From a virus: a stretch of 64,000 bases of DNA. Numbering within the stretch: the stretch's first letter is position 1; every line of letters begins with the position of its first letter. The translations under genes were made by a program, and so were the position numbers. Location: the IMG/VR virus record IMGVR_UViG_3300048080_000333; one strand, given 5' to 3'. Below the pieces are notes generated by a model that worked only from the letters and a program-made list of their open reading frames with translations, was not told the DNA's origin and made no database searches. Positions 1 through 64,000 of the stretch are shown here, piece after piece.

Positions 1-2
1 AT

Positions 3-1127
3 CAGATGGTTGGGGTGGAGAGGCCGTCGATCACAGTGATTTTCACACCAGCCGCCCTCGGTCTCCAGACCATGGTGGATCGGCCGGCAGTCTCCGCCGT
101 CATCGTACCCGCAGTTCTCGGCCTGCAGACGATGGTGGACAAGCCTGGAGTTGGGCTTGTGTTGACGACGCAAGAGACGGACACGGCGGTTCTGGTTGAA
201 CGTCCGGCGTTTGTCGCTGCCCTTCAAGCGGTTGTATCCGATGTCGCATCGCTCATAGATCGACCCCTGAATGTTGTTGTCGTCAGCCCAGCCGTCTCAG
301 ATAAAATGACGGCGACGGATGTGGCGTTGGCGACGCTGGCACTTGTACCGCAGGCCCTTTCGGTCGCCGTGTTCCAGGATGGTCCGCAGGTCGGGGTCAT
401 CGTCGTCTTGCCGGCAGTAACTGATAATCTTGTCGGCGGCCCGGAGACCTTCAACGAAGTTGTCACGATAGTCGAAACAATTGTTGCCTCGGTCCTGGAT
501 CGTTTGGTTGGAGTAGATCAGCCTTCGGTTACAGTCGCCATTTCACCGGCTGTTCTTGGTCTACAGACGATGCAGGAGAAACCAGGAGTCGGCGCGGTTC
601 TGGTGATCCAGGAACAAGATACGACACTGCTTGTGGATCGGCCTAGCGTGACGTTGGGCGTTTTGGCCGGCGAGAGAGATTGGCGTATCCTTACCGAGCG
701 CCCCGCCGTGACAGCGGCTGTCCAGCCGTCGGTCCGGGACGCTGTGAGTATGGTGGAGACGGCGTCGGTCATCTTCGCGCTCGTGCCACAGGCTGTTTCG
801 GTGGCTGTCCTTCGCGACAACCCGCAGGTCGGTGTCGTCATTCTGTTGCCGGGTGTCACAGATACCTTCATCGGTGCCGAAGGGCCACAAACGATCAACG
901 AGACCGTCACCATTATTGAAACCATTATTGCCTCGGTGTCGGATCAGTTGGTGGCGACCGATAGGCCCGTGGTTCTTGTAACCCTGATTCCTAGTGAGGT
1001 CGATGAACTGACCGAGTTCCTCGCGGGTCGTTTGGGCGGCCGCATCGTGGTCGTAGATCCCTCCGGTCGAATTTACCGCATTACTACGGGGGGGGGGCGG
1101 ACGACAGTCGTCGGTAAGCGGCGATAA
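3..1127 (+). CDS. Val/Thr-rich beta-repeat protein, probably virion-associated; 5'-truncated by the window edge
   Basis: Frame is open from base 3. Internal 148-166 aa repeats with shorter D/E-R/K-P sub-repeats; C-terminal 'GRIVVV..GRIYRI..GRTTVV' tail; lies just upstream of adaptor-like genes. Confidence 0.7.
   Translation, partial: QMVGVERPSITVIFTPAALGLQTMVDRPAVSAVIVPAVLGLQTMVDKPGVGLVLTTQETDTAVLVERPAFVAALQAVVSDVASLIDRPLNVVVVSPAVSDKMTATDVALATLALVPQALSVAVFQDGPQVGVIVVLPAVTDNLVGGPETFNEVVTIVETIVASVLDRLVGVDQPSVTVAISPAVLGLQTMQEKPGVGAVLVIQEQDTTLLVDRPSVTLGVLAGERDWRILTERPAVTAAVQPSVRDAVSMVETASVIFALVPQAVSVAVLRDNPQVGVVILLPGVTDTFIGAEGPQTINETVTIIETIIASVSDQLVATDRPVVLVTLIPSEVDELTEFLAGRLGGRIVVVDPSGRIYRITTGGGRTTVVGKRR
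6..990 (+). repeat. Protein-level tandem repeat: units 6-503 (166 aa), 504-947 (148 aa), partial third unit from 948
   Basis: 'NEVVTIVETIVASVLDRLVGVDQP' vs 'NETVTIIETIIASVSDQLVATDRP'; 'ALVPQALSVAVFQDGPQVGVIVVLP' vs 'ALVPQAVSVAVLRDNPQVGVVILLP'. Confidence 0.85.
1088..1097 (+). repeat. G10 homopolymer in the 3' end of the repeat-protein gene
   Basis: ttactacGGGGGGGGGGcgg read directly. Confidence 0.9.
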
Positions 1128-1157
1128 CCGTACCGTTGTCGGTGGGAGGAGATAGGG

Positions 1158-1463
1158 ATGAAATACCTGGATTTCAAACAACCCCGGATGTCGTTTGTCC
1201 AGATCGTAGATTTCAAGAGTAAACTCGCCGCTGGCGAAACCATTTCCTGGGTCGGGACGGACGTTCGGGTGATTCTGGGAACGGCCTCCGATGCCAGTCA
1301 GGTTGTGGCGAGTGCCCTCGCGTCGGCCAGTACGGCGAAACTGGTCCTACACAAGGGAACGCACGGAGTCACATACGAGATCGAGGTCCTCGTCTCCACT
1401 TCCTCCGGCAACGTCGAGGAAGAGGAACTCGAACTCCCGATCTGGGACTTCAGTACCCCATAG
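1158..1463 (+). CDS. Small phage structural/adaptor protein (fibre-tail adaptor-like)
   Basis: RBS GGAGGAG. Pattern 'KQP...VDF...LAAGETI...G..YEIEVLVSTSSG' resembles the small 'KDP..LDY..DW....GETI' adaptor family that follows repeat structural proteins. Confidence 0.55.
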   Translation: MKYLDFKQPRMSFVQIVDFKSKLAAGETISWVGTDVRVILGTASDASQVVASALASASTAKLVLHKGTHGVTYEIEVLVSTSSGNVEEEELELPIWDFSTP

Positions 1464-1472
1464 GAGCCTGAC

Positions 1473-1901
1473 ATGACGTATCATTGGGAACTCTTGTCGT
1501 TCGCCCGCGTGTTTCTGGGGGATATCGCGGCCACGAAGTACCAGGATGACACGATCCTGACGGTGCTGCGTGTCGCGACGGCCGTGGTCCAACTCCTGGG
1601 TTACGACAAGAACCACACGAGCGATCCCAGCGGTATCACGCCCGCCCTGACAGTAAAAGAGCAGGCCATCTGGGGCAAGGCGGCGGCTGTGCTGCTGAAC
1701 GACCCCGAAGCGGCCAAGGCGGCCTTGGAAGCCGTCTCGGTTCGGACGCTTGGCACCGCGTACTCGACCGAGGCGAAGGCTGGATTCGCTGCGGCGTCGG
1801 CCAGCAAGGACTTTGCTCAACTCAAGGCGATGATTCGCATGGCGTCGAATCCGCTCGTCGGAACCCCCGACGACCTAGATAAGGACATGGCGCGCACCTA
1901 A
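1473..1901 (+). CDS. Head-tail adaptor/connector-like protein
   Basis: RBS AGGAG; 142 aa helical protein with 'ARVFLGD....YQDDTI' N-terminus typical of connector proteins; structural context. Confidence 0.55.
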   Translation: MTYHWELLSFARVFLGDIAATKYQDDTILTVLRVATAVVQLLGYDKNHTSDPSGITPALTVKEQAIWGKAAAVLLNDPEAAKAALEAVSVRTLGTAYSTEAKAGFAAASASKDFAQLKAMIRMASNPLVGTPDDLDKDMART

Positions 1902-1920
1902 GCGCCCCAGGAGACTGACG

Positions 1921-2229
1921 ATGTACCGACCCAACGGATTGGAATATTTCGAGACCGCGAAGAGTGGTGAAATCGCGCTGACATCGGTGTCGAACCAACT
2001 ACCGAATGTCGAGTGCTTGCTCGTAAAGTTCAAGGCGCGGGGGGCGAAGGTGTTCCTGGGATCCGTTGACCCCGTGACGATTCCCAACGGCGTAACGGAT
2101 GCAACGACGGGCTTCGAATTGTTGGACGGTGATGTGATCGAATGGCTGCCCGTCAACAACCTGAACAAGTTCTACGCACTCGCCTCCGCCAGCAACGCGG
2201 GTGGACTCACCTACCTCGCGCTGAAATAG
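1921..2229 (+). CDS. Hypothetical protein (probably structural)
   Basis: RBS AGGAG; 102 aa beta-rich ORF. Confidence 0.65.
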   Translation: MYRPNGLEYFETAKSGEIALTSVSNQLPNVECLLVKFKARGAKVFLGSVDPVTIPNGVTDATTGFELLDGDVIEWLPVNNLNKFYALASASNAGGLTYLALK

Positions 2230-2259
2230 TTTCAGGGTAGCGTAAGGAGGGTCATCGCG

Positions 2260-2481
2260 ATGCGTATAGACTGGCGGCATGTTGTCGTCACGGCGGTCGC
2301 CTCGACGCTATGCTGGGTTGTTGTACGTTCGGTCGTGTTGGCCCCTATGCTAGGATTTGGGCTGGTATCGTTACGCGAGGTACTCCTTCCCAGCGATGAC
2401 TGGCGGGATGATCTCGTGTCGAACAGTATGGGCGCGGTGATTGCTTTTGTACTCCTACTCGTTTTGTTGAAGGGAGGATGA
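2260..2481 (+). CDS. Small membrane protein with a VanZ-like motif
   Basis: RBS AAGGAGG; 2-3 hydrophobic helices; 'E......DDWRDDLVSNSMG' resembles the VanZ 'DDL..N..G' motif. Confidence 0.5.
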   Translation: MRIDWRHVVVTAVASTLCWVVVRSVVLAPMLGFGLVSLREVLLPSDDWRDDLVSNSMGAVIAFVLLLVLLKGG

Positions 2482-2657
2482 ATCCCATGTGGACGGTACG
2501 AGTCTTTTTCACGAACGGAGCCGTGAGCGAGTACGAGGCTGTGGCGGCCCCCGGATTCTACGAGCCTAACATTATGACGTTTCAGCAGGCCGACGGACAT
2601 TTGCGAACGTTCCCCTTGACCCTTGGCATCCGCCAAATCGAGTATTGGCAGGTGTAG
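2478..2657 (+). CDS. Hypothetical protein, 59 aa (below the ORF-track cutoff)
   Basis: ATGA overlap with the upstream stop; translates MNPMWTVRVFFTNG...IEYWQV; stops 2 nt before the next ATG. Confidence 0.6.
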   Translation: MNPMWTVRVFFTNGAVSEYEAVAAPGFYEPNIMTFQQADGHLRTFPLTLGIRQIEYWQV

Positions 2658-2659
2658 CG

Positions 2660-2833
2660 ATGTTCACTGACGTTTCGCTTGACCATCCTGCTTACACCGC
2701 TATTAAGCGATTTCAAGAGGTCGGGTATGTCGGCGGATTCCCCGACGGAACGTTCCATCCAGACGAGCCGATGACTCGGGCGCAAGTGGTTCTTATCCTG
2801 GATCGTATCTTGCAAGATGTCGGACTTCTTTAG
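2660..2833 (+). CDS. Stand-alone S-layer homology (SLH) domain protein
   Basis: 'FTDVSLDHPAYTAI......YVGGFPDGTFHPDEPMTRAQ' matches the SLH consensus (FxDV...W...I....G...G.pDGtF.P...iTRAE); 57 aa, no signal peptide. Confidence 0.85.
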   Translation: MFTDVSLDHPAYTAIKRFQEVGYVGGFPDGTFHPDEPMTRAQVVLILDRILQDVGLL

Positions 2834-2843
2834 GTAGGTATCC

Positions 2844-3272
2844 ATGCCACCGGACTGGATCGCTGTTTTCAACGGTCTCTACGCCCAGAAGATGACTTCG
2901 GATCTCACATTCCGGAAGGCCGTCCTATCCGGAGGTAAGGCGACGTATCCGGCGGAACGAACGCTGCCTGTCGGGATTCGCTACATCCGTGCCGGCTTCG
3001 ATTTCCGGACCGGCGTCATGTATGCTGAGGACCGCATCGAGGCCATCTTGTGGCTCCGCGACTGGTTCGAGCGCACGACCGACGGGGCCACAGCGGCCGA
3101 ACTCACGCAGATGGTCGCGGACCTCCGCGGCGACGTGGTAGAAAGTTCCCGTGAGCACTGGAGTCAATTTCTGCTCGACGGCAATACGTTGAAGTACGAC
3201 CGCCATGCTCTCGACCGGCGGCCAGATGGCGTCCCGTTTGCCATCATCCTTATGTTCCAGGCTGCTGCGTAG
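2844..3272 (+). CDS. Hypothetical protein
   Basis: 142 aa, AGGT upstream, GC3-rich codons, fits the operon. Confidence 0.65.
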   Translation: MPPDWIAVFNGLYAQKMTSDLTFRKAVLSGGKATYPAERTLPVGIRYIRAGFDFRTGVMYAEDRIEAILWLRDWFERTTDGATAAELTQMVADLRGDVVESSREHWSQFLLDGNTLKYDRHALDRRPDGVPFAIILMFQAAA

Positions 3273-3331
3273 GTGTTGTAGACAGGATTTCCTGGGCATC
3301 ACTTTCCTTTGGACGAGGTGTTTCTGGTGAG
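3264..3331 (+). repeat. Copy 1 of a ~68-bp imperfect direct repeat (core GGGCATCACTTTCCTTTGGA)
   Basis: gttgtaga-N11-gggcatcactttcctttgga-N2-aggt...gtgag; same arrangement at 16743-16811. Confidence 0.85.
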
Positions 3332-3397
3332 GTGGTCAGTTGTGTCTGAGATGGTTCCCCTCCGTTTCCCCTTCCCCAAACAAGGAGCAATTACATA

Positions 3398-4666
3398 ATG
3401 AGAATCGTATGGGTTAGTGACTGGTCGCATCGGCCGGTTCCTACTGGATTTGGTCGTGCCTCCCTCAAGATCCTTTCCTACCTGAAAGAGCGCGGCCACG
3501 AAGTTATTGAAATCGGCGTGGGCTACGAGGGCTATGGTGACGGCCTGCCGTGGCCGACGTATCCGACAACGGCGTATGGGGGCCGACTAGAGGGACAAGA
3601 CGTTGCGCCTCTCGTGGCCGCCGAGCACAGTGCTGATGCGTTGGTCCTGTTCATGGACTTCCCGTACGCTTCGTGGGCTGTACAGTACCACGACCGGCAA
3701 GGCAACGCGCTCGATGAGCGTGTCGTCGAGGCGTTGGACAAGCGGCGTTACGCCCTCTGTCTCTACACGCCTGTCGATGGTGCTTGTATAGACGGGAAGG
3801 TCCCGAGGGTGTGGGAGGGTATTCTTCGTCGCCATCCCTCGTTCGACGCCCTCTCCGCGCCGTCGAAGTTTGGCATCACCCTGCTCTCGAACGCTTCGGG
3901 TATGAAGGCCAGATGGCTCCCGCATGGAGTAGACACGGATCTGTTTCGCCCCGACCAGCCACAGGTCGAGTGTCGCCGGCGCCTCGGAATCCCAGAGGAG
4001 AATTTCACCTTGCTCTATGTCGGCGTCAACAAGCACCGTAAGCAATTGCCGGCGTTCTATGAAACGGCCGCGAAGGTCCAGGCACTTCTGCCCGATGTGC
4101 CGCTGACCGTGATGGTGAATGGTAACGACCGCGATACGGCCTACGATCTCCAGGGGCTTGTGGATGCGTATGGGCTCGAAGCGCGGGGTGCCGCATGCTA
4201 CCGGACCGAAAATCTCACGGACCAGGCTCTTGCCACGTTGTACGGCGCCGCTGATGTGCTCGTTCACACGTCGGGTGGCGAGGGGTTCGGGCTCCCCATT
4301 GTCGAGGCGATGGCGTGCCGCCTGCCCGCTCTCGTAACAGATTATTCGGCTATGGCCGAGTTGGTACCAGACAACGAGATGGGGTGGTGTCGGATTCCAG
4401 TCAAGGCCCTGATTCCCTACCCTGCGAACGGAATCGCGTGGGCGTGGCCCGACACTGACGCTGCTGCAGAACGCCTCGTTGCATTTTGGAAGGATCGGGG
4501 CCTGCGCGTAAGACTCCGGAAGGCCTGCTTCGAAAAGTCGAGGGCGTTCGCGTGGCCCCGGGTCCTACCGTGGTTCGAGAACTGGTTGGAGACGGCTATC
4601 CAGGCCAAGCGGTCAGCCGGGTTCAGGCTTGGTGTCGAGCGCATACGGCCGGATGGAGGAGCCTAA
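3398..4666 (+). CDS. Glycosyltransferase, GT-B fold, GT4 family
   Basis: N-terminal 'VPTGFGR'; 'LLYVGVNKHRKQ'; 'ADVLVHTSGGEGFGLPIVEAMACRLPALVTDYSAMAE' GT4 signature. Confidence 0.92.
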   Translation: MRIVWVSDWSHRPVPTGFGRASLKILSYLKERGHEVIEIGVGYEGYGDGLPWPTYPTTAYGGRLEGQDVAPLVAAEHSADALVLFMDFPYASWAVQYHDRQGNALDERVVEALDKRRYALCLYTPVDGACIDGKVPRVWEGILRRHPSFDALSAPSKFGITLLSNASGMKARWLPHGVDTDLFRPDQPQVECRRRLGIPEENFTLLYVGVNKHRKQLPAFYETAAKVQALLPDVPLTVMVNGNDRDTAYDLQGLVDAYGLEARGAACYRTENLTDQALATLYGAADVLVHTSGGEGFGLPIVEAMACRLPALVTDYSAMAELVPDNEMGWCRIPVKALIPYPANGIAWAWPDTDAAAERLVAFWKDRGLRVRLRKACFEKSRAFAWPRVLPWFENWLETAIQAKRSAGFRLGVERIRPDGGA

Positions 4667-5912
4667 CTTGGACGAGCCAATCGTATTTGGGCAGACCGAG
4701 GGTTTGGAGGGCTTGCGTGAAGAAGCCCGCTCCCGAGCCTATCCAGAGTGGTCAGACGACATGCTCAAGGTCTTGTATGTCGGCGCACACCTCTATCCAA
4801 CAGGGTATGGAGAGGCGTGTCGTTTGCACATGAAGGCCATGAAAGATGTTGGTGTCGGCGTGATGGCGCGGCTGAATCAACTGCCTCCGGTGGGTCTCAA
4901 GCATGAACTTGTCCGGACGGACAACGTTGTCAACGAGATGTTGGACCTGCGGTTTTGGCCGAAGGATCCGGCGCGCCGGAAGCCAGACGCTGGGGTGTGG
5001 CACGTCACGCCGGACACATTTGGACAATTCCCCGACATGAAAAACTTCGGCTATACTGTCTGGGAGACCGTAGGGTTGCCCTACGGATGGGCTGATGCGT
5101 GCAATCGTATGGACGGTCTCCTGACGTGCTCGGAGTTCTCGGCAAGTCTGTTTCGCGAAGGCGGCGTGACGGTGCCGATTCGCGTCTGTCCACACCCTAT
5201 GGATGTCGCGCGTTTCCGACCCGATGTTGACGGCTCTTCGTTCCGAGCGAGTCTCGGCGCTCCCAAGACGGTGTTTCTTGTCGTGTCCCAGTGGATGTTT
5301 CGAAAAGGCGTCGAGGACGCTGTCGTAGCGTACGCCAGCGAGTTCAAGGCCGACGAACCCGTTGCGCTCGTGTTGTTGACGTGGCGGTGGAGCCATGCCG
5401 TCAAAGAGCGCGTCGCCATTAGGGGCTACACGAAGTTTTTGCTGAATGGACTCAACCTCTCGGATACACCCCCAGTGTGGCATATCGGAGACAATTTGCC
5501 TCCGGTGGCGCTGCCCAACGTCTACGCGGCTTCTGACGTGCTCGTGTCGGCGTCCCGCGGCGAAGCGTTCGCGCTCCCCATTTTTGAGGCGGCGGCGTGC
5601 GGAAAGCCCTCCATCTCGACGGGTTGGGGAGGCATGTGGAGCCTCTTGTCCTCCGAGTCGGCCTATCCGGTGGCCTATGATATGGAGACGGTCCACGGAG
5701 CCGGCGCGAGGTGGAAGCACTACCATGCGGGTCAGAAGTGGGCTCGTCCCCGACTCGACGACCTGCGGCGCGCGATGCGTGAGGCCCACGAGGACGTGGA
5801 GGGCCGTACCACGAAGGGCCTACGGGCCTACGAAACCACGATAGAGCACCTGTCCCCCCAGGTCGCTGGTGCAGTGATGCGGGACGCCATTCTGGACCTC
5901 GTGAGGGCTTGA
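4653..5912 (+). CDS. Glycosyltransferase, GT-B fold, GT4 family
   Basis: 'PTGYGEACR'; 'RKG'; 'SDVLVSASRGEAFALPIFEAAACGKPSISTGWGG'. Start uncertain (4653 or 4762). Confidence 0.9.
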   Translation: MEEPNLDEPIVFGQTEGLEGLREEARSRAYPEWSDDMLKVLYVGAHLYPTGYGEACRLHMKAMKDVGVGVMARLNQLPPVGLKHELVRTDNVVNEMLDLRFWPKDPARRKPDAGVWHVTPDTFGQFPDMKNFGYTVWETVGLPYGWADACNRMDGLLTCSEFSASLFREGGVTVPIRVCPHPMDVARFRPDVDGSSFRASLGAPKTVFLVVSQWMFRKGVEDAVVAYASEFKADEPVALVLLTWRWSHAVKERVAIRGYTKFLLNGLNLSDTPPVWHIGDNLPPVALPNVYAASDVLVSASRGEAFALPIFEAAACGKPSISTGWGGMWSLLSSESAYPVAYDMETVHGAGARWKHYHAGQKWARPRLDDLRRAMREAHEDVEGRTTKGLRAYETTIEHLSPQVAGAVMRDAILDLVRA

Positions 5913-5938
5913 CAAGACGTAGGTGTCGATGCTATCGT
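5909..5938 (+). promoter_or_regulatory. sigma70-type promoter TTGACA-18-TATCGT (TGn extended -10)
   Basis: ttgaca agacgtaggtgtcgatgc tatcgt; -35 overlaps the upstream TGA; RBS GGAGG precedes ATG 5970. Confidence 0.55.
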
Positions 5939-5969
5939 GTAGGCATCTGAGTACGCGGAGGGAAGACGG

Positions 5970-6296
5970 ATGGGGATAAAGACTTCGGACCCGGTCGCAG
6001 TGCTGATCGCCCTGCTTGCTACGGCGGTACTGTTCCTCGGCTTCATCGTTCTAGTGACGGTGATTGACGGAGCGGCGTTGATGCTGTTGTGGAACTGGTT
6101 CGCGGTGCCCCTCTTGGGTTTGCCGGCTCTCGCAGGTCTTCCCGCCGCTATCGGTATCGGGTTCGTGGCGGATGTACTGACATCCCGTCGTCTACCGAGT
6201 AAAACCCAGAATGCGTCGGAGGTGCTCTCGGTGCTCTTTGCACGCCCTCTGACGCTCGTGCTGGCAGGTTACATCGTTCACCGATTCTTCCTGTAG
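5970..6296 (+). CDS. Membrane protein (about 3 TM helices)
   Basis: 108 aa, strongly hydrophobic, RBS GGAGGG. Confidence 0.75.
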   Translation: MGIKTSDPVAVLIALLATAVLFLGFIVLVTVIDGAALMLLWNWFAVPLLGLPALAGLPAAIGIGFVADVLTSRRLPSKTQNASEVLSVLFARPLTLVLAGYIVHRFFL

Positions 6297-6305
6297 GTGG
6301 TATCA

Positions 6306-6485
6306 ATGAGCGTGGCCGCTGCCTGGGCGATGGTGGATTACTGGAAGGAGCCCGTCGAACTATCCTGTCTCGACTGCCGCTTCTATTTTACCCTGCCCAG
6401 GGACGAGGCCAAGAAGGCTAGGTTCTGTCCAGTGTGTGGCAAGGCACCACTCTGCAAGCCGGACGCAGACTTCGAGCCCGCATAG
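6306..6485 (+). CDS. Zinc-ribbon protein
   Basis: CLDC ... CPVCG motifs. Confidence 0.65.
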   Translation: MSVAAAWAMVDYWKEPVELSCLDCRFYFTLPRDEAKKARFCPVCGKAPLCKPDADFEPA

Positions 6486-6499
6486 GGGAGGTCCGAACG

Positions 6500-6790
6500 G
6501 TGCGAATCGGGGACATCGTGCTCTACCGAATGGGACTTGATGTCGTCCTTCCGGCCATCGTGACTCATGTGTGGCCGAACAATGTTCTGAACCTGACCGT
6601 GTTCTCGGGTAGCAGTGCAATCCCATACGAGCAGATATCTCCCGAGGGCAATAGAGTGACCGTGTATCCAGACGAGGCTTGGCTTGGGTTCCGTCGGACA
6701 TCCGTGTCCCACGGAAGCAACATTGGCCATTGGCAGCCTCGGGAGCAGGAGTCCATTGACCTTAGTTATCACGGGTGTCGCGAGGGATGA
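6500..6790 (+). CDS. Conserved phage hypothetical protein
   Basis: RBS GGGGAGG before GTG 6500; 'IGDIVLY....PAIVTHV....LNLTVF' is a recurrent small phage family pattern. Confidence 0.7.
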   Translation: MRIGDIVLYRMGLDVVLPAIVTHVWPNNVLNLTVFSGSSAIPYEQISPEGNRVTVYPDEAWLGFRRTSVSHGSNIGHWQPREQESIDLSYHGCREG

Positions 6791-6888
6791 GGGTCGCGAT
6801 GAAGCGGTTGTGGCGTTGGCTCGGGCGGTTGGAGTGTACCCTCTGGGATCTTCAGTGGCGTTACCCCGGGGGTGACCGCGAAGTCTGA
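6787..6888 (+). CDS. Small ORF, 33 aa
   Basis: ATGA overlap at the 5' end and TGATG overlap at the 3' end; fills the gap exactly. Confidence 0.4.
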   Translation: MRVAMKRLWRWLGRLECTLWDLQWRYPGGDREV

Positions 6889-7445
6889 TGGGGCGCCGTC
6901 TGAACATTGGATGTGGGCAAGACATTCGGCCAGTCGCCGAGGGGTGGATCAACGCAGATATTCGTGAGATGCCGGGCGTGGACGTGATATGCGACGCGCG
7001 GCATTTGCCATTCATGGACAACTACTTCGAAGAAGTCCTCGCCTACGATCTCTTGGAACACTTTTCTGTTTTTGATGCGCCCCTGCTGCTTCGGGAATGG
7101 CGACGTGTACTAGTGCCCGATGGTATCTTGCGTCTTCGGGTGCCGGATGTTCGAAAGATAGCCTTTCGGTTGCATGACAGGACTCTTAGGCCGGATTCCG
7201 ACAGAATCCAGAAGCCTAACCCCGAAGTCGGCGTTGTAACCGGCGAACATGTGGCTCTCTGGTTGCTGTACGGAGATCAGTCTTCGGCGTGGGGTGGATC
7301 CGAGTTCGGTGCCCACAAATGGGGATATACGACGCTCACGCTTGCACAATTTCTCGACGAAGAAAAGTTCGCACTTGTTTCCATACACGGTGACCCCGCT
7401 GGGCACGATCAGAATATCTACGCCAATGCACGGAGGGTAGGATGA
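6888..7445 (+). CDS. Class I SAM-dependent methyltransferase (type 11-like)
   Basis: 'LNIGCG', 'INADI', 'VICDARHLPFMDNYFEEVLAYDLLEHF', 'WRRVLVPDGILRL'. Confidence 0.88.
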   Translation: MGRRLNIGCGQDIRPVAEGWINADIREMPGVDVICDARHLPFMDNYFEEVLAYDLLEHFSVFDAPLLLREWRRVLVPDGILRLRVPDVRKIAFRLHDRTLRPDSDRIQKPNPEVGVVTGEHVALWLLYGDQSSAWGGSEFGAHKWGYTTLTLAQFLDEEKFALVSIHGDPAGHDQNIYANARRVG

Positions 7446-7873
7446 CTGCTAGGAACGCTCTGCTTATTGACGTGCCTGACATCGTATCCATCGAGTCCGC
7501 GGCCTTCGGACCCGACCTGCGGTGGACGGACGAGGACCTGCGGTCGGAGGTCGATCAGGGCCGCGTGATCGTCTGTGAATTGGATGGTGTGAGCAGGGTT
7601 GTTGGGTACGCGGCATTCAAAATCAGGGATGGTGTTGGAACGCTGAACAGCGTGGCCGTTCATCCACACTGGCAATCTCGTGGCATTGGGGGCTTTCTGA
7701 CGACGCAGGCCGTAGCGCGTATGCAGGACGCTGAGTGTATCGAGTTGGATTGCAACACCGATCTCGTACCGTTCTACCGACGCTTCGAGTTCGACGTGTG
7801 TGGATTCTACACAACGGGCGTTGGGCTGAAGCAACGAGCCCGCGTCACGATGCGGAGGATGCCCTGTGCATAG
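7442..7873 (+). CDS. GNAT acetyltransferase (RimI-like)
   Basis: 'LNSVAVHPHWQSRGIGGFL' motif A; 'FYRRFEF' motif B. Confidence 0.88.
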   Translation: MTARNALLIDVPDIVSIESAAFGPDLRWTDEDLRSEVDQGRVIVCELDGVSRVVGYAAFKIRDGVGTLNSVAVHPHWQSRGIGGFLTTQAVARMQDAECIELDCNTDLVPFYRRFEFDVCGFYTTGVGLKQRARVTMRRMPCA

Positions 7874-8048
7874 GACCCCTGTGGACGGTCGGGTTTATGC
7901 TATCGGGGAACTGACCGTTGGATTCCTCGTGACATTGGTGGAGCCGAACGGTGTCCAGACCCGTCATGCCGCTTTGACTGTCGCCCAGGTAGTGGCTATT
8001 ATCAAGGGCTTCGGTCTAGACATGTTCGAACAGGACACGGCCCACTAG
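7866..8048 (+). CDS. Hypothetical protein
   Basis: 60 aa, RBS GGAGG, overlaps the upstream gene. Confidence 0.55.
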   Translation: MHRTPVDGRVYAIGELTVGFLVTLVEPNGVQTRHAALTVAQVVAIIKGFGLDMFEQDTAH

Positions 8049-8056
8049 AGGCCAGC

Positions 8057-8710
8057 ATGAAGCCTTCCATCGAGTTAGTCCTCTACGTCTACAACGAGGC
8101 CGAACATCTCGAACGAGCCATCTTGTCGGCTATCAATGACGTGGACGAAGTGACCGTGTGGGATACAGGTAGCACGGATGGAACGCTTGACATCGCTCAA
8201 ACGTACGCCGACCGGCTCTATCGGCTCGCTGTGCCAGAGGAAGCGATGGATTTCGGCGAGATCGAGACGATGGTGATGCACCTGGCTCGGTGCGACTGGG
8301 TGTTCCGGTTGGACGGAGACGAGGAACTGGGGCGGCGTGACCCGAGATCGTGCCTCAAATCCCTGATTATGAGCGGTTCGGCCGGCGCCTGGGGTCTTGC
8401 CCGCTACCGCTGGGCAGACATGGACCGAGTCCACCAAGTCGAGAAGGAGGCCTGGCCCGATTATCAATACCGACTCGTTCTGAACGATGGTCGGAGTCGG
8501 TTCGTGGGGCCACTACATCCGAACTTCGAGACGGAGCATCGCATCGGTCGGACAACGGATCTATACCTCGATCACTACGTCGATCCTCTACACTTGCGGG
8601 CCGGGGAACGGTTGGAGCAACGCAATCGACTCTATGCGCGATTGGCGGCGAAAGCCGGGAAAGCCCCAGAGGGATCGGCGGAAGCGATGAAGTTGGCGGG
8701 GAGCCGATGA
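8057..8710 (+). CDS. Glycosyltransferase, GT-A fold, GT2 family
   Basis: 'YVYNEAEHLERAI...DEVTVWDTGSTDGT'; DxD in 'WVFRLDGDE'; 'PDYQYRL'. Confidence 0.9.
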   Translation: MKPSIELVLYVYNEAEHLERAILSAINDVDEVTVWDTGSTDGTLDIAQTYADRLYRLAVPEEAMDFGEIETMVMHLARCDWVFRLDGDEELGRRDPRSCLKSLIMSGSAGAWGLARYRWADMDRVHQVEKEAWPDYQYRLVLNDGRSRFVGPLHPNFETEHRIGRTTDLYLDHYVDPLHLRAGERLEQRNRLYARLAAKAGKAPEGSAEAMKLAGSR

Positions 8711-9354
8711 GCGCGCCACCCGAGAGCCTCTACCGTCCCTACAACGAGAGGCTCGTGGCAGCGTTGGGCCTCGACTGGTTCGACATCGCGCGTACTTACG
8801 CAGAGACTGGAGGCACCCCGGGCATCTACCCCGATGTGGCGCTTCTTCTGGAACGGCTCGTCGCACGGGAGGACGTGTGTAGCATCGCGGAGATCGGATC
8901 GGGTGTTTCGACGCTGTACCTGGCTGCGGCGGCCGAGAAGTACGGCAAGCGGTTCGTCTCTATCGAAGAAGACGTCTCTTGGATGTATAGGGTACACTAC
9001 CTTCTGGATAAGTATGGATTCGGTTTGACCGAAATCGACCACTATGACGCACGGGCACCCTTACCAAAGTGTGATGCTGTGTTCCTCGATTCTACGGCAG
9101 AACTCCGAAGACATCTGTTAGTACAAGAGGTGGCATACCTGTGGGACCGCCCCTGGATTCTGCTAGACGACTACAACTTCCTCACTTTCGCTAAACCCGC
9201 CGATGCGTTCCAACGAGCGGCGGGACGGAGTAGCGTCATCTATCAGCCCGTCCACGAGCGAGCCGACCGGGTCGTCCTTATCAGTACACCTACTTACTCT
9301 GGGCCGGGCTGGCCAGGGGATGTCGAGGGTTGGCTCAAAGGTTGGCTACCGTGA
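8707..9354 (+). CDS. Class I SAM-dependent methyltransferase-like protein
   Basis: ATGA overlap; 'IAEIGSGVSTL', 'FVSIEED', 'DAVFLDS', 'ILLDD'. Confidence 0.75.
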   Translation: MSAPPESLYRPYNERLVAALGLDWFDIARTYAETGGTPGIYPDVALLLERLVAREDVCSIAEIGSGVSTLYLAAAAEKYGKRFVSIEEDVSWMYRVHYLLDKYGFGLTEIDHYDARAPLPKCDAVFLDSTAELRRHLLVQEVAYLWDRPWILLDDYNFLTFAKPADAFQRAAGRSSVIYQPVHERADRVVLISTPTYSGPGWPGDVEGWLKGWLP

Positions 9355-10178
9355 GCCTCTCCGTGGTGACTATTGTCAGCCAGGCTGTTAGGCTGAAATA
9401 TCCCATCGCTGCCGTCCTGGAATCTGTGGCCCCTATTGCCGACGAGATCGTGGTGAACATAGACACTTCTCACGACGACGGAACATGGCAACTTGTCTTC
9501 GAGAAATTGTCGCGCATACTGGCGGTAAAGCAGGCTCAGGGATTGCCATTATCGGAGCGGATGCACTACGGCCGCATCGTGGAATCTCCCTGGAACTGGG
9601 AGGCGCGGGACGCCGGTCAGGAACTCGCCCGCCAGACCAATCGCGCCTTCGAGGCATGTACTAAGGACTGGATTCTCTACATCCAGGCCGACGAAGCCGT
9701 CCATGAGGACGACTACGAAGATATTCGGTGGATTCTCGACCTTCCAGAGGAGTTCACAGCCGCCGAATTCATGCGTCTCTATTTCTTCGGATCGCCAACA
9801 GTCCTTCGGAAAGATTGGACGCAGCCCCTCGTCCGAATGTTTCGCCGGGGCAAAGCGCGAAGCGTTGGCGACGCGATGAACTGCGAAGCAGATGGTCTCG
9901 TGTGGTTCCACACGGATGGGACGCCCCGTCTTTTTCACTACACCCGGGTCGCCGACGCCGAAACGATTGGGAGGCGTATTCGGAACCTCGATGCGCTGTT
10001 TCACGCCCCCGAAGAACTCGATGATGAGCGGCCCTACGATTTTCGGTTACGGGACGTGGACGGGCACCTCAAGGGTCGGGATGCACGGCTACCACAGAAA
10101 AATCCGAAGGACGTACTCGTGCCCTACCTTGACACACACCCAGCAGTTATGCTAAAATGGTTGAAGGAGAATCGGTGA
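9351..10178 (+). CDS. Glycosyltransferase, GT-A fold, GT2 family
   Basis: 'LKYPI...LESVAPIADEIVVN....HDDGT'; 'QTNRAFEAC..DWILYIQADE' DxD-like motif. Confidence 0.85.
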   Translation: MSLSVVTIVSQAVRLKYPIAAVLESVAPIADEIVVNIDTSHDDGTWQLVFEKLSRILAVKQAQGLPLSERMHYGRIVESPWNWEARDAGQELARQTNRAFEACTKDWILYIQADEAVHEDDYEDIRWILDLPEEFTAAEFMRLYFFGSPTVLRKDWTQPLVRMFRRGKARSVGDAMNCEADGLVWFHTDGTPRLFHYTRVADAETIGRRIRNLDALFHAPEELDDERPYDFRLRDVDGHLKGRDARLPQKNPKDVLVPYLDTHPAVMLKWLKENR

Positions 10179-10528
10179 TGACTCTGAGTGACTACGACTG
10201 GCTCGCGTTTAATACGGCGGTCTACCCGACGAGGCATCTGCCTGGGTGGCGGGAGGGAGAGCCTCCGACTTACCCAGCACTGGGACTCTGTGGCGAGGCC
10301 GGAGAGGTCGCCGAGAAGGTCAAGAAAGTCATTCGTGATGACGGTGGAGTTGTCAGCGAGGAGGCCCGTACGGCGATCATACTGGAGTTGGGCGACGCGC
10401 TTTGGTATCTGGCGGCTGTCGCGAGGGATATTGGGTCCTCACTGGAGGATGTAGCCCAAGCCAACATCAAGAAACTCCAGTCTCGGATCGACCGTGGTAC
10501 GCTCCGGGGATCGGGGGACGGGCGATGA
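10178..10528 (+). CDS. mazG: MazG-like nucleotide pyrophosphohydrolase
   Basis: 'LGLCGEAGEVAEKVKK.IRD', 'ELGDALWY', 'NIKKLQSR..RGTLRGSGDGR'. Confidence 0.92.
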   Translation: MTLSDYDWLAFNTAVYPTRHLPGWREGEPPTYPALGLCGEAGEVAEKVKKVIRDDGGVVSEEARTAIILELGDALWYLAAVARDIGSSLEDVAQANIKKLQSRIDRGTLRGSGDGR

Positions 10529-11019
10529 TCTTTACTCTTGAAGACGCCAGAAAGCACCTTCGACGATACCAGTCGATTCTTGTCACTGGGGGATTCGATC
10601 CCCTGCATTACGGGCACGTTCGGTACTTCGCGAAGGCCAAAGAACTGGCGACGAGATACGCCGATCTATTCGTCGATCTCGCCGTAGTCGTGGCCGTCGC
10701 CCCTGATTCCTACGTGACGAACAAGCACCCCCTCCTCCAGACCCTGGAGCACCGTATGGAGATCGTCTCGGCCATCCGCTGGATCGACTACGTGATCCCG
10801 CAGGGCGAGGAGACGGCTGCCACGGCCATTCGGGCCGTGAGGCCCCTGATCTTCCTCAAAGGGAGCGACTGGGAGGCTCGCGGGCTTCCCCGCGTGGAGA
10901 TGGACGCCTTAGCAGAGGTTGGGGCGAGGGTCGAGTACGTCCCCGTCCAGCCTGTGTCGAGCAGCGAACTTTTGATTGATTTTTTCTGGCGAACGGCGGA
11001 TCAGATGGGACGACACTGA
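10525..11019 (+). CDS. Cytidylyltransferase-like nucleotidyltransferase (TagD/RfaE2-like)
   Basis: 'TGGFDPLHYGH' HxGH motif; 'RMEIVSAIRWIDYV'; 'KGSDW'. Confidence 0.9.
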   Translation: MIFTLEDARKHLRRYQSILVTGGFDPLHYGHVRYFAKAKELATRYADLFVDLAVVVAVAPDSYVTNKHPLLQTLEHRMEIVSAIRWIDYVIPQGEETAATAIRAVRPLIFLKGSDWEARGLPRVEMDALAEVGARVEYVPVQPVSSSELLIDFFWRTADQMGRH

Positions 11020-11198
11020 TGAGTGGTCCTAAAGTCAGGTGTCGGAAGTGCGGGGACACGATCCAAAGCCACTTCCGTCACGATTTCAAGTGGTGCAAAT
11101 GTCACGCCATCGCCGTGGACGGCGGTGACGATTACCTGCGTCTTGTAGGAAACGCGGAGGATATTGAAGTGCTGGAGGATGTTCTCCCGTCAGCATAG
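11019..11198 (+). CDS. Small zinc-binding phage protein, 59 aa (not in the ORF track)
   Basis: 'CRKCGDTIQS..RHDFKWCKC..IAVDGG.DYLR', a recurrent phage family pattern; TGATG overlap. Confidence 0.8.
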   Translation: MSGPKVRCRKCGDTIQSHFRHDFKWCKCHAIAVDGGDDYLRLVGNAEDIEVLEDVLPSA

Positions 11199-11205
11199 GT
11201 ATCGT

Positions 11206-11676
11206 ATGAAGCGAACTCCGTTGAAGCGTCGGACGCCGTTGCGGGCCAAGAAACGGTCCGCGCCAAAAGCCCCAAAACCACGCCGGACCGGCCGCACTAT
11301 CCGGATCACGGTTCTGGACAATCTGTTCTCCCTGTACATTCGGACGCGGGACGGTTTCCAGTGTCAGCGGTGCAAGGCCGTTTACGAGAAGAATAGTCGG
11401 CGTCTCCACAACTCCCACTTCGTCGGGCGCGGCGCCCACTCTGTTCGGTTCGATCCAGCCAACTGTGACGCTCTTTGCCACGGCTGTCATTCGCTCTGGG
11501 AGGGCCTCAAAGCGGCTGCCTACCGGGATTTCAAGATTGACCAATTGGGCCAGGAGCGGTATGATGCACTTGTGCTACGGGGCCGGGTGTTTGTTAAGAT
11601 TGACCGGCCTGCGATGGCCGTTCAGATTCAGCAGTGGATTGCGGAACTCACAGAGCACCGGAGGAGAAGTCCGTGA
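11206..11676 (+). CDS. NinG/Rap-like HNH-type endonuclease
   Basis: 'LDNLFSLYIRTRD..QCQRC', 'HFVGRG..SVRFD..NCDALCHGCH'; basic MKRTPLKR N-terminus. Confidence 0.85.
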   Translation: MKRTPLKRRTPLRAKKRSAPKAPKPRRTGRTIRITVLDNLFSLYIRTRDGFQCQRCKAVYEKNSRRLHNSHFVGRGAHSVRFDPANCDALCHGCHSLWEGLKAAAYRDFKIDQLGQERYDALVLRGRVFVKIDRPAMAVQIQQWIAELTEHRRRSP

Positions 11677-11852
11677 CTGTCCAGGAAGCCATTGAACTGT
11701 TGCAACAGCCCGACAACAAGGACTATCAGGTCTGGGTTGTCATCCCGGGCGTAGGGGTGAATGGTTCTGTTGCACAGCGACTCACGTCTCGGTATGCTTG
11801 TGACAACGACCCCGTATCTGATGAGGATTTGGTGATCTGGGCTCTACGATGA
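11673..11852 (+). CDS. Hypothetical protein
   Basis: GTGA overlap, RBS GGAGG; 59 aa. Confidence 0.55.
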   Translation: MTVQEAIELLQQPDNKDYQVWVVIPGVGVNGSVAQRLTSRYACDNDPVSDEDLVIWALR

Positions 11853-11868
11853 TCTAGGGGTGATTCCT

Positions 11869-12861
11869 ATGCAGACTGTTCTTGTCACTGGAGCCGGTGG
11901 GTTCATCGGCAAGATGCTCGCGAAAGCCCTGCAACTCGCGGGCCTTCGCGTTGTCGGTTTGTTCCGGGACATACCAGAGTATTTTCGCTCCCATACATCG
12001 GAGCAGTCCTCCCGGACCATCGCCGTGTTCGGCGACATCGTAGATAGCGACGGTCTTCTCCGTGTCCTCGTGAACTACGACGTGGACGCAGTCGTTCATC
12101 TTGCCGCCCATTCGGCCGTGAAGAAGTGTGAAGAGAACCCACGACCGGCCTATCTGACGAATGTCATGGGCGTTGTGTCTCTACTCGATGCTTGTCGGTT
12201 GCGGCACCGAGACCATCCCCTGTCGAAGATCGTCGTGGCTACCACGGATAAGGTCTATGGGGACGGCGACGTTCCCTATGTTGAATACCAGCCCCTTCGG
12301 GCCAAGGGACCCTACTCGACCTCGAAGGTCTGCGCGGACTACATCGCGAGGGACTACGGAGCGACCTACGGTCTGCCAGTCGTTGTTGCCCGCTCCTCGA
12401 ACGTCTACGGCCCCGGTGACACGGAGCCTACGCGGTTGATTCCTGGCAGCATCCAACGCTTGCTCCGCGGTGAGTCCGCCATCGTGTACGAATCCGCACT
12501 TGAGATGGAGCGGGAATTCGTTTACATCGCGGACGAGGTGAGTGCGTACCTCACGCTACTGTTTGAACCAACAAAACCCGACCACACCATTTTCAATATC
12601 GGAGGTTCTGGTCCTGTTCCTGTCGTGAGCGTTGTGAAGCGATTGGCTGCTTTGTGCAAGGGTGCCTACGAGATCCGACCGAGCAGCCACAGGGAGATTG
12701 GGCGTCAGTACGTGGACGCTTCTCGGCTCCACGCGCTCGGGTGGAGGCAGCATACGACCCTGGACGATGGGCTCCGGCTGACCGTCGAGTGGTTCAGATC
12801 GCAGCGGGCTAAGGCGACGCAAGGGATGGTTGCCATTCCTGGACCCGAGGCGGCCCGTTGA
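11869..12861 (+). CDS. NAD-dependent nucleotide-sugar epimerase/dehydratase (extended SDR, 4,6-dehydratase-like)
   Basis: 'VLVTGAGGFIG'; 'VHLAA'; 'TTDKVYG'; YxxxK 'YSTSK'; 'NVYGPGD'. Confidence 0.92.
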   Translation: MQTVLVTGAGGFIGKMLAKALQLAGLRVVGLFRDIPEYFRSHTSEQSSRTIAVFGDIVDSDGLLRVLVNYDVDAVVHLAAHSAVKKCEENPRPAYLTNVMGVVSLLDACRLRHRDHPLSKIVVATTDKVYGDGDVPYVEYQPLRAKGPYSTSKVCADYIARDYGATYGLPVVVARSSNVYGPGDTEPTRLIPGSIQRLLRGESAIVYESALEMEREFVYIADEVSAYLTLLFEPTKPDHTIFNIGGSGPVPVVSVVKRLAALCKGAYEIRPSSHREIGRQYVDASRLHALGWRQHTTLDDGLRLTVEWFRSQRAKATQGMVAIPGPEAAR

Positions 12862-13433
12862 TTCGCGCCATTTTTCTCGCCATTTTGGCGGTTGCGACCG
12901 CCTCCGGACTCGCATTGGCAACGATTCCGCCATGGAGCGTCGCCGCCGTGTTTGGGGACAGTGGTCAGCCCATCGGGACGGCCTATCGTGCCGGGGGCGT
13001 CGTTCGGACCGTAGCCCACGTTGCCGAGTTCGCTAGAGGGGTTGGTTGGCCTAGAGAAATGATGTACGGCGTTTCGATCCTCTGCCGTGACGTAGGAACG
13101 GACAGTGCGACACTCGACACAGCGGCCCCACTCGCCGATCTGGATGTGGGTGATCTTCCCCCACTTGGCGGGGGAATTACGCTAGTCGGGTACAGGTTCG
13201 GTCGGGCAGTCGAAACGTTCACGTCCAAAATTATTGGGACGATGGAAAGTGTACGTACAGAAGATGGCGTAGTCGTCGGACCTGTTGTGCTCATCAAATT
13301 CCTGGGTTCGCCGCGTGGGATGAGCGGCGGCCCCGTACTGTACCGGAACAGAGTGGTCGCCACCATCGCATTGTTCAACGGCGAGCAAATCTATGCTGTA
13401 CCTCTTGCCGCGGCAAAATGCGGGACGCGCTAA
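12858..13433 (+). CDS. Secreted trypsin-like (S1) serine protease
   Basis: Hydrophobic signal-like N-terminus; 'TVAHV' (His), 'D', 'GMSGGPV' (Ser). Confidence 0.8.
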   Translation: MIRAIFLAILAVATASGLALATIPPWSVAAVFGDSGQPIGTAYRAGGVVRTVAHVAEFARGVGWPREMMYGVSILCRDVGTDSATLDTAAPLADLDVGDLPPLGGGITLVGYRFGRAVETFTSKIIGTMESVRTEDGVVVGPVVLIKFLGSPRGMSGGPVLYRNRVVATIALFNGEQIYAVPLAAAKCGTR

Positions 13434-13576
13434 CGCGGGGAGAACGTCGGGAGCAACTGGCCCGGAAGGCGCGAGACGGGATGCGCGTATCTGGACAGAG
13501 TGTCCGGATTCTTGACCGGATCATCAGGGAGGGTGCAACGGTGGGACAGAAGAAGAAGCGACCCAAGGGCTACTAG
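13418..13576 (+). CDS. Small basic protein, 52 aa
   Basis: MRDALTRGERREQLARK...KKKRPKGY; coupled to the next ORF by a TAGTG overlap. Confidence 0.4.
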   Translation: MRDALTRGERREQLARKARDGMRVSGQSVRILDRIIREGATVGQKKKRPKGY

Positions 13577-13668
13577 TGGATAGCGTGGCCCTAGCAAAAA
13601 CGGCCCTGTTTGTCATCATCGTTTTGGTGGCAGTGGTGGCTCTGTTACCCCTTCGTCCCTCGGAGTAG
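13576..13668 (+). CDS. Small single-TM protein, 30 aa
   Basis: MDSVALAKTALFVIIVLVAVVALLPLRPSE; fills the gap before 13674. Confidence 0.4.
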   Translation: MDSVALAKTALFVIIVLVAVVALLPLRPSE

Positions 13669-13673
13669 TCCCC

Positions 13674-14312
13674 ATGCCTATTCAATTGTTTGACGGTCAC
13701 GTCCCGCCTCCTTACGATGCGAACGCCCCAGCGCGTCTGTTCGAGCGATGGAAGATTATGGCGGCTACGCAGAACTACCCGAGTGGTGTCGATCACTACT
13801 TGGGCGACGAAGCCGTCAATGCGTGCAAACGATTGTTTCACCAACCGATGAAACTACTCTTTCTAGGCTGTGGGAATGGCACCGAGGTCAAGCGGACCCT
13901 CGAAATGGGCCACGACTCGTGGGGCGTGACGCTCAACCCGAACAACTCTGTGTGGGCTCGTGAGGAATTGGGTCTGTGGAATGTCTACTACCACGACGCC
14001 CATCTGAATCCAGTCGAGTGGAATGGGAGTTTCGACGGGGTTCTCGGGTTTCAGTTTCTGGAGCATACGCCATCACCAATTCTTTTGCTTATGGAAGTGG
14101 AGCGGATCCTGCGCCCTGGCGGCATCACGTACTTCGAAACACCTGGACCCGAGGGCTTTACCGGAGGCTCAAATCTCCATCACGTTACGTGTCCGACGCG
14201 CACCCAGGCCCATGGGTGGATGCTGAAGGTGGGGTTCACGGATATTCAGGTAGAGGAAATCGGTCCTCCCGACGCTGCGAGGCACCTATCCATCTTCGGG
14301 AGGAAGACATGA
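13674..14312 (+). CDS. Class I SAM-dependent methyltransferase (type 11-like)
   Basis: 'LLFLGCGNG', 'FDGVLGFQFLEH', 'ERILRPGG'. Confidence 0.88.
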   Translation: MPIQLFDGHVPPPYDANAPARLFERWKIMAATQNYPSGVDHYLGDEAVNACKRLFHQPMKLLFLGCGNGTEVKRTLEMGHDSWGVTLNPNNSVWAREELGLWNVYYHDAHLNPVEWNGSFDGVLGFQFLEHTPSPILLLMEVERILRPGGITYFETPGPEGFTGGSNLHHVTCPTRTQAHGWMLKVGFTDIQVEEIGPPDAARHLSIFGRKT

Positions 14313-15088
14313 GCGAGCCACAGTTCTCCATCATCGTGCCTTCGATGGGTCGCGAGGATCTGCTCGACTGTTTGTGGGGAAGCCTCGACCGGGCACCGGG
14401 GGCGCGTGACTACGAGGTATGCTTTGGTCTCGATCCGGCCGGCAGTATACATGCGCGTAGCGACGTTCTGTTAGCCACAGGCAATAGACTTTGTTTCGGG
14501 ATGGCCCGGACGCCCGGCATGTCGTCGGCGGTGAACGCGGCTTTTTCGTTATCGCAGGGCGAATGGCTCGTCCTGGTCCCGGACGATGTTGTGTTTCTGC
14601 CCGGGTGGGACGACTTCTCCTTCGGTCTTCGGGAAAATCGCGCCCTGTGCTTCGAACTGCTGGAGCCGCTTCCGGGGTCGTTCCCTCCTCCGGTTCTGGC
14701 CGGTGAGTCACCACAGGATTACGACGGTAACATAGCCTCGCGCGCAGCCCGTGAACGCGCAAAGAACCCTGTTAGTCGTGTCCCAGGAGAGTTCTTTGTC
14801 GGGGCCGCGCTGATCCATCGTTCACGGTGGGTACGGTGGCCGGAGCACGCGGATCCCTACAGCATGAACGATATCGCGTGGATGCGCGAAACCTATCTGA
14901 CACATCCAGACCTTGCGTTCGGTCGGATGCCGAGGAACTGCTTGTACCATTTTGTGCGGGGGAGCGTACGTGCGGCCGGGATTCAGGCGCCCGAGGACAC
15001 GGGGCAACGATTCTTGACACACTACGGCCTATCCATCCAAGACGCTTACCAGAGTATTTACCGGCGGAGCGAAGCGTTATGGATTTGA
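14309..15088 (+). CDS. Glycosyltransferase, GT-A fold, GT2-like (paralogue A1)
   Basis: 'FSIIVPSMGR', 'NAAFSLSQGEWLVLVPDD'; ATGA overlap. Confidence 0.8.
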   Translation: MSEPQFSIIVPSMGREDLLDCLWGSLDRAPGARDYEVCFGLDPAGSIHARSDVLLATGNRLCFGMARTPGMSSAVNAAFSLSQGEWLVLVPDDVVFLPGWDDFSFGLRENRALCFELLEPLPGSFPPPVLAGESPQDYDGNIASRAARERAKNPVSRVPGEFFVGAALIHRSRWVRWPEHADPYSMNDIAWMRETYLTHPDLAFGRMPRNCLYHFVRGSVRAAGIQAPEDTGQRFLTHYGLSIQDAYQSIYRRSEALWI

Positions 15089-15828
15089 ACATCTCTATCG
15101 TGGTCCCTTCGATGGGCCATCCAGGGCTATTTACACGGTTCTTGGACAGTCTCGTCCGAACGGCATCGCGGGGATACGAGGTCTGCTTCGGTTGGGATCC
15201 AACCGGCGGTACTGTGACGGTTCATCCCGGCAACGGATCATATCGTTTGCGGTCTCTCATCGCGCGCGCCCCTGGAATGCACGAAGCAATCCAGGCTGCT
15301 GTGTCCATCGCTACAGGCGATTGGCTTATCATGGTTCACGATGATATGATTTTTCTTCCGGGTTGGGACGACTTCTCGTTTGGGTTGGACCCCGACTTGA
15401 TGCTGTGCTTCGAACTGCTGGATGCCCAAGCCCTGACGTGGCCCCCGGCTATAGTTCGGGAAGACGCCGTCGAGGCCGCTGCTGCACGAAAGGGTCTCCG
15501 CGCACGAGTGAGGATCGGTGGGCCGTTCTTCGGGACATCGCTGTGCCACCATTCCAGGTGGGTCCCGTGGCCCTCTTGGTCCGGCACGAAGTATCGTACG
15601 CACGACACGGCATGGATGGTGGAGACGCACCGTCGGCACCCCGACCTCGCCTTTGGATGGATGCCTGGTAACTGTCTCTACCACGACATCTCGGGTAGTG
15701 TTCGGCACAAGACGGACATCGAGCCCGACGACCCAGATGAGTTTATGCGACGCTATGGTATGTCGGTTCCCGAGGCGTGCAAGCAGATATACGCCCATAG
15801 TCGTGGGGTGAGAGGGGATATCGCGTGA
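15079..15828 (+). CDS. Glycosyltransferase, GT-A fold, GT2-like (paralogue A2)
   Basis: 'ISIVVPSMG', 'GDWLIMVHDD'; shares 'YEVCFG.DP' and 'FLPGWDDFSFGL' with A1. Confidence 0.8.
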   Translation: MDLNISIVVPSMGHPGLFTRFLDSLVRTASRGYEVCFGWDPTGGTVTVHPGNGSYRLRSLIARAPGMHEAIQAAVSIATGDWLIMVHDDMIFLPGWDDFSFGLDPDLMLCFELLDAQALTWPPAIVREDAVEAAAARKGLRARVRIGGPFFGTSLCHHSRWVPWPSWSGTKYRTHDTAWMVETHRRHPDLAFGWMPGNCLYHDISGSVRHKTDIEPDDPDEFMRRYGMSVPEACKQIYAHSRGVRGDIA

Positions 15829-16742
15829 AAATTCTTGTCACAGGGGCTTCCGGTTTCATAGGCCGGGCTGTTGCTGCTACGCTCTATGGACGTGGCTACG
15901 AGGCCGTCGGCATAGACAGGCACCCGAAAGAGATTCCTGGGTTGGCATCTCAGGTGCAGGGGGATCTGACGAACGCTGCGTGGATGGCAGAAATTATGGA
16001 GGATCTCGTAGCCTCTAGCGATGGCGTTATCAACCTCGCCGGCCTCCTCGGGACGGCCGAACTGCTCCGCGACATTCGTCCCGCTATCGAAGCCAACATC
16101 GTGGCCGCTGCCGAACTGATGCTAACATGTCGGCACCACGATAAGCCCCTGGTGCAGATTAGCCCTGGAAACGCCTCATGGCTCTCCGTCTATCCTATCA
16201 CCAAGATATGCGCCGACCGTTTGGCCCTCGCGCTTGGTCAAGATACGGGTCTGAAAGTGGCCATTGTCCGGGCCATGAACGTGTATGGCCCCTGGCAGAA
16301 GCACGCACCTGTGAAGAAGTACATCCCCAACCTGATTCGTTGGGCTCTCCTGGGACAGCCGGCCGAAATCTATGGAGACGGCGAACAGATCATGGACGCC
16401 ATTTGGGTCGGCGACGTGGCGGAGATTCTCGTCCGTGCTCTCGAATGGTTCACAAATCACCACAGTAACCCACCGACAGTATTTGAAGCCGGTCTCGGGC
16501 GCTCTCTGATGGTCAATACCGTGGCTGACCTAGTATGGGACGCTGTCCAACCCGGTGTGCTGGCCCCCGCCAAGATTTATCTTCCGATGCGCCCGGGCGA
16601 GCCCATCGGATCGCGAACGGTCGCCGACCCGTGGACTCTGTCCCCACTGGGTATCGTCCCGTTGGATTTGCGGCTGTTCAAGGACGGTCTCCGGGAGACC
16701 GTAGCATGGTACCGGGAGCATCCCGAAATCCTGGGGTTGTAG
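15825..16742 (+). CDS. NAD-dependent nucleotide-sugar epimerase/dehydratase (extended SDR)
   Basis: 'ILVTGASGFIG'; 'INLAG'; YxxxK 'YPITK'; 'NVYGP'; 'YGDGEQ..D..WV.D'. Confidence 0.92.
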   Translation: MKILVTGASGFIGRAVAATLYGRGYEAVGIDRHPKEIPGLASQVQGDLTNAAWMAEIMEDLVASSDGVINLAGLLGTAELLRDIRPAIEANIVAAAELMLTCRHHDKPLVQISPGNASWLSVYPITKICADRLALALGQDTGLKVAIVRAMNVYGPWQKHAPVKKYIPNLIRWALLGQPAEIYGDGEQIMDAIWVGDVAEILVRALEWFTNHHSNPPTVFEAGLGRSLMVNTVADLVWDAVQPGVLAPAKIYLPMRPGEPIGSRTVADPWTLSPLGIVPLDLRLFKDGLRETVAWYREHPEILGL

Positions 16743-16811
16743 GCTGCGCTGGTCGTTGTAGAAACCCCCTAATGGGCATCACTTTCCTTTGGAGCAGGTT
16801 TCTTCTGTGAG
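16743..16811 (+). repeat. Copy 2 of the ~68-bp imperfect direct repeat
   Basis: gttgtaga-N11-gggcatcactttcctttgga-N2-aggt...gtgag. Confidence 0.85.
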
Positions 16812-17820
16812 TGTCCAACCTTCGGTGTCTCTTGTCTATGCGATGATGCAGCAGGATCGACTAGAGTCGGTCCGGCATAATCTGACGCGCGTCCTACCGT
16901 TTGTGGACGTCGCCGTGATCGTAGACAATGGCTCGACGGACGGTACCCGCGAGTGGTTGCGGCAGCAAGAAAAAGTTCGTCTTATCGAGCGTGTCTGGAA
17001 CGACTCCTTCGTTGAGGGTCGAAACGCCTACCTTCGCGCCATCGACGAATTGGCTGCGGGGTACCCGGGCGAGACGGTGTTCTGCACGGCCGACGACGAT
17101 GAACTCTATTCCGATCCGTTGCTGCAGCACCTTCGCTCGTTGGCACGAGAGACGTACCTCGACGACATCAACTTCCTTCGTATCCGTGTAAAAGATACGG
17201 AAACAGATTGGAATGGGGATGTCATCCGGTCCCAGATAGGTGGTTGGTACAAGCCACTGATCTATGTCTGGGAACCCGGGATTCGCTACGTCGGGGTCAA
17301 CAACAGCGAAGTACACGAGGACTTGTTCATCCCATCAGGTGTGAGATCCCGTCGGCTCGATGACAAGAACGGGACCTATTTCTACGAGCACCGCAAGAAA
17401 TGCGGGGAGATATGGCCCCGGGCCATTCGTAACGCCTTCGCCGGCGGCGGAGGGATGAACCTCGGTGAGCAGTGTCCGTGGTGGCGCGACTTCCAACGGC
17501 TCGTGAGGGAGGAGACCGGCGCGGAAACGTCGGATGCCTTCCTCCGGTTCCTTCGAGACGCTCCACAACTTCCACCCCGGCTCGCCGAATTCTTCGTCTC
17601 GAAGCGCCTGTTGGGGACACAGTGGGACTCGACACCGCCACAGTGGCCTGGATGGCCGGATGGCACCTCGGAGTGGCGTGAGGGGTTTCTCAGTTACTAC
17701 CTCTACTTCCACCCGGAGTGCATGCCGCTTGATCTAATCGAGCGGGATAGGCCCTACAAGGACTACCGAAAAGAATGTCTTGTGATCCACGGTCCAGCGT
17801 CGCCTGAGTGGGCTAAGTGA
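16807..17820 (+). CDS. Glycosyltransferase, GT-A fold, GT2-like (paralogue B1)
   Basis: 'VIVDNGSTDGT', 'WNDSF...RNAYL', 'ADDDELYS'. Start chosen by alignment to B2. Confidence 0.85.
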   Translation: MSVQPSVSLVYAMMQQDRLESVRHNLTRVLPFVDVAVIVDNGSTDGTREWLRQQEKVRLIERVWNDSFVEGRNAYLRAIDELAAGYPGETVFCTADDDELYSDPLLQHLRSLARETYLDDINFLRIRVKDTETDWNGDVIRSQIGGWYKPLIYVWEPGIRYVGVNNSEVHEDLFIPSGVRSRRLDDKNGTYFYEHRKKCGEIWPRAIRNAFAGGGGMNLGEQCPWWRDFQRLVREETGAETSDAFLRFLRDAPQLPPRLAEFFVSKRLLGTQWDSTPPQWPGWPDGTSEWREGFLSYYLYFHPECMPLDLIERDRPYKDYRKECLVIHGPASPEWAK

Positions 17821-18839
17821 TTGACGACGCGCAACCCATCCAGGTGATGGGTGCCCTCCTCTGTCAAGATCGCTTCGAGGACGTGAAGCGGCACATCTTT
17901 CGGGTTCTGCCCCATGTCGACCACTACGTCATTGTAGACAATGGGTCGGGGCCGGAAATGCAAGCGTGGCTTCGGAACTTTGCTCGGGTGAACGTTGAAG
18001 TCATCTTTCGGAAATGGAACGACTCGTTCGCCGACGCCCGCAACACCTACCTCGCGGTAGCGGAGCGTCTCGCTCAGAAAGACCCTGACCGGCCCGTGTT
18101 CATCGCTGCGGCCGACGACGACGAACTCTACTCCGACGAATTGCTTGCTGATCTACGTAAGATTGCCCGCTGGGTGTACCTGGAGGACTGCAACGTCCTC
18201 CGGCCCTTCTCGATGAACGCCGACCTCGACTGGAGGGGCGACCGCATCACGGAGTGGCGAGGCGGATACTACAAACCGCTGATGTTTATGTGGGAACCAG
18301 GGATGCGGTACGAAGACGCCCCTGGCCATTTCCACGAGGACATGAAAATCGTATCGGGATGGCGCGTCCAGAATCTCGATGACGAACAGGGCAAGTACGT
18401 GTACTGGCACGCGAAGCGGTTCGGTGAGACATGGCTTCGCGCCACGAGAAATTTCTTCGCAGGTGGCGGCGGACCCAACCTCGGCGAACGGAACCCCTTG
18501 TGGAAGCCGTTCCGCGAACTATTCACCCAGCAGGGCATCACGACCTCGGACCAAATGCAAGCGTATTTGCGGGCCGGGAGCATCGACCCTGCCATCAAAG
18601 CATGGTTCGTCAACCAACGCTACCTCGGCACACCGCACGACCCGACTCCGCCACTGTGGACCGAGTGGCCAGACGGTACCAGCGAGGTTCGAGAAGGATT
18701 CCTGGCGTACTTCGTTTTTCTGCACCCTGGGGAGATGCCGACGAATGTCTTCGAGTACGACCGAGCACACGGCATCGACCATGCCAAAGATACTCGAATC
18801 ATCCACGGCCCGGCCGCACCAGACTGGGCAACCGCGTAG
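17817..18839 (+). CDS. Glycosyltransferase, GT-A fold, GT2-like (paralogue B2)
   Basis: 'VIVDNGS', 'WNDSFADARNTYL', 'ADDDELYS'; collinear with B1 over its whole length. Confidence 0.85.
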   Translation: MIDDAQPIQVMGALLCQDRFEDVKRHIFRVLPHVDHYVIVDNGSGPEMQAWLRNFARVNVEVIFRKWNDSFADARNTYLAVAERLAQKDPDRPVFIAAADDDELYSDELLADLRKIARWVYLEDCNVLRPFSMNADLDWRGDRITEWRGGYYKPLMFMWEPGMRYEDAPGHFHEDMKIVSGWRVQNLDDEQGKYVYWHAKRFGETWLRATRNFFAGGGGPNLGERNPLWKPFRELFTQQGITTSDQMQAYLRAGSIDPAIKAWFVNQRYLGTPHDPTPPLWTEWPDGTSEVREGFLAYFVFLHPGEMPTNVFEYDRAHGIDHAKDTRIIHGPAAPDWATA

Positions 18840-19071
18840 TAAGACCACCGACTTCCACGACGATTCGTTTAAGGGATGGAGTCCCAGGCGACTCTGGTCA
18901 TCTGGTGGACATGAGGGCGCACGTCGTATCGTCCGGATGTTCGCTTGTGAGTCCGACATCGCTAAAGCCGTCGGCGCCTCGGAATCCACGGTGAATCGGC
19001 GTTTGAGACGTCTCGGGATTGCTCGGTGGCCTCGTCGTAAAGTCCCTGTACGTCCGAAGAGGGTGTCCTAA
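18781..19071 (+). CDS. Putative helix-turn-helix DNA-binding protein (start uncertain)
   Basis: 'ESDIAKAVGASESTVNRRLRRLGI' is HTH-like; TAATG overlap with the next gene. Confidence 0.5.
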   Translation: MPKILESSTARPHQTGQPRSKTTDFHDDSFKGWSPRRLWSSGGHEGARRIVRMFACESDIAKAVGASESTVNRRLRRLGIARWPRRKVPVRPKRVS

Positions 19072-19355
19072 TGCTGTGGGATGGTCGGGGTGACAAGCAC
19101 TACTCATCTCCGGAGGAGGCCATCCTGTTCCTTCGGGCTGCGACACGCAAAACGATTCGGTGGCTGCACGAGTGTCGCGAAAATAGGACCGTGTTGTTTT
19201 TCCAGCAGTACCGCTCACTCCTCAACGACATCGCCAACGTCACCATTCGGTGGATCGAGGAACGCGAGGACTACGTTTCAACGCTTGAGAAGCGCGTCGG
19301 CGACTTAGAGGCGCAGGCCGCGCAAGGCCGCCCGCACACCGCGGACGTACCCTAA
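19071..19355 (+). CDS. Hypothetical coiled-coil protein
   Basis: 94 aa, coupled to the upstream ORF. Confidence 0.6.
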   Translation: MLWDGRGDKHYSSPEEAILFLRAATRKTIRWLHECRENRTVLFFQQYRSLLNDIANVTIRWIEEREDYVSTLEKRVGDLEAQAAQGRPHTADVP

Positions 19356-19369
19356 AGGAGAATCTGACC

Positions 19370-19846
19370 ATGCCGCTCGACACCACTGTCAAACTGGGTA
19401 TGGAGGCACGGCTGTTCTTGTCGTCGTCCGCCCAATCGCTGCTGTCCATTGACCTCGCCGATATCGCGACTGAGAACATCGGCGGGACCATCACATGGGA
19501 CGAGATCGGCTTCCTGCGCTACCCCATCAGTCGAGCCGAACCCACCGAAATCACCGACATTCGGAAGCGGTTCGTCATCGACCACACGAAGAAGGGAGCG
19601 CAACAGCGGAAGACGGGTTCGTTCGCGGCTGCGTGGCAGAACGCTGCGTTGACGATGCGGCGGTACAACAGCACGCAAAACCTCATCAAGATCGAATGGC
19701 ACGTTGAGGGTGTTGACGCCGTGGACGAGTACGAGTACCTGAAGAGCGTCCGCTTCACCAACCTGACCCGGGAAGCCCCGGAGGCCGAGGTTGTGGAGCG
19801 GGTCGAGTTCGTCTTCTCGACATGGGGGCGTCGTCCGGCGTCATAG
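19370..19846 (+). CDS. Probable tail tube (major tail) protein
   Basis: Strong RBS AAGGAG; 158 aa beta-rich; ends 'VERVEFVFS'; lies upstream of the chaperone. Confidence 0.55.
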   Translation: MPLDTTVKLGMEARLFLSSSAQSLLSIDLADIATENIGGTITWDEIGFLRYPISRAEPTEITDIRKRFVIDHTKKGAQQRKTGSFAAAWQNAALTMRRYNSTQNLIKIEWHVEGVDAVDEYEYLKSVRFTNLTREAPEAEVVERVEFVFSTWGRRPAS

Positions 19847-19893
19847 CGCCGTAAGCGTTCCCTAGCACGGGTTGTACGGCGGAGGTATAGACG

Positions 19894-20262
19894 ATGCCGA
19901 ATCAGGCGTTCGTGTTCGCGGAGGCAGAGGTTTGGGCCAAGCCGGCCGGTCTCGCCTCGCAGTCTGTCGGCTTCGTCAGTGGCTACTCACTTGACCGTAC
20001 GCCGATCACGGTAGAGGATGGCAGTGCATCCTTCTACCGTGATCGGTTTGTTTTGGAGACGCCCTGGGTCGATGCGGACCCGACCGTCCTGTTCTACGCT
20101 CAGGGTCCATTTGATTTCATCTTCGTCCGCTGGACGAACGAGGACCAGCGGTTGGAATCCGCCGCCGTGACAAAAGCCGTGTATCGCGGAGCCTCGCGGC
20201 GCCCGGGACCAGGCGGAGTAGAGGTGTTTTCATTCACGTTCGAGGCAAACAGTCTAGCATAG
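19894..20262 (+). CDS. Second tail-tube-like protein
   Basis: RBS GGAGG; 122 aa; C-terminal 'EVFSFTFEA' resembles tube-fold termini. Confidence 0.45.
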   Translation: MPNQAFVFAEAEVWAKPAGLASQSVGFVSGYSLDRTPITVEDGSASFYRDRFVLETPWVDADPTVLFYAQGPFDFIFVRWTNEDQRLESAAVTKAVYRGASRRPGPGGVEVFSFTFEANSLA

Positions 20263-20284
20263 TTCGTATCCCTGACAGGGTGAG

Positions 20285-20887
20285 GTGGATAGCATGGGAC
20301 CGGATAGTGAAGTAGAAACCGTAAGTTCGGTTCAGGAAGAGTCAGATAGTGGAGCCAAGCCGGAGAGGCGGGTCGTCAAGGGTTTTACAGACATCCCGGC
20401 GCCGGCGTCGCGAACATTCGAGTTCACGCAGAACGGCCAAGAGTTCGCCGTCGAGTTTTTCCCACTGACCGGCGAGGAAGTCGAGGCTGTTCGGAACAGT
20501 CTGCCCGAACCCGAGGCGCCCGACAAGCCCATCAGGACCAGTGCCCAAGATATTGCATACCTGAAGGCCAAGGGGTTCCCGACAACGTTTCGAGACGTCC
20601 ATGACCCCGAGTACCAGGCTGCTCGGAAGCGGCGTGAACAAGACCTGACCCTGGAGACAGTCCGGGCCGCGATGCGATGGGGGGCCGCACCGTGGCAGTT
20701 CACCATCGGCCCCGGGGTTGATGGGGTTCCGGAGGAATTGCGGCGTATCCGTGACGAGTTCCGGACGGAGATCCGCAAGCGCCTGACGGCCGGAAACCTG
20801 GACAAACTGGTCAACGCCGTCGTCCAAGCGACGTTCTCGATCCGCGGGGATCTGATCGAAGATTTTTTCGGACCCTCAGTCCAGTAG
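20285..20887 (+). CDS. Tail assembly chaperone (gpG-like)
   Basis: Acidic 200 aa ORF with a slippery heptamer 18 nt before its stop; tail context. Confidence 0.7.
   Translation: MDSMGPDSEVETVSSVQEESDSGAKPERRVVKGFTDIPAPASRTFEFTQNGQEFAVEFFPLTGEEVEAVRNSLPEPEAPDKPIRTSAQDIAYLKAKGFPTTFRDVHDPEYQAARKRREQDLTLETVRAAMRWGAAPWQFTIGPGVDGVPEELRRIRDEFRTEIRKRLTAGNLDKLVNAVVQATFSIRGDLIEDFFGPSVQ
20863..20869 (+). other. -1 ribosomal frameshift site T TTT TTC
   Basis: GAT TTT TTC is in frame with the chaperone; the -1 frame is open from 20869 to the stop at 21141. Confidence 0.8.
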
Positions 20888-21141
20888 ACCATCGCGGCCG
20901 CCGGCTCGCCGACATCCAGCAGGATGCCGAGGCGGGCTGGCGCGTACCTATGCGGTGGCACCTCCTCGCCTCCGCGAAGGCTCGGGGTAAGACGCTGGAT
21001 GAATATATGCTCGACGCCTCTGGCCACGCGACGTGGACACGGTGGAAACAAATCCACGAAGAGATCGCGTTCGACATCCTTGAGGCGAAACTGTCCGGCA
21101 TCGGAGCCGAGTCGTCGCCCGAGGACCAACCGAAGACATGA
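20869..21141 (+). CDS. Frameshift extension of the tail assembly chaperone (gpT-like part)
   Basis: The -1 frame reads RTLSPVDHRGRRLADIQQDAEAGWRVPMRWHLL...QPKT and includes ORF-track 20950..21141. Confidence 0.7.
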   Translation, partial: RTLSPVDHRGRRLADIQQDAEAGWRVPMRWHLLASAKARGKTLDEYMLDASGHATWTRWKQIHEEIAFDILEAKLSGIGAESSPEDQPKT

Positions 21142-21154
21142 TGGAGTGTTGTCA

Positions 21155-21631
21155 ATGATTCAGTTCCGTATCCATGGTGCCCAGCAGGTCGCCCAAGGCA
21201 TCGCGCAGTCCGCGACGGCCATCGCGGCTGACTTCCGTACGCATCTTCGCACGAAGGCGCCGCAGTGGGCGATCCTTCTCCGTGCCACGATTCAGCACGT
21301 CGTCTATGACCCCGTCGTGGGCCGCGTGAAGCACTATCGGCACACCATGAATCTGCTCAAGGGTGTCGGGCACCGCGTCGACGAGCCGAGTCCTGAAATA
21401 ACGGTCGCGGTGATGGGCGACATCGTGTCGGTGCCTCTTCGAGGGGGTAACGTCAGCGCAGGCGGTTCACCTCGGGGAGAGGCGCCGTTCGAGATCGAAG
21501 AGGGCCGCATGCCCGCTGGCTGGCAGGGACCTGTCACTGGACCTCGACCTGCGTATCAGATGACGACCGACGCGATCCGCCCCGATGTCTACGCGGCCGC
21601 CGACGCCATTGTAACCAAACACATCCCCTAG
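21155..21631 (+). CDS. Neck/tail-completion protein (HK97 gp10-like)
   Basis: 'IQFRIHGAQQV' N-terminus; 'HTMNLLKG'; C-terminal 'PRPAYQMT'; position in the tail module. Confidence 0.55.
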   Translation: MIQFRIHGAQQVAQGIAQSATAIAADFRTHLRTKAPQWAILLRATIQHVVYDPVVGRVKHYRHTMNLLKGVGHRVDEPSPEITVAVMGDIVSVPLRGGNVSAGGSPRGEAPFEIEEGRMPAGWQGPVTGPRPAYQMTTDAIRPDVYAAADAIVTKHIP

Positions 21632-21641
21632 AGGGCAGTCT

Positions 21642-22073
21642 GTGCCGATCACGACGACGTTCGATAAGAAGAACCCGGACACCACGGCTGAGGCCATCCT
21701 CGGCGAGTGGCTGGCGGACTTCTATGCCTCGTCGTCGTACATTGTGACGTTCGAGGGTCCGCGGCTCGGAACCAAGCCGGTGGTATGGCTCCACAAGATG
21801 CCGTCGGAGAACCGCGAGGTGCGGACGCGAAAAGGCGGTCAGACCATACAGGGCAAACGGATGGTCTATGCCGTTTCGATGATTGCCCACGACCGCGCCG
21901 AAAATCTTCGGATGACGGATCGGCTGCAAGGCGCGGTGCTGGCCAGTGCCTCAAATTTCATATCGGCCGGACTTCGCTATATTGAAGTAACACCATTCCA
22001 GGAGATCGTCGTCGACAGTCAGGAACAGGTCTTTCGACGGGACGGCATCTTCCACTTCGTAGTTGAGGTTTAG
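21642..22073 (+). CDS. Tail terminator-like protein
   Basis: 143 aa alpha/beta protein ending 'FRRDGIFHFVVEV'; immediately before the tape measure gene. Confidence 0.5.
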   Translation: MPITTTFDKKNPDTTAEAILGEWLADFYASSSYIVTFEGPRLGTKPVVWLHKMPSENREVRTRKGGQTIQGKRMVYAVSMIAHDRAENLRMTDRLQGAVLASASNFISAGLRYIEVTPFQEIVVDSQEQVFRRDGIFHFVVEV

Positions 22074-22076
22074 ACT

Positions 22077-25000
22077 GTGGCTATGGGTCCGCCCACCGGC
22101 GGTCAGCGACAGATTACCGTCCAGGTCGTCTATGCGGTCAACCAGGCGTCGATGCAGCAGGCCGCCGCGGCCGTACAGAATTTTGGCGTCCAACCACTGC
22201 GCCAAGTCAATCAGGCTGCCCAGCAGACGGGCGCGACACTCAGCCTCCTCGGCCAGAAGATCAATGTTGCTCAGATTATCGCGTGGGGCCTCGCATGGTC
22301 GGTGGCCTACCAGGCCCTGAACCTCGTCACCGGCCTCATCTCGGCCTTGACCATTGGTGCGGTACAGCGGTTGGCCGAGTGGCAGCAACGCCAGATCATG
22401 TTGGCGGCCGAGTTCATCAACCTGGACCCCTCGATTCCGTTCAACAAGGCGTTCGACGCCGCAGACAAATTCCTCAACCTCTTGCTCGACATGCAGCCCG
22501 CATTCATTGGGACCCGGGGTGCTTTGCAGGAAATCTTCGTCGCCACGGTTAGGTACTTCGGTGCAGTGGATCTTTCGACCGCGAAAGCCAAGAACGACTT
22601 CTTGGCGTTTGCCAACGGTATCGCGCTGGCGCAGATCGGTATTAACCGGGCCGGATCGTCGTTCCGTGAAGTCGCGGCTCTGATCGAGGGCGTCGTGCGC
22701 CCCGGCGCGCAGTTCTTGACCATGCTCGCCAAGATCGACCCCAAGATCAAGGAACACATCGACCTTTGGCGCCGGCAAGGCACGGTCATCGAGAACATCG
22801 CCAAACTGCTGCCCGGCTACGCGGTGGCCTCTGAGAGAATCGTCGATACATTTCAGAGTCAGTTGGGTCGTATCGAGGCCAACGTGGACCGCATCATCCG
22901 GCGGGTGGCTCCGGGCGGTCTCATCATGGCGATTCTCAAGGGCGTTGGGGCTGTGACGGCTGATCCCGCCATCGCCGTTCCTGCCTTCGAGGCCCTGCTC
23001 GTTACTGCCTTTACGATTGCGGCCAGCAAAACGGCTCGGACCATCGCTTTGCGGGTTGTAACGGCGGTGGCAGCCGCGTTGGGCGGTGGTATTCCCATTC
23101 TGGTATACGCTCTGGCAGCCGTACTAGGACAAGCAGTCGCTGATCCCATCGTGGCGGCCCTCTTCGAAAAGGTTCTTCGCCAGCCAGGCATCGAGAAGGA
23201 CATCCAGAACAGACTGGTTACCACACGCTTGGTGGATGTGCGCGCAATCGAGGCGCAGATGGCGGAAGACCCCGAAGAGCGATTGAAAGATATCTCGCAA
23301 GCGTGGAACGTTGGCCGAGCGAGTGTTACGGACTATCTTGCGGCCCTCCAGGCTGTTGCGGACATGCATTTGCGGAACGCACGTCTCGCCACAGGTACGG
23401 AACAGGAGCAGCAGTATAAGAAGTGGAAGGCTGCTCTTCGGGACATACAGCAAGTGCAGGTGGAGTTGGTAATTTTTGGGGAGCGTGCATTCCTTCGGCC
23501 TCTCCAGACGCGGGAACAGATTCTACGGTTCGAAATGAGCATCACGGAGTCGCTTCAGCGGCGTCGTGAAATCCTGGGCCAACTCCTGATAGTGCAGGAG
23601 AAGCGTATCGAACTCCTCCAGGAAGAGGCCGAGGCCGCCGCCAAAGCAGGCCGCCCACCCCAAGTTGTCGAGGAACGCCAAAAAGCAGTTCTGGACGCCC
23701 AAGAGGCCGCAGCCAAGACGAGGCATGAGGTCGAAATAACTGGGCGATCAATTCGGCAAATTATTGCGCGAAACGAGGCCGAGATTCTCCGAATCGGCCA
23801 GCGCGCCTTCACGGCCCGGATGCTGGATTTGGAGTCTCAGCGAGTCGAGGAACTCCGTCTGGTAGAGGGTAACTATGAGGCCAGACGCGCTATCGAGAAA
23901 AAGTTCATCCTCCAGCGCCTCCAGATTTTGGAGGACGCCCGGAAGGCACAGGCTGAGGCCGAAGCGGAGTTCGCCAGTACACGCATTCGGAACATTCAGC
24001 AGCAGGGCGACCTGCAGCAGCGACTTCTCCAGTCCCGGACAGCCATGATTGGCTTCGGGATGCCGCTGGCCCCCGAGTCGACCACTCAGGTCCGAGAGCG
24101 GTTCGAGCAGTTGCGCTCTGTTCAGAGGGCGAGTCAGCAAGCGGCACTCGCAGACGCGGAGACATCGTTGCGTCTTGCGAAGTCAATGGAGCAAAGGGCC
24201 GAGCAAACGGCTCGGCTCTACAACTTGATCCTCAACCAGACCGAGGCCCAGGCTGGACTCAATAGGGAAGAGCGTGAGGCCCTGAGAACGGCGAAGGAGC
24301 GGGATCTCAGCAACGAAATCAGGTTGTTGGAGCGCCGGCTCACGCTTATCCAACAACTTGGTGGAACAGATTTTGCGGCAACGCAGCGTCGGCTTGACCA
24401 GGCCAAGGCCGAGGAGGCTCTCCGGAAACTGACGGCTCCCGAATTGCGACAAGAACTGGAGTTTGGTCGGAAGGCCGGATTTGCGGCGCCGCCGGCCGGT
24501 CTCGACCCTGCCGTCTGGGATCGCATCGTCGATAAGAGCGGGCTCATCCGGAAGATTTTGGGTGAAATCTCCGATGAGGGGAAGACGCAAGTTGTCACCC
24601 TCGGCGCACAGGACACACGGTTGGACGCGCTGTTGAAGAGCATGCAGAAGATTAATGCGGAAATGCTGGTTGGTCCTGGCGCTGCTGTTAAGAACGCCGT
24701 CGTTGAGTATAAGTATCTGTTCGATGCTGTTCAGGCGATGTTGGACAAGCAGGCCGAAGTGTGGCGGATAGCGGGTGACGCCGCGGGCAAGGCGTATGCT
24801 GATGCGGCGAAGGTCCACCTGAAAAATATCTTCCCGAAGCCCTCAAGTAGTACCGACGCGGGTGACATTTTAGCGGGTGGCGGTGGAACCCCTATGCCTA
24901 GCCTCGCTCAAACGATCAGTGAAGGACCCATGTCGATAGTTGCTTCCATGCTCGGAAACACGGGACCAACGTACAACATCCAGATTGACGGAATGGAAGT

Positions 25001-25118
25001 GTCCCGGCGCCTCGACGCGGAGACCATGGAGAAGTTTCTCGCCGCCGTCTTTGGATCCCAGGGTGATCGTACTGTTCAGCGTGCTGAACGATTTAACGTT
25101 GCGAGTCCGGTCGTCTAA
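22077..25118 (+). CDS. Tape measure protein
   Basis: 1013 aa, Ala/Gln/Glu/Arg-rich, helical, with a central hydrophobic segment and a C-terminal 'TYNIQIDG'; longest tail ORF. Confidence 0.88.
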   Translation: MAMGPPTGGQRQITVQVVYAVNQASMQQAAAAVQNFGVQPLRQVNQAAQQTGATLSLLGQKINVAQIIAWGLAWSVAYQALNLVTGLISALTIGAVQRLAEWQQRQIMLAAEFINLDPSIPFNKAFDAADKFLNLLLDMQPAFIGTRGALQEIFVATVRYFGAVDLSTAKAKNDFLAFANGIALAQIGINRAGSSFREVAALIEGVVRPGAQFLTMLAKIDPKIKEHIDLWRRQGTVIENIAKLLPGYAVASERIVDTFQSQLGRIEANVDRIIRRVAPGGLIMAILKGVGAVTADPAIAVPAFEALLVTAFTIAASKTARTIALRVVTAVAAALGGGIPILVYALAAVLGQAVADPIVAALFEKVLRQPGIEKDIQNRLVTTRLVDVRAIEAQMAEDPEERLKDISQAWNVGRASVTDYLAALQAVADMHLRNARLATGTEQEQQYKKWKAALRDIQQVQVELVIFGERAFLRPLQTREQILRFEMSITESLQRRREILGQLLIVQEKRIELLQEEAEAAAKAGRPPQVVEERQKAVLDAQEAAAKTRHEVEITGRSIRQIIARNEAEILRIGQRAFTARMLDLESQRVEELRLVEGNYEARRAIEKKFILQRLQILEDARKAQAEAEAEFASTRIRNIQQQGDLQQRLLQSRTAMIGFGMPLAPESTTQVRERFEQLRSVQRASQQAALADAETSLRLAKSMEQRAEQTARLYNLILNQTEAQAGLNREEREALRTAKERDLSNEIRLLERRLTLIQQLGGTDFAATQRRLDQAKAEEALRKLTAPELRQELEFGRKAGFAAPPAGLDPAVWDRIVDKSGLIRKILGEISDEGKTQVVTLGAQDTRLDALLKSMQKINAEMLVGPGAAVKNAVVEYKYLFDAVQAMLDKQAEVWRIAGDAAGKAYADAAKVHLKNIFPKPSSSTDAGDILAGGGGTPMPSLAQTISEGPMSIVASMLGNTGPTYNIQIDGMEVSRRLDAETMEKFLAAVFGSQGDRTVQRAERFNVASPVV

Positions 25119-25501
25119 TGGCTCTTTACCGACTCCGATCAGGGTCTAGCGTCCTCGTAGCCGTCACGGCGTCATCCAACCTTGACGGGGCCGGGAAGAA
25201 ATCGACACGGCGGGGCTCGGTTCTGCCGACTCTCGCCGACGTTGGGATTCAGTACATGGAGACAGCGGTCATCGGAGACGCGCAGGTCGAATGGCGCATT
25301 CCGAGGGCCGATGGCAGCCAACGCGGCATTTTGCAGAGCGCGTCCAACGGGACGTTCGGGGACAGACTGATTCTCGCGCACCCGACCTACGGCGACATCC
25401 AGGTTGCAGTGATTCCTGGAGCCGAAGGGTATGTGGAAACACCGCACGAGCCCGTAGAATTTGGGATGGAAGTCACCATGCGCTTCCTTCGGTTGGAGTA
25501 A
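25118..25501 (+). CDS. Distal tail (Dit)-like protein
   Basis: TAATG overlap with the tape measure gene; 127 aa beta-rich. Confidence 0.45.
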   Translation: MALYRLRSGSSVLVAVTASSNLDGAGKKSTRRGSVLPTLADVGIQYMETAVIGDAQVEWRIPRADGSQRGILQSASNGTFGDRLILAHPTYGDIQVAVIPGAEGYVETPHEPVEFGMEVTMRFLRLE

Positions 25502-25505
25502 AACG

Positions 25506-26084
25506 ATGACACAATTGAGACTTCGAGACGGGCACCTGACGGTCGCCAAGTTCGTCCATTCGCGTGTCGAAACGTGTCCCGCCTGTTTGGGAGGTGGGTG
25601 TGTCGTTTGCGCGGGCGAAGGATTCATCCGTGTCGAGCGGTTGTGGGAAAGTGCGCCAACGCCCAACGCTTTAATGAACGAGGGCGAACTCAACATCCTC
25701 CACTCCTACTTGTCGAACCAGAACCATCCAACCCAGTTTGTTGTCCGCCTCTTCGGCTCGACGCCAGTCGAGACGGATTCGTTGGCGTCTCTGACGAACG
25801 AGCCCGGCGGGAACACTGGCTACATCGCCCCTATCATTAACCGTGATGCGACGGCGGCTGGGTGGCCGACTTTCGACTTCTCGGGTGGTAACGCGCGGGC
25901 GCGAACCCGGACCGTCACGTTCCGCTGCACCGGCCCGAACGCCTACCCGCAGGCGACACATGCCGTGTTGGCCACGTCGTCGGACAATACAGGTAAACTG
26001 ATCGACGCTACGGCCCTCGCGACACCTCGTCAACTCGTGTCGGGCGAGGTTCTTGACGTCATCTACATGCCAAGCCTGTCGTAG
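25506..26084 (+). CDS. Tail-associated protein with a CxxC-x5-CxxCxGxG insert
   Basis: 'NALMNEGELNIL', 'EP...GY', 'ATPRQLVSGEVLDVIY' pattern of minor tail proteins. Confidence 0.6.
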   Translation: MTQLRLRDGHLTVAKFVHSRVETCPACLGGGCVVCAGEGFIRVERLWESAPTPNALMNEGELNILHSYLSNQNHPTQFVVRLFGSTPVETDSLASLTNEPGGNTGYIAPIINRDATAAGWPTFDFSGGNARARTRTVTFRCTGPNAYPQATHAVLATSSDNTGKLIDATALATPRQLVSGEVLDVIYMPSLS

Positions 26085-26088
26085 GGCG

Positions 26089-26352
26089 ATGCCTGACTAC
26101 GGTTTGTTCGCTCCGATGATCGGTGGCCCTGCTCTTGGGAACGGGCTCGCTATAGATTCCCGAGTCATACGGTACTCGGAAACACTGGCGCCTGAGTGGA
26201 ACGGATCCGCCACGCTGACCGAGAATCCCGAGATTCTTGCGCCCCAGTGGGCGTGGTCTTCGGCGATTCGGGAAGCCTCGGGGTATCCGAAGACCGGCAA
26301 GATTCACACGGTCCGCTCGACTGTGAAACTCGTAGTGAGTTCGAACGACTAG
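26089..26352 (+). CDS. Hypothetical tail-region protein
   Basis: 87 aa between tail genes. Confidence 0.55.
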   Translation: MPDYGLFAPMIGGPALGNGLAIDSRVIRYSETLAPEWNGSATLTENPEILAPQWAWSSAIREASGYPKTGKIHTVRSTVKLVVSSND

Positions 26353-26362
26353 GAGTCCGAGG

Positions 26363-28462
26363 ATGCGAAAGTTTCAGTCCAGGGTCGTAGACGCGACGAA
26401 TGCCCTCATCAGCGCCGCCCAGGTGACGGTCTATAAGGTGGGTACGACGACCCTTGCCTCTCTGTTCTCGGGCGAGGGAAGCGTTGCGTTGGCGAACCCG
26501 TTCAAGTCCGACCACCTCGGCGTCTTCGAATTCTACGTCGAGAACGGGGATTACGATATCGACGTGCAGGACCCTGTTACCGGGTTCGCGCGCCGGTTCG
26601 CCGACATCACGATTTTTGATGCGAACGTCATGGCGTCCGGCGACATGGCTGGAAACGCGCGGGTGGGTGTCCGCGTACAGTCCGGTGGCTCGACGATCAA
26701 ACGTCGGCGTATCAACCTGATTTCTGGTGGAAACATCAGCCTGTCCATAGCCGACGATTCGGTCAACGAGGAAGTGGACGTTACCATCGACTCAATCGGT
26801 GGTGGTGCCCCAACTGGTTCCCCGTACGTCGTTATGGCCTTGGACGGCACCTTGACAGCGGAGAGACGGTTGTTCTCCGGCGACAACATCAAGATCACCG
26901 ATGCCGGAGCGAATGCAGATGTCACGTTGGAAGCCCTCGTCGCCGTTCGGAAGCAGTCGGCGGCTGCGGCTTTCCGCCGGAAGCATCTGAACCTCATTTC
27001 GGGAAGCAACATTAGTCTGACCGTCACCGACGACCCCGGTAACGACGAAGTCGATGTCACTATTGACTCTGTGGGTGGTGGTGCCCCGACCGGCTCCCAG
27101 TACGTTGTCATGGCCCTCGATGGGACATTGACGGCCGAGCGTCGTCTCTTTTCTGGGGACAACATTAGACTGACGGATGGCGGGGCCAATGCTGATGCGG
27201 TCCTGGAATCTCTCGTAGCCGTCCGGAAGCAGTCCGCGACTGCCGCGTTCCGTAGGAAGCATTTGAACCTGATCTCGGGAAGCGGTGTCGCCATCACGGT
27301 AGCGGACGACTCGCCGAATGATGAGGTCGATGCGACATTTGCGCTGGCCAATCCGGTCGATGTCGCGGATCTCGCCGTCCTCAAGTCCGGGGCCTCGATG
27401 CAGGGACGGTTGTTGCTGGCGTCGGGCGACGCAGCACTCCCCGGTCTGGGATTTGTGGACGATCCCGATACTGGATGGTTTCGTCCCTCAATCGACGCGA
27501 TGGGTGTTGCAACGGGGGGTGTGGAACGGATAAGACTTGCTTCTGGTGGCAATATCGGCATTGGAACAGCGAGTCCTGCTGCACAAGTACATATTAGGCG
27601 GGATGCCACAGGAATAACTGCAATCGTTGAAAATGCTTTAGCGGGGACTACAACGGCAGCCGGACTGTCATTGAAAAATGACACGGGTAACACTACCGAT
27701 TTTATTTTGGCGTCTTCTATTAGAACCGCGTATGGAATCTTGACCTCCAATAGTGCGGGTTTCTACACCACTCTAGCCGCTGGTCTCATGTTTATGGCCG
27801 ATGTGGTTGGGGGAAGAATTCGCTTTGCTGCGGGAGGACCATCCGAGGTTGTAGGGTTTGATGTGGGCGGATTCTATCTGGTTGAAGGAAAGTCCGTTCG
27901 ATGGGGGGCCGGCGCTCGCCCACTTATCAAAAACAGCGGCGGTACTCTTATCCTGGATGCGGCGTCAGACGGCGATATCGTCCTCCAAAGTGAGGGGACC
28001 GAAATCGCGCGCTTCAAGGGTCAGCGGAGCCAATTCAAGCAGGCGATGGCTCGTGTCAGAATGAGTGCGAACCAACTGATCTCCGACAATTTGGCCCAGT
28101 TCGTGGCCTGGGATACAGAAGAATTTGATACTGACGGGCTGCACGTCACAACGACGCCGTTCAACTCTAGGCTTACTGCACCCGTCACGGGGAAATATGA
28201 GGCCACGGCCAATATCTGGTGGACGGCGAACGCGGCGGGCTACCGTGAGTTGTTTTTGATGGTCAATAGGACGACGACGTATGGCGCGGTGCGAATCATC
28301 GGAATAGGCTCTGTAAACCATCCTATGAGTCTCACTACATTGATGTCGCTTGCCGCCGGCGACTATGTCGAGGCACAGGTACTCCAGAGCACTGGGGCTG
28401 GTGGATTGAACATTCTCAATGTACCAAGCAACGCTTTGATGATGCACTACATTGGTGAATAG
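26363..28462 (+). CDS. Tail fibre / receptor-binding protein with 92-aa repeats and a C1q-like C-terminal domain
   Basis: N-terminal Ig-like 'VTVYKVGT..LASLF...NPF..D..G.FEFY'; 'GNIGIGTASP' fibre motif; C-terminal 'FVAWDTEEFDT.........LTAPVTGKYE.......L.AGDYVE' is C1q/TNF-like. Confidence 0.8.
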   Translation: MRKFQSRVVDATNALISAAQVTVYKVGTTTLASLFSGEGSVALANPFKSDHLGVFEFYVENGDYDIDVQDPVTGFARRFADITIFDANVMASGDMAGNARVGVRVQSGGSTIKRRRINLISGGNISLSIADDSVNEEVDVTIDSIGGGAPTGSPYVVMALDGTLTAERRLFSGDNIKITDAGANADVTLEALVAVRKQSAAAAFRRKHLNLISGSNISLTVTDDPGNDEVDVTIDSVGGGAPTGSQYVVMALDGTLTAERRLFSGDNIRLTDGGANADAVLESLVAVRKQSATAAFRRKHLNLISGSGVAITVADDSPNDEVDATFALANPVDVADLAVLKSGASMQGRLLLASGDAALPGLGFVDDPDTGWFRPSIDAMGVATGGVERIRLASGGNIGIGTASPAAQVHIRRDATGITAIVENALAGTTTAAGLSLKNDTGNTTDFILASSIRTAYGILTSNSAGFYTTLAAGLMFMADVVGGRIRFAAGGPSEVVGFDVGGFYLVEGKSVRWGAGARPLIKNSGGTLILDAASDGDIVLQSEGTEIARFKGQRSQFKQAMARVRMSANQLISDNLAQFVAWDTEEFDTDGLHVTTTPFNSRLTAPVTGKYEATANIWWTANAAGYRELFLMVNRTTTYGAVRIIGIGSVNHPMSLTTLMSLAAGDYVEAQVLQSTGAGGLNILNVPSNALMMHYIGE
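26699..27330 (+). repeat. 276-bp (92-aa) tandem repeat, about 2.3 copies, inside the tail fibre
   Basis: Units start at 26699, 26975, 27251; 'GGGAPTGS.YVVMALDGTLTAERRLFSGDNI' is nearly identical in protein, with many synonymous differences in DNA. Confidence 0.9.
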
Positions 28463-28465
28463 GGC

Positions 28466-29131
28466 GTGGCTGACTACACCGATCTGTTTACCCGAGCCGA
28501 TAATGCCAGCCTTGGGTCTCCATGGGTTGAAACCGAAGCACCCAACGCGAACGCTTTCCAAATTCTGACCAATGCGCTGTATCAGCGCACACGGGCGTGG
28601 CGCGGCTTCATCTACTACAACGATGTTGTCGGGGCTGACCAGAAGTCTAAACTGACATTCGAAAGTATCGTGGGCTCGCCGTTTGGTGGTCCGGCTGTTC
28701 GAATCGACCCAGCCGGGACTGCGGCGTCCTTCACTGGCTATGTGGCGCGTTACAGTGGTGCAGTCATTAGCCTTCGTAAATACAACGCCGAAACGCTGGA
28801 CGATACGGCAACCGGAACGGAGATCGGCTCCTACACCGTGACCCTGATAGCAGGAGACACGGTGGAAATCAAAGCAGTTGGGACCACGATTTCGGTACTG
28901 GTCAACGATGTTGTTCAGATTAGCGTGACCGACACTCTGATCGCGGATGGGGAGATGAGCGTCGCGTCCATCGGCGCGGGTGCTGTAGGGAACGATTTTA
29001 CTTGGAGCGCGTGGGCTGGTGGCGATGTCAGTGCGCCCCCTCCGCCCCCGCCCGCAGTTCCCCAGGGAACCCGAGGCGTACTCTTCGGAGACCGTGCCTT
29101 AGTGTTTGGCACCAAGGCCTGTCTTGCCTAA
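28466..29131 (+). CDS. Beta-sandwich (lectin/ConA-like) virion protein with a Pro-rich linker
   Basis: 'DLFTRADNASLG..W' start; 'AGDTVEIKAVGTTISVLVN'; PPPPPP near the C-terminus. Confidence 0.55.
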   Translation: MADYTDLFTRADNASLGSPWVETEAPNANAFQILTNALYQRTRAWRGFIYYNDVVGADQKSKLTFESIVGSPFGGPAVRIDPAGTAASFTGYVARYSGAVISLRKYNAETLDDTATGTEIGSYTVTLIAGDTVEIKAVGTTISVLVNDVVQISVTDTLIADGEMSVASIGAGAVGNDFTWSAWAGGDVSAPPPPPPAVPQGTRGVLFGDRALVFGTKACLA

Positions 29132-29134
29132 TCT

Positions 29135-30964
29135 ATGCTGATTCTTAAGGCCCTCGACTGGTCGTATGACTCGGACCTCGCCTCCCCGCCGGCCCGCTGG
29201 GATTGTACGTTCCTGGAGTCGGGCGCGACAGCATATCTCCCGGGCGAAGCGATACCGAAGTCGCCCTATGAGCGTGCCGCTATCGACGTGACGGTCGATG
29301 GGGCGACGCAGCGGCTTGTCGTTGGCGTTGTACGGGAATGGGGCCTAGCCGAAACTCCCGAGGGACTTCGGACGCGGGCAGAGGGTATCGACCTCAAGGC
29401 AGTTCTCCTCGACTTCAAACCCACATCCCCCAAGGTCTACAAAGGCATGTCCATCGCGTCGGATTCGACGGCAGCCGTCGGGTCGATCAACCGTCACGTT
29501 TTGGGCTCGAATTCGGAGGGCGCAGACATTGTCGCCGACTTCTTCCACACGTTCCAGAGCGTGGTCGGCGATGTGGTGAAGGCCGCCGGTGGAACGCCGA
29601 TGTTCGACGGCTACGACTATTACGTCGCCCAAGAGATCAACTGGGAAACGGAGCAGTCGGCCAACGATGTCCTCCAGCAACTCCTCTCCCCCTTCAACGC
29701 CACGGAGCGGTTCAAGATCGACGTGTTCTTCGAGCCAAACAACGTGGTATGGTTCCGGGAGCGGGGGCGCTACACACCGGAGTCGGTCGAGGTGGACTAC
29801 AAGAGGCTCCGGCAACGCGATGTCCGTCGATCCGATTACCCGTCGTTCAACGACGTCCAGGTGCTCGGGACGACCTACACGCACTTGGAGCCAGACCGCC
29901 CCAGCGGTGACACGCCTATCCCTGGGTTGGCCTTCATACGTCCCTATACCAAGGAGTACACCAAGATTGAACGAGAGGCCATCGCCGGCTTGACGACGGC
30001 AAACCTTTCTGGCGCGCTCTATGTGGTTATCGCGACGACGCACGGTATTCAATACTACGATATTGCCGGTCGGATGTTTCGCGAAGTGACAAGTAAGGTG
30101 TATTCCAACTATGTGCTGCGCGACAAAACAACGGGAGAGTTTAAGGAAACACGCGCCAGTTACAAGCGAGAATCCACCGACGCACAGTACGAATTCAAAG
30201 GCCCACACGACGAAGAAACACGCGAGGTTAAAATTGAGCACGTTCGCGACACCACGGACTATTACCAGTGGGATGATGGGGTGTTCTCGTTCGTCGGCTT
30301 CACCAACTTCGATCAAGTCACTTACCACAGCGAAACAGTGTTGGAGTATGATGCCGACGGAGAAGTGATCCGCTCGCACCAAAAAATCCATCGTGCCCCA
30401 CAACCAGATCCATCGACGACTATTGGACCGCAGTCGGCCGCGCTGCTTGTCGAGCGGGATGTAGAACAATTCTGGTTCTGGTCTGGGGGTCAGCGTCTGC
30501 GGACCACGACCACGCGAAACTACAGTCGGAATTCGTCGGCGCTTTCTGTACCTACTGCCGTCAGTAGCCACACCGAGCCGTCGCCCGGGAAGGGGCGTCC
30601 GAGCGTGGGGACGTCCACAACAACGCCCGACATCCGGACATCACAGCGCGGCGGGTTCAGGACGGTGACCGCGCAGGTGAAGGCTGGACCCGACAATGCT
30701 CAACTCAAGTACAGTTTCCCTATGTTGGGTCGGCAGGAAGACTGCGAGTATGTCCGTGGGAAGATCATCACGGAGCGCCAGTCCACCCGCTACGAGGCCA
30801 CGCTCTCGCTGTACCCCAATCTTGGCGTGATTGAAGGGAAAGACCTCACGGTCGCCGGAGCCCCGGCGCGTTGGGAAACCACATCGTTTTACCTTGTCGC
30901 CCGGACCATGAGACACGACCCCGACCTGATGGACATGACGGTTCGAGGCCTCGCCTGGCTTTAG
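29135..30964 (+). CDS. Baseplate hub / Tal-like tail tip protein
   Basis: 609 aa; 'GIDLKAVLLD', 'NDVQVLG', C-terminal 'YLVARTMRHD...MTVRG' are hub-protein-like. Confidence 0.6.
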   Translation: MLILKALDWSYDSDLASPPARWDCTFLESGATAYLPGEAIPKSPYERAAIDVTVDGATQRLVVGVVREWGLAETPEGLRTRAEGIDLKAVLLDFKPTSPKVYKGMSIASDSTAAVGSINRHVLGSNSEGADIVADFFHTFQSVVGDVVKAAGGTPMFDGYDYYVAQEINWETEQSANDVLQQLLSPFNATERFKIDVFFEPNNVVWFRERGRYTPESVEVDYKRLRQRDVRRSDYPSFNDVQVLGTTYTHLEPDRPSGDTPIPGLAFIRPYTKEYTKIEREAIAGLTTANLSGALYVVIATTHGIQYYDIAGRMFREVTSKVYSNYVLRDKTTGEFKETRASYKRESTDAQYEFKGPHDEETREVKIEHVRDTTDYYQWDDGVFSFVGFTNFDQVTYHSETVLEYDADGEVIRSHQKIHRAPQPDPSTTIGPQSAALLVERDVEQFWFWSGGQRLRTTTTRNYSRNSSALSVPTAVSSHTEPSPGKGRPSVGTSTTTPDIRTSQRGGFRTVTAQVKAGPDNAQLKYSFPMLGRQEDCEYVRGKIITERQSTRYEATLSLYPNLGVIEGKDLTVAGAPARWETTSFYLVARTMRHDPDLMDMTVRGLAWL

Positions 30965-30974
30965 AGGTGTCACA

Positions 30975-31184
30975 ATGTTGAGAGAACTTGCCAAGAGGCT
31001 CGCGTTACAGGCGCCGGTTCGGCGGACAGGCCGTATCACGGCCGTGAATAGTAACGGGACCTACGATCTTGACGTTTTGGGTACGCGCTTTTCCGGAGTC
31101 GGCAGCCTGCTCGGAGCCGATTACCGCGTTGGGCAAGAAGTGGCCGTCTCACAGGTGGGCGGGCGTCTGGTGCTTGAGGAATGA
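30975..31184 (+). CDS. Small OB-fold-like tail protein
   Basis: 'RTGRITAVNSNGTYDL.....YRVGQEVAV'; RBS GAGG. Confidence 0.55.
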   Translation: MLRELAKRLALQAPVRRTGRITAVNSNGTYDLDVLGTRFSGVGSLLGADYRVGQEVAVSQVGGRLVLEE

Positions 31185-32581
31185 GTATCGGCTCTCAGCG
31201 GATCAGGAATTTTAGCGCGGTTATCGAGGATCCACCGTCGCTCCCCGCAGGAATTCCTTTGTGGGGGCAGAACACAAGTACAAACACGATTTTGGGTTGG
31301 GATGAGAACGGTGCGAAAGTTCGGGAAGCACCGTGGCCAGATGCCAGTCCGCCGAAGTTCTTCATCGAGTCCAAGGACGGCTTTTTGTATTCTGTTCACA
31401 GCCCGAATACAATCAAACGGTGGAAGGTAACGAGTTCTAACGTGATCTCTGCTCTGACGGTTCTCACGACGAGTGCCGCTCCCGCCGGGTATGGGTTTGC
31501 CGCGGGTTTCGAGCAACGGAACATGATGATCGGACCAGATGGTCGGGTCTACTGCCGAGTGATCGAGGAGAACATCGGTCTTCGGCACAAGTGGTTCCGG
31601 CTTGTATCGGGAACGCCGTGGACCCTAGCCGAAGAAGTGCTGAACACGATAGCCGTCGATGATTGGTTGCACTTTATCATAAATTTGACCCAAACCGGGT
31701 GGTACGGAACACGGCTTCACTCCTCTGCTTACGTCGGCGACCCGGAGGCCGAAGAAGGTAGCCGTTTCTTCTGGGAGAGCATCCTCAAGTCTGGTCGATG
31801 GGTGGCGGCGGACGGGATTCCTCTCAACACTGGCACAGTCGCGGGTGGAGGCGGTATCGCGGGCTACAAAGAAGTCATGGGGCCAGAAAGTCAGGACCTG
31901 TGTCTGATCGGGAACTTTGACTTTCCCTGTACGGGGGGCGACTATACCTCTGTGACTGTTCGAGTATGGGGTGACGCCTGGTGGGAGCGGATCTCTGGGG
32001 TGTGGCAGAATGTTGTGAATGGTGGACTAACGGTGTCGGCGGCAAAAGATATGGCACCTAACCTGTTCTTCGCTCTCACACAGAGTCCTAATCCACCTTC
32101 GACCTTCGCATCAACTCGTATCACGCATGGCGCCGGGAATCGACTACCTATGCTTCGATTCAAGCAGAACTTATATGGAGTATCGCCGTACGATAACGAT
32201 GTCCCGTACCAAGGTCTCGTCTTGATGCGCGCGGACGCTACGCACGTTTACATTTTTCTCAGAGGAGCCGACGATACTGATGGCGTCTACCGGCAGGGAG
32301 GGATTTATCAGGCGCCGATTCCGGCTACGGGACAAGCACCCGGTCCCTGGACCAAAATCCTCACCGAGCCCGATTTCAATGCGAGCCCACAGGTACAGTG
32401 GCAAGATTTTGACCTGACAGACAAATTCCTCTGGCTCACAGAAGTCCAGTTCGGCGGAGGCGGCGGCGCTCGATTGGTTCGCTACAATAAGAGTGGAACT
32501 GATCGAGTTGTGAAGCAGACGTATACAGGCTACAACTTTGCTCTAAACCTACAGACGGGATGGAACCATCGGTGGAAGTAA
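31181..32581 (+). CDS. Putative beta-propeller tail / receptor-binding protein
   Basis: 466 aa rich in Trp/Tyr/Gly with repeated 4-strand-like units; last large gene of the tail module. Confidence 0.55.
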   Translation: MSIGSQRIRNFSAVIEDPPSLPAGIPLWGQNTSTNTILGWDENGAKVREAPWPDASPPKFFIESKDGFLYSVHSPNTIKRWKVTSSNVISALTVLTTSAAPAGYGFAAGFEQRNMMIGPDGRVYCRVIEENIGLRHKWFRLVSGTPWTLAEEVLNTIAVDDWLHFIINLTQTGWYGTRLHSSAYVGDPEAEEGSRFFWESILKSGRWVAADGIPLNTGTVAGGGGIAGYKEVMGPESQDLCLIGNFDFPCTGGDYTSVTVRVWGDAWWERISGVWQNVVNGGLTVSAAKDMAPNLFFALTQSPNPPSTFASTRITHGAGNRLPMLRFKQNLYGVSPYDNDVPYQGLVLMRADATHVYIFLRGADDTDGVYRQGGIYQAPIPATGQAPGPWTKILTEPDFNASPQVQWQDFDLTDKFLWLTEVQFGGGGGARLVRYNKSGTDRVVKQTYTGYNFALNLQTGWNHRWK

Positions 32582-32742
32582 CCGCGGAGTGTCTTGTGTG
32601 CAGACTGTTGGATAACCGAAACGTGCCGGCGGACACTCACTGCAGGCCCTGTGGTGCCTGGATGTGCTCGTCTTGTAGCAAGGATTGGCCGCGCCGCATT
32701 CGAGCGGCCGGGATGCGACTGTCAGAAAGCATAACCCGATGA
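32560..32742 (+). CDS. Small Cys-rich zinc-finger protein
   Basis: CLVC...HCRPCG.WMCSSC. Confidence 0.55.
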   Translation: MEPSVEVTAECLVCRLLDNRNVPADTHCRPCGAWMCSSCSKDWPRRIRAAGMRLSESITR

Positions 32743-32987
32743 TAAATCGCGATGTGCTACGAAAACGAATCACCCAATCCCTATTCGGGGTCATTTGGGA
32801 CGATCTCTTTCCGGCGGGACGGGATGTACGAAGTGGACTCGCGCATGGATTCGGGCGAGCAGCCGACATTCTACGGGGACACAAGATGTCGATAACAGCG
32901 ATTGAGCGTGAAGAAGCGGCGCTGAGACGGTCGGAGGAACTGAGGAAAGCGTGGCGGAAGCGGATGGCCGAGAGGCGAGGCGGATGA
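32739..32987 (+). CDS. Hypothetical protein
   Basis: ATGA overlaps at both ends; basic helical C-terminus. Confidence 0.55.
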   Translation: MINRDVLRKRITQSLFGVIWDDLFPAGRDVRSGLAHGFGRAADILRGHKMSITAIEREEAALRRSEELRKAWRKRMAERRGG

Positions 32988-33343
32988 AGACCTGGCTTCT
33001 GCCCCGGTTAGCGTCTCTTGCCGATGCCGTGCTCAAGTTGCTTGCTGACCTGACGGCGACCCGAAATATCATCGCACTCGGGACTCTGTATCTAATCGGC
33101 CGGGCATTTTGGCGGGGCGTCGAACTGGCTGAAACCTCGTCCGACGTGACCGGGCTCTTGAATGCGATGTCCAATATCACCCTGGCTGCCTTCGCCGTAT
33201 GGGTAGGGGGCAAAGCCATGGCAAAGGGGCAACAGACATGGGAATCTTTGACCGCATCCGCAGCATCGTTGCTCGCCCCACAGGACAGACCGCCGCAGGA
33301 GGAGCCGTGGCGAACGCAGGAGCCGAATGGCCCGCTCGGCTAA
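32984..33343 (+). CDS. Holin candidate
   Basis: Two hydrophobic segments, charged C-terminus, directly upstream of the endolysin. Confidence 0.55.
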   Translation: MKTWLLPRLASLADAVLKLLADLTATRNIIALGTLYLIGRAFWRGVELAETSSDVTGLLNAMSNITLAAFAVWVGGKAMAKGQQTWESLTASAASLLAPQDRPPQEEPWRTQEPNGPLG

Positions 33344-33927
33344 CGAAGCAGGATTTCGTTGACGCGGCGCTAGAGATTGGCGTCGAACCCGCCGCTCTGA
33401 GGGCCGTCGCAGACGTAGAATCCGGCGGTCGTGGTTTCCTGCCCGACGGCAGGCCGAAGATTCTGTTCGAGGGCCATGTATTCTGGCGCGAACTGCAGAA
33501 GCGTGGCATCGACCCGGTCCCGCTGGCCGTACAACACCCCACCATCGTTTACAAGACATGGACGAGGCAACACTACTTCGGCGGCGCCAAGGAGTATGTT
33601 CGCTACGAGACGGCCAAAGCGATCAATGCGGAGGCAGCCATCGCGTCTACGAGTTGGGGCGTTTTCCAGATGATGGGATTCAACTATAGTGCCTGTGGGT
33701 TCATCGGAATCACGGAGTTCTTGTGGGCGCACAAGGAAAGCGAGCGCGAGCATCTCCTTGCAGTCTCCAAATGGATGAGGCATAATGGGTTGGCAAAGCG
33801 ACTCCAGGCCAAGGACTGGGAAGGGTTCGCTCGCGGGTACAACGGACCTGGCTATAAGCAGAATCGGTACGATGAGAAACTGGCTACCGCGTATGCGAAG
33901 CGCGTAGCCGAAGGGTGGAACGCATGA
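33307..33927 (+). CDS. Endolysin, N-acetylmuramidase (DUF3380-type)
   Basis: 'EPAALRAV..VESGG.GF..DGRPKILFEGHVF', 'STSWG.FQ.MGFNY', 'WE.FARGYNGPGY..N.YD.KL'. Start GTG 33307 (RBS AGGAGG) or ATG 33238. Confidence 0.92.
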   Translation: MANAGAEWPARLTKQDFVDAALEIGVEPAALRAVADVESGGRGFLPDGRPKILFEGHVFWRELQKRGIDPVPLAVQHPTIVYKTWTRQHYFGGAKEYVRYETAKAINAEAAIASTSWGVFQMMGFNYSACGFIGITEFLWAHKESEREHLLAVSKWMRHNGLAKRLQAKDWEGFARGYNGPGYKQNRYDEKLATAYAKRVAEGWNA

Positions 33928-34832
33928 GCATACAACTTAAGGTGTGGCACGCTATCCTGGCCGTGCTAGTTATCGTGGGCATGTTTGGGGGGCAGCAGTG
34001 GTACTTCGCCTCCCGGGTCGACGGTCTCCAGCGCGAACTCCAGGAGCAGCAGGCCCGCAGCATCGCAGTTGTGTCAAAAGACATCGCTCGGCAGGTCGAG
34101 CGCCTCGGCGACCGCATAGAAATTCTTGGCCGTCTGGGCGGCCAAACCACGATTGAGCGCCGGCCCGGGACCCTGGTAATCACCACACAGCCCGGTCGGG
34201 ACGGCAAGGACGGGAAAAACGCCCTCCCAGCAGCCCCAGGGCGCGACGGGCGCCCGGGAACCGACGGAAAGCCAGGGGACCCTGGCAAAACGCCTCCTGG
34301 GCCTCCTGGAGGGGTAACGCCCCCTATCGTGGATCCGGCCCGCCGAGAAGAGGCTCGAAAAGCCGCCTCTCTGACCCTTCGGGTGACCCTGGACAAGGGG
34401 GTCCTTGACCCCCGCTGCTTCTCCCCTGCCCTACCCGTCGACACGATGGAGTTCTACGTCTTCGGCGACGGGCTCGGGAGCGTGAACCCCTGTATCAAGA
34501 AGTTGGAGGCCGAAGCGAAGGTCGCCAGCACGCCTGCGCCGGCGCGCAAGCGCCTGAAGATCGTGTTGGGTTCGTCGGTCTCGGCGCCGCTACTGTTCCA
34601 GTCGCTGGCTGGTCCCGGGATTGGGCTCGCCTACGAAATCCGTTCGGCCAAGGTCTTGTTCCTCGGGACGTTTAGTCTCGATGCCCTCGCGCTCTACCGC
34701 GGGCAGACCTTCCAGATTGGGCTCGGAATCTCGCGGGACATGACACAGGTTTGGAGTCTTGGCGTCGGTCTAACGACGCCGTTGACGACACTGAACCTAT
34801 CGCCTATTTTGTACACAACCATCAGATTCTAG
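33924..34832 (+). CDS. Spanin candidate: N-terminal TM, coiled coil, collagen-like GXY segment, C-terminal amphipathic beta-strands
   Basis: ATGA overlap with the endolysin; TM 'VWHAILAVLVIVGMFGG'; 'GRDGKDGK...GRDGRPGTDGKPGDPGK'; ends 'ILYTTIRF'. Confidence 0.55.
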   Translation: MSIQLKVWHAILAVLVIVGMFGGQQWYFASRVDGLQRELQEQQARSIAVVSKDIARQVERLGDRIEILGRLGGQTTIERRPGTLVITTQPGRDGKDGKNALPAAPGRDGRPGTDGKPGDPGKTPPGPPGGVTPPIVDPARREEARKAASLTLRVTLDKGVLDPRCFSPALPVDTMEFYVFGDGLGSVNPCIKKLEAEAKVASTPAPARKRLKIVLGSSVSAPLLFQSLAGPGIGLAYEIRSAKVLFLGTFSLDALALYRGQTFQIGLGISRDMTQVWSLGVGLTTPLTTLNLSPILYTTIRF

Positions 34833-34858
34833 CCGCCGACCTTTCGGAGGAACGCAAC

Positions 34859-35479
34859 TTGCCTAAGCACATTATTTACCACGACGGCCGTACCGAAGAA
34901 TTAGAGGTCGGTCGTCCTGAAGGCCCAGAGATTCAAGCCCGCGAACACGAGGTTCTCATCGCGATTGTCCGCGCCCTCCAGCCCGCGATAGCCGTGGAGA
35001 TTGGCTCGCTCTACGGTAACTTCCTCGCTCCCCTAGCGTGGAACATGCAGCAGTGGGACGGACGTGTCTACAGCCTTGACCTCCACACAGACTGGTCGAG
35101 ACCCTACCTCGAAGCGTGGGGGCTCCTCGACCGTATTACGTTTATCGCAGGTGACAGCAAGGAAACCGTCGGACAACTTCCCAACGGCATTGGCTTCGCG
35201 TTCATCGACGGGAACCACGCCTACGAGTATGCCAAAAGCGACTACGAAGGGCTGTGGCCCAAGATGGTCGAGGGCGGTATCATCGCCTTCCACGATGTCT
35301 TCCCATCTGTAGACGCCGATGACTGGCTGAAGTTCGGTCCCTCACCAGTACGACAGTATATCCGCGACGCCCATTCCGGTGCCCTTCACATTCCTTGGGG
35401 TCAGGGCGTCAGCATCGTCCAGAAACCAGTCGCCTCTTCACTGCTCGATCCGAACTCATCTGGGAGGGCCATGGTATGA
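34859..35479 (+). CDS. Class I SAM-dependent methyltransferase (type 24-like)
   Basis: RBS GGAGG, TTG start; 'VEIGSLYG', 'YSLD', 'GDSKE', 'FAFIDGNHAYE...SDY......GG.IAFHD'. Confidence 0.88.
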   Translation: MPKHIIYHDGRTEELEVGRPEGPEIQAREHEVLIAIVRALQPAIAVEIGSLYGNFLAPLAWNMQQWDGRVYSLDLHTDWSRPYLEAWGLLDRITFIAGDSKETVGQLPNGIGFAFIDGNHAYEYAKSDYEGLWPKMVEGGIIAFHDVFPSVDADDWLKFGPSPVRQYIRDAHSGALHIPWGQGVSIVQKPVASSLLDPNSSGRAMV

Positions 35480-36066
35480 GCCACAAAGACGCTACTGACG
35501 ATGCAAAGTGGAACGAGCACGTTGCGTATCAGATGGCCCAAGAAGCGTATCTGGTTGATAAAAACGACCGGATGTGGCAGGCTCTGATGTCGGAACCGTG
35601 GTTCTCACTGCTTGACTTCGGCTGTGGATCCGGTCTGTGGTCGCGCTACCTCTACACAGAAGGAGCGCGATACGTCGGAGTGGACCGAAATCCGAACATG
35701 ATCGAGGCTGCGCGGACGCGGTGGGCATCCGAGCCCTCCAGGGCGTTTGTGCTCTGCGACGTACTTGCGGGGGAGCCACTGCCGTTTCCGAACGGTGACT
35801 TCGACGTTGCCGTGACTATCGCGGTGCTTCAACACAATGATTTGGACGAAAAGCCCAAGGTTCTCGCCGAGATTCGGCGGGTACTGCGACGCTACGGACG
35901 TTTGCTCATGTATGAAACGACCTACGGTCCCTTCAACCCCGGTCATACGGCTGAGGACAGCGATGACCACTGTCATTCTCAAGCAGGATGGCGAACCGTT
36001 GTCGAGCCACATGGTTTCGTATGCGTACGTCAGGAGCGTGATTTCCACGTTTTCCAAGCAATATGA
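35476..36066 (+). CDS. Class I SAM-dependent methyltransferase
   Basis: 'LLDFGCGSG', 'YVGVD', 'FDVAVT..VLQH', 'IRRVLRRYG'. Confidence 0.9.
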   Translation: MSHKDATDDAKWNEHVAYQMAQEAYLVDKNDRMWQALMSEPWFSLLDFGCGSGLWSRYLYTEGARYVGVDRNPNMIEAARTRWASEPSRAFVLCDVLAGEPLPFPNGDFDVAVTIAVLQHNDLDEKPKVLAEIRRVLRRYGRLLMYETTYGPFNPGHTAEDSDDHCHSQAGWRTVVEPHGFVCVRQERDFHVFQAI

Positions 36067-36075
36067 TGTAAAGAC

Positions 36076-36234
36076 ATGACCCAACCATCAACGGAGACCC
36101 CCACCACGAACCAGCCCAAACCCAAACCTAAACGGGATAGGCCGGTTGCTTCTCAGCAACGGGATGGTTTCCCGCTCCCGCCCGAGTGCCGTAAGGCTCT
36201 GGCGGTCCTGCGAGAACGCCTTCCCAAAGCCTAA
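36076..36234 (+). CDS. Small Pro/Lys-rich protein, 52 aa
   Basis: MTQPSTETPTTNQPKPKPKR...RLPKA; fills the gap before the promoter. Confidence 0.4.
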   Translation: MTQPSTETPTTNQPKPKPKRDRPVASQQRDGFPLPPECRKALAVLRERLPKA

Positions 36235-36258
36235 CCCCAGAATCTTTCCAGTGCCCTC

Positions 36259-36287
36259 TTGACAAATGTCTGAGGAGTGTTTAGTAT
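36259..36287 (+). promoter_or_regulatory. sigma70-type promoter TTGACA-17-TAGTAT
   Basis: Near-consensus hexamers and spacing at the boundary between late and early modules. Confidence 0.75.
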
Positions 36288-36297
36288 TGTCTCCAGG

Positions 36298-36660
36298 ATG
36301 AGAGCAGACACTGCGAGGCGACGGTACCACCGTTACTTCGGCCAGCGCGCCGAGTTCTTAGTCCGTTGGGACGACAAGGTTCATCAGATCAACGGTATCT
36401 TATGTGGAATTTGGAAAGATATCGACGGACGCTGGTCCCTAGAGTTCCGACACGCCTACATCGACTCGAAACCCTTCATGTGGAGACCCTCACGGAACGA
36501 CAAATGCCGTAAGTGTCACCGCATCTGTATCCCTATGGACCGTATCGTGGGGTTAGGGCTTAGAGACACGCAACGCAGGTTCCAAGCAGTGGGGCTTCCC
36601 TTAAAAAGCCTACTAGCACCCCAGCCTCACGATACGGTTCCTATGCCATGCCTACCTTAA
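36298..36660 (+). CDS. Hypothetical early protein
   Basis: First ATG after the promoter; 120 aa. Confidence 0.55.
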   Translation: MRADTARRRYHRYFGQRAEFLVRWDDKVHQINGILCGIWKDIDGRWSLEFRHAYIDSKPFMWRPSRNDKCRKCHRICIPMDRIVGLGLRDTQRRFQAVGLPLKSLLAPQPHDTVPMPCLP

Positions 36661-36863
36661 CGCCGAAGCCGGGGGAGACACGCGGCGAGTTTCTAGCCCG
36701 TTGGGGTAACCTGCTGGCGATTCTCCGCGCACACTACCCCGATCCCTATGCCTGGCTCGATCTCGCGCAAGAATTGCTCGATAATCTTGTTACTGCCGAA
36801 CACCGAATCGCGGAAGCCGAGGAGCGGGCGAGGATAGCGGAGGAGGAACGGGATACATTTTGA
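36648..36863 (+). CDS. Hypothetical protein
   Basis: 71 aa, C-terminal coiled coil. Confidence 0.6.
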   Translation: MPTLTPKPGETRGEFLARWGNLLAILRAHYPDPYAWLDLAQELLDNLVTAEHRIAEAEERARIAEEERDTF

Positions 36864-37150
36864 AGACGACAATGATGCCGAGACCAACGAAAGCGCAGCG
36901 GCGGGTACTCGACGATATGAAGGGTGGAGATCGTCTCATCCGGGTTCAGCGATGGGCCGGGCCAAACAGTATCCGCATCACTCTCTTTGGCCGTGGGGAA
37001 CCTTACCAGGACGTGCGATACGATACCTTCTACGCGATGAAAAAGTATGGATGGTTGGAAGTCGTGATCGACAACGGGGAGCAGTATCCGCAGTCATGGG
37101 TGTATGCGTTGAGTGCGGTAGGAAAGGTTGTTTCTGCGGGGGTGAACTGA
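36860..37150 (+). CDS. Hypothetical protein, possible winged helix
   Basis: 'TKAQRRVL...'; 'MKKYGWLE'; coupled overlaps. Confidence 0.6.
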   Translation: MKTTMMPRPTKAQRRVLDDMKGGDRLIRVQRWAGPNSIRITLFGRGEPYQDVRYDTFYAMKKYGWLEVVIDNGEQYPQSWVYALSAVGKVVSAGVN

Positions 37151-37374
37151 TGCTGAAAACCTGGCTCGTATCCAGCGGTGATTTGGACAAGGCGCGGGCG
37201 CGTGCCTATACCCCGACGGAAGCGTTCCTCATCGCTGTTGTGCTCTACACCCCCAAATCTCTTGGTATCCTTGCTATAATCGTCGAAGAGGGCTTCGAGG
37301 GTGACGAGACGAAAGAATTCTATGTCCTGACGGAGATCGTAACAACAAAGGTCCAAGAGATAGGGTATGCCTGA
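37150..37374 (+). CDS. Hypothetical protein
   Basis: TGATG overlap; 74 aa. Confidence 0.55.
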   Translation: MLKTWLVSSGDLDKARARAYTPTEAFLIAVVLYTPKSLGILAIIVEEGFEGDETKEFYVLTEIVTTKVQEIGYA

Positions 37375-37412
37375 TCTCTTCGTAACCTCCTGGCCGATGA
37401 GGGGCGACTGAT

Positions 37413-37679
37413 ATGGCCATTCAGGCCCCAGATGGTCGGCAGTTCGTCCGCTGGTCAGGCGACGACGAGATTGACGTGGATGTGAGAAACATCCTGGCCG
37501 TTTTTCACGGCCGGAGTCCGCTTGCGCTTTTCTCCGCCCTGCCTTGGCTGCTCTCGCTCATCGGCCGGGCTACCGGGGCCACAGAGGGAGAAATGGCTCA
37601 AACGCTGAACGCCATTCGTGACGAATCTCTGCGCCTTACACGGGAGGCGACTCTCATCCCTGGTTCGCGGGGGCACTAA
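37413..37679 (+). CDS. Hypothetical protein
   Basis: 88 aa. Confidence 0.55.
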   Translation: MAIQAPDGRQFVRWSGDDEIDVDVRNILAVFHGRSPLALFSALPWLLSLIGRATGATEGEMAQTLNAIRDESLRLTREATLIPGSRGH

Positions 37680-37683
37680 AACC

Positions 37684-38778
37684 ATGCCTAACGTTCTGCG
37701 CCACACTGCTGTCGAGGATTGGTTGTACGACGCCTGTCGGGCGTACCTGACCAAGACGCCCCGTACAGGTATCCACGTTAGCGACCTCCTTCTTCTTCGC
37801 AAAGCCTATTGGCAACGAGTCGAACCGAAGCCGCCGAGCCGTCGCGAAATTCTCTACTTCATGGCAGGCCGCGGCCACGAGGAAGTAGTCGTTGCGCTCT
37901 CGGGTCTCGGAGCGCATAGGAAAGCGCGAGGTGAGTGGCTTGGCCCCATAGACGAACCCTATCCGGAGGGGGACGGTATTCGGTACGAGATGGACGTGCT
38001 CTACGAAGGTGAAGACCATCCGGCGATCCCCTTTGAAATCAAGACGAATCGTCGCGCGAAAGTGATCGACGCCAAGACCGTACTCGATGACTATGCGCTT
38101 GCCGTCGACCAGTTGGGCATGTATTGTGCGATCAAGAATTTGCCTGTTGGGTACTTGTTCGAACTCCACTTGATGGCGCGGAACCTCGCGGCCGTGCCCG
38201 CCGACGCCACGGAGGCCGAACCCGAACGTCCCGCCGACGAGCCGGACCCCTATGCCTGGCTCAAGCAGAGTCGGCCCGAAATGCCCATCTACCAAATCAC
38301 CTGGACTACCGAGGAACGTGAGGCCATCCTCGCTCTTATGCCTATTCGACGGGGGATGCTGGAGTCTGCCCTCGCGGTGGGCGACCACACGGGGCTCCCA
38401 GAATGTCCCGAATGGATGTGTGGGAAGGTCCATATTCGCCGTTCAGCGCCTGTGTGTCCGATGTGTGGTACCATGTATACGGTAGGCGAGGTCAAGCCGG
38501 ACGGGAAGAAACGCGGTGTTCGGCAGTATTGCGAGACCTGTAAGGTCGGCGGCAGGCTGGTCGGCGGCCGACAGGTCGGAGGTACGAAGGTAGAACTTGT
38601 CCGCGACAGCCAGGAGATTTTCGTGCCTGGCTGCCGGTGGTGGGCATCATGCCTTCCGGCACAACACGCGAAGTACCACCAGAATTTCTGGAAACCGAAA
38701 CGGACGGGAAGCGCAGACGAAATCGAGGAAGCACCAGACGACATCACCCCTGACGACGGGGAGGAGGTAGGGGGGTGA
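37684..38778 (+). CDS. Cas4-like PD-(D/E)xK exonuclease with a zinc-ribbon insert
   Basis: 'IHVSDL...RKAY', 'GRGHEE', 'D....FEIKT', 'QLGMY', C-terminal 'C.EWMC...C.W...C'; CPMC/CETC insert. Confidence 0.75.
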   Translation: MPNVLRHTAVEDWLYDACRAYLTKTPRTGIHVSDLLLLRKAYWQRVEPKPPSRREILYFMAGRGHEEVVVALSGLGAHRKARGEWLGPIDEPYPEGDGIRYEMDVLYEGEDHPAIPFEIKTNRRAKVIDAKTVLDDYALAVDQLGMYCAIKNLPVGYLFELHLMARNLAAVPADATEAEPERPADEPDPYAWLKQSRPEMPIYQITWTTEEREAILALMPIRRGMLESALAVGDHTGLPECPEWMCGKVHIRRSAPVCPMCGTMYTVGEVKPDGKKRGVRQYCETCKVGGRLVGGRQVGGTKVELVRDSQEIFVPGCRWWASCLPAQHAKYHQNFWKPKRTGSADEIEEAPDDITPDDGEEVGG

Positions 38779-38993
38779 GTGTTTACATCCTGTTCTGGGT
38801 TGAAGAGTTCGACAACTTCATGGGAGTCTTTGCCTCTGCGGAAGCGGCCGGCCGCTATGCTGCCAACTGGGCCATGCTACCTGGAGTGGGGCGATCCCTG
38901 GTCTGGACACAACTGAGCGACGGGATATGGGGCGCTCCTGGCGATGATGAGTTTTCCGACTTCAGAATCGAACGACAGGAGGTAGGGATATGA
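38775..38993 (+). CDS. Hypothetical protein
   Basis: RBS GGAGG; 'VYIL......GVFASAEAA' small-phage-protein pattern. Confidence 0.65.
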   Translation: MSVYILFWVEEFDNFMGVFASAEAAGRYAANWAMLPGVGRSLVWTQLSDGIWGAPGDDEFSDFRIERQEVGI

Positions 38994-39265
38994 GTAAGGT
39001 GAGTCGTGCGGATGTCTATGCGGTCATCGACGGCGAGCGGGACTACCAGGACGCGAAATGGCCGAAGGAGAAGGTAAGCGACCGGCCCATCGCGACTGAA
39101 CCGACGGTGGGCGAGTCCGTCGTGCTTCTTCAGCAGTACGTGACCATGGCCATCGAGCAGTGGACGTCGCAGGTCGGCGATCAGGCGGCCCTGCATCAGA
39201 TCCGGAAGATCGCGGCCATCGCGGTGCGGTGCATGGAGTACCACGGCGCACTACCGAGGGCTTGA
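38990..39265 (+). CDS. Hypothetical helical protein (MazG-like fold possible)
   Basis: 'IDGERDYQDAKW' and 'IRKIAAIAVRCME' are recurrent phage motifs; RBS AGGAGG. Confidence 0.65.
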   Translation: MSKVSRADVYAVIDGERDYQDAKWPKEKVSDRPIATEPTVGESVVLLQQYVTMAIEQWTSQVGDQAALHQIRKIAAIAVRCMEYHGALPRA

Positions 39266-39291
39266 CAACCACCGAACACATGTTCTAATAT
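39262..39291 (+). promoter_or_regulatory. sigma70-type promoter TTGACA-18-TAATAT upstream of the replication operon
   Basis: ttgaca accaccgaacacatgttc taatat. Confidence 0.65.
39273..39286. promoter_or_regulatory. LexA (SOS) box, Gram-positive type: CGAACACATGTTCT
   Basis: Matches CGAAC-RNRY-GTTC and overlaps the promoter spacer and -10. Confidence 0.7.
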
Positions 39292-39346
39292 GGACGGAGC
39301 GGGCTGTCTCTAGATAGTTCGCAAAGTCCCCCCGAGGTGAGAATGT

Positions 39347-40168
39347 ATGAGCCGACAGTCCGAAAGTATCAAGGATCTCGCTACGGCGCTGGCTCTCGCG
39401 CAGGGTGAGATGGAGAATCCCGCCTTCGACACCGCGAACCCTTTCTTCAAGAGCCGGTATGCGAGCCTCGCCGCCGTGCTGAACACGGTCAGACCCGTGC
39501 TGGCGAAGCACGGCATCGGTGTTCTCCAGGACCTGTACACAGCGCCGGAGGGCGTCGCATGCGTTACCACCCTGTCGCACAGTAGCGGGGAATGGTGGGA
39601 GTCCAGCGTACTCGTCATGCCGGTCAGCAAGCCGGACGCCCAGGGATTCGGCTCGGCGGCCACGTATGCGCGTCGATACGCCCTCCAAGCAGTCGTAGGG
39701 GTCGCTGGCGAGGACGACGACGATGCCGAGAGCGCAGTGCGTCGTCAGGATACCGCCAAGCCTGCAGCAGCCGCCCCAGCCGCGAGGCCGGTTCCGCCCC
39801 CTGTGACACCTGTTCCCGTTGCGTCTGCGCCAGCAACGGCCGCGCCGACTCCTCCACCGCTCGCTGACAACGCGGCCAAGCCTGAGCCAACTGGCTCGAC
39901 GACATCTGTGGTTCCAGCCTCTGTCGCACCAGTCGTTGACGACACGGCGAAGGATGCAGCCCTCACGATGGATTCGGGTCCATGCGTGGACTGTGGCATC
40001 GTTCTTCCAGAGATGCACAAGAACTCCATCCTGAACAGGCGGAAACGGGGCGAGAAGTTGCGCTGGTCGCACCAGTCCGTGCCAGGCATGGACAAGTTCA
40101 AGGACGCAGAGGGGAAGTGCAACCATCCCGAGATCCTGAAGTTGGCAGGGCAGACGGCGGCGAAGTAA
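39347..40168 (+). CDS. erf: ERF-family single-strand annealing protein
   Basis: 'LATALALAQ.E..NP.FD..NPFFKSRYASL..VL..VRPVL.KHG', 'AQGFGSA.TYARRY.L....G....DDDAE'; Pro/Ala linker. Confidence 0.92.
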   Translation: MSRQSESIKDLATALALAQGEMENPAFDTANPFFKSRYASLAAVLNTVRPVLAKHGIGVLQDLYTAPEGVACVTTLSHSSGEWWESSVLVMPVSKPDAQGFGSAATYARRYALQAVVGVAGEDDDDAESAVRRQDTAKPAAAAPAARPVPPPVTPVPVASAPATAAPTPPPLADNAAKPEPTGSTTSVVPASVAPVVDDTAKDAALTMDSGPCVDCGIVLPEMHKNSILNRRKRGEKLRWSHQSVPGMDKFKDAEGKCNHPEILKLAGQTAAK

Positions 40169-40178
40169 CGGAACGACT

Positions 40179-42890
40179 GTGAACGTAGCCGTCTCTGATT
40201 CTTTAGAAGTCCTTGCGCGGGACTGGGCCGCTCTGCCGTACGCAAACGCCTCGGATAAATTCGTCCTGGGCGACGTACGGCCAGATGCTCGCGTCCTATT
40301 GATCGGCGAGGCTCCTGGTGAGGACGAGGACAACAGCGTCACGCCGGAGAAGCCCTTGGGGCAGGCGTTCATTGGACGGGCTGGCCAGCGGTTGGACTAC
40401 ACGCTCGCTGGGGTCGGCCTGCCGCGGTCCGAGGTGTCTGTCGCGAACGTAATGCCACGGCGCCCGCTTACCCCGGCGTGCGGAAAATGTGACGCCTGCC
40501 GCCGAAGTGAGGAGAATCTCTGCCCCAAGAGGGATAACCGGGAACCGACGAAGAACGAGATCAAGGCGAACGCCGACTATGTGCGACGCCTCGTCCAACT
40601 TCACCCGAACCTCAAGGTCGTTGGACTCTTGGGTGGCACCGCGTTGACGTGGTGTCGCGGCGTTGAAAAGATTGAATCGTACCGCGGAGACGAGTTCTTC
40701 GATCAGGGTATCTGGTGGGTGCCGACTTACCACCCTGCTGCGGTGCTGCGTCGGCCCTCTAACATCAAATGGTTCGTCCAGGACCTCGAATGGATCAAGA
40801 CGTTGGCAGACGGGAACCTACTGGATCTGTCCAGGCTAGAGAAAGAGATTCCGTTCGTGGACGACGGTGCTGTCCTAAGAACACAGTATTTTTCGAACAT
40901 CATCCAATCACCTTTGTCGTACGTCGACGTGGAAACGGCCGCTGACCCGCCAGCCAGTGCGTTGTGGTGGTGGGATCCTCGGGTTCGTCCCGTTCTTATT
41001 TCGTTGGCTTGGTTTGAAAACAGTCTGCCGTGCGCCGTCGTAGTCGAGGTGAACGACACGACGATCCCGGTGTTGCAGGATCTTTTCAAAGCCAAACCCG
41101 AACACTGGGTAGGGCAGAGCGTGCTGTACTACGACATCCCGCTCCTGGAGCGGTGGGGGATGTCGATGCAGTGCGAGCGGTCCGTCATCGACTCTTATCC
41201 TATCGCGCGGCTGAACGATGAGAACCGTGGCTGTGGACTCAAGGACCTTGCGAAGCACCACCTTCGGGTCGTGAACTACACGCCCTGGTGGGGCGACGCG
41301 GCAGGCGAGGCGTGGCACCTAGACTGGATCAGGTGGCCCGAAATGTCGGCCGTCGAGCGAACCGAGCGAGTTGCTTACTCGGGCAAGGATGCCCTCGTGG
41401 GTATTCAGGTCGCTCAAATCGAGGCCGACCGTCTGCGGCGCACACCGGACCTCGTACAGGCCTACAAGGATCTCGCAGTATGGCAGGCCCGGGCCGTCAC
41501 CGAGATGAGTAGAGTCGGTATGCCATTAGACATCGAGGCCGCCGTGTTGCGGGCGCTGTTTCTAGCATCGGAGATGGCCGAGGTTGACCAGAGGCTTCAG
41601 ACCATTGTGCCGGACGAGGCCAAGAAGCCGAAGAAGGCCCGGCGGCGGAAAGGCGAACCTGAACCGTCTCTGGAGTACGAACGAATCAACTTGGGGTCCT
41701 ACGTCCAAATCTCCAGGCTGTTGTTCACGGTCGCGGGCCTTCCGAAGGGCAAGACCACATCGAAGGGTGATAAGGAATCCACGGACATCTTCGCGCTACT
41801 TCGGGTTCTCGGCATGAAGGACTCCCTGCCCGATGCGCCTCCGTGGGCGTTCGATCTTATTGAGGGTGTCTTGAAACATCGCGCACTGGAGAAGAAGAAG
41901 GGGTACGTCGAGGCACTGGTCGACGCCGCTTCGTTGTCGCATGACGGTCGTGTTCATTCGACGTTCAAAGCGGGTCCTGTTACCTGGCGAATCGCATCGG
42001 AAGATCCGAATATACAGCAACTCCCGGGTGACATCAAGGAACTCTTCGTGGCCCCGGAAGGCTGGACATTTGTGAAATTTGATGTGAGCGGCTTAGAGGT
42101 GTGTGGGCTCGCCGACCAGGCCCCGGAACAAAAACTTGTCCACCGCATCAGGGCTGGTGAGGATTTGCATTGGCGCCACGCCTGTAGTATCATGGGATGG
42201 GATTACGATGTCGTTCCGAAAGATGCGGATGGTAAGCCTATCCCACAGACGGACCTGCAGAAGCAGACGCGGAAAGCCATTAAGACGTTGTTCTTTGCTT
42301 CTGGGTACGGTGGTGGGCCAAACAAGTTGGCCGATACGCTCCGCGAAGACTTCTACAAAGCGGGTATCGGGCTCGACGTCGTTGCAGAGATTCTTACTGC
42401 ACGGGGCGTCAAACCAGGCAAGGACCCGTTCCGCACCTTGGCCGAGGTATGGCTGAAGTGGCTCGACACCGAATACCCGACCCTCAAGAAAGCATTCCGC
42501 CGTATCGCGGCGGAAACGGCCAAGCGCGGCTACGTTCGTGGTAAGTTCCACATCGAACGCCGGCTCCCCGAGATCAGGGACTACGACGACTCGATGCGGA
42601 TGGAGGCCGAGCGCCAGGCCTACAACTTTACCCCTCAGAACCTGTCGTGCCTGACCTTCCTGGCCTACCGTGAACTCTGGAAGATTCGGCGCGATATGGA
42701 GTTGGAGGATTCGGTTTTTCTGGTTGTTCAAGAGCACGACTCGAAGGTATGGCTCGTACGCGAGGAGGTAGCGGGGCTGTGGGCACCCGTCGTGAAGCAC
42801 GTCATGGAAAATCCGAATTGGGACGAGTGGGGGGCAACGTTTCTCGTTCCGATTCGAGTCGAAGGACAGATGGATCGACAGTGGCATTAG
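40179..42890 (+). CDS. Family A DNA polymerase with N-terminal uracil-DNA glycosylase-like and 3'-5' exonuclease domains
   Basis: UDG: 'LIGEAPGEDED...FIGRAG', 'PTYHPAAVLR'. Exo: 'YVDVET', 'YYDIP', 'YSGKD'. Pol motif A 'DVSGLE', B 'RKAIKTLFFASGYG', C 'EHD'. Confidence 0.92.
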   Translation: MNVAVSDSLEVLARDWAALPYANASDKFVLGDVRPDARVLLIGEAPGEDEDNSVTPEKPLGQAFIGRAGQRLDYTLAGVGLPRSEVSVANVMPRRPLTPACGKCDACRRSEENLCPKRDNREPTKNEIKANADYVRRLVQLHPNLKVVGLLGGTALTWCRGVEKIESYRGDEFFDQGIWWVPTYHPAAVLRRPSNIKWFVQDLEWIKTLADGNLLDLSRLEKEIPFVDDGAVLRTQYFSNIIQSPLSYVDVETAADPPASALWWWDPRVRPVLISLAWFENSLPCAVVVEVNDTTIPVLQDLFKAKPEHWVGQSVLYYDIPLLERWGMSMQCERSVIDSYPIARLNDENRGCGLKDLAKHHLRVVNYTPWWGDAAGEAWHLDWIRWPEMSAVERTERVAYSGKDALVGIQVAQIEADRLRRTPDLVQAYKDLAVWQARAVTEMSRVGMPLDIEAAVLRALFLASEMAEVDQRLQTIVPDEAKKPKKARRRKGEPEPSLEYERINLGSYVQISRLLFTVAGLPKGKTTSKGDKESTDIFALLRVLGMKDSLPDAPPWAFDLIEGVLKHRALEKKKGYVEALVDAASLSHDGRVHSTFKAGPVTWRIASEDPNIQQLPGDIKELFVAPEGWTFVKFDVSGLEVCGLADQAPEQKLVHRIRAGEDLHWRHACSIMGWDYDVVPKDADGKPIPQTDLQKQTRKAIKTLFFASGYGGGPNKLADTLREDFYKAGIGLDVVAEILTARGVKPGKDPFRTLAEVWLKWLDTEYPTLKKAFRRIAAETAKRGYVRGKFHIERRLPEIRDYDDSMRMEAERQAYNFTPQNLSCLTFLAYRELWKIRRDMELEDSVFLVVQEHDSKVWLVREEVAGLWAPVVKHVMENPNWDEWGATFLVPIRVEGQMDRQWH

Positions 42891-43111
42891 ATAGTGCTAT
42901 CCTGGCAAAGGAAGCCGAGCGGCGAGTGTTGGCTGAGATCGGTTCTGTTGCCCGCGGTCTGCACCGACGGCGGAGTGCCAGCGAGGCAGGCCAGGTGGAC
43001 CGCGCCGAGCGTGCTGCACGGGAAGCCATCGAGTACAGGTTGGACAAGTTGTGGGAGCGGCTCCGTAGGGTAAGATTTTTGGGGCGCCCCGAAGAGGCCG
43101 ATGAAGCATGA
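42881..43111 (+). CDS. Hypothetical helical protein
   Basis: GTG start overlapping the polymerase end; 76 aa. Confidence 0.5.
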   Translation: MALDSAILAKEAERRVLAEIGSVARGLHRRRSASEAGQVDRAERAAREAIEYRLDKLWERLRRVRFLGRPEEADEA

Positions 43112-43554
43112 GTGTGGTCAGATTTCGCGCGTATGGGATCCCACAGAGCCAGGGCAGCATGCGAGCCTTCCTGCCCAAGGGAGGAAAGTTTCCAATTGTG
43201 ACGCACCAAAAATCACCGGCGTTGAAGGCATGGCGTGAAGTCGTTGCGCTCGCGGTCCCGAAAGGCACGATACTCGATGGACCAGTGTGTGTGACCTTGG
43301 AGTTCTACATGCCCATCCCGAAGTCGCGGCCCAGGATTCTGCACACGGAGAAGCAGCGGTTAGAGTGGACGTGGCCCGCAAAACAACCAGACCTCGATAA
43401 AATGATTCGGGCCATTCTTGACGCGCTCACCGGGGTCGTATTCCATGACGACAGTCAAGTGGTCCATCTGGTGAGCCGCAAACAGTATGGGAACGAACCC
43501 GGCGTCGAAGTGTGGGTGACACAGTACGCCCCCACAGAAAAGGACGGTACGTAG
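43108..43554 (+). CDS. rusA: RusA-like Holliday junction resolvase
   Basis: 'GIPQSQGS', 'GPVCVTLEFY.P.P', 'KQPDLDKMIRAILDALTG..FHDDSQVV'. Confidence 0.92.
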   Translation: MSVVRFRAYGIPQSQGSMRAFLPKGGKFPIVTHQKSPALKAWREVVALAVPKGTILDGPVCVTLEFYMPIPKSRPRILHTEKQRLEWTWPAKQPDLDKMIRAILDALTGVVFHDDSQVVHLVSRKQYGNEPGVEVWVTQYAPTEKDGT

Positions 43555-45158
43555 TGAACCCGTCGGACCTGTTCGGTCTTCAGGCCGTTCTGGACGGCGC
43601 GGAGCCGTGGGCTATCTGTCTCGGGGATTGCGTGGATCTGATGCTGGCCATGCCTGACGACTCGGTGGACGCTGTTGTGTGCGACCCGCCCTATGGGTTG
43701 GAGTTCATGGGGAAGGAGTGGGACAGGCTAGGGGCGCCCGAGGGATTTCGTCGGAGAGACAATCCGGAGGATGCCGGTCGTGAGAATGTGTTCGGACGCA
43801 CGACGAGGACAGGACCAGAGTACACCACCGGAGCGGGCAGAAAGAGCAAACCGGGAATCGGAGAAAGACAGATCGAATGGCCTCATCAGCAGGGATGGAA
43901 TGCTCGAAGATGCTCCAATTGTGGACATCTGAGCCACGGCGGTTCGCCGTGCAAGTGTGGAAAAGGGCTGTTCGTCGCGGCGGATGACCGTTGGAACCGA
44001 ATGCAAGAGTGGCACTTCCGTTGGGCCGTCGAAGCCTTCCGTGTTCTGAAGCCGGGAGGGCACCTGATCGCATTCGGAGGATCGCGGACATATCACCGCC
44101 TCGCCTGCGCGGTCGAGGACGCGGGGTTTGAGATTCGGGATCAACTGCAGTGGCTGTACGGGAGTGGGTTCCCGAAAAGCAAATCTATGAGAGACATCGG
44201 GCGGCCCGAACTCGGCACGTCCCTGAAGCCCGCCCACGAGCCTATCGTCTCGGCCCGCAAGCCCTTGTCGGAACCGACCGTCGCCGCCAACGTCTTGAAG
44301 TGGGGGACGGGGGCGTTGAATGTGGATGGGTGCAGAATCGGACTGGACGGCGAAAAACTGCCTACTGGCAGTGGCGCTCCATCGGAGGGGCGTGCTCGAA
44401 CAAACGAGGGTGGGGAATTGCGAGGAACTGGAGGGAATCAAACAAACACATTGGGTCGCTGGCCAGCGAACCTCTTGCTCTCGCACTCGTCGGAGTGCGT
44501 CCAAGTCGGGACCGCACCTGATAAGTATGTCACGAATGTACGGCTGGTAGCCGGGGCCGAGAAGCATTCTGATGGGTGGGGTACGAAGCCAATGGAGACC
44601 GGCGAAGTTGAGGGAGTGCGGGAGGTGTGGGCCTGCGTCCCCGGCTGCCCCGTGAGGGTGCTGGACGAACAGAGCGGCTCGTCTCGCAGCACCAAGGGCA
44701 AGCCGAGGAAGGGCCGGAAGGGCGCAGGTTGGGGTATGGAGCATACTGGAACGGAGCATGCGGATTCTGGCGGCGCCTCCCGCTTTTTCTACATCGCAAA
44801 AGCAAACCGCTCGGAGCGTGAGGAAGGTCTCCGAGGCCATATCGCCTGCGTGAAGTGTGGGGGTGTCGACACGACCGAACATCCGACCACGCATGGAGCA
44901 GAGAACTGTATACGGAACAACCATCCAACCGTGAAGCCCATAGACCTAATGCGTTACCTCTGCCGGCTCGTCACGCCCCCGGGAGGTCTTGTCCTCGATC
45001 CATTCGCGGGCTCGGGTACGACCGGCATCGCCGCGGCGCTCGAATCCTGTCGCTTCCTCGGCTTCGAGCAGGAGCCCGGATATGTCGAAATCGCCCGAGT
45101 CCGTATCCGACATTGGGCAGAGCAAAATATGCAGATCGAACTTTCTGTAGGAGCATAG
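43554..45158 (+). CDS. N6-adenine/N4-cytosine DNA methyltransferase (beta class) with Cys-rich inserts
   Basis: 'DPPYGLEFMG', 'RVLKPGGHL', 'W.YGSGFPK', 'HPTVKP..LM.YL', 'VLDPFAGSGTT'. Confidence 0.93.
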   Translation: MNPSDLFGLQAVLDGAEPWAICLGDCVDLMLAMPDDSVDAVVCDPPYGLEFMGKEWDRLGAPEGFRRRDNPEDAGRENVFGRTTRTGPEYTTGAGRKSKPGIGERQIEWPHQQGWNARRCSNCGHLSHGGSPCKCGKGLFVAADDRWNRMQEWHFRWAVEAFRVLKPGGHLIAFGGSRTYHRLACAVEDAGFEIRDQLQWLYGSGFPKSKSMRDIGRPELGTSLKPAHEPIVSARKPLSEPTVAANVLKWGTGALNVDGCRIGLDGEKLPTGSGAPSEGRARTNEGGELRGTGGNQTNTLGRWPANLLLSHSSECVQVGTAPDKYVTNVRLVAGAEKHSDGWGTKPMETGEVEGVREVWACVPGCPVRVLDEQSGSSRSTKGKPRKGRKGAGWGMEHTGTEHADSGGASRFFYIAKANRSEREEGLRGHIACVKCGGVDTTEHPTTHGAENCIRNNHPTVKPIDLMRYLCRLVTPPGGLVLDPFAGSGTTGIAAALESCRFLGFEQEPGYVEIARVRIRHWAEQNMQIELSVGA

Positions 45159-47375
45159 ATGAGCGAATCCCCGGACATGTTGGAAGCGGTCCTCGCGTTG
45201 CGGGAACGGGGATTTTCTGTCATTCCCATTCACTATCCGGACATGGACCTCGACGATCTTCCGGTAAATGTTCGTGTACGTGTCGACCCCGGAAGTAAGG
45301 AGTATAACGAGCGCGACATCGGTAAACTGCCACTTGTGCCCTGGGAAGGGTACCAGACCACTCTTGCCAAACCCGGTGAGGTAGAGAACTGGTGGGGGGC
45401 GAAGCGGAAGTGGAAGGTCGCCCCGAACATCGCGGTCGTCTGCGGTAAGATAAGCGACATCTTTGTCGTTGATGCTGACGGTGAATCCGCGCTAGCCTAT
45501 ATGGCGAGCCTACACGTTGCCCCTGGATTTACGTTGACAGCCAAAACGGGCCGGCCGCACGGCCACCAGTTCTACTTTCGATGGCCCGGCTTCGAGGTCA
45601 GCAACAGTCTAGGACAAATCATGCCCGGTTTGGACATCAAGGGAGATGGGGGCTATGTGATTGCGCCTCCGTCTCGGCATCGCTTAGGTGTTGACTATGC
45701 TTGGATCGAGGGTATTGACGAGCCTCTGTTCGCGCCGGAGGAACTCCTAGAAGTCATTCGTCAAGCGGCCAAGCGGAAACAACAGAAAATTGCGCTGCCC
45801 CCAGAAGAAATCACGCGGCTGTTGACTGGACCCATCCCCGATGGACAGCGACATAACGACGCAAAACGACTCTTCGCGCATCTCGTGGCCATCGGAACGC
45901 CGGAGCGAGCCACGCGCGAGTTCGCGTTGTCCTGGGGCCAAACGGTTTGTAAGCCTCCGGCGGATAACGAACATCTCCAAAAGATTGTCACTTGGGCGTT
46001 GGATCAAGAATCCTCAAAACGGCGGAATCCCGAGGAGCCCAAGTTCGTGCGCCAGGGAGATGATTTTGAGTTCGAGTGGTCGGATCTCGGTATCCGTGCT
46101 AGTTTGAAGGACATCCGACATACTGGCGGGCGGCTTCAAGGGTCGTTGAGCATCACATCGGATGCAACGGGCGATATTCACTTCGGCGATATTGTGTTAG
46201 GAAGCACATCTGCACGTGAGGAATTAGCACATCCGACCCGCGGCAAATTGGTTCGTAAGCGTAGCGACATCAACTGGGACGCTATGCTCGAACGGATCTG
46301 TCGGATCGCTACGGCGAGGTATCGAGAAGGCGGTCCCGTCATAAAACTCCAGCCCTCTCTGTCACCTATCGGCTATGAATTCATTCGATACTTGATGCCG
46401 GGCAAAGAAATCACAATCGGCCTTGGAGACGGTGGAGCAGGGAAAAGCACTATTGCTGCTGCTCTTTGCGTGGCCGTAGTTCTTGGGAAATCTCTACCAT
46501 GTGGTGTCGTTCCGCGAAAGATCGGCAAGGCACTCTATCTCGATTGGGAATCCCAGCCGGACGAGCATCAGGATCGGCTCGCGGCTCTTTTGCGTGGCCA
46601 CTTTGACCATACTGGGGCTCCGCCGGATCTGTACTACCGCCGGATGACGCGGCCCATTTGGGACGAGGTTGCGTTTCTCAGGTCAAAAATCGCGGAGATC
46701 GCTGGCGGCACAGAAAAGATGGACGAGGTGTTGGTTATCGTTGACTCCTACGCGCCAGCAGCGGGCCGGGATCCCGAAAGTGCGGATGCTGCCATCGCCG
46801 TCATGTCGGCCCTACACGCGCTTGGACCCGCGACGGTGTTTCTGATCTGCCACGTCTCGAAGGAAGCGGCCGAACGGCAAGGTGGTGCCCAACGACCTTA
46901 CGGCAGCGTCTTCCTGTACAATCTCGCTCGTTCCGTATGGGAGATTCGTGCATCGAGTGATACAGACATTCCGGGGAACTTTCTACAGGTGCGGTTCAAC
47001 CATAGGAAGTCCAACAGGGGCCGGCGCTACCCGCCTTTCAATTGGCGTCTCGACTACCAGGAGGAAAAAGACCCCGAGACAGGAGAAGAGCGGACGGTAA
47101 GCATCACCATCTCCAAAGATGATTCTCCAGTCCTTGCGTCGCCTTGGGAAAAGATTCTATCTTACCTCCGCCATCACGAACGGGGAACACCTAACCAAAT
47201 CACTGCCTTCTACGATGGTCTTAACTGGGAAACGGTGAGAAAAACGATGGCGAAGATGCTTCGGTACAAGACTATTGTAAAAGTGGATGAAACAGAGAAT
47301 CAGGAACATGTCTACGCCCTCGCGGCTCCGAAAGGTTTGGACGAATCCCAAGCACCGCCGGAGGGACAACTGTGA
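45159..47375 (+). CDS. Bifunctional primase-polymerase fused to a RecA-like (AAA_25) helicase
   Basis: 'GFSVIP', 'NIAVVCG..S..FVVDAD', 'GH.FYF', 'DIKGDGGYV.APPS.H'; Walker A 'GDGGAGKS'; Walker B 'VIVDS'. Confidence 0.9.
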   Translation: MSESPDMLEAVLALRERGFSVIPIHYPDMDLDDLPVNVRVRVDPGSKEYNERDIGKLPLVPWEGYQTTLAKPGEVENWWGAKRKWKVAPNIAVVCGKISDIFVVDADGESALAYMASLHVAPGFTLTAKTGRPHGHQFYFRWPGFEVSNSLGQIMPGLDIKGDGGYVIAPPSRHRLGVDYAWIEGIDEPLFAPEELLEVIRQAAKRKQQKIALPPEEITRLLTGPIPDGQRHNDAKRLFAHLVAIGTPERATREFALSWGQTVCKPPADNEHLQKIVTWALDQESSKRRNPEEPKFVRQGDDFEFEWSDLGIRASLKDIRHTGGRLQGSLSITSDATGDIHFGDIVLGSTSAREELAHPTRGKLVRKRSDINWDAMLERICRIATARYREGGPVIKLQPSLSPIGYEFIRYLMPGKEITIGLGDGGAGKSTIAAALCVAVVLGKSLPCGVVPRKIGKALYLDWESQPDEHQDRLAALLRGHFDHTGAPPDLYYRRMTRPIWDEVAFLRSKIAEIAGGTEKMDEVLVIVDSYAPAAGRDPESADAAIAVMSALHALGPATVFLICHVSKEAAERQGGAQRPYGSVFLYNLARSVWEIRASSDTDIPGNFLQVRFNHRKSNRGRRYPPFNWRLDYQEEKDPETGEERTVSITISKDDSPVLASPWEKILSYLRHHERGTPNQITAFYDGLNWETVRKTMAKMLRYKTIVKVDETENQEHVYALAAPKGLDESQAPPEGQL

Positions 47376-47563
47376 GCCTTGACTACGCCGTGGAGCAGTT
47401 GGCGCGGGAACTGAGACAGCGATTCGGTCTGCCGGACGAACAGGCCCGTATGGTCGCGCAGTGGCACCTCATCCGGGTGGCTCAGGCCGTGGCTATCGTG
47501 ACGGTAGAACGAATCAACCAGGATCTCATCCGTTTCAACAGGCGGGGGGTTCAGGATGTCTAA
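47372..47563 (+). CDS. Hypothetical protein
   Basis: GTGA overlap; 63 aa. Confidence 0.55.
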   Translation: MSLDYAVEQLARELRQRFGLPDEQARMVAQWHLIRVAQAVAIVTVERINQDLIRFNRRGVQDV

Positions 47564-47900
47564 TCCATTTCGGCACCTCTGGCTATGGATGCTTCGGTCC
47601 TGGGAGGGCCTGACATCTCAACGTCCACCCTGGGAAGAAGGTGTCGTACTGTGGTACAGTCCGACGAAGCGGTATGGCTACATTCGATGTCCACGCCGAC
47701 TCGATCTCTCACCAGATTCGACGGCTGATGGTGGCGATGTGTTCTTCGACGACGAAGCCCTTCCGAATTTTGGGGTACGGTCCCCTGTCATGGATGAACG
47801 AGTGCGTTTTGTCATTAGACCCGAGACACGGTCTTGGCGTGTACGTTCGGCGTTTGAAATCAGGGAGAGGAACGACAATTCGAATGGGGAGGTAGGGTAG
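47556..47900 (+). CDS. Cold-shock-domain (OB-fold) nucleic-acid-binding protein
   Basis: 'GVVLWYSPTKRYGYI' (RNP1-like), 'DVFF', 'ERVRFVI'. Confidence 0.7.
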   Translation: MSNPFRHLWLWMLRSWEGLTSQRPPWEEGVVLWYSPTKRYGYIRCPRRLDLSPDSTADGGDVFFDDEALPNFGVRSPVMDERVRFVIRPETRSWRVRSAFEIRERNDNSNGEVG

Positions 47901-47901
47901 C

Positions 47902-48291
47902 ATGGCGTACAATCTTGTGGTGTTAGAGGGGCGACTGACGAAAGACCCTGAACTGCGCTACATCCCGAGTGGACAGCCCGTGGCGTCGTTTACGCTTGCC
48001 GTGGACCGTTCGTACGTGCAGGAGGGTAAGGAGCGGGAGACGGATTTCGTCGATATCATAGCCTGGAGGAAGTTGGCGGAGACGGTCTCCCAGCATCTTC
48101 AGAAGGGTTCGTATGTTCTGGTCCAGGGCCGTCTTCAGATACGGGCCTACGAAACCCAGGATGGGCAGAAGCGAAAGGTCACCGAGATCGTCGCAACCGA
48201 GATCCGGTTCCTTGGCCCGAAGCCGAAGGGTGCCACCGGCGAATCTGCTGCGCCCTCGACGCACGGGATTAATGAGGACGTTCCGTTCTAA
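47902..48291 (+). CDS. ssb: Single-stranded DNA-binding protein
   Basis: 'NLVVLEGRLTKDPELRY...VASFTLAVDR', 'WRKLAE....L.KGS.V.VQGRLQ'; acidic 'EDVPF' tail. Confidence 0.96.
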   Translation: MAYNLVVLEGRLTKDPELRYIPSGQPVASFTLAVDRSYVQEGKERETDFVDIIAWRKLAETVSQHLQKGSYVLVQGRLQIRAYETQDGQKRKVTEIVATEIRFLGPKPKGATGESAAPSTHGINEDVPF

Positions 48292-48294
48292 GGC

Positions 48295-48324
48295 TTGACA
48301 ATGGGGGCGCAGATGCTCTATCAT
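48295..48324 (+). promoter_or_regulatory. sigma70-type promoter TTGACA-18-TATCAT, probably leaderless
   Basis: ATG 48331 lies 6 nt after the -10; no Shine-Dalgarno in between. Confidence 0.6.
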
Positions 48325-48330
48325 ACGTCT

Positions 48331-48837
48331 ATGCGATGCACATTCGGGCTTCTGTTAATCGCTGCTCTGGCCGCCGCATGCGCCCCCACCGATATTTCCC
48401 AGGAGGCCGCGTATACCCTTCGGGGTCCTTACATCCCACCCAACGCCTACTGGCCCCGGGGACGGCAGATAGAGGTTACGGCGACCATGTACAATTGTGT
48501 AGCCGCCCAGACCGACAGCACCCCCTGGATCACAGCGTCCGGAATGCCGTGTGGACACAATACTGTCGTCATCACACCTGAAGGGCGCGTTGTGTCTGCG
48601 GGTCCGGCCCAGTTCCCTCCCGAGTACAGCGTCCGAGTGGGCGTTCTTGGGGTGAGTAGGGACCTGCTGAAAGAGTTGCCGTTTGGGACACAGGTCGTCG
48701 TGTATGGACGGACCTACGTCGTTGGTGACACGATGGCCGCCCGGTGGCGACGCCGCATAGACATTCCGCATCCGACCTACAGGGGTGCGATGCTCCATGG
48801 TGTCAGGAGAAAAGTCATTATGGAGGTCCATAGATGA
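48331..48837 (+). CDS. 3D-domain (MltA/RlpA-like) lipoprotein
   Basis: Lipobox 'LLLIAALAAAC'; 'VTATMY', 'ITASG', 'VSRDLL..LPFGT.V', 'VVGDTM......IDI'. Confidence 0.8.
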   Translation: MRCTFGLLLIAALAAACAPTDISQEAAYTLRGPYIPPNAYWPRGRQIEVTATMYNCVAAQTDSTPWITASGMPCGHNTVVITPEGRVVSAGPAQFPPEYSVRVGVLGVSRDLLKELPFGTQVVVYGRTYVVGDTMAARWRRRIDIPHPTYRGAMLHGVRRKVIMEVHR

Positions 48838-49328
48838 GCGCAGTAAAAGTTACGCCACGTCTGGGCTATGCCGGGCGGGCCTCACGCCTCCCCAACGGCC
48901 GTGGTGTGATCGAACCCGTACAACTACCCGTAGACGACGCGATTCTTGGACTGTCTCCACCGTCTCCGTGGGTGCCCCCCCTAGCCTATGTTGCGAGTGG
49001 CTATACGCTTCGCCGTTCGGTTGAATTCCGGCGTGCGTTGCAGGTGGTCCAGGAATTAGGGTATCTGCTTTCGTATCGGTGGTGGGAAAACGAAGAGTCT
49101 ACTACCGAGAAAGCCATGGAGGATTTGGTCGGTGTTATGCGAGCCGACATCCTCGTGGTCGTCATGCCGTATGCCAACTTCATCTACCGGGGGACCTGGG
49201 TGGAAATCGGCGCGGCGCTGGCACTGAACAAGCCGGTGTACATTGTCGGAGATGTGCCTGATTCCCAGTGCATCTTTTTCCTGTTGCCCAATGTTCATCG
49301 TGGGTACCCACCAGAGGTGACACGTTGA
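48834..49328 (+). CDS. Nucleoside 2-deoxyribosyltransferase-like protein (copy 1)
   Basis: 'YVAS', 'DL.GV..ADILVV', 'RGTWVEIGAALALNKPV'. Confidence 0.8.
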   Translation: MSAVKVTPRLGYAGRASRLPNGRGVIEPVQLPVDDAILGLSPPSPWVPPLAYVASGYTLRRSVEFRRALQVVQELGYLLSYRWWENEESTTEKAMEDLVGVMRADILVVVMPYANFIYRGTWVEIGAALALNKPVYIVGDVPDSQCIFFLLPNVHRGYPPEVTR

Positions 49329-49741
49329 AACGGCGGACGGAAACTGGAGACTCCACGAATCCAAAAGACCTCATCGGGCTGACGAAGTGCCCGCTGAGGC
49401 TGGTTCCGCCGGCACTGATGATCGTCGCGGCGCCGGCGATGGCTGAGGGAGCACAGAAGTATGGCGCCTATAACTGGCGGGCCAAGAAGGTTCGCTACAC
49501 CGTCTATCTAGAAGCCATCATGCGTCATGTTTTGGGCCTGATGGACCGTGAAGACATCGCGGTGGACTCCGGGATCCATCACTTGGCACACATCGCCGCG
49601 AACGCTGGTATCATCGCCGATGCGATGGCTGGTGGGCAACTGATCGACGACCGACCGGCTCCTGGTCCAGCGGCAGCCATGCTGCAGCAGCAGAACAGGC
49701 CGAAGAAGGACGTTCCAACCAAACCTATTCGGAGGACCTAA
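49325..49741 (+). CDS. dATP/dGTP diphosphohydrolase-domain protein (DUF5664-type)
   Basis: 'K.PL.LVPP', 'GAQKYGAYNWR', 'Y..AIMRH', 'EDIAVDSGIHHLAH'. Confidence 0.88.
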   Translation: MKRRTETGDSTNPKDLIGLTKCPLRLVPPALMIVAAPAMAEGAQKYGAYNWRAKKVRYTVYLEAIMRHVLGLMDREDIAVDSGIHHLAHIAANAGIIADAMAGGQLIDDRPAPGPAAAMLQQQNRPKKDVPTKPIRRT

Positions 49742-49742
49742 C

Positions 49743-50021
49743 GTGCCAAGACGCAACGGTCCAACCAGCCCGCCGCCGAACGTGAATATCGTGCGTCTCT
49801 TGGTGGCCGCCGTGTCCGGTCCCCCCGACGATGAGGGGATGACCGCCCAAGAACTAGCGGTCGAGAGTGGCCAAACGGTTGACACTGTACAGCGCCGGCT
49901 AAAAACCCTGGAAGTCCAGGGACGCCTTATCATCGGTTTTCGTCGGGGTAAGGATTCGCGGGGCCGGAACTATCGTTTTCCGGTATATCGTCTCAGGAAG
50001 GAAACAGATGAAAAGAAATAA
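49743..50021 (+). CDS. Winged-helix DNA-binding protein
   Basis: 'MTAQELAVESGQTVDTVQRRLKTL...GRL' followed by a beta-wing. Confidence 0.75.
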   Translation: MPRRNGPTSPPPNVNIVRLLVAAVSGPPDDEGMTAQELAVESGQTVDTVQRRLKTLEVQGRLIIGFRRGKDSRGRNYRFPVYRLRKETDEKK

Positions 50022-51210
50022 GGCAAACGATCAAACACTTATCCACGCTTTGCAGGACAAATCCGAGCCGGGGCAACCCCGAGATGTCGCTTCACTGCTC
50101 AAGCGGCTCGGACAGGTGAACGCCGAACTGGATCGCGAACGCGACAAGAGCGCAATCATCGCGCAGGCCATCGCACAGGTCGTTGCGGCCCTCCCGGTCC
50201 TGGAGCCTTTTTCTCCTATTCCAAAAACAATAGGTGGGGGAACGCCGCACGTCGCCATGCTGGATATCTCCGATGTCCACATAGGCGAGTTCGTAGATCC
50301 CATCTTGACCGGAGGTCTCAGCGAGTATAACTTCACGCTGTTCAAAGCACGGGGGGATCGGCTACGTCACGGGTTTAGCCGTATCGTGGACATTCACCGC
50401 CGCGCCTATCCGGTGGATGATCTCTATGTAAATTTTCTCGGCGACATTGTGACCGGCGAGGCGATCTACCGTGGACAAGCGTTTCAAATCGACATGCCTC
50501 TCCTCCAGCAGGTCTTCGAGGGGGGCTATTGGTTCGCCAACCTGCTCCGCGAGATGTCACAGATGTTCAAAACGGTCCATGTTCGGTGCGTCGCCGGAAA
50601 CCATGGACGGGGCTACGAACGCGGTCAGAATCACCCTCGAACCAATTGGGACATCGCTGTCTACATGCTCCTTAAGATGCTTGTAGCCGAGCATACCAAC
50701 GTGGACATTGAACTCGCCGAGACTTCGTATCTTGTGTACAGTGTTCCTGGTCACGAGCAGTTTCGGCATGCACTCATTCACGGAGACCAAGCCCGGTCGT
50801 GGATGGGCATTCCCTTCTATGGGATGGAGCGGGCTGGGGCCAAGATGCAGTCCATGCTGGGCATCCCGCTGGACTACGTCCATGCTGGGCACCACCACAA
50901 CGAAGCAGAGTGGCCGTCGAACCGCGTCGAATTTATGCTCAACGGCTCATGGGTCGGAGGGTCCGACCTGTCCGTGAACAAAATGTTTCGGACATCGCGC
51001 CCAACACAGAACCTGTTCTTCTGTCATCCTCGACGCGGGATCGTTGCGTCGTACCGTGTTCAGTTGGAAGACGTGGTGGAACTCCAACCGGATGTTCGGG
51101 GGATCTACAAGCCCGTTACCGACACTGCACCCAGTCCACCTGCGGCGCCCAAGCCGGCCCGGGGTGGACGTCGTGCCGGGGCTGGCCGGCCCCCCCGGAG
51201 GGTAACCTGA
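50008..51210 (+). CDS. Calcineurin-like metallophosphoesterase
   Basis: 'SDVHIG', 'GDIV', 'GNHG', 'HGD', 'GHHH'; N-terminal coiled coil. Confidence 0.9.
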   Translation: MKRNKANDQTLIHALQDKSEPGQPRDVASLLKRLGQVNAELDRERDKSAIIAQAIAQVVAALPVLEPFSPIPKTIGGGTPHVAMLDISDVHIGEFVDPILTGGLSEYNFTLFKARGDRLRHGFSRIVDIHRRAYPVDDLYVNFLGDIVTGEAIYRGQAFQIDMPLLQQVFEGGYWFANLLREMSQMFKTVHVRCVAGNHGRGYERGQNHPRTNWDIAVYMLLKMLVAEHTNVDIELAETSYLVYSVPGHEQFRHALIHGDQARSWMGIPFYGMERAGAKMQSMLGIPLDYVHAGHHHNEAEWPSNRVEFMLNGSWVGGSDLSVNKMFRTSRPTQNLFFCHPRRGIVASYRVQLEDVVELQPDVRGIYKPVTDTAPSPPAAPKPARGGRRAGAGRPPRRVT

Positions 51211-51980
51211 TGGCCAGAGAACTTATCGACGATACGCTACGGGTGTGGTTGGGCCTCAACGCCCAAAAGACCGAGTCGGCTGTTCGGGTGCCGCTTGCAC
51301 TAGACATCGCTTCGATGTCGGCTCTGTGGCAAACACGGACCCGCAGTCTCTTTTTGTTCCAGGAGATTCGTGGTGACGAAGATGAATCAGCCATCACGAA
51401 AGCATCGTTCATTGGCCGTGATCTGATGTTTTTGGACGACGTGGTTGAGGCGCCCATTACGCTCTACATCAACAGTCCTGGGGGCGACATCACGGGAGGT
51501 CTGGCCCTCATCCAAATTATGCGGAACCTCCGCAGCCCCGTCCATACCGTTGTGATGGGACAGGCGGTAAGCATGGCAGCCATTGTCGCCGTCGCTGGGG
51601 ATCGTCGGCTGGCATATCCGTGGGCACGATGGCTCCTCCACCGTGGGAAAGCGGAGGCCGGGGGCGATGCGGATGACATCGCTATCGCGGCGAAAGAACT
51701 GAAAATACTCGATGGTTATGCGGACTTCTTGTTGACTCAGCGGACGCGCATTCCGGCCGAGAGGCTCAAGCGGTTCCAGCAGAAGGATCGCTGGTTCGGA
51801 ACCGACGAAGCCGTCAAGTGGGGCATGGTTGACCATATAGTTGTGCCGCGAAAAGGTCCGGAGAAGTGGATCCCTGACCGTGTGTTCCTGAAGTCGCTCC
51901 GAGAGAAAGAGGACGAGGACGAGCGGGACGATGACCCCACCGCTGCAAAGGCGGTGGAGACGAAGGAGACACCCACATGA
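51210..51980 (+). CDS. clpP: ClpP-family serine protease
   Basis: 'ITLYINSPGG', 'GQAVSMAA' (Ser), 'LLHR' (His), 'KDRWF...EAV.WGMVD' (Asp). Confidence 0.92.
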   Translation: MARELIDDTLRVWLGLNAQKTESAVRVPLALDIASMSALWQTRTRSLFLFQEIRGDEDESAITKASFIGRDLMFLDDVVEAPITLYINSPGGDITGGLALIQIMRNLRSPVHTVVMGQAVSMAAIVAVAGDRRLAYPWARWLLHRGKAEAGGDADDIAIAAKELKILDGYADFLLTQRTRIPAERLKRFQQKDRWFGTDEAVKWGMVDHIVVPRKGPEKWIPDRVFLKSLREKEDEDERDDDPTAAKAVETKETPT

Positions 51981-52360
51981 GCCTGGCCTACTACTCACAC
52001 TGTATGGCCCTCTATGGGACGCCGCAGGAAGTCAGGGACGTCGCGTTGTTGGAGGCGCTTGGCTTCGACGTGGACAACCCCAACAATCCGGTGACTGCTA
52101 CTAGATGTCTGTCGTTGCACGAATCCGGGGTGGACTCCGGGGCCATCATGGAGCGAGTCTTCAAACCCCGCGCCGAAACCTGCGATGTGCTCGTGTTCCG
52201 CGCCCTTCCGGACGGCAGCATTCCGGCCGGCGTGGCGAAGGAGATCGAATGGGCTCTGGCGGCCGGGAAGCCGGTCATCGAGTTGCCTTCGGGCTTTCGC
52301 CGGCGCGTCCTGACGGTGGAACAGACGAGGGAGTACCTTGCCGAGGTGGGACAGAGATGA
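51977..52360 (+). CDS. Nucleoside 2-deoxyribosyltransferase-like protein (copy 2)
   Basis: 'AYYSH', 'CDVLVF', 'GVAKEIEWALAAGKPV'. Confidence 0.65.
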   Translation: MSLAYYSHCMALYGTPQEVRDVALLEALGFDVDNPNNPVTATRCLSLHESGVDSGAIMERVFKPRAETCDVLVFRALPDGSIPAGVAKEIEWALAAGKPVIELPSGFRRRVLTVEQTREYLAEVGQR

Positions 52361-53130
52361 GGCGTGCTACCCCGCTCCTCGCCGTTCTGAGTATTTTTGC
52401 GCTCGGGGCCGGACAGTCTTGGGCCGAGGATGCCTCGTCGGCCGTCGCGCTTCCGATTCCAACGAACGCGGTGGGACGGTTCTACGTCAACGGCAAGTTC
52501 CAGTGTACTGCATGGGCGGTCGGGTCCGTAAAACGGACATACCGAAGTTCCCGTGGGGGCGGAGGCACCGTGTACGAAACCCGGATCGTTACGGCTGGCC
52601 ACTGTGTCACTGTAGGAATTGGTGATGAAGCCGAGTTCGCCTGGGAACAGCCCGCTCAAAACGTCCAGTACGGTGATACAACGATTCGAATGATCGCGCT
52701 TCGCTCCCGCGCTGTTCTGACAGCCTATAGTGGACCCTACTATAGAGGTTACGATCTCGCGGTTCTTATCACTTGGTCTCCGTGGCCAATTGCCTCACTC
52801 GTGCCCGACTTTGACTACCGCCCAACGATTGGCGACCGCCTGTTACTTATGGGCTACGGGCAAGGTGCTTTCTTACCCAGAGTTGGGACGTTTGAGGGGT
52901 GGGAGGAAAGAACGGGCGCATTGGTAGTGTCTGGGATCACAAGCCTTGGCACGAGCGGCGGCCCAGTGCTCATACCCGGAACGAACCGAGTCGTCGGAGT
53001 TGCAGTGCGGCATAGCATCAGCCCCGAAGATGCCGCGCTAGGAATGTGCGCGTTTAGACCTTGCGCTCCATACTCTCCTTGGATGGCGGCTCCAATCTCT
53101 GCTCTCCAAGGATTGTTGAGGTGGCCGTAG
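52357..53130 (+). CDS. Secreted trypsin-like (S1) serine protease
   Basis: Signal peptide 'MRRATPLLAVLSIFALGAGQSWA'; 'TAGHCV', 'DLAVL', 'GTSGGPV'. Confidence 0.88.
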   Translation: MRRATPLLAVLSIFALGAGQSWAEDASSAVALPIPTNAVGRFYVNGKFQCTAWAVGSVKRTYRSSRGGGGTVYETRIVTAGHCVTVGIGDEAEFAWEQPAQNVQYGDTTIRMIALRSRAVLTAYSGPYYRGYDLAVLITWSPWPIASLVPDFDYRPTIGDRLLLMGYGQGAFLPRVGTFEGWEERTGALVVSGITSLGTSGGPVLIPGTNRVVGVAVRHSISPEDAALGMCAFRPCAPYSPWMAAPISALQGLLRWP

Positions 53131-53403
53131 ATGAGTGGGTTGGACACGATTGAACTACAGCGAGCCAAGGCCATCAACTGCCTGGTAGCCGAACGGGACG
53201 AACTGAGAACCCATAACCAGCAACACCACCGGAACGTGGTAGAGGCGTACCGACGTCGGGACGCAGCACAGAAAGGCTGTGCGAGATTGTCGGCCGCCCT
53301 TGCGATAGCGCGGGCATGGATCATTGAAGATGCGACTCGTCGCGGGATTCTTCCCGAGGTTGAGGCGCAGATTCTCTCTCGCCTCGGTCCGGAGAAGACC
53401 TAA
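53131..53403 (+). CDS. Hypothetical coiled-coil protein
   Basis: 90 aa, abuts the upstream stop. Confidence 0.6.
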   Translation: MSGLDTIELQRAKAINCLVAERDELRTHNQQHHRNVVEAYRRRDAAQKGCARLSAALAIARAWIIEDATRRGILPEVEAQILSRLGPEKT

Positions 53404-53404
53404 G

Positions 53405-53647
53405 ATGCCGTCTCCTCCCTACGCAGTTCTGCTAGACGGTCAGCCGGTGGAATACTACACCCACGGCGACTCCGCGTACAAAGCGGCGAAACGACTGGCC
53501 GTTGACCATCCTGGGAGAAGCGTCGATGCTGTACCTGAGTGGGTGTTGTCACCTGAGCAGCGCGTCCACGAACTGGCGGTCAAGAAATTGCGTAGGGTTC
53601 GCGTCGAAACGCTAGACCTCTTTACCCAAGAGTGGAGGCCGATCTGA
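53405..53647 (+). CDS. Hypothetical protein
   Basis: 80 aa, coupled to the next gene. Confidence 0.55.
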   Translation: MPSPPYAVLLDGQPVEYYTHGDSAYKAAKRLAVDHPGRSVDAVPEWVLSPEQRVHELAVKKLRRVRVETLDLFTQEWRPI

Positions 53648-54219
53648 TGGACCCTCGATTGGACAGCATTCTTCAGTGGATGCGCTCCTTGACGCACTCC
53701 TTCGAGAGCGTTGAGCAGGCCCAAGCCGTGTACATTTTGGCAAACGAATTCCAGGAGGAGACTCGTCTAGTCATGGCTGGCGTCTCGGCGCGGGTCCGAG
53801 ATATCATGGGGCGCGGAGGGCTTGACGCGCTTTCTCAGGCGACGCACCGTAAACGCTCAACGTTGCTCGCCGAAGCCGAGGTCTCCGACATCGCTTCTCT
53901 GCGGGACGGTCGACCGACGCTTACCATCATGCACCTCCAAGTGCTCCGGCTCGTGCGTGGATTAGGGGAATCAGTGGTTGCGTGGGCTGACAAGACGGTT
54001 GACGAGAACTGGTCGCCTGCCGATCTACGCCGCGCCATCCAGGCTTCCCGACGAAAGCCGGAGGATCTCGCGCCCGACATCGTACTCAAGAAAGCCGACG
54101 CTAGCGCAGACAAGTTCAAGAGCGTCGTCGATCAGGCCGTCGAGGCCGGGGTGCTCGAACCCGTTACAGAGAAGGCTGAGGGTCTTGTGGCTTACGCGAA
54201 AGCGAAGGTGCTCAAATGA
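53647..54219 (+). CDS. Hypothetical helical protein, possibly DNA-binding
   Basis: HTH-like 'ALSQATHRKRSTL'; 'WSPADLRRAI'. Confidence 0.6.
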   Translation: MDPRLDSILQWMRSLTHSFESVEQAQAVYILANEFQEETRLVMAGVSARVRDIMGRGGLDALSQATHRKRSTLLAEAEVSDIASLRDGRPTLTIMHLQVLRLVRGLGESVVAWADKTVDENWSPADLRRAIQASRRKPEDLAPDIVLKKADASADKFKSVVDQAVEAGVLEPVTEKAEGLVAYAKAKVLK

Positions 54220-54503
54220 AATCAACCTTGCTAACACCGACGCGAACCCGTATTCTCCAGGCGATGGTGGCTGGCGCCGTTATCAAAACGTTGGAGGCTG
54301 GGCCAACTTTTCGTGCGTGGATTTTCGCGGAAACCTTTGAGGGCATCTTGGGGACGCTTCGCTACACCGTGCCTTATCCAACTTTTGTTATCATGCAGCG
54401 CAACGGCTGGCTCACAAAAACGACCGACCCCGCTTGGTGGCAAGGGCATGTCTACCGGATCAGCCGCAAAGGTCGGGCGGCGCTGACGGCGGCGCTGCGA
54501 TGA
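54216..54503 (+). CDS. Hypothetical protein, possible winged helix
   Basis: 'LTPTRTRIL', 'RNGWL', 'YRISRKGRAAL'. Confidence 0.6.
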   Translation: MKSTLLTPTRTRILQAMVAGAVIKTLEAGPTFRAWIFAETFEGILGTLRYTVPYPTFVIMQRNGWLTKTTDPAWWQGHVYRISRKGRAALTAALR

Positions 54504-54739
54504 GTGTTTTGGAGGTTGCCACACACCCGGACTCTTCAGGGCTGTTGCCCATTGAGTTAAAGGAGGCTGTTCCATGTGCTTGTGGGCATAGGATGATTCG
54601 GCCAGGAACCCGTAGCCATTGGTATTGGCAACTTCACGGCGAAGTGGTTTGCACGTTGGAGTTACCCGATCTTGTGTGCTGGTGTGGTCTTCGCCGATCC
54701 GAACACATCACAGGACACCAGGAAGGGCGGAAGGTATGA
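54500..54739 (+). CDS. Zinc-ribbon protein
   Basis: 'CACGH' ... 'CWCG'. Confidence 0.55.
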   Translation: MSVLEVATHPDSSGLLPIELKEAVPCACGHRMIRPGTRSHWYWQLHGEVVCTLELPDLVCWCGLRRSEHITGHQEGRKV

Positions 54740-56502
54740 AAAGACTACATATCGCCAAGGACTTCAGCCTGCCCCGAGAGTCGTTGCTGCACGTCTGGAG
54801 CGTCCTGGCAGTGCGCGGTGCCGGCAAGACTTATATGGGCTCGGTCCTGGTCGAGGAGATTCTCGACGCCAAAATGATGCCAGTGATCGTCATTGACCCG
54901 ATGGATGCGTGGTGGGGATTGAAGGCGTCGGCGGACGGCAAGAGTCCCGGCTACCCTATCATTGTCATGGGGGGGACGCACGCCGACGTGCCGCTTGAAC
55001 CAACCGGCGGGGCGCTGGTCGCTGACTTCTTCATCGAGCACCGGCAGAGCCTGATCCTTGTGCCGGCCCATGGAGACCATCGCTGGCCCAAGGCACAGCA
55101 AGTGCGCTTTGTGCGGGACTTTGGTGCTCGTTTGTACGAGCGCAACGCCGGCCAACTTGTCTTCCTGGCCGTGGACGAGGCCGACATCTTCGCCAATCAG
55201 CGACCGGGCAAAGACGAACTCGAATGTCTAGGCGTCATGGAAGATATCGTGAAGCGTGGTCGCAAGCCGGGTATCTTCCCGCTCCTCATCACACAGCGGT
55301 CGAGCAATCTCAACAAGAACGTGTTGGATGAGACCGAAATGCTTGTGGCCATGCGGACCATGAGCCCGCGGGACCAGGAGGCACTGAAAAGTTGGTTTCA
55401 GCACCTGCCCAAGGCGCAGCAGGAGCGGAAAGAAACGTTGCTTAAAACGTGGGCGAAACTCCCAAACGGCACGGCATGGTTCTGGTGTCCACCAATGGAT
55501 CTGTTTCAGCAGGTGAAGATTCGCGAGCGCCGCACGTTCAATTCGTCGGCGACCCCGAAGTTCGGTGAGAAGCCGAAGGAACCGAAGGTGCTGGCGCCGG
55601 TGGACCTTGAGGTTCTCAAGCAGCGGATGGCCGCGACCATCGAGCGTGCGAAGCAGACCGATCCCAAGGAACTGCAGCGCGAGGTGGTCCGACTCCGTGC
55701 CGAACTCGCCCGCAAACCGATCCCGTCTGCGGTGCCCGTAAAGGAGAAGCGCATCGAGATCCCCGTCCTCGGGCCGAGGGAGGCCAAGCGCATCGAGCGG
55801 GCCGCCGCGGCCATCACGAATGCTCTCCCAATCCTGAAAGAGGCTGGGGAGAAACTTCGGGCCGGAATGGTCGAGAAAAAAGCGGGACCTATTGAAAACC
55901 CTGTAGGCCCACATATCGGTATGCACGGCTATCCCGTTCTGCCCCGGGAATCCGCACCCCTCAAATCACGACACGAATCGCGACATGCTGTCGGGATTCC
56001 TGGAGACGTGAGGCTCGGAAAGGCGGAACGCCTTATCCTTACTGTCCTTTCGCAGTATCCGCAGGGACGGACCGTGACGCAGGTGGCCCTGCTGACAGGG
56101 TATGCCGTAGACGGAGGGGCATTCAGGAACCCGCTGGGCAAACTCCGCAGCGCCTTCTTCGTCGAGGGGGGCCGAGGCGACGTGCTCCGCATCACCGACA
56201 CCGGACGGACGGTCATGGTGGGACATTGGTCACCGCTCCCGGTTCCTGGACAGGACCTGTTGGACTACTGGATGCGGCGCCTGGGCCACGCAGAGCGAGA
56301 AATTGTCCGAGTCCTTGCTGAGGCGTATCCGAAGAGCCTCACGGCCTTCGAGGTCGCGGAGCATACACGGAGTTCGAAGGGCGAACCCTACGATGCCGAT
56401 GGAGGGGCATTCCGCAACCCTCTCGGACGGCTGAGGACGCTCGAATTGGTCGTCGGCCGCGGAAGCCTGAGAATCAGCGACACCCTGATGGAGACAACAT
56501 GA
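54736..56502 (+). CDS. HerA/FtsK-superfamily ATPase (DUF87/DUF853-like) with two C-terminal winged-helix repeats
   Basis: Walker A 'AVRGAGKT', 'VIDP...WWGL', Walker B 'LAVDEA', 'GRK.G....ITQR'; duplicated 'DGGAFRNPLG(K/R)LR'. Confidence 0.88.
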   Translation: MKRLHIAKDFSLPRESLLHVWSVLAVRGAGKTYMGSVLVEEILDAKMMPVIVIDPMDAWWGLKASADGKSPGYPIIVMGGTHADVPLEPTGGALVADFFIEHRQSLILVPAHGDHRWPKAQQVRFVRDFGARLYERNAGQLVFLAVDEADIFANQRPGKDELECLGVMEDIVKRGRKPGIFPLLITQRSSNLNKNVLDETEMLVAMRTMSPRDQEALKSWFQHLPKAQQERKETLLKTWAKLPNGTAWFWCPPMDLFQQVKIRERRTFNSSATPKFGEKPKEPKVLAPVDLEVLKQRMAATIERAKQTDPKELQREVVRLRAELARKPIPSAVPVKEKRIEIPVLGPREAKRIERAAAAITNALPILKEAGEKLRAGMVEKKAGPIENPVGPHIGMHGYPVLPRESAPLKSRHESRHAVGIPGDVRLGKAERLILTVLSQYPQGRTVTQVALLTGYAVDGGAFRNPLGKLRSAFFVEGGRGDVLRITDTGRTVMVGHWSPLPVPGQDLLDYWMRRLGHAEREIVRVLAEAYPKSLTAFEVAEHTRSSKGEPYDADGGAFRNPLGRLRTLELVVGRGSLRISDTLMETT

Positions 56503-56786
56503 GAACACATGAGCATCGGTGGTGGATTTTTTGGGATTGGGTACTGTGGGGTCCCCTCGGCCCCTGTTGGCTGTGGTATATCTGGGACGATTCCCGCGCC
56601 GATTCGGGGTACGGCCCCTATTTCGTTTCCTCCGATGGCCCCGCAGGGTGGCCAGCAAGGCTAGGAAACTGGGCGGCCCGACTCAACTGTCGGAGATGTG
56701 GCCATCCTGCAGGTGTCTGGTATCACAACGCATACGCATCCGAACCAGATATGCACTGTAAAGGATGTGGAGAGGACCTCGGGTGA
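56499..56786 (+). CDS. Trp-rich zinc-finger protein
   Basis: 'CRRCGH...CKGCG'. Confidence 0.55.
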   Translation: MRTHEHRWWIFWDWVLWGPLGPCWLWYIWDDSRADSGYGPYFVSSDGPAGWPARLGNWAARLNCRRCGHPAGVWYHNAYASEPDMHCKGCGEDLG

Positions 56787-57157
56787 CAGGTACGGTCCTG
56801 CTGGACGAGTGTGTTCAAGATGCGCGGCCGGCCTTTGAAGCAGCAGGGTGGCGTATCCTCGCTGTAGACCAAGCGTCTGTTGACGACGACATCGCGTTCT
56901 ATTCGAGGCGTTACGGATGCGTCGTCGTCACACGAGACAAGCACTTGAAAAAGATGTGGAAGGATACGCCGTTTCGGCTCGTCTTCCTCCCTGGTCCGAC
57001 ACTAAAGCGCAGAAAGATGAATGTCAAGCGGAGACGGCAGGCGTTCCTGGCCCAAGCCGCTGCTCGTGTTCTTCTGCGCTCCGATGCTTCGATGGTCAGG
57101 ATTGGACGCGAACTGTTATTCCTGATTCCAAACGGCCAACCCCCGATACCACTATGA
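56783..57157 (+). CDS. PIN-like domain protein (Mut7-C/DUF5615 type)
   Basis: 'VLLDECV', 'VDDDI', 'VVVTRDKH'. Confidence 0.75.
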   Translation: MTGTVLLDECVQDARPAFEAAGWRILAVDQASVDDDIAFYSRRYGCVVVTRDKHLKKMWKDTPFRLVFLPGPTLKRRKMNVKRRRQAFLAQAAARVLLRSDASMVRIGRELLFLIPNGQPPIPL

Positions 57158-57399
57158 GCCAAGTTGTGGTGCTCAGTCGGCTATCGTCCGGTCTGGCCGT
57201 GATTAGTTACGACGGCGATGTAACTGTGTGGTCAAAGGGTCGGATACGACGACGGCCCAATGCTCCGGAGGTTATCTGTCCAATGACCAAGCGGAGCCTG
57301 AATCCTGGCGCAGAGGCGTACCGTCCCGTTCATAGCGGCAAGGTGTATCGGATGGTGCGTTTGTCACCTACGTTCGTTGAGCGTGTACGGATTGGATAG
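57154..57399 (+). CDS. Hypothetical protein
   Basis: ATGA overlap; 81 aa. Confidence 0.55.
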   Translation: MSQVVVLSRLSSGLAVISYDGDVTVWSKGRIRRRPNAPEVICPMTKRSLNPGAEAYRPVHSGKVYRMVRLSPTFVERVRIG

Positions 57400-57423
57400 A
57401 AACCCTGTACTAGAGGAGGATGT

Positions 57424-57624
57424 ATGATTCCGGTTCTTAACGTGACGGTGACACGCACATCGGACGGCAAGGGTGATTACATCCAAATCATGTCCCTCGA
57501 TCAATTCAGCGTCAACGTGGTGCTAATTGCTGATCGGATCGACGTCCAGGACCACCGAATGCCACCAAAGATTGTAGAACCGCGTCCACGTACAACCGGG
57601 CGAGCAGGAAATCGTCGGTCGTGA
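57424..57624 (+). CDS. Hypothetical protein
   Basis: RBS GAGGAGG; 66 aa. Confidence 0.65.
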   Translation: MIPVLNVTVTRTSDGKGDYIQIMSLDQFSVNVVLIADRIDVQDHRMPPKIVEPRPRTTGRAGNRRS

Positions 57625-57851
57625 CAACGCTACTTGAGATCCTCCTCTGGTTCGCCATTATCGTTGGCCTTCCCTGCGCCGTCGCGGCAGCGTTCGTGTG
57701 GTACGCTGGTTGGTGCTGTACTCTAAAACCCTGGATACGATTCGGACAGGCGAATCGTGCATGGGAGGCCGAATGGGAGCAACTTCAGAAGCGGTTAGAT
57801 CAGAAACAGTTCGACCAGACTGCATCATCGAGGGTGAAGAGACATGCTTGA
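57621..57851 (+). CDS. Small single-TM membrane protein
   Basis: N-terminal hydrophobic helix. Confidence 0.55.
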   Translation: MTTLLEILLWFAIIVGLPCAVAAAFVWYAGWCCTLKPWIRFGQANRAWEAEWEQLQKRLDQKQFDQTASSRVKRHA

Positions 57852-58575
57852 AAACCCCATTTTCAACGTACCCGTTCTTGATCTAGGTCGTCTACGCTGC
57901 GTCCAGTTTTCCGGCGGCGACCTCCTTGTCGTGAACGCTGCCCGCACATCATTTGGAGTCGAGAAAACCGAACTGGATGAAAAGGACAAGGGGCTCATTA
58001 ACTTTCTTCTCCGTAACCGGCACACAACCCCCTTTGAGCACTCAACGTTCACCTTCTATGTCAAGGCCCCGATCTTCGTGGCTCGCGAATGGTTTCGCCA
58101 CCGCTGGAGTGCGTTCTCGTGGGAGCCCACCGAGGATCTGATCGAATCCTTCAATGAGTATTCGATGCGCTACTCGAAAGCCCTGGAAGACTACTACATT
58201 CCTGACAAAAAGGACGTGCGCTCACAAGTAGGGAAACCTGGGGCTTACAGGTTTGAATTGCTGTCATTAGATATAACGGCGGCTGCTCGCATGGAAATAA
58301 GATCCGCCTACGATGACGCGATTGGACGTTACCAAACCCTTCTCAAAATGGGGGTTGCCAAGGAACTGGCGCGAAGCGTTCTTCCCGTTGGCCTCTACAC
58401 GATTTTCTACTGGACCGCCAATGCGCGGGCACTCATGCACTTTCTCTCTCTCAGAAACCACGATACAGCACTGCTCGAAATACGAGAGTACGCTGTGGCC
58501 ATCGAAAAAATGTTCGAACTGCTCATGCCTGTGACGTACGCGGCGTTTGTGGACCTTGGGAGATTGGTGGCATAG
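57844..58575 (+). CDS. thyX: FAD-dependent thymidylate synthase
   Basis: 'VNAARTSF', 'H.TPFEH', 'APIFVAREWFRHR', 'NEYSMRY', 'ELARSVLP', 'NAR.LMHF..LR'. Confidence 0.96.
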   Translation: MLENPIFNVPVLDLGRLRCVQFSGGDLLVVNAARTSFGVEKTELDEKDKGLINFLLRNRHTTPFEHSTFTFYVKAPIFVAREWFRHRWSAFSWEPTEDLIESFNEYSMRYSKALEDYYIPDKKDVRSQVGKPGAYRFELLSLDITAAARMEIRSAYDDAIGRYQTLLKMGVAKELARSVLPVGLYTIFYWTANARALMHFLSLRNHDTALLEIREYAVAIEKMFELLMPVTYAAFVDLGRLVA

Positions 58576-58985
58576 TGGCAAACATCTATCTGATTGGGTC
58601 GTTACGGAATCCCGAGGTTCCCATCATCGCCTCTGCCCTACGGGATAGGGGGCATGAAGTATTCGACGACTGGTATGCGGCAGGTCCTGAAGCCGATGAC
58701 CGCTGGAGAGACTACGAAAAGGCAAGAGGAAGGACGTATATAGAAGCCCTCGATGGGTTGGCTGCAGAGCATGTTTTTCGCTTTGACTGGAAGCACCTGA
58801 ATTGGGCAGAGATCGGTGTTCTGCTCCTCCCGGCCGGTCGGTCAGGACATCTCGAACTAGGGTATATGTTTGGACAAGGAAAGCCTGGGTATATCTTGCT
58901 TGACAATCCGGAACGGTGGGACGTCATGTACAAGTTTGCAACGAAGGTTGTTCTACAGTTGCCAGACCTGTTGGCTGTGCTGTGA
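58575..58985 (+). CDS. Nucleoside 2-deoxyribosyltransferase-like protein (copy 3)
   Basis: 'IYLIGS', 'G.EVF..W', 'FD..HL..A...VLLLP.GRSGHLELGY..G.GKP'. Confidence 0.75.
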   Translation: MANIYLIGSLRNPEVPIIASALRDRGHEVFDDWYAAGPEADDRWRDYEKARGRTYIEALDGLAAEHVFRFDWKHLNWAEIGVLLLPAGRSGHLELGYMFGQGKPGYILLDNPERWDVMYKFATKVVLQLPDLLAVL

Positions 58986-59185
58986 GGACGGCCCTCACAC
59001 AAAAGCAGGCTGAAGAAATCGAGGATGAGATGCGCCGGTTAGAAGCCGATTCCGCTGTCTCAAAACACACACTGCGGCTATTCATGCAGTTACCGATGCC
59101 GTGCGGACACGCGACAGGAAATCTTCTCACATGTCCAGATCCACCCTACGGTTGTGTGATTTGCGGTCCACCCGAGGAGGACTAA
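58982..59185 (+). CDS. Small Cys-containing protein
   Basis: 'PCGH...C....CVIC'; GTGA overlap. Confidence 0.55.
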   Translation: MRTALTQKQAEEIEDEMRRLEADSAVSKHTLRLFMQLPMPCGHATGNLLTCPDPPYGCVICGPPEED

Positions 59186-59186
59186 G

Positions 59187-59339
59187 ATGCCCGAGCGTAT
59201 CGTCAGGGTTTGGTACAAAGACGGATCATTCATTGACGTGCTCGAATCGCGAGAGTGGGAGTACGAGAACGATCCAGACTTCGAGCGCGCTGAGATTCGC
59301 TGGCCCCTCAACGAGGGCCTAGAAGACAGCGTAAAGTAG
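59187..59339 (+). CDS. Small acidic protein, 50 aa
   Basis: RBS GAGGAGG; MPERIVRVWYKDGSFIDV...LEDSVK. Confidence 0.55.
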   Translation: MPERIVRVWYKDGSFIDVLESREWEYENDPDFERAEIRWPLNEGLEDSVK

Positions 59340-59356
59340 CCAAAAAATTCGGGGGC

Positions 59357-60091
59357 ATGTTGGATTTGATGCGGTCTACCAAACGCACAAAGCGTCCCGA
59401 AACCGCCGTCGCCGCCTGCATGATCGCGTGGCTGCACGAATGGAAGTGGGACGTGTGGCAGGAGGTGACGTTTCGGGGGGGATCCGAACGCGCCGACATC
59501 GTGGCGGTGCGCCACGGCCTTCTGATGGTCGTGGAGGCGAAGTCGTCCCTCACGTTCGACGTGATCGCCCAGGCGAAGGACTGGCCAGCGCACTACAGAG
59601 CCGTGGTCGTGCCCTACGCGCGCATGAGCCGGGGACGTGGCCTCGCGTTCTTCCTCTGTCGGGACCTCGGGATAGGAGTGTACGAGGCCCACTGGTCCGA
59701 AAAAATGGTCCAGGAGAAGGTACCTCCTCGTCTCGTTCGGTGGCCGCGCCGATACCAGGTGGAAGTCAAACGCATGCTCGCAGAGTTGGGCAGTTTCCCC
59801 CGAGACTTCGCGCCGGCTGGTACAGCAACGGGCAAGGGCTGGTCACCCTATACGCCGTACCAGCACACGATGCGACAGATTCGCGCGTTCCTCACCGAGA
59901 AGCCCGGGTCAGATATCAAAACCATTCTGGCGTATGTCACGCACCACTACGCGAGTCCGGCCAGTGCCCGTGGTGCCATTCCGAAGTGGCTCCAGTCAGT
60001 GGAGAAGGACTGGTGTAGAACAGAATGGGATGGAAAACGGTTGAGGTTCTATGTTCGAGATGACGCGAAGCCCTTGCCAACGACACGCTAG
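59357..60091 (+). CDS. PD-(D/E)xK nuclease-like protein (MmcB-like)
   Basis: 'WDVWQEV', 'RADIVA', 'VVEAKSS', 'QA'. Confidence 0.75.
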   Translation: MLDLMRSTKRTKRPETAVAACMIAWLHEWKWDVWQEVTFRGGSERADIVAVRHGLLMVVEAKSSLTFDVIAQAKDWPAHYRAVVVPYARMSRGRGLAFFLCRDLGIGVYEAHWSEKMVQEKVPPRLVRWPRRYQVEVKRMLAELGSFPRDFAPAGTATGKGWSPYTPYQHTMRQIRAFLTEKPGSDIKTILAYVTHHYASPASARGAIPKWLQSVEKDWCRTEWDGKRLRFYVRDDAKPLPTTR

Positions 60092-60102
60092 CGCGGTATA
60101 CT
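60074..60102 (+). promoter_or_regulatory. sigma70-type promoter TTGCCA-17-TATACT
   Basis: ttgcca acgacacgctagcgcgg tatact; RBS AGGAGG follows. Confidence 0.65.
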
Positions 60103-60130
60103 CATAACCACCCAGCAGGAGGGAAGCATC

Positions 60131-60313
60131 GTGCTACCTGAGTCATGGGAAGTTCTGATTGCAGCGTTCATACTCTCCATGCCGCTTGCACCGGGACTGA
60201 TGATCGCATTCAGGATGTCCCCCGTTGAAGCCTATCAGGCGGCGCTTGTGCTAAGTGGGGTCGTGTGCGCTCTCGTGCAGCACGTTAGCACACCACGAGA
60301 GCAGAGGGAATAG
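60131..60313 (+). CDS. Small membrane protein (2 TM)
   Basis: Hydrophobic, 60 aa. Confidence 0.6.
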   Translation: MLPESWEVLIAAFILSMPLAPGLMIAFRMSPVEAYQAALVLSGVVCALVQHVSTPREQRE

Positions 60314-60314
60314 C

Positions 60315-60848
60315 ATGAGCACCTGGCTGACCGGGGATCTACATTTCTACCATGAGAACATCATCCACTACTGTCGCCGACCTTTCTCGGATGTGCGGGA
60401 GATGAACGGAGTCATCGCATCCCATTGGGCGCGCCTCGTGGCCAAGGATGACACCATCTACGTCCTCGGTGACTTTGCCTTCACAAAGGATCGCGAATAC
60501 GAGGTGGCAGAACTATTCAACAGCCTCCCTGGTCGGAAGATCCTGCTGAAGGGTAACCACGATAAGACGTTCGTGCTCGAACTCAAATGGGAGGCCGTCG
60601 TCTGGAATCCACTCTTTCTAGAGGGTGCTTGGCTCTGCCATGACGGAGAGGACATGGGGAGAACCGTTCGGGACCCGGCCGTCGAGCCTGTCTTTCAGTC
60701 CCATGTCCATGACGTCTGGAAGATGCGGGGGCATCGGTTGAACATGGGAGTAGATGTGTGGCATTTCCGACCCGTTTCGCTGCTGGACGCGCTGGACTAC
60801 TGGACGCATCGGTGGGACTACTACGTAGCCCACGGAAAGGACGCCTAA
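60315..60848 (+). CDS. Calcineurin-like metallophosphoesterase (short phage type)
   Basis: 'GDLHFYHENII.YC.RPF', 'LGDF', 'KGNHD', 'CH', 'SHVH', 'NMGVDVW.F.PVSL'. Confidence 0.92.
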   Translation: MSTWLTGDLHFYHENIIHYCRRPFSDVREMNGVIASHWARLVAKDDTIYVLGDFAFTKDREYEVAELFNSLPGRKILLKGNHDKTFVLELKWEAVVWNPLFLEGAWLCHDGEDMGRTVRDPAVEPVFQSHVHDVWKMRGHRLNMGVDVWHFRPVSLLDALDYWTHRWDYYVAHGKDA

Positions 60849-61297
60849 TGCGGATTCTTGTCTGTGGTAGTCGAGAGTGGACGGACCCCGAGCCGATTCG
60901 CCGAGAACTACGGGCTATCCCGGAGGAATTCGGAGTCACTACGACACAGGACGGCTATGAGAAGCACCTCGTCGGTCCTGTGATCGTGCACGGTGACTGC
61001 CGAGGCGCCGACCGGCTGGCCGGGGCAATCGCTGCGGTTATGGGTTTGCCGGTGCGGGTTGTGCCGGCCGACTGGAACAGGTATGGTCCGAAGGCAGGGC
61101 CACTGCGGAACGAACGCATGCTTAAGGAATTCGGCCCCATCGACCTTGTGCTCGCGTTCCACGAGGATCTGCCAAGGAGCAAGGGTACGAAGGACATGAT
61201 CGCCCGAGCCGTCCGGGCTGGCGTCCCGGTCAAAATTATCTCTACACCTCGTAGGGATGGTCCGGGGGCGCGGCTAACACGGACGCTTCAGCCCTAG
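60848..61297 (+). CDS. SLOG-superfamily protein (YspA/DUF2493-like)
   Basis: 'ILVCGSR', 'IVHG...GAD.LA', 'PADW..YG..AG..RN..ML', 'GTKDMI'. Confidence 0.9.
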   Translation: MRILVCGSREWTDPEPIRRELRAIPEEFGVTTTQDGYEKHLVGPVIVHGDCRGADRLAGAIAAVMGLPVRVVPADWNRYGPKAGPLRNERMLKEFGPIDLVLAFHEDLPRSKGTKDMIARAVRAGVPVKIISTPRRDGPGARLTRTLQP

Positions 61298-61442
61298 CGG
61301 GGGTATCTCCCTCGCGTCCAGGTGCGGACGGTGCATAGATAGCGCACCAGAGGCACCACGACTCGACTACGTGAGGCCGGAGTGCGGGGTGCTTACGGTA
61401 CTCCTCGCCTTCTGTGTCTCCGCCGCAGTGGTCACAGATCAT
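61242..61442 (-). CDS. Small zinc-finger protein
   Basis: ATGA overlap with the upstream minus-strand gene; 'CDHCG...CLWC'. Confidence 0.5.
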   Translation of the reverse strand: MICDHCGGDTEGEEYRKHPALRPHVVESWCLWCAIYAPSAPGREGDTPARAEASVLAAPPDHPYEV

Positions 61443-62071
61443 TGTGTCTTCCCTCCCTCCGTCGCGCGCCGCTTGTAATGCAGAAATACATGCTCCATCT
61501 TTTGTCGTCCCGACATATACCTGCCGGGTTCGATGTCCAGGATATGGAAGCCCTTGAGTAGCCTGGTCCATAACAAAGTCTGGATGACGTGCTCCCTACC
61601 CGCGAGGTAGTTCACGGCCAGCACGCCCTCTTGGGCCAGGAAGGGACGGATCGCGACCACCGTTTTTATGAGTTTCGCGCTCCGGTTGTTGCAACTGTCA
61701 ATATGGATCACATCGGGAGGCCGATGGCCTGCGTCAGCCCAAATACGCAATCCTTCTTCGAGTTCACATCCCTTCACGTTATCCGTAGGCAGGTGTTCGT
61801 GGAGGTGACGCTGAAAGTTCGACCTGTCGGCCGGGACCGTCCAGGCGTGCGTAAGTGCAAATATGTTGGGTGATTTAAGGCCCTGCGACTGGAGGAACCG
61901 CACTTCCAGCCCATGTTTGGTCTCCATAGCAACCCACGTTAGCCGAGCACGAGGCACTTTCCTCAGACATTTGGTGGCGAACGCGAACAGTTTTCTAAGA
62001 TATTCGCGTCGGTCAGCGTGCTGATACCGAGTGTCCTCGTTGTTTCTCTTGCCTGAGTTACCGCTGCCCAA
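61439..62071 (-). CDS. Methyltransferase-fold-like protein
   Basis: RBS GGGGGAGG, TTG start; 'DVIHIDSC' and 'L...GVLAVNY' resemble class I MTase strands 4-5, but no clear motif I. Confidence 0.45.
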   Translation of the reverse strand: MGSGNSGKRNNEDTRYQHADRREYLRKLFAFATKCLRKVPRARLTWVAMETKHGLEVRFLQSQGLKSPNIFALTHAWTVPADRSNFQRHLHEHLPTDNVKGCELEEGLRIWADAGHRPPDVIHIDSCNNRSAKLIKTVVAIRPFLAQEGVLAVNYLAGREHVIQTLLWTRLLKGFHILDIEPGRYMSGRQKMEHVFLHYKRRATEGGKTQ

Positions 62072-63008
62072 CGTGAACCTCCCCCGACGAATTTAACCGA
62101 GCCAGAATCGTGTTCCGAATTGCGGTCGACTCCTCGCCACGCAACACCGCCTTTACATACGGCAACCACATAGAATGGTTCGTGACGGGGCTCCAATCCG
62201 TCGTCTTTATGCGGCGCAAGTCCTCATCGGTAGGATAGGTCTTGTCGCCGTCGGCCTGTCTCCTGCCGAACTCGGCGGCGAGTACTACCCAGATGAACCA
62301 TGGCCGTAGAATTCTACCAAGGTAGAAGGCGCCGGGGATGACGCGGAGTAGAAGCCTACGTGCCGCCGCCGCTTTGGTCTTGGCAGCGCGGTTCGCTAGC
62401 GTCAGGGCGGTGAACTTGGACACCTTGTAGTCTCGTTGTTCCATAGCCGCCAAACATACGGCCAAGCGGCCATACGGAACCGCTCCCTTTCGAATAGGAT
62501 TGGCCCGGTGTGACAGAATTGACGTGCCATTTGGACGGTACGGTTTGCGATCCTTCACCGAAAATATAAGGTCTCTTGCTGGGCCAGGGGCTTCGAGCAA
62601 CTCGCCAGGCTTAAGCGGGGCGTCGGAATTGTGGACCACAAAGAGACGATAGCACAGATCCTGGACTTGTGCCTTAGACGGCCGTCTGGCTGCTGCCTTT
62701 AAAACACGACATTTTATTTCTGCCTCCCCGTTCCGGTCGAAGGCACTAAGCCTCTGCCTTCCGTTGAAGTCCCAGTAAACCCCACGGACAAGTAGCACAT
62801 CCGAAGGGGGCGTGTACGGCTTCCTGCCGTTCCGACGCTTCAGTTTCTCGGAAAGGTACTCGGACCACGCCGCACGTACACCGCGCTGGCAGTCCGGGAT
62901 GCGGATGTCCTCTTTTGGAACCATCCGGATACCAAGGTCCGTGACTTCGTCCTCGTAGATAGTCGTCGTCAGTTTGGCTTTCTCACGCACGGAAAGTCCT
63001 CCGGACAT
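62058..63008 (-). CDS. ParB/Srx-like (DGQHR-related) protein
   Basis: True start probably ATG 63008 (RBS GAGGGGGG); 'IRIPDCQRGV' and 'DFNGRQRL' resemble 'YQR' and 'DGQHR'. Confidence 0.6.
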   Translation of the reverse strand: MSGGLSVREKAKLTTTIYEDEVTDLGIRMVPKEDIRIPDCQRGVRAAWSEYLSEKLKRRNGRKPYTPPSDVLLVRGVYWDFNGRQRLSAFDRNGEAEIKCRVLKAAARRPSKAQVQDLCYRLFVVHNSDAPLKPGELLEAPGPARDLIFSVKDRKPYRPNGTSILSHRANPIRKGAVPYGRLAVCLAAMEQRDYKVSKFTALTLANRAAKTKAAAARRLLLRVIPGAFYLGRILRPWFIWVVLAAEFGRRQADGDKTYPTDEDLRRIKTTDWSPVTNHSMWLPYVKAVLRGEESTAIRNTILARLNSSGEVHVGQR

Positions 63009-63010
63009 TT

Positions 63011-63163
63011 CTATTCCCCCCTCTTGTTTCTTCGTAATTGCCGAGCGCGTTCGGCCAGTCGTGTTATCCACGCCTTTCGGGCCGCCGCCCGTCGCTTCAA
63101 TGCCAGGACAGCCTTCCGTGCCCGTCGTGTTCTCCATGCTTTTTTCGCTGCGTCTGCATTCAT
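63011..63163 (-). CDS. Small basic protein with KAW-x-T-R repeats, 50 aa (not in the ORF track)
   Basis: RBS AGGAGG 9 nt upstream; MNADAAKKAWRTRRARKAVLALKRRAAARKAWITRLAERARQLRRNKRGE; stops 2 nt before ATG 63008. Confidence 0.75.
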   Translation of the reverse strand: MNADAAKKAWRTRRARKAVLALKRRAAARKAWITRLAERARQLRRNKRGE

Positions 63164-63184
63164 CGTCCTGAGCCTCCTATGTTG

Positions 63185-63212
63185 AGTTTAGCGATTTTTT
63201 GTCCCCTGTCAA
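63185..63212 (-). promoter_or_regulatory. sigma70-type promoter TTGACA-16-TAAACT (minus strand)
   Basis: tgtcaa at 63207-63212 and agttta at 63185-63190; upstream of the RBS at 63173-63178. Confidence 0.55.
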
Positions 63213-63215
63213 TCC

Positions 63216-63229
63216 CGAACGTGTGTTCG
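63216..63229. promoter_or_regulatory. LexA (SOS) box, Gram-positive type: CGAACGTGTGTTCG
   Basis: Full CGAAC-N4-GTTCG palindrome 3 nt from the -35 element. Confidence 0.72.
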
Positions 63230-63232
63230 ATA

Positions 63233-64000
63233 TCACCCCCCGACTACGCTTCTCGTCTCTTTGAGATACGTAAGACCAGCATCCGCTAGTTGTCGTCCGG
63301 ATCGGGATACGACCACAAACCTGCTCCGAATAAGATAGGGCTCCAAATCGTATTGGCAGTCCTTCGTATCTTGGCCAAGAAAACCTGCGATAGAGGCTAG
63401 ACCGGCCGACCTACCGGGCATCCCCTCTAGAAATGCAAGGTACTCGAATTGCGACCTGCTGAGGCCACGGTGCCGGAGGCCCGACAGTGCTAGGGCTTGC
63501 TTGACCTCGGGCAAGCCCGCTGTCCCGAAACGTGGGACGAGGTTGGCGACGTTGCGGAGGATCTTCCGGTTGACTTTCCGGGGCTCGCCGGCCGCATTCT
63601 CCCCGATCCACTGTGCCGCTTCGGAGGTGAGGAAGAGTTCGAGCCGCTTCGCCGACCGATCTGCCACGACCGCGAGTTCGGCTGGAGAGTAGAATCCTAT
63701 GTCGAGCGTTTCCTGGAATCTCGACTTCAGGGCGGGTGGCACCGAGGACATGCGGTTTGTGGTACCCATCACGGTGATCGGGACGCCCCCGAACCGCTGC
63801 CCCTGCCAAGTCACGTAGCCATGGGTCATAAGGCTGTGAATCGTGTAACTGGCCGCGCGCGTCATACCGTCTAGTTCGTCGATCAGCCAGAGGATGGGCC
63901 GACCCGTGGTATCGTACAACCCAGCGATGTTGGCGAGTGCCTCCAGCGTTAGAGCCTGCGTCGAGAATTCGGCTCCAGACGATTCGTAGAGGGACAGTGC
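63233..64000 (-). CDS. ruvB: RuvB-like Holliday junction branch-migration ATPase, 5'-truncated by the window edge
   Basis: Frame open to 64000; Walker B 'LIDE', 'GTTNR', arginine finger 'LKSRF', 'FYSPAEL', 'GEPR', C-terminal wHTH 'EPYLIR...SRSGR'. Confidence 0.85.
   Translation of the reverse strand, partial: ALSLYESSGAEFSTQALTLEALANIAGLYDTTGRPILWLIDELDGMTRAASYTIHSLMTHGYVTWQGQRFGGVPITVMGTTNRMSSVPPALKSRFQETLDIGFYSPAELAVVADRSAKRLELFLTSEAAQWIGENAAGEPRKVNRKILRNVANLVPRFGTAGLPEVKQALALSGLRHRGLSRSQFEYLAFLEGMPGRSAGLASIAGFLGQDTKDCQYDLEPYLIRSRFVVVSRSGRQLADAGLTYLKETRSVVGG

Follow-up and report, generated by a model that had tools for sequence, protein, structure and literature searches.

The 64,000-nucleotide stretch of phage DNA analysed here (the window) carries, at positions 3398–18839, a coherent glycan-assembly island within the late, structural part of the genome, as an earlier sequence-only reading had proposed. 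We favour, with somewhat more confidence than doubt, its interpretation as a hypervariable virion-protein glycosylation island – a much larger, differently placed variant of the Corndog and Che8 systems. Because the gene set found at this site differs between related phages, it is probable, judging from their genes, that phages of this kind decorate their own particles with glycans specific to the strain; such coating has so far been shown in mycobacteriophages only, and at a much smaller scale. The phage is uncultured, and the sole sequencing run in which the stretch was found comes from DNA of a sediment metagenome.

The island comprises 23 co-directional ORFs, mostly overlapping, in about 15 kb a little way 5' of the tail-tube gene. 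Pfam matches, nine overlaps of the 4-nt type and a gene call made independently on another assembly of this sequence confirm both the gene inventory and the tight coupling on one (+) strand that had been claimed. All eight glycosyltransferases – two GT4 and six GT2-type – were found, although among the latter three are solid, two are recognised by profile only and one is weak. The accompanying enzymes are two extended SDRs, an HxGH nucleotidyltransferase, MazG, a GNAT and, where three SAM methyltransferases had been listed, two clear ones (Methyltransf_11) and one below the cut-off (8707–9354). None of the eight glycosyltransferases has membrane segments. Loss of catalytic residues, named earlier as a possible refutation, is not seen: E-x7-E in both GT4s and D-x-D, DD or ADE in the GT2s are retained in orthologues.

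A protein target is suggested by a tandem pair of enzymes, the core GT2:

16807–17820 (or from 16789), + strand: core GT2, first copy (Pfam GT2, 34.2 bits)
17817–18839, + strand: core GT2, second copy (Pfam GT2, 27.2 bits)

Each joins an N-terminal GT-A domain (D-x-D-E) to a C-terminal domain that is helical and conserved. When the AF2 model (pLDDT 93) was compared with the PDB by Foldseek, SunS/ThuS came out on top (4e-13 to 1e-11, the next family following at 3e-8); the top Swiss-Prot match was SunS (2.8e-13), and the sequence profile retrieved GmaR (2e-5) and SunS, and nothing else, from the whole PDB. Among solved structures, the core GT2 stands closest to glycosyltransferases of proteins or peptides – to SunS/ThuS in fold, to GmaR and SunS in profile. 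The fold match to SunS/ThuS exceeds that to generic GT-A enzymes by no more than 2–3 Z units (TM about 0.46), at only 13–16% identity to SunS/ThuS/GmaR. The glycocin S-glycosyltransferases SunS/ThuS and the flagellin O-GlcNAc transferase GmaR, whose GT domain moves GlcNAc onto flagellin (PMC9638930), are built alike, with a helical domain for substrate recognition behind the GT-A (GT2) domain, and act in the cytoplasm on protein or peptide prior to export or assembly; the C-terminal domain of the core GT2 differs from theirs in its own motifs (AGGGGxNLG and DG(T/S)SExRE) and in having no recognised TPR. A tblastn search of 50,697 deposited phage genomes gave no match to the core GT2, and identity with the Che8 or Corndog enzyme was rejected on this ground.

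Conserved genes lie on either side of the island:

1473–2229, + strand: conserved pair of small ORFs (142 and 102 aa), presumably head–tail joining proteins
19071–19846, + strand: a conserved 94-aa ORF, then a 158-aa putative tail-tube protein, 3' of the core GT2 in every relative
19894–26084, + strand: conserved tail genes, including a 1013-aa tape-measure-sized ORF (22077–25118) and a Gp80-like protein

In every metagenomic relative – with tail-tube proteins 56–83% identical to the window's – this position is occupied by an island of sugar or methyl genes, different in content, with conserved tail genes 3' of it; the synteny search that had been suggested thus revealed a fixed site with gene turnover. 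Four relatives share 15, 9, 9 and 3 of the 23 island ORFs, as against 8–9 of 9 tail genes. Other sugar genes take the place of the missing ones in relatives, encoding a DegT aminotransferase, a cupin, a DUF4254 protein, a phosphatase and additional methyltransferases. The core GT2 is the sole island enzyme kept in all relatives, and lies 1–1.5 kb 5' of the tube gene in seven independent metagenome contigs (L001, L013/L002, L011/L004, L010/L007, L018, L019 and L021); as all these phages are related, common ancestry rather than function may account for the link. None of the relatives examined has MazG, the GNAT or the weak third methyltransferase, which are therefore not core parts.

The island had been placed between a head–tail connector (1473) and the tail tube (19370). 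The protein at 19370–19846 resembles tail-tube clusters in language-model features (0.95), although neither its AF2 model (pLDDT 34) nor a profile search of the PDB (no match) confirms the tube fold. The connector label is a weak lead: the ORFs at 1473–2229 have orthologues in L010 (60–62% identical), and 1473–1901 gave weak adaptor-like leads from Atlas and nothing stronger. Further 3', the L007 ORF at the tape-measure position (913 aa, with a precomputed PhageMin_Tail match) has no tblastn match to the 1013-aa ORF of the window, and a 699-aa tail-fibre match (26363–28462) lies just beyond the conserved tail genes.

This position beside the tube gene, rather than beside replication genes, is one of several reasons to regard hypermodification of the phage DNA, through a glycosylated modified base, as very improbable. 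According to PMC12619734, citing Pyle 2024, DNA is the target of many phage glycosyltransferases; the phage has an unusually rich nucleotide metabolism (MazG, an NDT-like protein, a dATP/dGTP diphosphohydrolase and ThyX), and in L008, another phage lineage, a distant core GT2 homologue (31%) sits in a sugar island adjoining the DNA polymerase gene (PolA). Against this, the ORFs scanned, which represent part of a 96.7-kb contig, include no ThyA-type hydroxymethylase or TET/JBP-like enzyme, the phage's DNA methylase is of the N6/N4 type, the closest solved relatives work on peptides and proteins, and eight glycosyltransferases with O-methylation far exceed what known DNA glycosylation systems need.

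At its 5' end, the island opens with the GT4 pair:

2844–3272, + strand: 142-aa protein with no assigned function, directly 5' of the GT4 pair in three lineages
3275–3331, + strand: conserved cis element at the head of the GT4 block
3398–4666, + strand: GT4 glycosyltransferase (GT-B; Pfam Glycos_transf_1, 71.6 bits; E-x7-E conserved)
4668–5912 (or from 4629), + strand: second, more divergent GT4-like protein (Pfam 31–33 bits; E-x7-E conserved)
16755–16811, + strand: second copy of the cis element, in which the GTG at 16807 is the core GT2 start

The 142-aa protein has no family match, and is 51–59% identical to L013:2327–2752 and L010:3587–4006. The cis element, for which no conserved RNA fold was found, recurs in diverged form at the equivalent position in L010; in the window it is followed by a 23-codon upstream ORF (3327–3398), whose TAA overlaps the GT4 ATG. 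The first GT4 has chlorovirus B736L (3.4e-9) and PimA as its best PDB sequence matches and is invariably paired with the second; a predicted contact between them is weakly supported (score 0.34, best control 0.00).

Between these two ends lie the remaining enzymes:

5970–6296, + strand: 108-aa protein with 3–4 membrane segments; nearest clusters are viral membrane proteins
6888–7445, + strand: SAM methyltransferase (Methyltransf_11, 34 bits), common to L010
7442–7873, + strand: GNAT acetyltransferase (Pfam 51 bits), overlapping the preceding gene by 4 nt
8057–8710, + strand: GT2 (GT-A; Pfam 40.9 bits; D-G-D motif)
8707–9354, + strand: weak methyltransferase-like ORF (Methyltransf_24, 18 bits, under the cut-off)
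9330/9351–10178, + strand: weak GT2-like ORF (Pfam 24.7 bits, cut-off 23.3; conserved Q-A-D-E)
10157/10178–10528, + strand: MazG pyrophosphohydrolase (Pfam 40 bits)
10525–11019, + strand: HxGH nucleotidyltransferase (CTP_transf_like, 46.9 bits; reads H-Y-G-H), common to L010, L011 and L019
11164–11676, + strand: NinG/HNH-like zinc-finger protein, basic at its N-terminus; an island gene in three lineages
11860–12861, + strand: extended SDR, 4,6-dehydratase-like (Epimerase, 168 bits; reads T-T-D-K and Y-S-T-S-K)
12858–13433, + strand: trypsin-like protein with an N-terminal hydrophobic segment (reads G-M-S-G-G-P)
13674–14312, + strand: SAM methyltransferase (Methyltransf_11, 43 bits)
14309–15088, + strand: paralogous GT-A glycosyltransferase 1 (Pfam GT2 18.7, below cut-off)
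15079–15828, + strand: paralogous GT-A glycosyltransferase 2 (Pfam GT2 19.0, below cut-off)
15825–16742, + strand: second SDR, epimerase or reductase (Pfam 125 bits)

The 108-aa membrane protein, the trypsin-like protein and the NinG/HNH-like gene had not been listed before; an SDR adjoining a Trypsin_2 gene also occurs in L010 and L011. Among solved structures, the GT2 at 8057–8710 matches GmaR first (5.5e-9) and then SunS (1.3e-5). For the weak GT2-like ORF, no single stretch passes the cut-off despite the 24.7-bit score; it has no PDB match, and hhalign relates it to the core GT2 family with E 6e-4 at a probability of 28%. The paralogous pair, whose kinship is visible as repeats D1, D8 and D16, is by its profile matches a GT-A pair despite the sub-cut-off Pfam scores: the family profile (A4) finds GT-A structures only in the PDB, GalT1/CgT first (3e-5), followed by SpsA, chondroitin synthase and TarS.

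Such a mixture could also arise at a recombination hotspot that gathers unrelated sugar, methyl and nucleotide auxiliary genes, with several small, independent activities on different targets (protein, small molecule, DNA) and no single product. MazG, the GNAT, the NinG/HNH-like gene, a zinc-ribbon ORF and membrane ORFs are indeed interspersed, content differs strongly among relatives – with HNH genes inserted in L010/L007 – and the two cis element copies divide the island into at least two units. We nonetheless hold this improbable: 14 of the 23 ORFs follow one functional theme (sugar activation, dehydration/epimerisation, transfer, methylation), relatives exchange genes inside that theme (DegT, cupin, SDRs, methyltransferases) rather than random cargo, and the stop/start overlaps suggest co-translation.

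Somewhat less remote, yet still unlikely, is modification of a host cell-envelope glycopolymer – a teichoic-acid-like polymer, a secondary cell-wall polymer or an S-layer glycan – by soluble phage glycosyltransferases acting on host lipid-linked intermediates exported by the host, which might block superinfection or keep progeny off cell debris. The nucleotidyltransferase resembles the envelope-precursor enzymes RfaE domain II (its best NCBIfam match, 70 bits, cut-off 181) and TagD (41 bits), three island proteins have membrane segments, an SLH-domain mini-gene lies in or beside the island, and surface polysaccharide loci typically take the form of variable islands like this one. Moreover, the soluble GT-A teichoic-acid transferases TarP, TarS and RmlT likewise match the core GT2 fold, and so the missing Wzx, Wzy and Gtr genes, previously taken to point to protein glycosylation, are a weak argument. 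These transferases target host wall polymers and leave export to the host, and TarP is prophage-encoded. On the other side, no initiating phosphoglycosyltransferase, flippase, ABC transporter, polymerase, ligase or GtrA/GtrB occurs among the scanned ORFs; the membrane protein at 5970–6296 matches no GtrA or flippase family and is unique to this phage, with no homologue among the relatives; the genes are co-directional among structural genes, not at a lysogeny or moron position; and the conserved enzyme is nearest to protein/peptide glycosyltransferases.

Virion-protein glycosylation, as the sequence-only reading had proposed, is the best-supported interpretation, with both the core GT2 and the GT2 at 8057–8710 closest to SunS/ThuS/GmaR or GmaR/SunS. 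It would be a phage-encoded, cytoplasmic process aimed at the phage's own particle proteins. The nucleotidyltransferase would activate a host sugar phosphate, the 4,6-dehydratase-like SDR and the second SDR would turn it into a deoxy or epimerised sugar, the SunS/GmaR-like GT2 (two copies) would put the first sugar on a structural protein before assembly, and the GT4 pair and remaining GT2s would lengthen the glycan, which the methyltransferases would cap. The identity of acceptor and sugar, the sequence of these steps, a late timing of expression and the product's place on the virion are inferred. 'Complete pathway', as it had been called, goes too far: there is no kinase or mutase for a sugar-1-phosphate, MazG, the GNAT and the third methyltransferase fall outside the core, and with scores far short of any NCBIfam equivalog cut-off, neither the nucleotidyltransferase nor the two SDRs point to a particular sugar.

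The likeliest acceptors would be the neighbouring tail-tube subunit, in which neither a Ser/Thr-rich tail nor an acceptor motif is obvious, or a repeat-built, fibre-like protein encoded 5':

3–1127, + strand: C-terminal 374 aa of a V/A/P/T-rich, repeat-built protein, open at the window edge
1158–1463, + strand: adaptor-like virion protein (Pfam Gp77, fibre–tail adaptor, 36.1 bits, cut-off 27)

The repeats of the first, of period about 20 inside two units of ~146 aa, have counterparts in period-20 repeat proteins preceding the island in L010 (1–1848) and L013 (303–2300); it has no Pfam or PHROG match, probably serves as fibre or decoration, and is a candidate for receiving the glycan. The adaptor-like protein has a 58% identical orthologue in L010, likewise Gp77.

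As far as the summaries of Freeman et al. 2023 in PMC11600133, PMC12619734 and PMC12363180 go, mycobacteriophage capsid and tail-tube subunits are glycosylated, the systems being Corndog gp35–38, Che8 gp108–110 and that of Myrna. They share with the island phage-encoded soluble glycosyltransferases and an O-methyltransferase – in Corndog within the rightward structural operon – but have 2–4 genes and no sugar-nucleotide synthesis, whereas the 23 ORFs here include eight glycosyltransferases as well as a nucleotidyltransferase and SDR enzymes of the island's own. The precedent of glycosyltransferases among structural genes, invoked earlier, applies to Corndog alone among experimentally studied phages (PMC4351075, PMC11256854): its O-methyltransferase and three glycosyltransferases lie between portal and protease genes (PMC4351075), the island's between joining genes and tube gene, while those of Che8-type Maravista (cluster F1) lie near the 3' genome end (PMC4351075, PMC11256854). 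Antibody evasion cannot be the selective force here, given a sample of sediment or groundwater origin.

Bacterial flagellin islands and serine-rich-repeat adhesin systems (GtfA/GtfB, GalT1) likewise set strain-variable sugar, methyl and glycosyltransferase genes, acting in the cytoplasm, among genes for polymerising surface structures. A GT4 paired with a GT4-like gene is a further common trait, and the 14309/15079 family matches GalT1/CgT of the Fap1 pathway first. The island GT4s, however, show no specific kinship with GtfA or GtfB, and their predicted contact is weakly supported; the element, moreover, is viral and lacks Maf and nonulosonic-acid genes. Chlorovirus and mimivirus capsid or fibril clusters, too, combine virus-encoded sugar-nucleotide enzymes, cytoplasmic glycosyltransferases and methyltransferases for the virus's own particle, although these are eukaryotic giant viruses, and the B736L match of the first GT4 is a likeness barely above that to PimA or sucrose-phosphate-synthase-like GT4s. 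Smaller phage cassettes, of putative function, occur in two cultured siphoviruses, Synechococcus phage S-CBS4 (portal, GT group I gene, methyltransferase, then head genes) and Tetrasphaera phage TJE1 (nucleotidyltransferase, kinase, epimerase, methyltransferase and glycosyltransferase directly before terL and portal); they differ from the island in position and in having one glycosyltransferase each, and their GT4s are distant homologues of that at 3398–4666.

The island occupies window positions 3398-18839 and contains 23 ORFs, all on the + strand, with short stop/start overlaps at nine gene junctions; genes called independently on a second assembly of this DNA have the same starts. The inventory proposed by the sequence-only reading is confirmed, one GT2 and one methyltransferase being weak; three further genes were missing from it.

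Annotated genes of the island, with Pfam scores
3398-4666, + strand: first GT4 glycosyltransferase (Glycos_transf_1, 71.6 bits, cut-off 26.4)
4668-5912 (also called as 4629-5912), + strand: second GT4 (Glycos_transf_1, 31.4 bits, cut-off 26.4)
5970-6296, + strand: 108-aa protein with 3-4 membrane segments (missing from the earlier list)
6888-7445, + strand: Methyltransf_11 (34 bits)
7442-7873, + strand: GNAT (51 bits)
8057-8710, + strand: solid GT2 (Glycos_transf_2, 40.9 bits, cut-off 23.3)
8707-9354, + strand: weak Methyltransf_24-like protein (18 bits, under the cut-off)
9330-10178, + strand: borderline GT2 (24.7 bits, cut-off 23.3, no single passing stretch)
10157-10528, + strand: MazG (40 bits)
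10525-11019, + strand: HxGH nucleotidyltransferase (46.9 bits)
11164-11676, + strand: NinG/HNH-like protein (missing from the earlier list)
11860-12861, + strand: extended SDR, SDR1 (168 bits)
12858-13433, + strand: trypsin-like protein with an N-terminal hydrophobic segment, reading G-M-S-G-G-P (missing from the earlier list)
13674-14312, + strand: Methyltransf_11 (43 bits)
14309-15088, + strand: GT2 below the cut-off (18.7 bits)
15079-15828, + strand: GT2 below the cut-off (19.0 bits)
15825-16742, + strand: extended SDR, SDR2 (125 bits)
16807-17820 (or from 16789), + strand: solid GT2, first core copy (Glycos_transf_2, 34.2 bits)
17817-18839, + strand: solid GT2, second core copy (Glycos_transf_2, 27.2 bits)

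All eight glycosyltransferases lack a hydrophobic segment. Orthologues on related contigs keep the catalytic residues, whose loss would have counted against the sequence-only reading: E-x7-E for both GT4s (three orthologues of each compared), and D-G-D, Q-A-D-E, D-D and D-x-D-E among the GT2s. The two GT2s below the cut-off are mutual paralogues (repeats D1, D8 and D16 within the window); their family profile matches GT-A glycosyltransferase structures exclusively in the PDB (best GalT1/CgT, 3e-5) and shows no relation to the core GT2 by hhalign (probability 0.2). The family of the borderline GT2 at 9330 aligns weakly to that of the core GT2 (hhalign, E 6e-4) and has no PDB match. A predicted complex of the two GT4s scored 0.34 (best of three controls 0.00), in a range where scores are more often wrong than right; 51 of 78 solved complexes attain the score mark, as do 2 of 108 mismatches.

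The main new finding comes from related contigs. Homologues of the putative tail-tube protein encoded just downstream (19370-19846) occur on several metagenome contigs at 56-83% identity, and among these relatives and others reached via the core GT2 one order recurs: a core-GT2 homologue, usually an ORF of 94-97 aa, the tube gene 1-1.5 kb downstream and then the same tail genes. Seven independent contigs or contig pairs show it (L001, L013/L002, L011/L004, L010/L007, L018, L019 and L021), and gene content was compared with the window in four of them.

Island and tail genes shared with the window
L010/L007 (NCBI; core GT2 78% identical): 15 of 23 island ORFs and 8 of 9 tail genes; island of about 16 kb, without GNAT and MazG and with extra cold-shock protein, cupin, YAcAr and HNH genes
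L013/L002 (JGI): 9 of 23 island ORFs and 9 of 9 tail genes; about 8 kb, with two GT4s, a GT2, an SDR, the core GT2 and a Methyltransf_24
L011/L004 (SRR277300xx): 9 of 23 island ORFs and 8 of 9 tail genes; three SDRs, a DegT aminotransferase, DUF4254, methyltransferases and the nucleotidyltransferase
L001: 3 of 23 island ORFs (only 10 kb visible) and 8 of 9 tail genes; methyltransferases, a cupin and a phosphatase

Related contigs carry an island at the same place with differing content. Because gene content differs upstream of a conserved anchor – the core GT2 and the tube gene – the island is a locus of fixed position and variable content, with a single conserved enzyme at its core. Such turnover could also describe a mere hotspot for cargo, and the interspersed MazG, GNAT and HNH genes would suit one; the genes swapped in nevertheless keep a consistent sugar theme, and we regard this explanation as improbable. 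The core GT2 and the tube gene also have close homologues (up to 84% identity) on L017, L018, L020 and L022, contigs with 'Hain-H14/H43' and '01um' in their names, which we take to denote Hainich groundwater 0.1-um-filter metagenomes.

What the conserved enzyme resembles is the best available guide to what the island acts on. The core GT2, a tandem pair in the window and likewise in L007/L010 and L017, has invariant D-x-D-E, H-E, A-G-G-G-G-x-N-L-G and D-G-(T/S)-S-E-x-R-E motifs across 17 aligned homologues (alignment A1). Its AlphaFold model (pLDDT 93.1) places a GT-A domain ahead of a helical one; in a Foldseek search of the PDB, SunS/ThuS come out on top (4e-13 to 1e-11, the next family at 3e-8), in an alignment that extends to residue 322 of 337, and SunS is also the best Swiss-Prot match. 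The family sequence profile reaches three sequences only at E < 0.01 in the PDB – GmaR (2e-5) and two SunS entries – and the solid GT2 at 8057-8710 independently ranks GmaR first (5.5e-9), then SunS (1.3e-5). By predicted structure and profile, the core GT2 combines a GT-A domain and a putatively acceptor-binding helical domain with a similarity to SunS/GmaR above that to generic GT2 enzymes. SunS and ThuS are glycocin S-glycosyltransferases, and the N-terminal domain of GmaR puts GlcNAc on flagellin (PMC9638930). These matches, which speak of similarity rather than activity, suggest that the island acts on protein.

Virion-protein glycosylation is the most likely function of the island, a reading that we hold with modest confidence. 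The sequence-only interpretation is partly supported, its idea of a complete pathway being overstated. Modification of the host cell envelope is unlikely by comparison. The absence of a flippase, once taken to favour protein glycosylation, does not dispose of it, because soluble wall-teichoic-acid glycosyltransferases match the core-GT2 fold too. Against it, the island holds no initiating transferase, exporter or ligase: Pfam and NCBIfam searches of its ORFs found none of the genes of a Wzx/Wzy- or ABC-dependent locus (initiating phosphoglycosyltransferase, flippase or ABC transporter, polymerase or ligase), nor the GtrA family match or GT2 with a membrane segment expected of GtrABC serotype conversion. 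The sole multi-pass membrane protein (5970-6296) is unique to this phage and matches uncharacterised viral membrane proteins only, with no match to a flippase family.

The sugar-supply enzymes all fall below NCBIfam equivalog cut-offs, and it is here that the complete pathway is not borne out. SDR1 comes nearest to the 4,6-dehydratases of dTDP-glucose (159 bits, cut-off 365), CDP-glucose (125) and the LegB type (122); its sequence reads T-T-D-K and Y-S-T-S-K, which presumably fit a 4,6-dehydratase. SDR2 is a more distant, putative epimerase or reductase (NCBIfam, 73 bits), and the closest matches of the nucleotidyltransferase at 10525-11019 are RfaE domain II (70 bits) and TagD (41 bits). No equivalog-level matches to RmlA, RmlB, RmlC or RmlD of the Rml-type 6-deoxyhexose pathway were found in the island, whose nucleotidyltransferase has the HxGH rather than the RmlA fold; a cupin is absent from the window and present in L010 and L001. 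The island would thus turn a sugar phosphate of the host into an NDP-sugar of deoxy or epimerised type. The trypsin-like gene (12858-13433) adjoins the 4,6-dehydratase-like SDR, an adjacency that recurs in L010 and L011, where the equivalent genes carry Trypsin_2.

Placement of the island inside the morphogenesis module is well supported by synteny, with the individual flank labels putative; the 'connector' at 1473 has weak adaptor-like leads only. Upstream, 1158-1463 matches Gp77, a fibre-tail adaptor, above the Pfam cut-off. Downstream, the tube protein resembles tail-tube clusters (language-model score 0.95; the 10 best family-bearing matches all in one clan), and its gene is followed by small conserved ORFs, a tape-measure-sized ORF of 1013 aa (22077-25118), a Gp80-like protein and the tail fibre, a 699-aa protein that matches tail-fibre PHROGs. 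The tail-tube label rests on language-model similarity and synteny, because the AF2 model (pLDDT 34) and the profile search of the PDB both failed to recover the fold. PHROGs and Pfam gave almost nothing for the small flanking ORFs. In L007 the ORF at the tape-measure position (913 aa) carries PhageMin_Tail and has no tblastn match to its window counterpart.

In three lineages, long V/A/S/T-rich proteins with repeat units of ~20 residues are encoded ahead of the island (window 3-1127, L010 1-1848, L013 303-2300); these may be fibre or decoration proteins and the acceptors of the glycan. N-glycosylation was considered and rejected, because the 11 N-R-T sequons of the L010 repeat protein correspond to D/E-R-P in the window's repeats. 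Among the joining genes lies a stand-alone SLH-domain gene of 57-62 aa (2660-2833; precomputed Pfam SLH on a second assembly), which has no homologue in the relatives examined.

A cis element occurs in exactly two copies in the window, one 5' of the GT4 block (3275-3331) and one 5' of the core GT2 pair (16755-16811). The GTG of the second is the start of the core GT2; that of the first opens a 23-codon ORF running to 3398, its stop overlapping the GT4 ATG. A diverged version, G-G-T-A-C-T-C-T-T-A-C-T-T-G-G-A-C-A, stands at the same two places in L010 (4028 and 17759) and nowhere else in the loci. As RNA the element has no consensus fold (-0.44 kcal/mol), no Rfam families were found within window 1-22 kb, and sigma-70 and terminator scans stayed at chance level. 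It is probably a promoter-like signal splitting the island into at least two units.

Among the replication genes of the window are a UDG-PolA fusion, an N6/N4 DNA methylase and a primase-polymerase/helicase. That the island glycosylates phage DNA is very improbable. The ORFs scanned at 40-61 kb, in a window that is two thirds of the 96.7-kb contig, gave ThyX, a MazZ-like diphosphohydrolase and the N6/N4 methylase and no acceptor-base enzyme (hydroxymethylase, TET/JBP). In favour of the DNA reading, L008, a separate phage lineage, has a distant core-GT2 homologue next to PolA.

To our knowledge, the only tailed phages with demonstrated virion glycosylation are a few mycobacteriophages, with two to four genes, where it is explained as antibody shielding. 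In Corndog, the portal and protease genes flank one O-methyltransferase gene and three glycosyltransferase genes (PMC4351075), and capsid and tube subunits are glycosylated in Che8, Corndog and Myrna, as far as later accounts relay it (Freeman 2023, via PMC11600133, PMC12363180 and PMC12619734). Synechococcus phage S-CBS4 and Tetrasphaera phage TJE1 have small glycosyltransferase-methyltransferase cassettes in or next to morphogenesis genes. The island putatively resembles all these systems in its working, yet is not a member by homology: tblastn with the core GT2 found no match among 50,697 phage records, and thus no relation to the Che8 and Corndog enzymes, and no mycobacteriophage appears among the organisms listed for the GT4 matches. 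It also differs in being several times larger, having sugar-nucleotide enzymes, preceding the tube gene and being hypervariable.

More tentatively, this sediment and groundwater lineage may keep a hypervariable, O-antigen-like 'virion serotype' locus, pairing a fixed primer with a swappable gene set. The SunS/GmaR-related core GT2, fixed beside the tail-tube gene, would prime a structural protein, on which the swappable sugar-synthesis, transferase and methylation genes would build a strain-specific glycan. As these phages never meet antibodies, diversification would need another driver, such as host defences or receptors reading the virion surface, grazers or adsorption to particles. The locus is far larger than the mycobacteriophage systems, would make its own activated sugars, and has its genes exchanged one by one among related phages of the environment round a conserved protein-glycosyltransferase-like enzyme; if it does glycosylate virions, complex glycans would be common on phage particles, and diversifying selection would act on them even where no animal host is involved. 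This would bear on phage-host recognition, environmental persistence and phage engineering, and would add a soluble protein-glycosyltransferase family that uses new donor sugars.

The source of the window is clearly a tailed phage, with nearly all its long ORFs on the + strand. It comes from a metagenomic contig of 96,749 bp, about 33 kb of which lies outside the window; a sediment metagenome DNA run is the sole sequencing run found to contain the stretch, and groundwater assemblies also contain close relatives. Megablast with the island and tblastn with the first ORF found no near relative among the 50,697 deposited genomes of INPHARED; IMG/VR scans with single proteins and the core-GT2 alignment likewise returned no relative, and a GTDB genome scan gave a distant archaeal match only.

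Three further observations concern genes away from the island. A MazZ-like dATP/dGTP diphosphohydrolase (49268-49741), a nucleoside deoxyribosyltransferase-like protein (48834-49328) and ThyX (57844-58575) hint at possible non-canonical nucleotide metabolism. In the L008 lineage (SRR17165162, a 97.7-kb contig), a sugar island that spans at least 12.6 kb (1-12600, running off the locus edge) lies directly upstream of PolA – with GT4, GT2, HAD, NTP_transferase, methyltransferase, SDR, hexapeptide acetyltransferase, DegT and sulfotransferase-like genes – and an intein-containing ribonucleotide reductase is found downstream. Finally, window 50799-53130, far from the tail genes, encodes a protein of 393 aa whose C-terminal part is a ClpP domain and then a 341-aa Trypsin_2 protein, which may be head-maturation genes displaced from the remaining structural module.

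What the first reader, a model, noticed from the sequence alone, without database searches (positions are those of the whole stretch)
33924..34832. Candidate single-chain spanin with a collagen-like stalk and a beta-barrel-like outer-membrane anchor
Seen: directly after holin and endolysin, a protein with one N-terminal TM helix, a coiled coil, Gly-X-Y triplets, two Cys, and about 95 C-terminal residues of alternating hydrophobic strands ending in Phe (IGLAYEI, FSLDALALY, FQIGLGISRD, WSLGVGLTT, ILYTTIRF). No lipobox o-spanin ORF was found overlapping or downstream. Established: the spanin slot follows the endolysin; known u-spanins (T1 gp11) use an N-terminal lipoprotein plus a C-terminal TM helix; BAM substrates end in an aromatic residue. 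Inference: an inverted architecture (inner-membrane helix, collagen spacer, outer-membrane beta-anchor) could bridge both membranes in one chain.
Basis: partly seen in the sequence, partly recalled or inferred. Interest (0 to 1): 0.72.

Follow-up and report, generated by a model that had tools for sequence, protein, structure and literature searches.

The report
Barrel-anchored spanin-like phage lysis protein
An uncultured sediment phage has, joined to the end of its cell-wall-cutting enzyme gene, a protein that looks built to grip the inner membrane with a helix and the outer membrane with a small beta-barrel; this way of bursting the outer membrane was suggested as a possibility in 2018, and I found no description of it.

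Summary
It has an N-terminal hydrophobic helix, a heptad coiled coil, a 45-aa Gly/Pro spacer with 9 Gly-X-Y triplets, and a two-Cys domain. Its C-terminal ~93 aa fold as amphipathic strands and end in R-F.

It belongs to a rare, unannotated family of about 17 clusters among 1.84 billion representatives. In all 10 informative loci the gene lies in the lysis cassette. It usually overlaps the stop codon of the upstream gene by 4 nt. That upstream enzyme comes from five different Pfam hydrolase families, or from an unnamed family that occupies the endolysin slot.

No lipoprotein o-spanin ORF accompanies the gene anywhere. The length between the helix and the C-domain is conserved at 185 +/- 11 aa. 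AlphaFold2 models a six-stranded meander barrel (pLDDT >90). One strand face is hydrophobic and variable. The other is small/polar and conserved, as in outer-membrane barrels. 15 of 17 members end in F or W.

Best reading (about 0.5): a single-chain, lipoprotein-free analogue of spanins. Outer-membrane insertion, oligomeric state and lysis function are all untested. The collagen-like segment looks like a spacer rather than a proven triple helix.

Earlier notes from this scan describe similar designs on other DNA. Sequence look-up found no relative of this protein among them.

The parts
32984..33343 (+). Weak holin candidate: a small protein with two short hydrophobic segments. The ORF opens at GTG 32951 and has an internal ATG at 32984.
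   Evidence: ORF list. No hit in Pfam, PHROGs or NCBIfam. Assigned by position only.
33199..33927 (+). Endolysin, an N-acetylmuramidase (PF11860) with no signal or TM segment. The true start may lie downstream of 33199.
   Evidence: Pfam E 7.1e-66 and phrog_1224 E 2.5e-76. Relatives occur in 801 phage records, and the ten commonest organism names are all Gram-negative genera.
33910..33927 (+). SD-like gaagggtgga followed by an ATGA start/stop overlap. This arrangement implies translational coupling to the endolysin.
   Evidence: Sequence read.
33924..34832 (+). The whole gene (302 aa plus stop), protein P0001.
   Evidence: Family found.
33942..34013 (+). N-terminal hydrophobic helix (residues 7-30), read as an uncleaved signal-anchor in the inner membrane.
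   Evidence: Hydropathy 1.8-2.2. P0001 has no AXA-like site and none is conserved in the family. AF2 continues the helix into the coiled coil.
34014..34136 (+). Heptad coiled-coil helix (residues ~31-71).
   Evidence: AF2 helices 3-60 and 65-71. The 3-4 hydrophobic spacing is seen in the sequence.
34140..34193 (+). Short beta hairpin (residues 73-90) before the spacer.
   Evidence: AF2 strands E73-80 and E83-90.
34194..34328 (+). Collagen-like / Pro-rich extended spacer (residues 91-135, 51% Gly+Pro, 9 Gly-X-Y triplets).
   Evidence: pLDDT is below 50 here.
34329..34520 (+). Conserved alpha/beta domain (residues 136-199) with invariant Cys165 and Cys190.
   Evidence: Invariant columns in A1, A3 and A6. 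pLDDT 86-93.
34521..34550 (+). Pro/Ala/basic linker (residues 200-209).
   Evidence: Sequence. Low pLDDT.
34551..34829 (+). C-terminal six-strand amphipathic beta domain (residues 210-302) ending in R-F. This is the candidate outer-membrane barrel.
   Evidence: AF2 strands 211-218, 231-244, 248-259, 262-272, 277-286 and 293-301, with pLDDT above 90. Face analysis. C-termini. Fold searches.

Best explanation
P0001 is the third-step (outer-membrane) component of this phage's lysis cassette. It is a single-chain, lipoprotein-free functional analogue of spanins.

Proposed anatomy:
- The N-terminal helix stays in the inner membrane as a signal-anchor.
- About 185 residues of coiled coil, Gly/Pro spacer and a disulphide-stabilised domain cross the periplasm.
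- The C-terminal amphipathic beta domain is inserted into the outer membrane by the BAM machinery through its terminal [R/K]-[F/W] strand. It could sit there as a very small barrel or as a protomer of an oligomeric barrel.

Proposed action: the protein is made together with the endolysin and is held extended by the peptidoglycan mesh. Once the endolysin removes the wall, it can move, cluster and pull or fuse the two membranes, which breaks the outer membrane.

Shown here: membership of the lysis cassette, the architecture, absence of o-spanin genes, the conserved span length, and the OMP-like strand pattern.

Inferred: the topology, BAM insertion, the oligomeric state, and the fusion or disruption step.
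For: (1) Synteny.
- In the window and in 9 further distinct loci the homologue lies in the lysis cassette.
- In about 10 loci it overlaps the upstream stop codon by 4 nt.
- The neighbouring hydrolase differs between loci: PF11860 (window); PF01510 (L001, L004, L009; in L018 on the opposite strand, just downstream of the gene); PF01520 (L015); PF01832 (L008); PF01464, weak (L010-12); and phrog_30036 in the endolysin slot (L006, L013).
- A PF05105 holin is present in L006, L008 and L017.
- Source calls: 4, 21-31, 38, 70, 83, 84.

(2) No same-strand lipobox ORF lies in, overlapping or after the gene in any locus. The only lipoprotein in the window lies 14 kb away, behind an SSB gene.

(3) All 17 members have an N-terminal hydrophobic helix without a conserved signal-peptidase site. 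All have two invariant Cys, which implies an extracytoplasmic location.

(4) The distance from helix end to C-domain is 185 +/- 11 aa (range 171-208) at only 19-43% identity. The spacer composition varies from 14 Gly-X-Y triplets to none. By standard rises per residue, this length would span roughly 20-27 nm (inference).

(5) C-domain.
- AF2 gives a meander of 9-14-residue strands at pLDDT above 90.
- One strand face is 75% large hydrophobic/aromatic and 3% charged, has no invariant column and has entropy 1.90.
- The other face is 57% G/A/S/T and 23% charged, has six invariant residues (D253, G266, G268, S270, G280, R301) and has entropy 1.23. R/K-to-W/Y/F swaps occur at strand ends.
- 15 of 17 members end in F or W, 14 of them preceded by R or K.
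- The nearest natural shapes are OMP barrels in the ESM Atlas and BFVD, though all are sub-threshold.

(6) Hosts are plausibly diderm.
- The ten commonest organism names among the endolysin's phage relatives are all Gram-negative genera.
- Both MAGs that carry relatives have Omp85/BamA.

(7) Kongari et al. 2018 (PMC6139136) state that about 13% of phages of Gram-negative hosts have no recognisable spanin, and that 'an OMP could act as an o-spanin'.
Against: - No experiment exists, and the protein is not homologous to any known spanin.
- The best solved match of the C-domain is a soluble de novo six-strand barrel: 9xzt, Z 10.2-10.3, versus Z about 5 for OmpA/OprF (PMC12478100).
- No natural monomeric six-strand OM barrel is known (my knowledge).
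- OMP Pfam families give only noise-level hits: YadA_anchor E 0.032 and OMP_b-brl E 0.065, in one relative.
- A profile search of PDB sequences found nothing.
- The residue at position -3 from the C-terminus is polar in several members.
- C-domain length varies from about 41 to 110 aa, which is odd for one barrel type.
- I could not read coordinates, so which face points outward is inferred from conservation only.
- Hosts are unknown. Some neighbouring enzyme families (Amidase_3, glucosaminidase, holin_4_1) are common in phages of Gram-positive bacteria.
Confidence: 0.5

Rival explanations
1. TonB/TolA-like lysis protein. It has the same inner-membrane anchor and periplasm-spanning stalk, but the C-terminal barrel is a soluble domain. 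That domain would bind a host outer-membrane protein, lipoprotein, LPS or peptidoglycan instead of inserting. The protein would then act as an i-spanin that uses a host partner.
For: - The synteny and architecture evidence is the same as for the best explanation.
- The best solved fold match is a soluble six-strand barrel, 9xzt, Z about 10.
- Soluble barrels (Cap15, LpqH, NHBA) score as well as OMPs.
- Six strands is below the known OMP minimum.
- C-domains as short as about 41-64 aa in some relatives cannot close a barrel alone.
Against: - The non-hydrophobic strand face is Gly/Ala/Ser/Thr-rich and is the conserved one. The hydrophobic face is the variable one and tolerates R/K-to-W/Y/F swaps, which is the reverse of a soluble core.
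- Only 14% of C-domain residues are charged.
- The conserved terminal [RK]-[FW] has no obvious role in a soluble domain.
Confidence: 0.2
2. Lysis-cassette accessory with another role. Candidates are holin/endolysin regulation, tethering or activating the endolysin at the wall, or timing control. It would not disrupt the outer membrane.
For: The tight coupling to endolysins shows co-expression, not function. Lysis cassettes do carry regulators (antiholins, releasins; my knowledge).
Against: - A conserved span of about 185 aa, and an aromatic-terminated amphipathic beta domain, are not expected for a regulator.
- The partner enzymes belong to at least five unrelated families, so specific binding to the enzyme is unlikely.
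- No other candidate for outer-membrane disruption is present in these cassettes.
Confidence: 0.12
3. Phage-encoded outer-membrane or surface protein. It could be a mini trimeric-autotransporter-like protein or a Lom/Bor-type conversion gene. The N-terminal helix would be a cleaved signal, and the coiled coil and collagen part would be periplasmic or surface-exposed.
For: - Its outline resembles trimeric autotransporters: a trimer-prone stalk plus a C-terminal beta anchor ending in F/W.
- One relative gives a weak YadA_anchor hit, E 0.032.
- Conversion genes often sit at the end of late operons (my knowledge).
- Some relatives have AXA-like sites.
Against: - The 4-nt overlaps with the endolysin stop in about 10 loci argue against an autonomous moron.
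- No cleavage site is conserved, and P0001 has none.
- AF2 runs the helix straight into the coiled coil.
- There are six strands per chain, not four.
Confidence: 0.1
4. Collagen-like tail fibre or other virion protein encoded at the end of the tail module.
For: - phrog_18350 'tail fiber protein' matches at E 8e-6 over residues 6-127, and other collagen-type tail PHROGs give weak hits.
- The gene lies downstream of the tail genes.
Against: - The hit covers only the helix and collagen part, which is compositionally biased.
- An N-terminal membrane helix is present in all 17 members, with an invariant Cys pair and a C-terminal OMP-like strand.
- The gene always follows the endolysin or holin, not the fibre genes.
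Confidence: 0.03

Closest known systems
Unimolecular spanin, T1 gp11 type (Kongari et al. 2018, PMC6139136)
   Same: One polypeptide in the lysis cassette is proposed to be anchored in both membranes and to span the periplasm. The part near the outer membrane is beta-rich.
   Different: - The polarity is inverted. gp11 has an N-terminal lipoprotein anchor in the outer membrane and a C-terminal TM helix in the inner membrane. Here the helix is N-terminal and the outer anchor would be a C-terminal beta domain with no lipobox.
- Known u-spanins have no periplasmic Cys. This family has two invariant ones.
- There is no sequence similarity.
Two-component spanins (lambda Rz/Rz1, T4 PseT.3/PseT.2)
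   Same: - The N-terminal half looks like an i-spanin: a type II anchor, a periplasmic coiled coil and periplasmic Cys.
- The gene sits directly after the endolysin.
   Different: - No o-spanin gene is embedded, overlapping or adjacent in any of the loci.
- The chain continues into its own candidate outer-membrane anchor.
- No hit to spanin families in Pfam, PHROGs or NCBIfam.
Outer-membrane beta-barrel proteins assembled by BAM (OmpA/OmpX/PagL-type small barrels)
   Same: - An even number of long antiparallel amphipathic strands with short alternate turns.
- A variable hydrophobic face and a conserved small/polar face.
- Aromatic residues at strand ends.
- A C-terminal F/W preceded by a basic residue. 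As I recall, this is also the case in neisserial porins.
   Different: - Six strands in P0001 (about eight in one subgroup, fewer in others) against a known minimum of eight.
- No cleavable signal peptide.
- No significant family or fold match: Z about 5, TM below 0.5.
Trimeric autotransporter anchors (YadA) and TolC-type shared barrels
   Same: A trimer-prone stalk (coiled coil, Gly-X-Y) is followed by a short C-terminal beta anchor ending in an aromatic residue. Shared barrels would explain C-domains that are too short to close alone.
   Different: - Four strands per chain in those families, and the passenger is exported outward.
- Here the N-terminus is proposed to stay in the inner membrane.
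- YadA_anchor is matched only at E 0.032, in one relative.
- Whether the protein trimerises is unknown.
Inner-membrane-anchored, periplasm-spanning proteins TonB, TolA, VirB10 (from my knowledge)
   Same: An N-terminal TM helix, a Pro-rich or extended spacer, and a C-terminal domain acting at the outer membrane. VirB10 is the precedent for one chain touching both membranes.
   Different: Those are host or conjugation energy-transducing or secretion proteins. Their C-domains are not amphipathic meander barrels with a terminal aromatic residue. None is a lysis gene.

Membership tests
Unimolecular spanin (T1 gp11 type) | N-terminal lipoprotein signal with lipobox Cys | tested here: not met
   The N-terminus is a plain hydrophobic helix. 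No Cys occurs before residue 143 in any member.
Unimolecular spanin (T1 gp11 type) | C-terminal transmembrane helix | tested here: not met
   C-terminal hydropathy stays at or below about 1.0 (19-aa window). The region is alternating strands.
Unimolecular spanin (T1 gp11 type) | Located in the lysis cassette next to the endolysin | tested here: met
   Window plus 9 further distinct loci.
Unimolecular spanin (T1 gp11 type) | Complements a spanin-null lysis defect / disrupts the outer membrane | not testable with these tools
   Needs an experiment.
Two-component spanin, i-spanin subunit (Rz type) | Type II inner-membrane anchor plus periplasmic coiled coil | tested here: met
   Hydrophobic helix at residues 7-30 continuing into a helix to residue 71. 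The topology itself is inferred.
Two-component spanin, i-spanin subunit (Rz type) | Partner o-spanin lipoprotein gene embedded, overlapping or adjacent | tested here: not met
   Six-frame lipobox scans of the window and 18 loci found no same-strand candidate at the gene.
Two-component spanin, i-spanin subunit (Rz type) | Sequence membership in a known i-spanin family | tested here: not met
   No spanin family matched in Pfam, PHROGs or NCBIfam.
BAM-assembled outer-membrane beta-barrel | Even number of amphipathic antiparallel strands with a lipid-facing hydrophobic face | tested here: inconclusive
   Six strands with an OMP-like split in face composition and conservation. The in/out orientation could not be read from coordinates.
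BAM-assembled outer-membrane beta-barrel | C-terminal beta-signal ending in an aromatic residue | tested here: met
   15 of 17 members end in F/W, 14 of them as [RK][FW]. Position -3 is not always hydrophobic.
BAM-assembled outer-membrane beta-barrel | Significant match to an OMP family or solved OMP fold | tested here: inconclusive
   - Pfam E 0.03-0.07, in one relative only.
- VIA Z about 5 to OmpA, OprF, OmpW and PagL, against Z 10 to a soluble design.
- Atlas TM 0.37-0.47 to OMP clusters.
- BFVD E 2e-3 or weaker, to phage OMPs.
BAM-assembled outer-membrane beta-barrel | Cleavable N-terminal signal peptide | tested here: not met
   No conserved AXA-like site, and none in P0001. This is a rule-based check only, with no SignalP.
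Trimeric autotransporter adhesin | YadA_anchor domain, four strands per chain | tested here: not met
   PF03895 is matched only at E 0.032 over 17 residues in P0012 and not in P0001. AF2 gives six strands.
Bacterial collagen-like protein (PF01391) | Gly-X-Y repeat region reaching the family threshold | tested here: not met
   18.1 bits against a cut-off of 27.2. There are 9 triplets in two runs. Relatives have 0-14 triplets.
Phage tail fibre (phrog_18350) | Match over a fibre-specific domain | tested here: inconclusive
   E 8e-6, but only over the helix and collagen part, residues 6-127. No match to any record of the phage collection.

The most novel reading that the evidence does not exclude
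One polypeptide is integrated in both membranes of a diderm cell. An alpha-helical anchor holds it in the inner membrane. A BAM-inserted beta anchor holds it in the outer membrane. That anchor would be either a six-strand barrel, smaller than any known OMP, or a shared trimeric barrel.

This protein would replace the lipoprotein-dependent spanins as the outer-membrane-breaking step of phage lysis. It would be a third spanin architecture, and the 'OMP as o-spanin' case that Kongari et al. 2018 listed only as a possibility.
Probability: 0.4. Interest if true: 0.85.

Novelty: new variant of a known kind. Interest (0 to 1): 0.74.

Why it matters
About one in eight phages of Gram-negative hosts has no recognisable spanin (PMC6139136). 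How those phages breach the outer membrane is only partly known.

A lipoprotein-free, barrel-anchored bridge would:
- give annotators a new signature for the third lysis step;
- explain some 'spanin-less' cassettes of uncultured phages;
- offer envelope biologists a natural protein tethered in both membranes, whose beta anchor is at or below the known size limit for outer-membrane barrels;
- show that the Lol lipoprotein route is not the only way a phage can place an anchor in the outer membrane.

Tried and rejected
- **Phage collection.** tblastn of P0001 and of the short relative P0019 found no match.
- **Word-index protein searches.** They returned only the query, or collagen-driven hits. 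The exhaustive phmmer search was what found the family.
- **Trimer prediction.** Residues 130-302, three copies. The tool returned no verdict (score 0.20, mark 0.42). This is neither support nor evidence against.
- **PDB sequence search.** A profile of the C-domain gave no hit, even at E 10.
- **Foldseek against PDB.** Nothing at E 0.001 or better for either model.
- **Pattern scans for more loci.** The first alignment was too diverse to search with. Viral contigs gave none. Metagenome contigs gave none, then one near-duplicate of L001. Genome contigs gave two MAG loci.
- **Host inference from the DNA polymerase.** Only about 24% identity to actinophage polymerases, and no genomic relative. 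No whole genome is held and no tRNA was found.
- **'Hosts lack the Lol pathway' idea.** One MAG has LolA and the other gave no hit but is incomplete, so this was not pursued.
- **Sequencing runs.** One DNA holder, a sediment metagenome that is possibly the source. No RNA holder is listed.
- **The lipoprotein at 48313-48837 as an o-spanin.** Rejected. It follows an SSB gene 14 kb away, has 151 mature residues with a phrog_24247 domain, and has no i-spanin beside it.
- **Short TM/coiled-coil/collagen proteins** (P0015, P0019 and others). Their matches rest mostly on the collagen part, so I did not count them as family members.
- **Literature.** No paper was found on a beta-barrel or collagen-containing spanin.
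Full report
**1. What is there**

window:33924-34832 (+) is an open frame of 302 codons, protein P0001. Its ATG shares the sequence ATGA with the stop of the upstream gene. A purine-rich stretch lies 5-14 nt upstream of the ATG.

The upstream gene is a PF11860 N-acetylmuramidase (E 7e-66). It has relatives in 801 phage records, and the ten commonest organism names among them are all Gram-negative genera.

The window is a phage contig. It carries tail, DNA polymerase, primase and terminase-like genes. It comes from a sediment metagenome and is far from cultured phages.

- a hydrophobic helix at residues 7-30;
- a helix continuing to residue 71;
- 9 Gly-X-Y triplets in two runs, followed by PPGPPG. 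The Pfam Collagen score is below its threshold;
- two Cys;
- about 93 C-terminal residues of alternating strands ending in R-F.

The strand alternation exceeds shuffles on an aromatic-aware hydrophobicity scale, both in P0001 (z = 2.6) and in eight relatives. It is weak on Kyte-Doolittle.

The 'holin' is only a positional guess.

**2. It is a family**

The word-index searches saw only the query. An exhaustive phmmer search over 1.84 billion cluster representatives found about 17 proteins of 269-326 aa with the same layout. The best E-values were 4e-51, 2e-42 and 3e-27. Two more relatives lie on MAG contigs assigned to Sysuimicrobiota and Gemmatimonadales.

All 17 aligned members have the N-terminal hydrophobic helix, a Gly/Pro-rich spacer and two invariant Cys, and 15 of them end in F or W.

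The conserved middle-domain motif is roughly DPGSL.NC ... STAPCVWR. No Pfam, PHROGs or NCBIfam family describes the protein. The only PHROG hit, 'tail fiber', covers just the helix and collagen part.

**3. Where the family sits**

This is the strongest result. In every locus with readable context the gene is part of the lysis cassette.

| Locus | Upstream or neighbouring lysis genes |
|---|---|
| window | PF11860 muramidase |
| L001 / L019 | Amidase_2 |
| L004 | Amidase_2 fragment |
| L009 | Amidase_2 |
| L015 / L016 | Amidase_3, then a 157-aa protein, then the gene |
| L008 | PF05105 holin ... glucosaminidase endolysin, then the gene |
| L010-12 | SLT-like protein |
| L006 | PF05105 holin, then a phrog_30036 protein, then the gene |
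| L013 | small membrane protein, then a phrog_30036 protein, then the gene |
| L017 / L018 | PF05105 holin directly upstream; an Amidase_2 gene on the opposite strand just downstream of the gene |

In about ten loci the start codon overlaps the upstream stop by 4 nt. The partner enzyme changes family while the neighbour stays the same. That is the pattern expected of a cassette component that works on the envelope, not on a particular enzyme.

Six-frame lipobox scans of the window and of 18 loci found no same-strand candidate in, overlapping or after the gene. The window's single lipoprotein follows an SSB gene 14 kb away and is not a spanin partner.

**4. Anatomy and what it implies**

*N-terminal helix.* It has no conserved signal-peptidase site, and P0001 has none at all. 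AF2 runs it straight into the coiled coil. I therefore read it as a signal-anchor, as in i-spanins. This is an inference.

*Cys pair.* Its invariance argues that the rest of the chain is outside the cytoplasm.

*Span length.* The number of residues between helix end and C-domain start is 185 +/- 11 (range 171-208) across proteins that share only 19-43% identity. The spacer itself ranges from 14 Gly-X-Y triplets to none; P0026 is Pro-rich only. So the segment behaves like a ruler of fixed length. A collagen triple helix is possible but not required. With standard rises per residue the periplasmic part could reach roughly 20-27 nm, about the width of a periplasm (inference).

*C-domain.*
- It is modelled with pLDDT above 90 as six antiparallel strands of 9-14 residues in a simple meander.
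- One strand face is 75% large hydrophobic or aromatic and 3% charged, and has no invariant column.
- The other face is 57% Gly/Ala/Ser/Thr and 23% charged, and holds all six invariant residues (D253, G266, G268, S270, G280, R301).
- Positions at strand ends swap R/K with W/Y/F.

A variable greasy face and a conserved small/polar face are what outer-membrane barrels show. It is the reverse of a soluble barrel with a conserved hydrophobic core. 14 of 17 members end in [RK][FW]. As I recall, a basic penultimate residue is also typical of neisserial porins.

*Hosts.* Both MAGs that carry relatives encode Omp85/BamA.

**5. What weakens the outer-membrane reading**

- The best solved match is 9xzt (Z 10.2-10.3, rmsd 2.1-2.2, 81-83 residues aligned). 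[quoted passage not shown] Its authors say this fold is rarely if ever seen in nature.
- Natural OMPs (OmpA, OprF, OmpW, PagL, KdgM) reach only Z about 5, level with several soluble barrels.
- Atlas and BFVD neighbours are mostly OMP barrels, but at TM below 0.5 and E 2e-3 or weaker.
- Pfam OMP families appear only at noise level, in one relative.
- No natural six-strand monomeric outer-membrane barrel is known to me.
- C-domain length varies from about 41 to 110 aa. One subgroup carries an extra hairpin, giving about eight strands. Others are too short to close a barrel alone.

That last point hints at a shared oligomeric barrel or at strand addition to a host protein. The one trimer job gave no verdict, and I could not inspect coordinates.

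**6. Most likely mechanism**

I commit to a single-chain, lipoprotein-free analogue of spanins (confidence about 0.5). The protein would be made with the endolysin. It would be anchored in the inner membrane by its N-terminal helix and in the outer membrane by its BAM-inserted C-domain, and held extended through the peptidoglycan mesh. Once the wall is digested it would be free to cluster and bring the membranes together.

Shown here:
- membership of the lysis cassette;
- the architecture;
- absence of o-spanin genes;
- the conserved span length;
- the OMP-like strand statistics.

Inferred:
- the topology;
- BAM dependence;
- the oligomeric state;
- the membrane-disruption step.

Rivals:
- the same bridge with a soluble C-domain that binds a host outer-membrane partner (0.2);
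- another lysis accessory role (0.12);
- an outer-membrane or surface protein of conversion type (0.1);
- a tail fibre (0.03).

**7. Comparison with what is known**

It works like a u-spanin but fails two of that family's defining features, the lipobox and the C-terminal TM helix. Unlike all 58 catalogued u-spanins, it has periplasmic Cys. Its N-terminal half resembles an i-spanin, but there is no o-spanin gene.

Kongari et al. 2018 wrote that about 13% of genomes had no recognisable spanin. They also noted that their criteria ignored other anchors, 'an OMP could act as an o-spanin'. I found no paper describing such a protein.

Earlier notes of this scan describe similar designs in other phages: an inner-membrane anchor plus an OMP-like C-terminus next to endolysins. 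A sequence look-up found no relative of P0001 among them. These would be separate families with a convergent layout. The notes are unchecked leads, not support.

**8. Verdict**

This is a new variant of a known kind of system, the third step of phage lysis. It is well worth an experiment, and complementation plus membrane fractionation would settle it.

Noticed in passing
L006:4404-5132 and L013:4607-5572: Proteins of phrog_30036 ('unknown function', E 4e-37 and 1e-45, no Pfam hit) sit exactly in the endolysin slot. In L006 the protein lies between a PF05105 holin and the family gene. In L013 it lies between a small membrane protein and the family gene. They may be an unannotated endolysin family.
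   Followed up: partly
window:48313-48837 (+): The only clear lipoprotein in the window (signal ending LAAAC). It lies directly after an SSB gene (47902-48291) in the replication module. Its C-terminal part matches phrog_24247 (unknown function). It has no Pfam or NCBIfam hit.
   Followed up: partly
window:34751-36066 (+): Two SAM-dependent methyltransferase genes (Methyltransf_24, Methyltransf_11) follow the lysis gene. The first ORF as listed overlaps the 3' end of the lysis gene by about 80 nt, so its true start is probably further downstream.
   Followed up: no
window:3398-5912 and 11860-12861 (+): The phage carries two glycosyltransferase genes (phrog_2170) and a nucleotide-sugar epimerase (phrog_540). 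This suggests a sugar-modification module.
   Followed up: no
L006:6008-7620, L010:7042-8007, L001:7222-8157: Downstream of the family gene, several related phages carry a Trypsin_2 serine protease and/or a metallophosphoesterase. The recurrence is unexplained.
   Followed up: no
proteins P0015, P0019, P0032, P0035, P0041, P0047, P0051: These 170-220-aa proteins have an N-terminal helix, a coiled coil, long Gly-X-Y runs and a small C-terminal Cys-pair module (CPxGY...C), but no beta domain. They matched P0001 at E 1e-6 to 5e-4, mostly through the collagen part. Their genomic context was not examined.
   Followed up: no
L007:87-293 (P0056): Here the gene upstream of the family member, with the usual 4-nt overlap, is a 68-aa protein with one strongly hydrophobic helix and no family hit. 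It is holin-like rather than an endolysin.
   Followed up: partly
family C-termini: The C-terminal beta domain varies from about 41-64 aa (P0036, P0011, P0034) to 102-110 aa (P0007, P0008, L013). The longer ones have an inserted hairpin. Some members carry a second Cys pair inside this domain (P0008, P0010, P0026, P0034, L013).
   Followed up: partly

Follow-up and report, generated by a model that had tools for sequence, protein, structure and literature searches.

Putative host-LexA operators on three early promoters of a large temperate tailed phage

Three early promoters of a large tailed phage each carry a LexA-type box, and we consider it reasonably probable, judging from the sequence, that these boxes serve as operators for the LexA repressor of the host while the phage leads a temperate life. 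The first-pass annotation had proposed that host LexA may gate replication of this phage, and the LexA part of that proposal has gained ground on three counts: a LexA-type box lies on what appears to be a real promoter and recurs in three promoter-bound copies; it matches the CGAAC-N4-GTTYG boxes found at lexA and recA in the likeliest host phylum, the Sysuimicrobiota; and the erf promoter of the phage and the recA promoters of that phylum have a box-in-spacer design in common. The window, by which we mean the whole 64,000-nucleotide stretch of viral DNA presented here, was extended by 6.86 kb beyond its end through a 100% identical Logan contig, so that the analysis covers a total of 70.9 kb of a contig of 96,749 bp.

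LexA-type boxes and the promoters that carry them

The first box (site 1) lies in the promoter of the erf operon, where the earlier reading of a palindrome inside a TTGACA-18-TAATAT promoter at 39262-39291 was confirmed. The -35 hexamer TTGACA, as read from the sequence, occupies 39262-39267 on the plus strand, the -10 region covers 39284-39291 with TAATAT at 39286-39291 (spacer 18), and the 14-bp box CGAACACATGTTCT fills 39273-39286 within the spacer, with its GAAC-N4-GTTC core at 39274-39285 and its centre at about -18.5. The -10 region can also be read in an alternative register, as TCTAAT at 39284-39289 with a spacer of 16 and a TG two bases upstream (39281-39282), and in either register the right arm of the box overlaps it. 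This promoter belongs to an 81-bp gap between a 91-aa ORF (38990-39265), whose TGA stop sits within the -35 hexamer, and the start of erf at 39347, one of the few true intergenic gaps in a tightly packed plus-strand gene array. Behind it lies an operon of nine genes that abut or overlap (39347-48291, plus strand), in the order erf, UDG-PolA, a 76-aa ORF, rusA, an N6/N4 DNA methylase, a Prim-Pol/AAA_25 primase-helicase, two small ORFs and ssb. The gene content originally assigned to this operon agrees with its Pfam matches (ERF, UDG+DNA_pol_A, RusA, N6_N4_Mtase, Prim-Pol+AAA_25 and SSB).

Sites 2 and 3 lie on the minus arm. Site 2, at 63216-63229, is a perfect 14-bp box, CGAACGTGTGTTCG, separated by 3 nt from the end of a RuvB-like gene. 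Beside it is a minus-strand promoter, TTGACA-16-TAAACT (63185-63212); on the upstream side of this promoter the GTTC arm of the box stops 4 nt short of the -35 hexamer, which places the box centre at about -44.5. The layout thus reads CGAACACACGTTCG, GGA, TTGACA, 16 nt, TAAACT. The genes behind it (61439-63163, minus strand) encode a 50-aa basic ORF (63011-63163), a 316-aa ORF (62058-63008) and a 210-aa ORF (61439-62071), for which Pfam, PHROG and NCBIfam gave no match. The 210-aa ORF is followed by a called ORF of 66 aa (about 61242-61442), likewise of no family.

Site 3, AGAACACACGTTCG, was found in the extension, 5.9 kb past the window end (L015 964-977, or approximately 69883-69896 on the scale of the window), as part of the minus-strand arrangement AGAACACACGTTCG-GGC-TTGACA-16-TATGCT (L015:964-1008; approximately 69852-69896). 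Its layout equals that of site 2, with the box again ending 4 nt upstream of the -35 hexamer and centred at about -44.5, and the two sites have GTTCGGGMTTGACA in common, which extends past the box itself. The operon that follows opens with a 377-aa ORF, after which come several small ORFs, a protein of the excisionase family (TIGR01764, above cut-off) and an Xer-like tyrosine recombinase (PF00589+PF02899); a RuvB-like gene is its last member. An integrase, which the first-pass annotation had suggested looking for elsewhere in the genome, was found just outside the window, together with an excisionase and behind site 3; because both are present on the minus arm, the phage is equipped as a temperate one.

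The RuvB-like gene at the end of this operon (63233-64000, minus strand) encodes a phage-type AAA+ protein of 344 aa, the C-terminal 255 aa of which fall in the window. A reading of this match as a host gene, with the window end as a prophage junction, was rejected, both because identity to cellular RuvB is as low as about 25-30% and because every genome of the candidate host phylum carries a normal RuvB of its own besides.

Several other features of this part of the genome deserve mention. Where the minus arm starts, a divergent control region contains iteron-like direct repeats, three 49-bp units around GGGAAGTT/GAAGTTT (L015:278-441; window scale approximately 70419-70582), with a near-box, GCAAACTTTTTTTCGG, beside them at L015 461-476; the repeats may serve as an origin, as a partition site or as an array for a regulator. 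A comparison of the far end of the minus arm with Rfam gave no family, and no tRNA genes were found in the window. In the early region, a ClpP-family protease gene (256 aa) is closely followed by a gene for a trypsin-like serine protease (257 aa; 51210-53130 together), a pair unlike the usual prohead protease context.

All three sites are 14-bp palindromes with GAAC and GTTC arms, a 4-nt gap and an RNRY-type centre, in line with the CGAAC-N4-GTTCG consensus of LexA of the Bacillota, Actinomycetota and Chloroflexota type (PMC4551915). Each is also in close contact with a core promoter, site 1 touching the -10 region from within the spacer and sites 2 and 3 ending 4 nt from the -35 hexamer, and the three boxed promoters rank among the strongest early promoters of the phage.

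How often such boxes would arise by chance depends on how much of the motif is counted. The original estimate for the 8-base core, about one per 65 kb, was about right, as 1.58 copies of GAAC-N4-GTTC are expected in the window; 3 are present, a number reached in 22/100 shuffles, so this count alone is not significant. What had been offered as evidence instead, that two in-window copies both abut TTGACA promoters, holds, and the same is true of a further copy outside the window: two of the 3 in-window copies, together with site 3, sit at perfect TTGACA promoters. The remaining in-window copy (35593-35604) falls within a methyltransferase gene, its centre is not of the RNRY type and no promoter is close by; it is probably a chance occurrence. 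The longer sequence common to all three sites, GAACACAYGTTC, is expected 0.012 times in 70.9 kb from base composition and is seen three times. Only eight matches to TTGACA-N16-18-TAnnnT occur in the 70.9 kb, and 3/8 of these promoters bear a box. Given three copies of GAACACAYGTTC, all on TTGACA promoters, against an expectation of 0.012, we regard the box motif as a real regulatory element.

A position-specific scoring matrix (PSSM) built from 15 boxes at lexA and recA in the candidate host phylum gave a similar picture when scored over 70,859 phage positions, with site 2 ranking first (18.5 bits), site 1 second (16.8 bits) and site 3 fifth. Five positions scored at least 13 bits, compared with 0.71 expected, and five were reached in 0/300 simulations. 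The matches at 58502, 59766 and 51084 lie within genes or have no nearby promoter, and were set aside as chance or weak matches. Among near-boxes, CGAAAAAATGTTCG at 58503-58516 (one arm mismatch, 14.8 bits) belongs to the 3' end of the thyX gene; the next gene starts 60 nt further on, and promoter hexamers are absent nearby.

These numbers make it highly improbable that the boxes bind nothing specific and are either palindromes that arose by chance or mere passengers of promoter duplication. Such an explanation would draw on the unremarkable count of GAAC-N4-GTTC in the window (3 versus 1.58), on the likeness of sites 2 and 3, which could be a single duplicated promoter, and on the nearest relative of the erf region, which is without the box. 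Chance is nevertheless hard to reconcile with three copies against 0.012 expected, all of them on promoters, and with a PSSM excess that no simulation reproduced. Nor can duplication explain site 1, because its promoter architecture differs from that of sites 2 and 3 and yet it carries the same 12-mer, with one Y position differing.

The probable host and its SOS boxes

Among the sequencing runs searched, the DNA of the window was found in one sediment metagenome only, its source, and no RNA runs containing the phage sequence were listed. Cultured phages gave no nucleotide match and best protein matches of about 25% identity, a level at which this comparison is uninformative on the host.

More telling are three sets of genes that converge on one phylum. 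Relatives of the RuvB-like/integrase module were detected in only 2 of approximately 185,000 species genomes, the metagenome-assembled genomes G001 (61% and 39% identity) and G047 (55% and 37%). Both belong to one phylum of 94 genomes, and the LexA of G001 shares 75-80% identity with its counterpart in Ca. Fervidifonticultor, a member of the Sysuimicrobiota (formerly CSP1-3). This phylum inhabits sediments, soils, groundwater and hot springs, and its founding description does not mention phages (PMC11604079).

The phage SSB (ssb, 47902-48291) is 61-68% identical at the protein level, and 70-74% at the DNA level, to chromosomal ssb of the Sysuimicrobiota. As counted from the listing of matches, about 88/94 genomes of the phylum match it at E<=1e-42 and 92/94 at 1e-25; the stricter threshold was reached by 0/151 Chloroflexota, 1/151 Bacillota and 0/151 Actinomycetota genomes (1/453 in total), making phage ssb a useful host marker for the Sysuimicrobiota. 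Domains 39-44% identical to the primase-helicase occur in 2/94 Sysuimicrobiota genomes (E<=1e-63), located on unrelated elements rather than related prophages, and in 0/401 Actinomycetota genomes at E<=1e-30. CRISPR-spacer-like matches between the candidate phylum and a 20-kb stretch of the window (36001-56000) reached only 26/28 to 27/29 bases, with chance-level E-values. With the RuvB-like/integrase module, the SSB and the primase-helicase all converging on it, the uncultivated phylum Sysuimicrobiota (CSP1-3) is the probable host.

The SOS boxes of this phylum closely resemble those of the phage. In 11/11 regions, from G001 and its ten closest relatives, CGAAC-N4-GTTTGC lies upstream of lexA, and in 4/5 Sysuimicrobiota genomes the recA promoter has the form TTGACA-NN-CGAACATTTGTTTG-G-TAnnnT. 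The 14-bp recA box is thus placed inside the spacer, 2 nt past TTGACA and 1 nt before the -10 hexamer, the same design as at phage erf. Cellular and phage boxes have the same arms and RNRY-type centres; they differ in that the cellular ones contain one GTTT arm (CGAAC-N4-GTTTG), whereas the phage ones combine GAAC and GTTC arms and come nearer to a perfect palindrome. Because of this greater symmetry, the phage boxes would be predicted, if the usual rule holds, to bind LexA more tightly and to be derepressed later in the SOS response.

Two further observations concern the promoters and LexA proteins of this lineage. The early plus-strand phage promoters at 39262 and 48295 have GGCTTGACAA in common, and TTGACAA occurs in the one at 36259; AGGCTTGACAAG, from the recA promoter of G001, may be compared with them. 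G001 also carries two LexA paralogues with 52% identity to each other; upstream of the gene for the second (L018, G001:C40) lie the GTAC-N4-GTTC boxes CGTACGTACGTTCG and CGTACGTTTGTTCG. We take these boxes to be hybrids of a Gram-positive half-site and a cyanobacterial half-site. Two paralogues with distinct boxes suggest two SOS regulons in G001.

Predicted control of the three operons and known systems

Host identity, LexA binding, repression and induction are what we infer from these sequences rather than observe, and they combine into a simple scheme. At the erf promoter a bound LexA dimer would block RNA polymerase, because the box takes up the spacer and reaches the -10 region; at both minus-strand promoters, the -35 hexamer would fall within a LexA footprint of some 20 bp centred near -44.5. 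In an undamaged lysogen, LexA would hold low the excisionase/integrase/RuvB-like operon, the operon of the 50-, 316- and 210-aa ORFs, and the replication operon containing erf, PolA, primase and ssb. Upon DNA damage, activated RecA would trigger self-cleavage of LexA, and all three operons would be derepressed together. Single boxes spread over separate promoters fit a global regulator and not a clustered phage immunity operator.

The gating of replication proposed by the first-pass annotation has fared less well than the LexA reading. A box-free promoter, TTGACA-17-TAGTAT (36259-36287), lies upstream of the erf operon on the same strand, and no terminator was found between it and erf; the erf operon may therefore also receive read-through transcripts. 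The closest erf relative, moreover, has another palindrome in its promoter. A second promoter free of the box, at 48295-48324, lies just past ssb.

That host LexA can act directly on phage promoters has been established before. In the Bacillus thuringiensis tectivirus GIL01, host LexA represses the early promoter P1 through dinBox1, which fits CGAAC-N4-GTTCG, and dinBox1 mutants cannot lysogenise (PMC4551915); the phage protein gp7 is reported to assist LexA at P1 (PMC4551915; PMC6182141). In GIL01, as in the phage described here, a CGAAC-N4-GTTCG-type box thus lies at an early promoter of replication genes in a temperate phage in which no classical CI is recognised, and cleavage of LexA would lead to induction. 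The two differ in other respects. GIL01 is maintained as a 15-kb linear plasmid prophage, while the present phage is tailed, about 97 kb in size, and has an integrase and an excisionase; dinBox1 is downstream of the transcription start, while the boxes here occupy the spacer (site 1) or the region just upstream of the -35 hexamer (sites 2 and 3); and the present boxes, which are putative operators, are spread across three separate operons, unlike in GIL01. GIL01 also encodes gp6, no homologue of which was found in the 70.9 kb.

To our knowledge, lysogeny by LexA alone has been demonstrated only for GIL01, a small tectivirus. That host LexA, possibly with a small co-factor, would likewise maintain lysogeny here, with no CI-type repressor involved, is a subset of the explanation we favour, and in our judgement a decidedly unlikely one: it envisages a Sysuimicrobiota phage of about 97 kb that would dispense with a repressor of its own and depend on host LexA at three high-affinity boxes, on the excision/integration, RuvB-like and replication operons. 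In its favour, the box is present on three early operons, including those for xis/int and replication; an integrase and an excisionase are present, and the 70.9 kb contain no recognised repressor family; and XRE-type HTH genes are present in two relatives of the RuvB-like module that have no box. Against it, 27% of the contig lies beyond the 70.9 kb read, the promoters at 36259 and 48295 are box-free, the divergent control region with its many iterons, at the far end of the minus arm, hints at additional regulators, and a gp7-like partner is not recognisable by sequence among many small ORFs of no family. If this stricter version were true, it would be among the first phage-host regulatory links for the Sysuimicrobiota.

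Two other bodies of work bear on the host-LexA reading more generally. Coliphage 186 encodes Tum, an antirepressor under LexA control. Gifsy prophages similarly have antirepressors under LexA control (PMC3121763). In these phages, and by prediction in ours, host LexA acts directly on a phage promoter and couples induction to the SOS response; in Gifsy and 186, however, LexA controls one small antirepressor gene whose product inactivates a phage repressor, while here it is the replication and excision operons themselves whose promoters carry the boxes. A survey of 49,333 genomes with PSOSP predicted SOS-dependent prophages from LexA boxes in prophage promoters (PMC12527982), following the same logic as applied here, in which the box upstream of host lexA serves as the reference against which prophage promoters are scored. 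PSOSP worked with complete genomes of cultured bacteria and a known host, whereas our case involves an inferred uncultivated phylum and a free metagenomic contig.

What is new is the setting: the phage is large and tailed, excision and replication are among the functions of three operons predicted to be regulated together, and the probable host comes from an uncultivated phylum. The gain is one of breadth rather than kind. If the boxes are real LexA operators, they would point to SOS-coupled induction in a lineage without cultured members, and the motif, together with a few host-like genes (SSB and the recombinase/RuvB-like module), would tie a metagenomic phage to a candidate phylum. The reading also predicts that the three promoters should respond to one host repressor, which could be tested in a heterologous Gram-positive host, since the LexA consensus is common to Bacillus subtilis.

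Boxes in related elements and the case for a phage regulator

The nearest relative of the erf region comes from Hainich groundwater (L005/L012), with an Erf 59-72% identical and an adjoining 386-aa gene 73% identical to those of the phage; no erf relatives were found in species genomes, and those in IMG/VR and JGI metagenomes were all too distant save for this one. It has a promoter at the same position, TTGACA-17-TAGAAT, in which the LexA-type box is not conserved; instead, its spacer (L005:3610-3660 / L012:430-465) contains CGTCCGCCATGGGACGC, a different and imperfect palindrome. This looks like an operator swap, and the spacer of the erf promoter would seem to be a place that receives operators.

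Among the elements with a related RuvB-like module, a chromosomal island, L107, contains CGAACGGGCGTTCC-GA-TTGACG-18-TACGAT directly before an xis-like ORF, an integrase and a RuvB-like gene, and this is its only exact box across 21 kb; relative to the phage, the arms are conserved and the centre and accessory genes differ. The G047 island (L109) has one box 295 bp upstream, and in L113 a perfect CGAACATATGTTCG occurs at another place in the element. No exact box was found in three other module relatives (L001, L111 and L112), of which L111 and L112 are those with XRE-type HTH genes. In this small sample, arms that stay the same while centres and accessory genes vary are more readily explained by a host factor than by a repressor private to each element.

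The same comparison weighs on a rather unlikely alternative, namely that the boxes are operators of a regulator encoded by the phage and not of host LexA. Such a regulator, either a repressor encoded beyond the 70.9 kb or an unannotated small protein, would repress erf from -18.5 and either repress or activate the minus-strand promoters from -44.5, in the manner of lambda CI at PR and PRM. The different palindrome in the same spacer of the nearest erf relative would be consistent with this, as if each phage had its own repressor-operator pair, and the similarity of sites 2 and 3 beyond the box (GTTCGGGMTTGACA) could reflect a duplicated phage promoter cassette. There would also be room for the gene, as about 26 kb of contig beyond the 70.9 kb read could encode a repressor with this box specificity and most small ORFs of the minus arm are of no family. 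A precedent exists in gp6 of GIL01, a LexA homologue reported to act on phage promoters (PMC6182141).

Several observations nevertheless favour host LexA over a phage regulator. As the first-pass annotation had noted for the window, no CI-type repressor was recognised there, and this extends to the 70.9 kb of the 96,749-bp contig, in which no CI-type, S24 or XRE repressor domains were found; a tblastn search of the 70.9 kb likewise gave no LexA homologue (all E>0.2). The operators are single and dispersed rather than clustered at a divergent switch, and an activator role at -44.5 is unlikely because all three promoters already have perfect -35 hexamers. The L107 island keeps the same arms at the same position despite its other accessory genes, and the identical motif is found at lexA and recA of the candidate host itself. 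Separately, a small ORF with a wHTH at 49743-50021 was considered as a LexA relative and found to be unrelated to LexA.

The pairing of a diverged RuvB-like AAA+ gene with a tyrosine recombinase recurs in small integrative islands and phage-like elements (L107, L109/L110, L073/L082 and L111-L113), often near tRNA, tmRNA or smpB genes, and in L112 a serine resolvase takes the place of the tyrosine recombinase beside the RuvB-like gene. Downstream of the RuvB-like gene in the G001 island (L001:4850-5100), an ORF starts with YDVGISF...DE, which resembles the start of a TIR domain and possibly marks a candidate defence gene.
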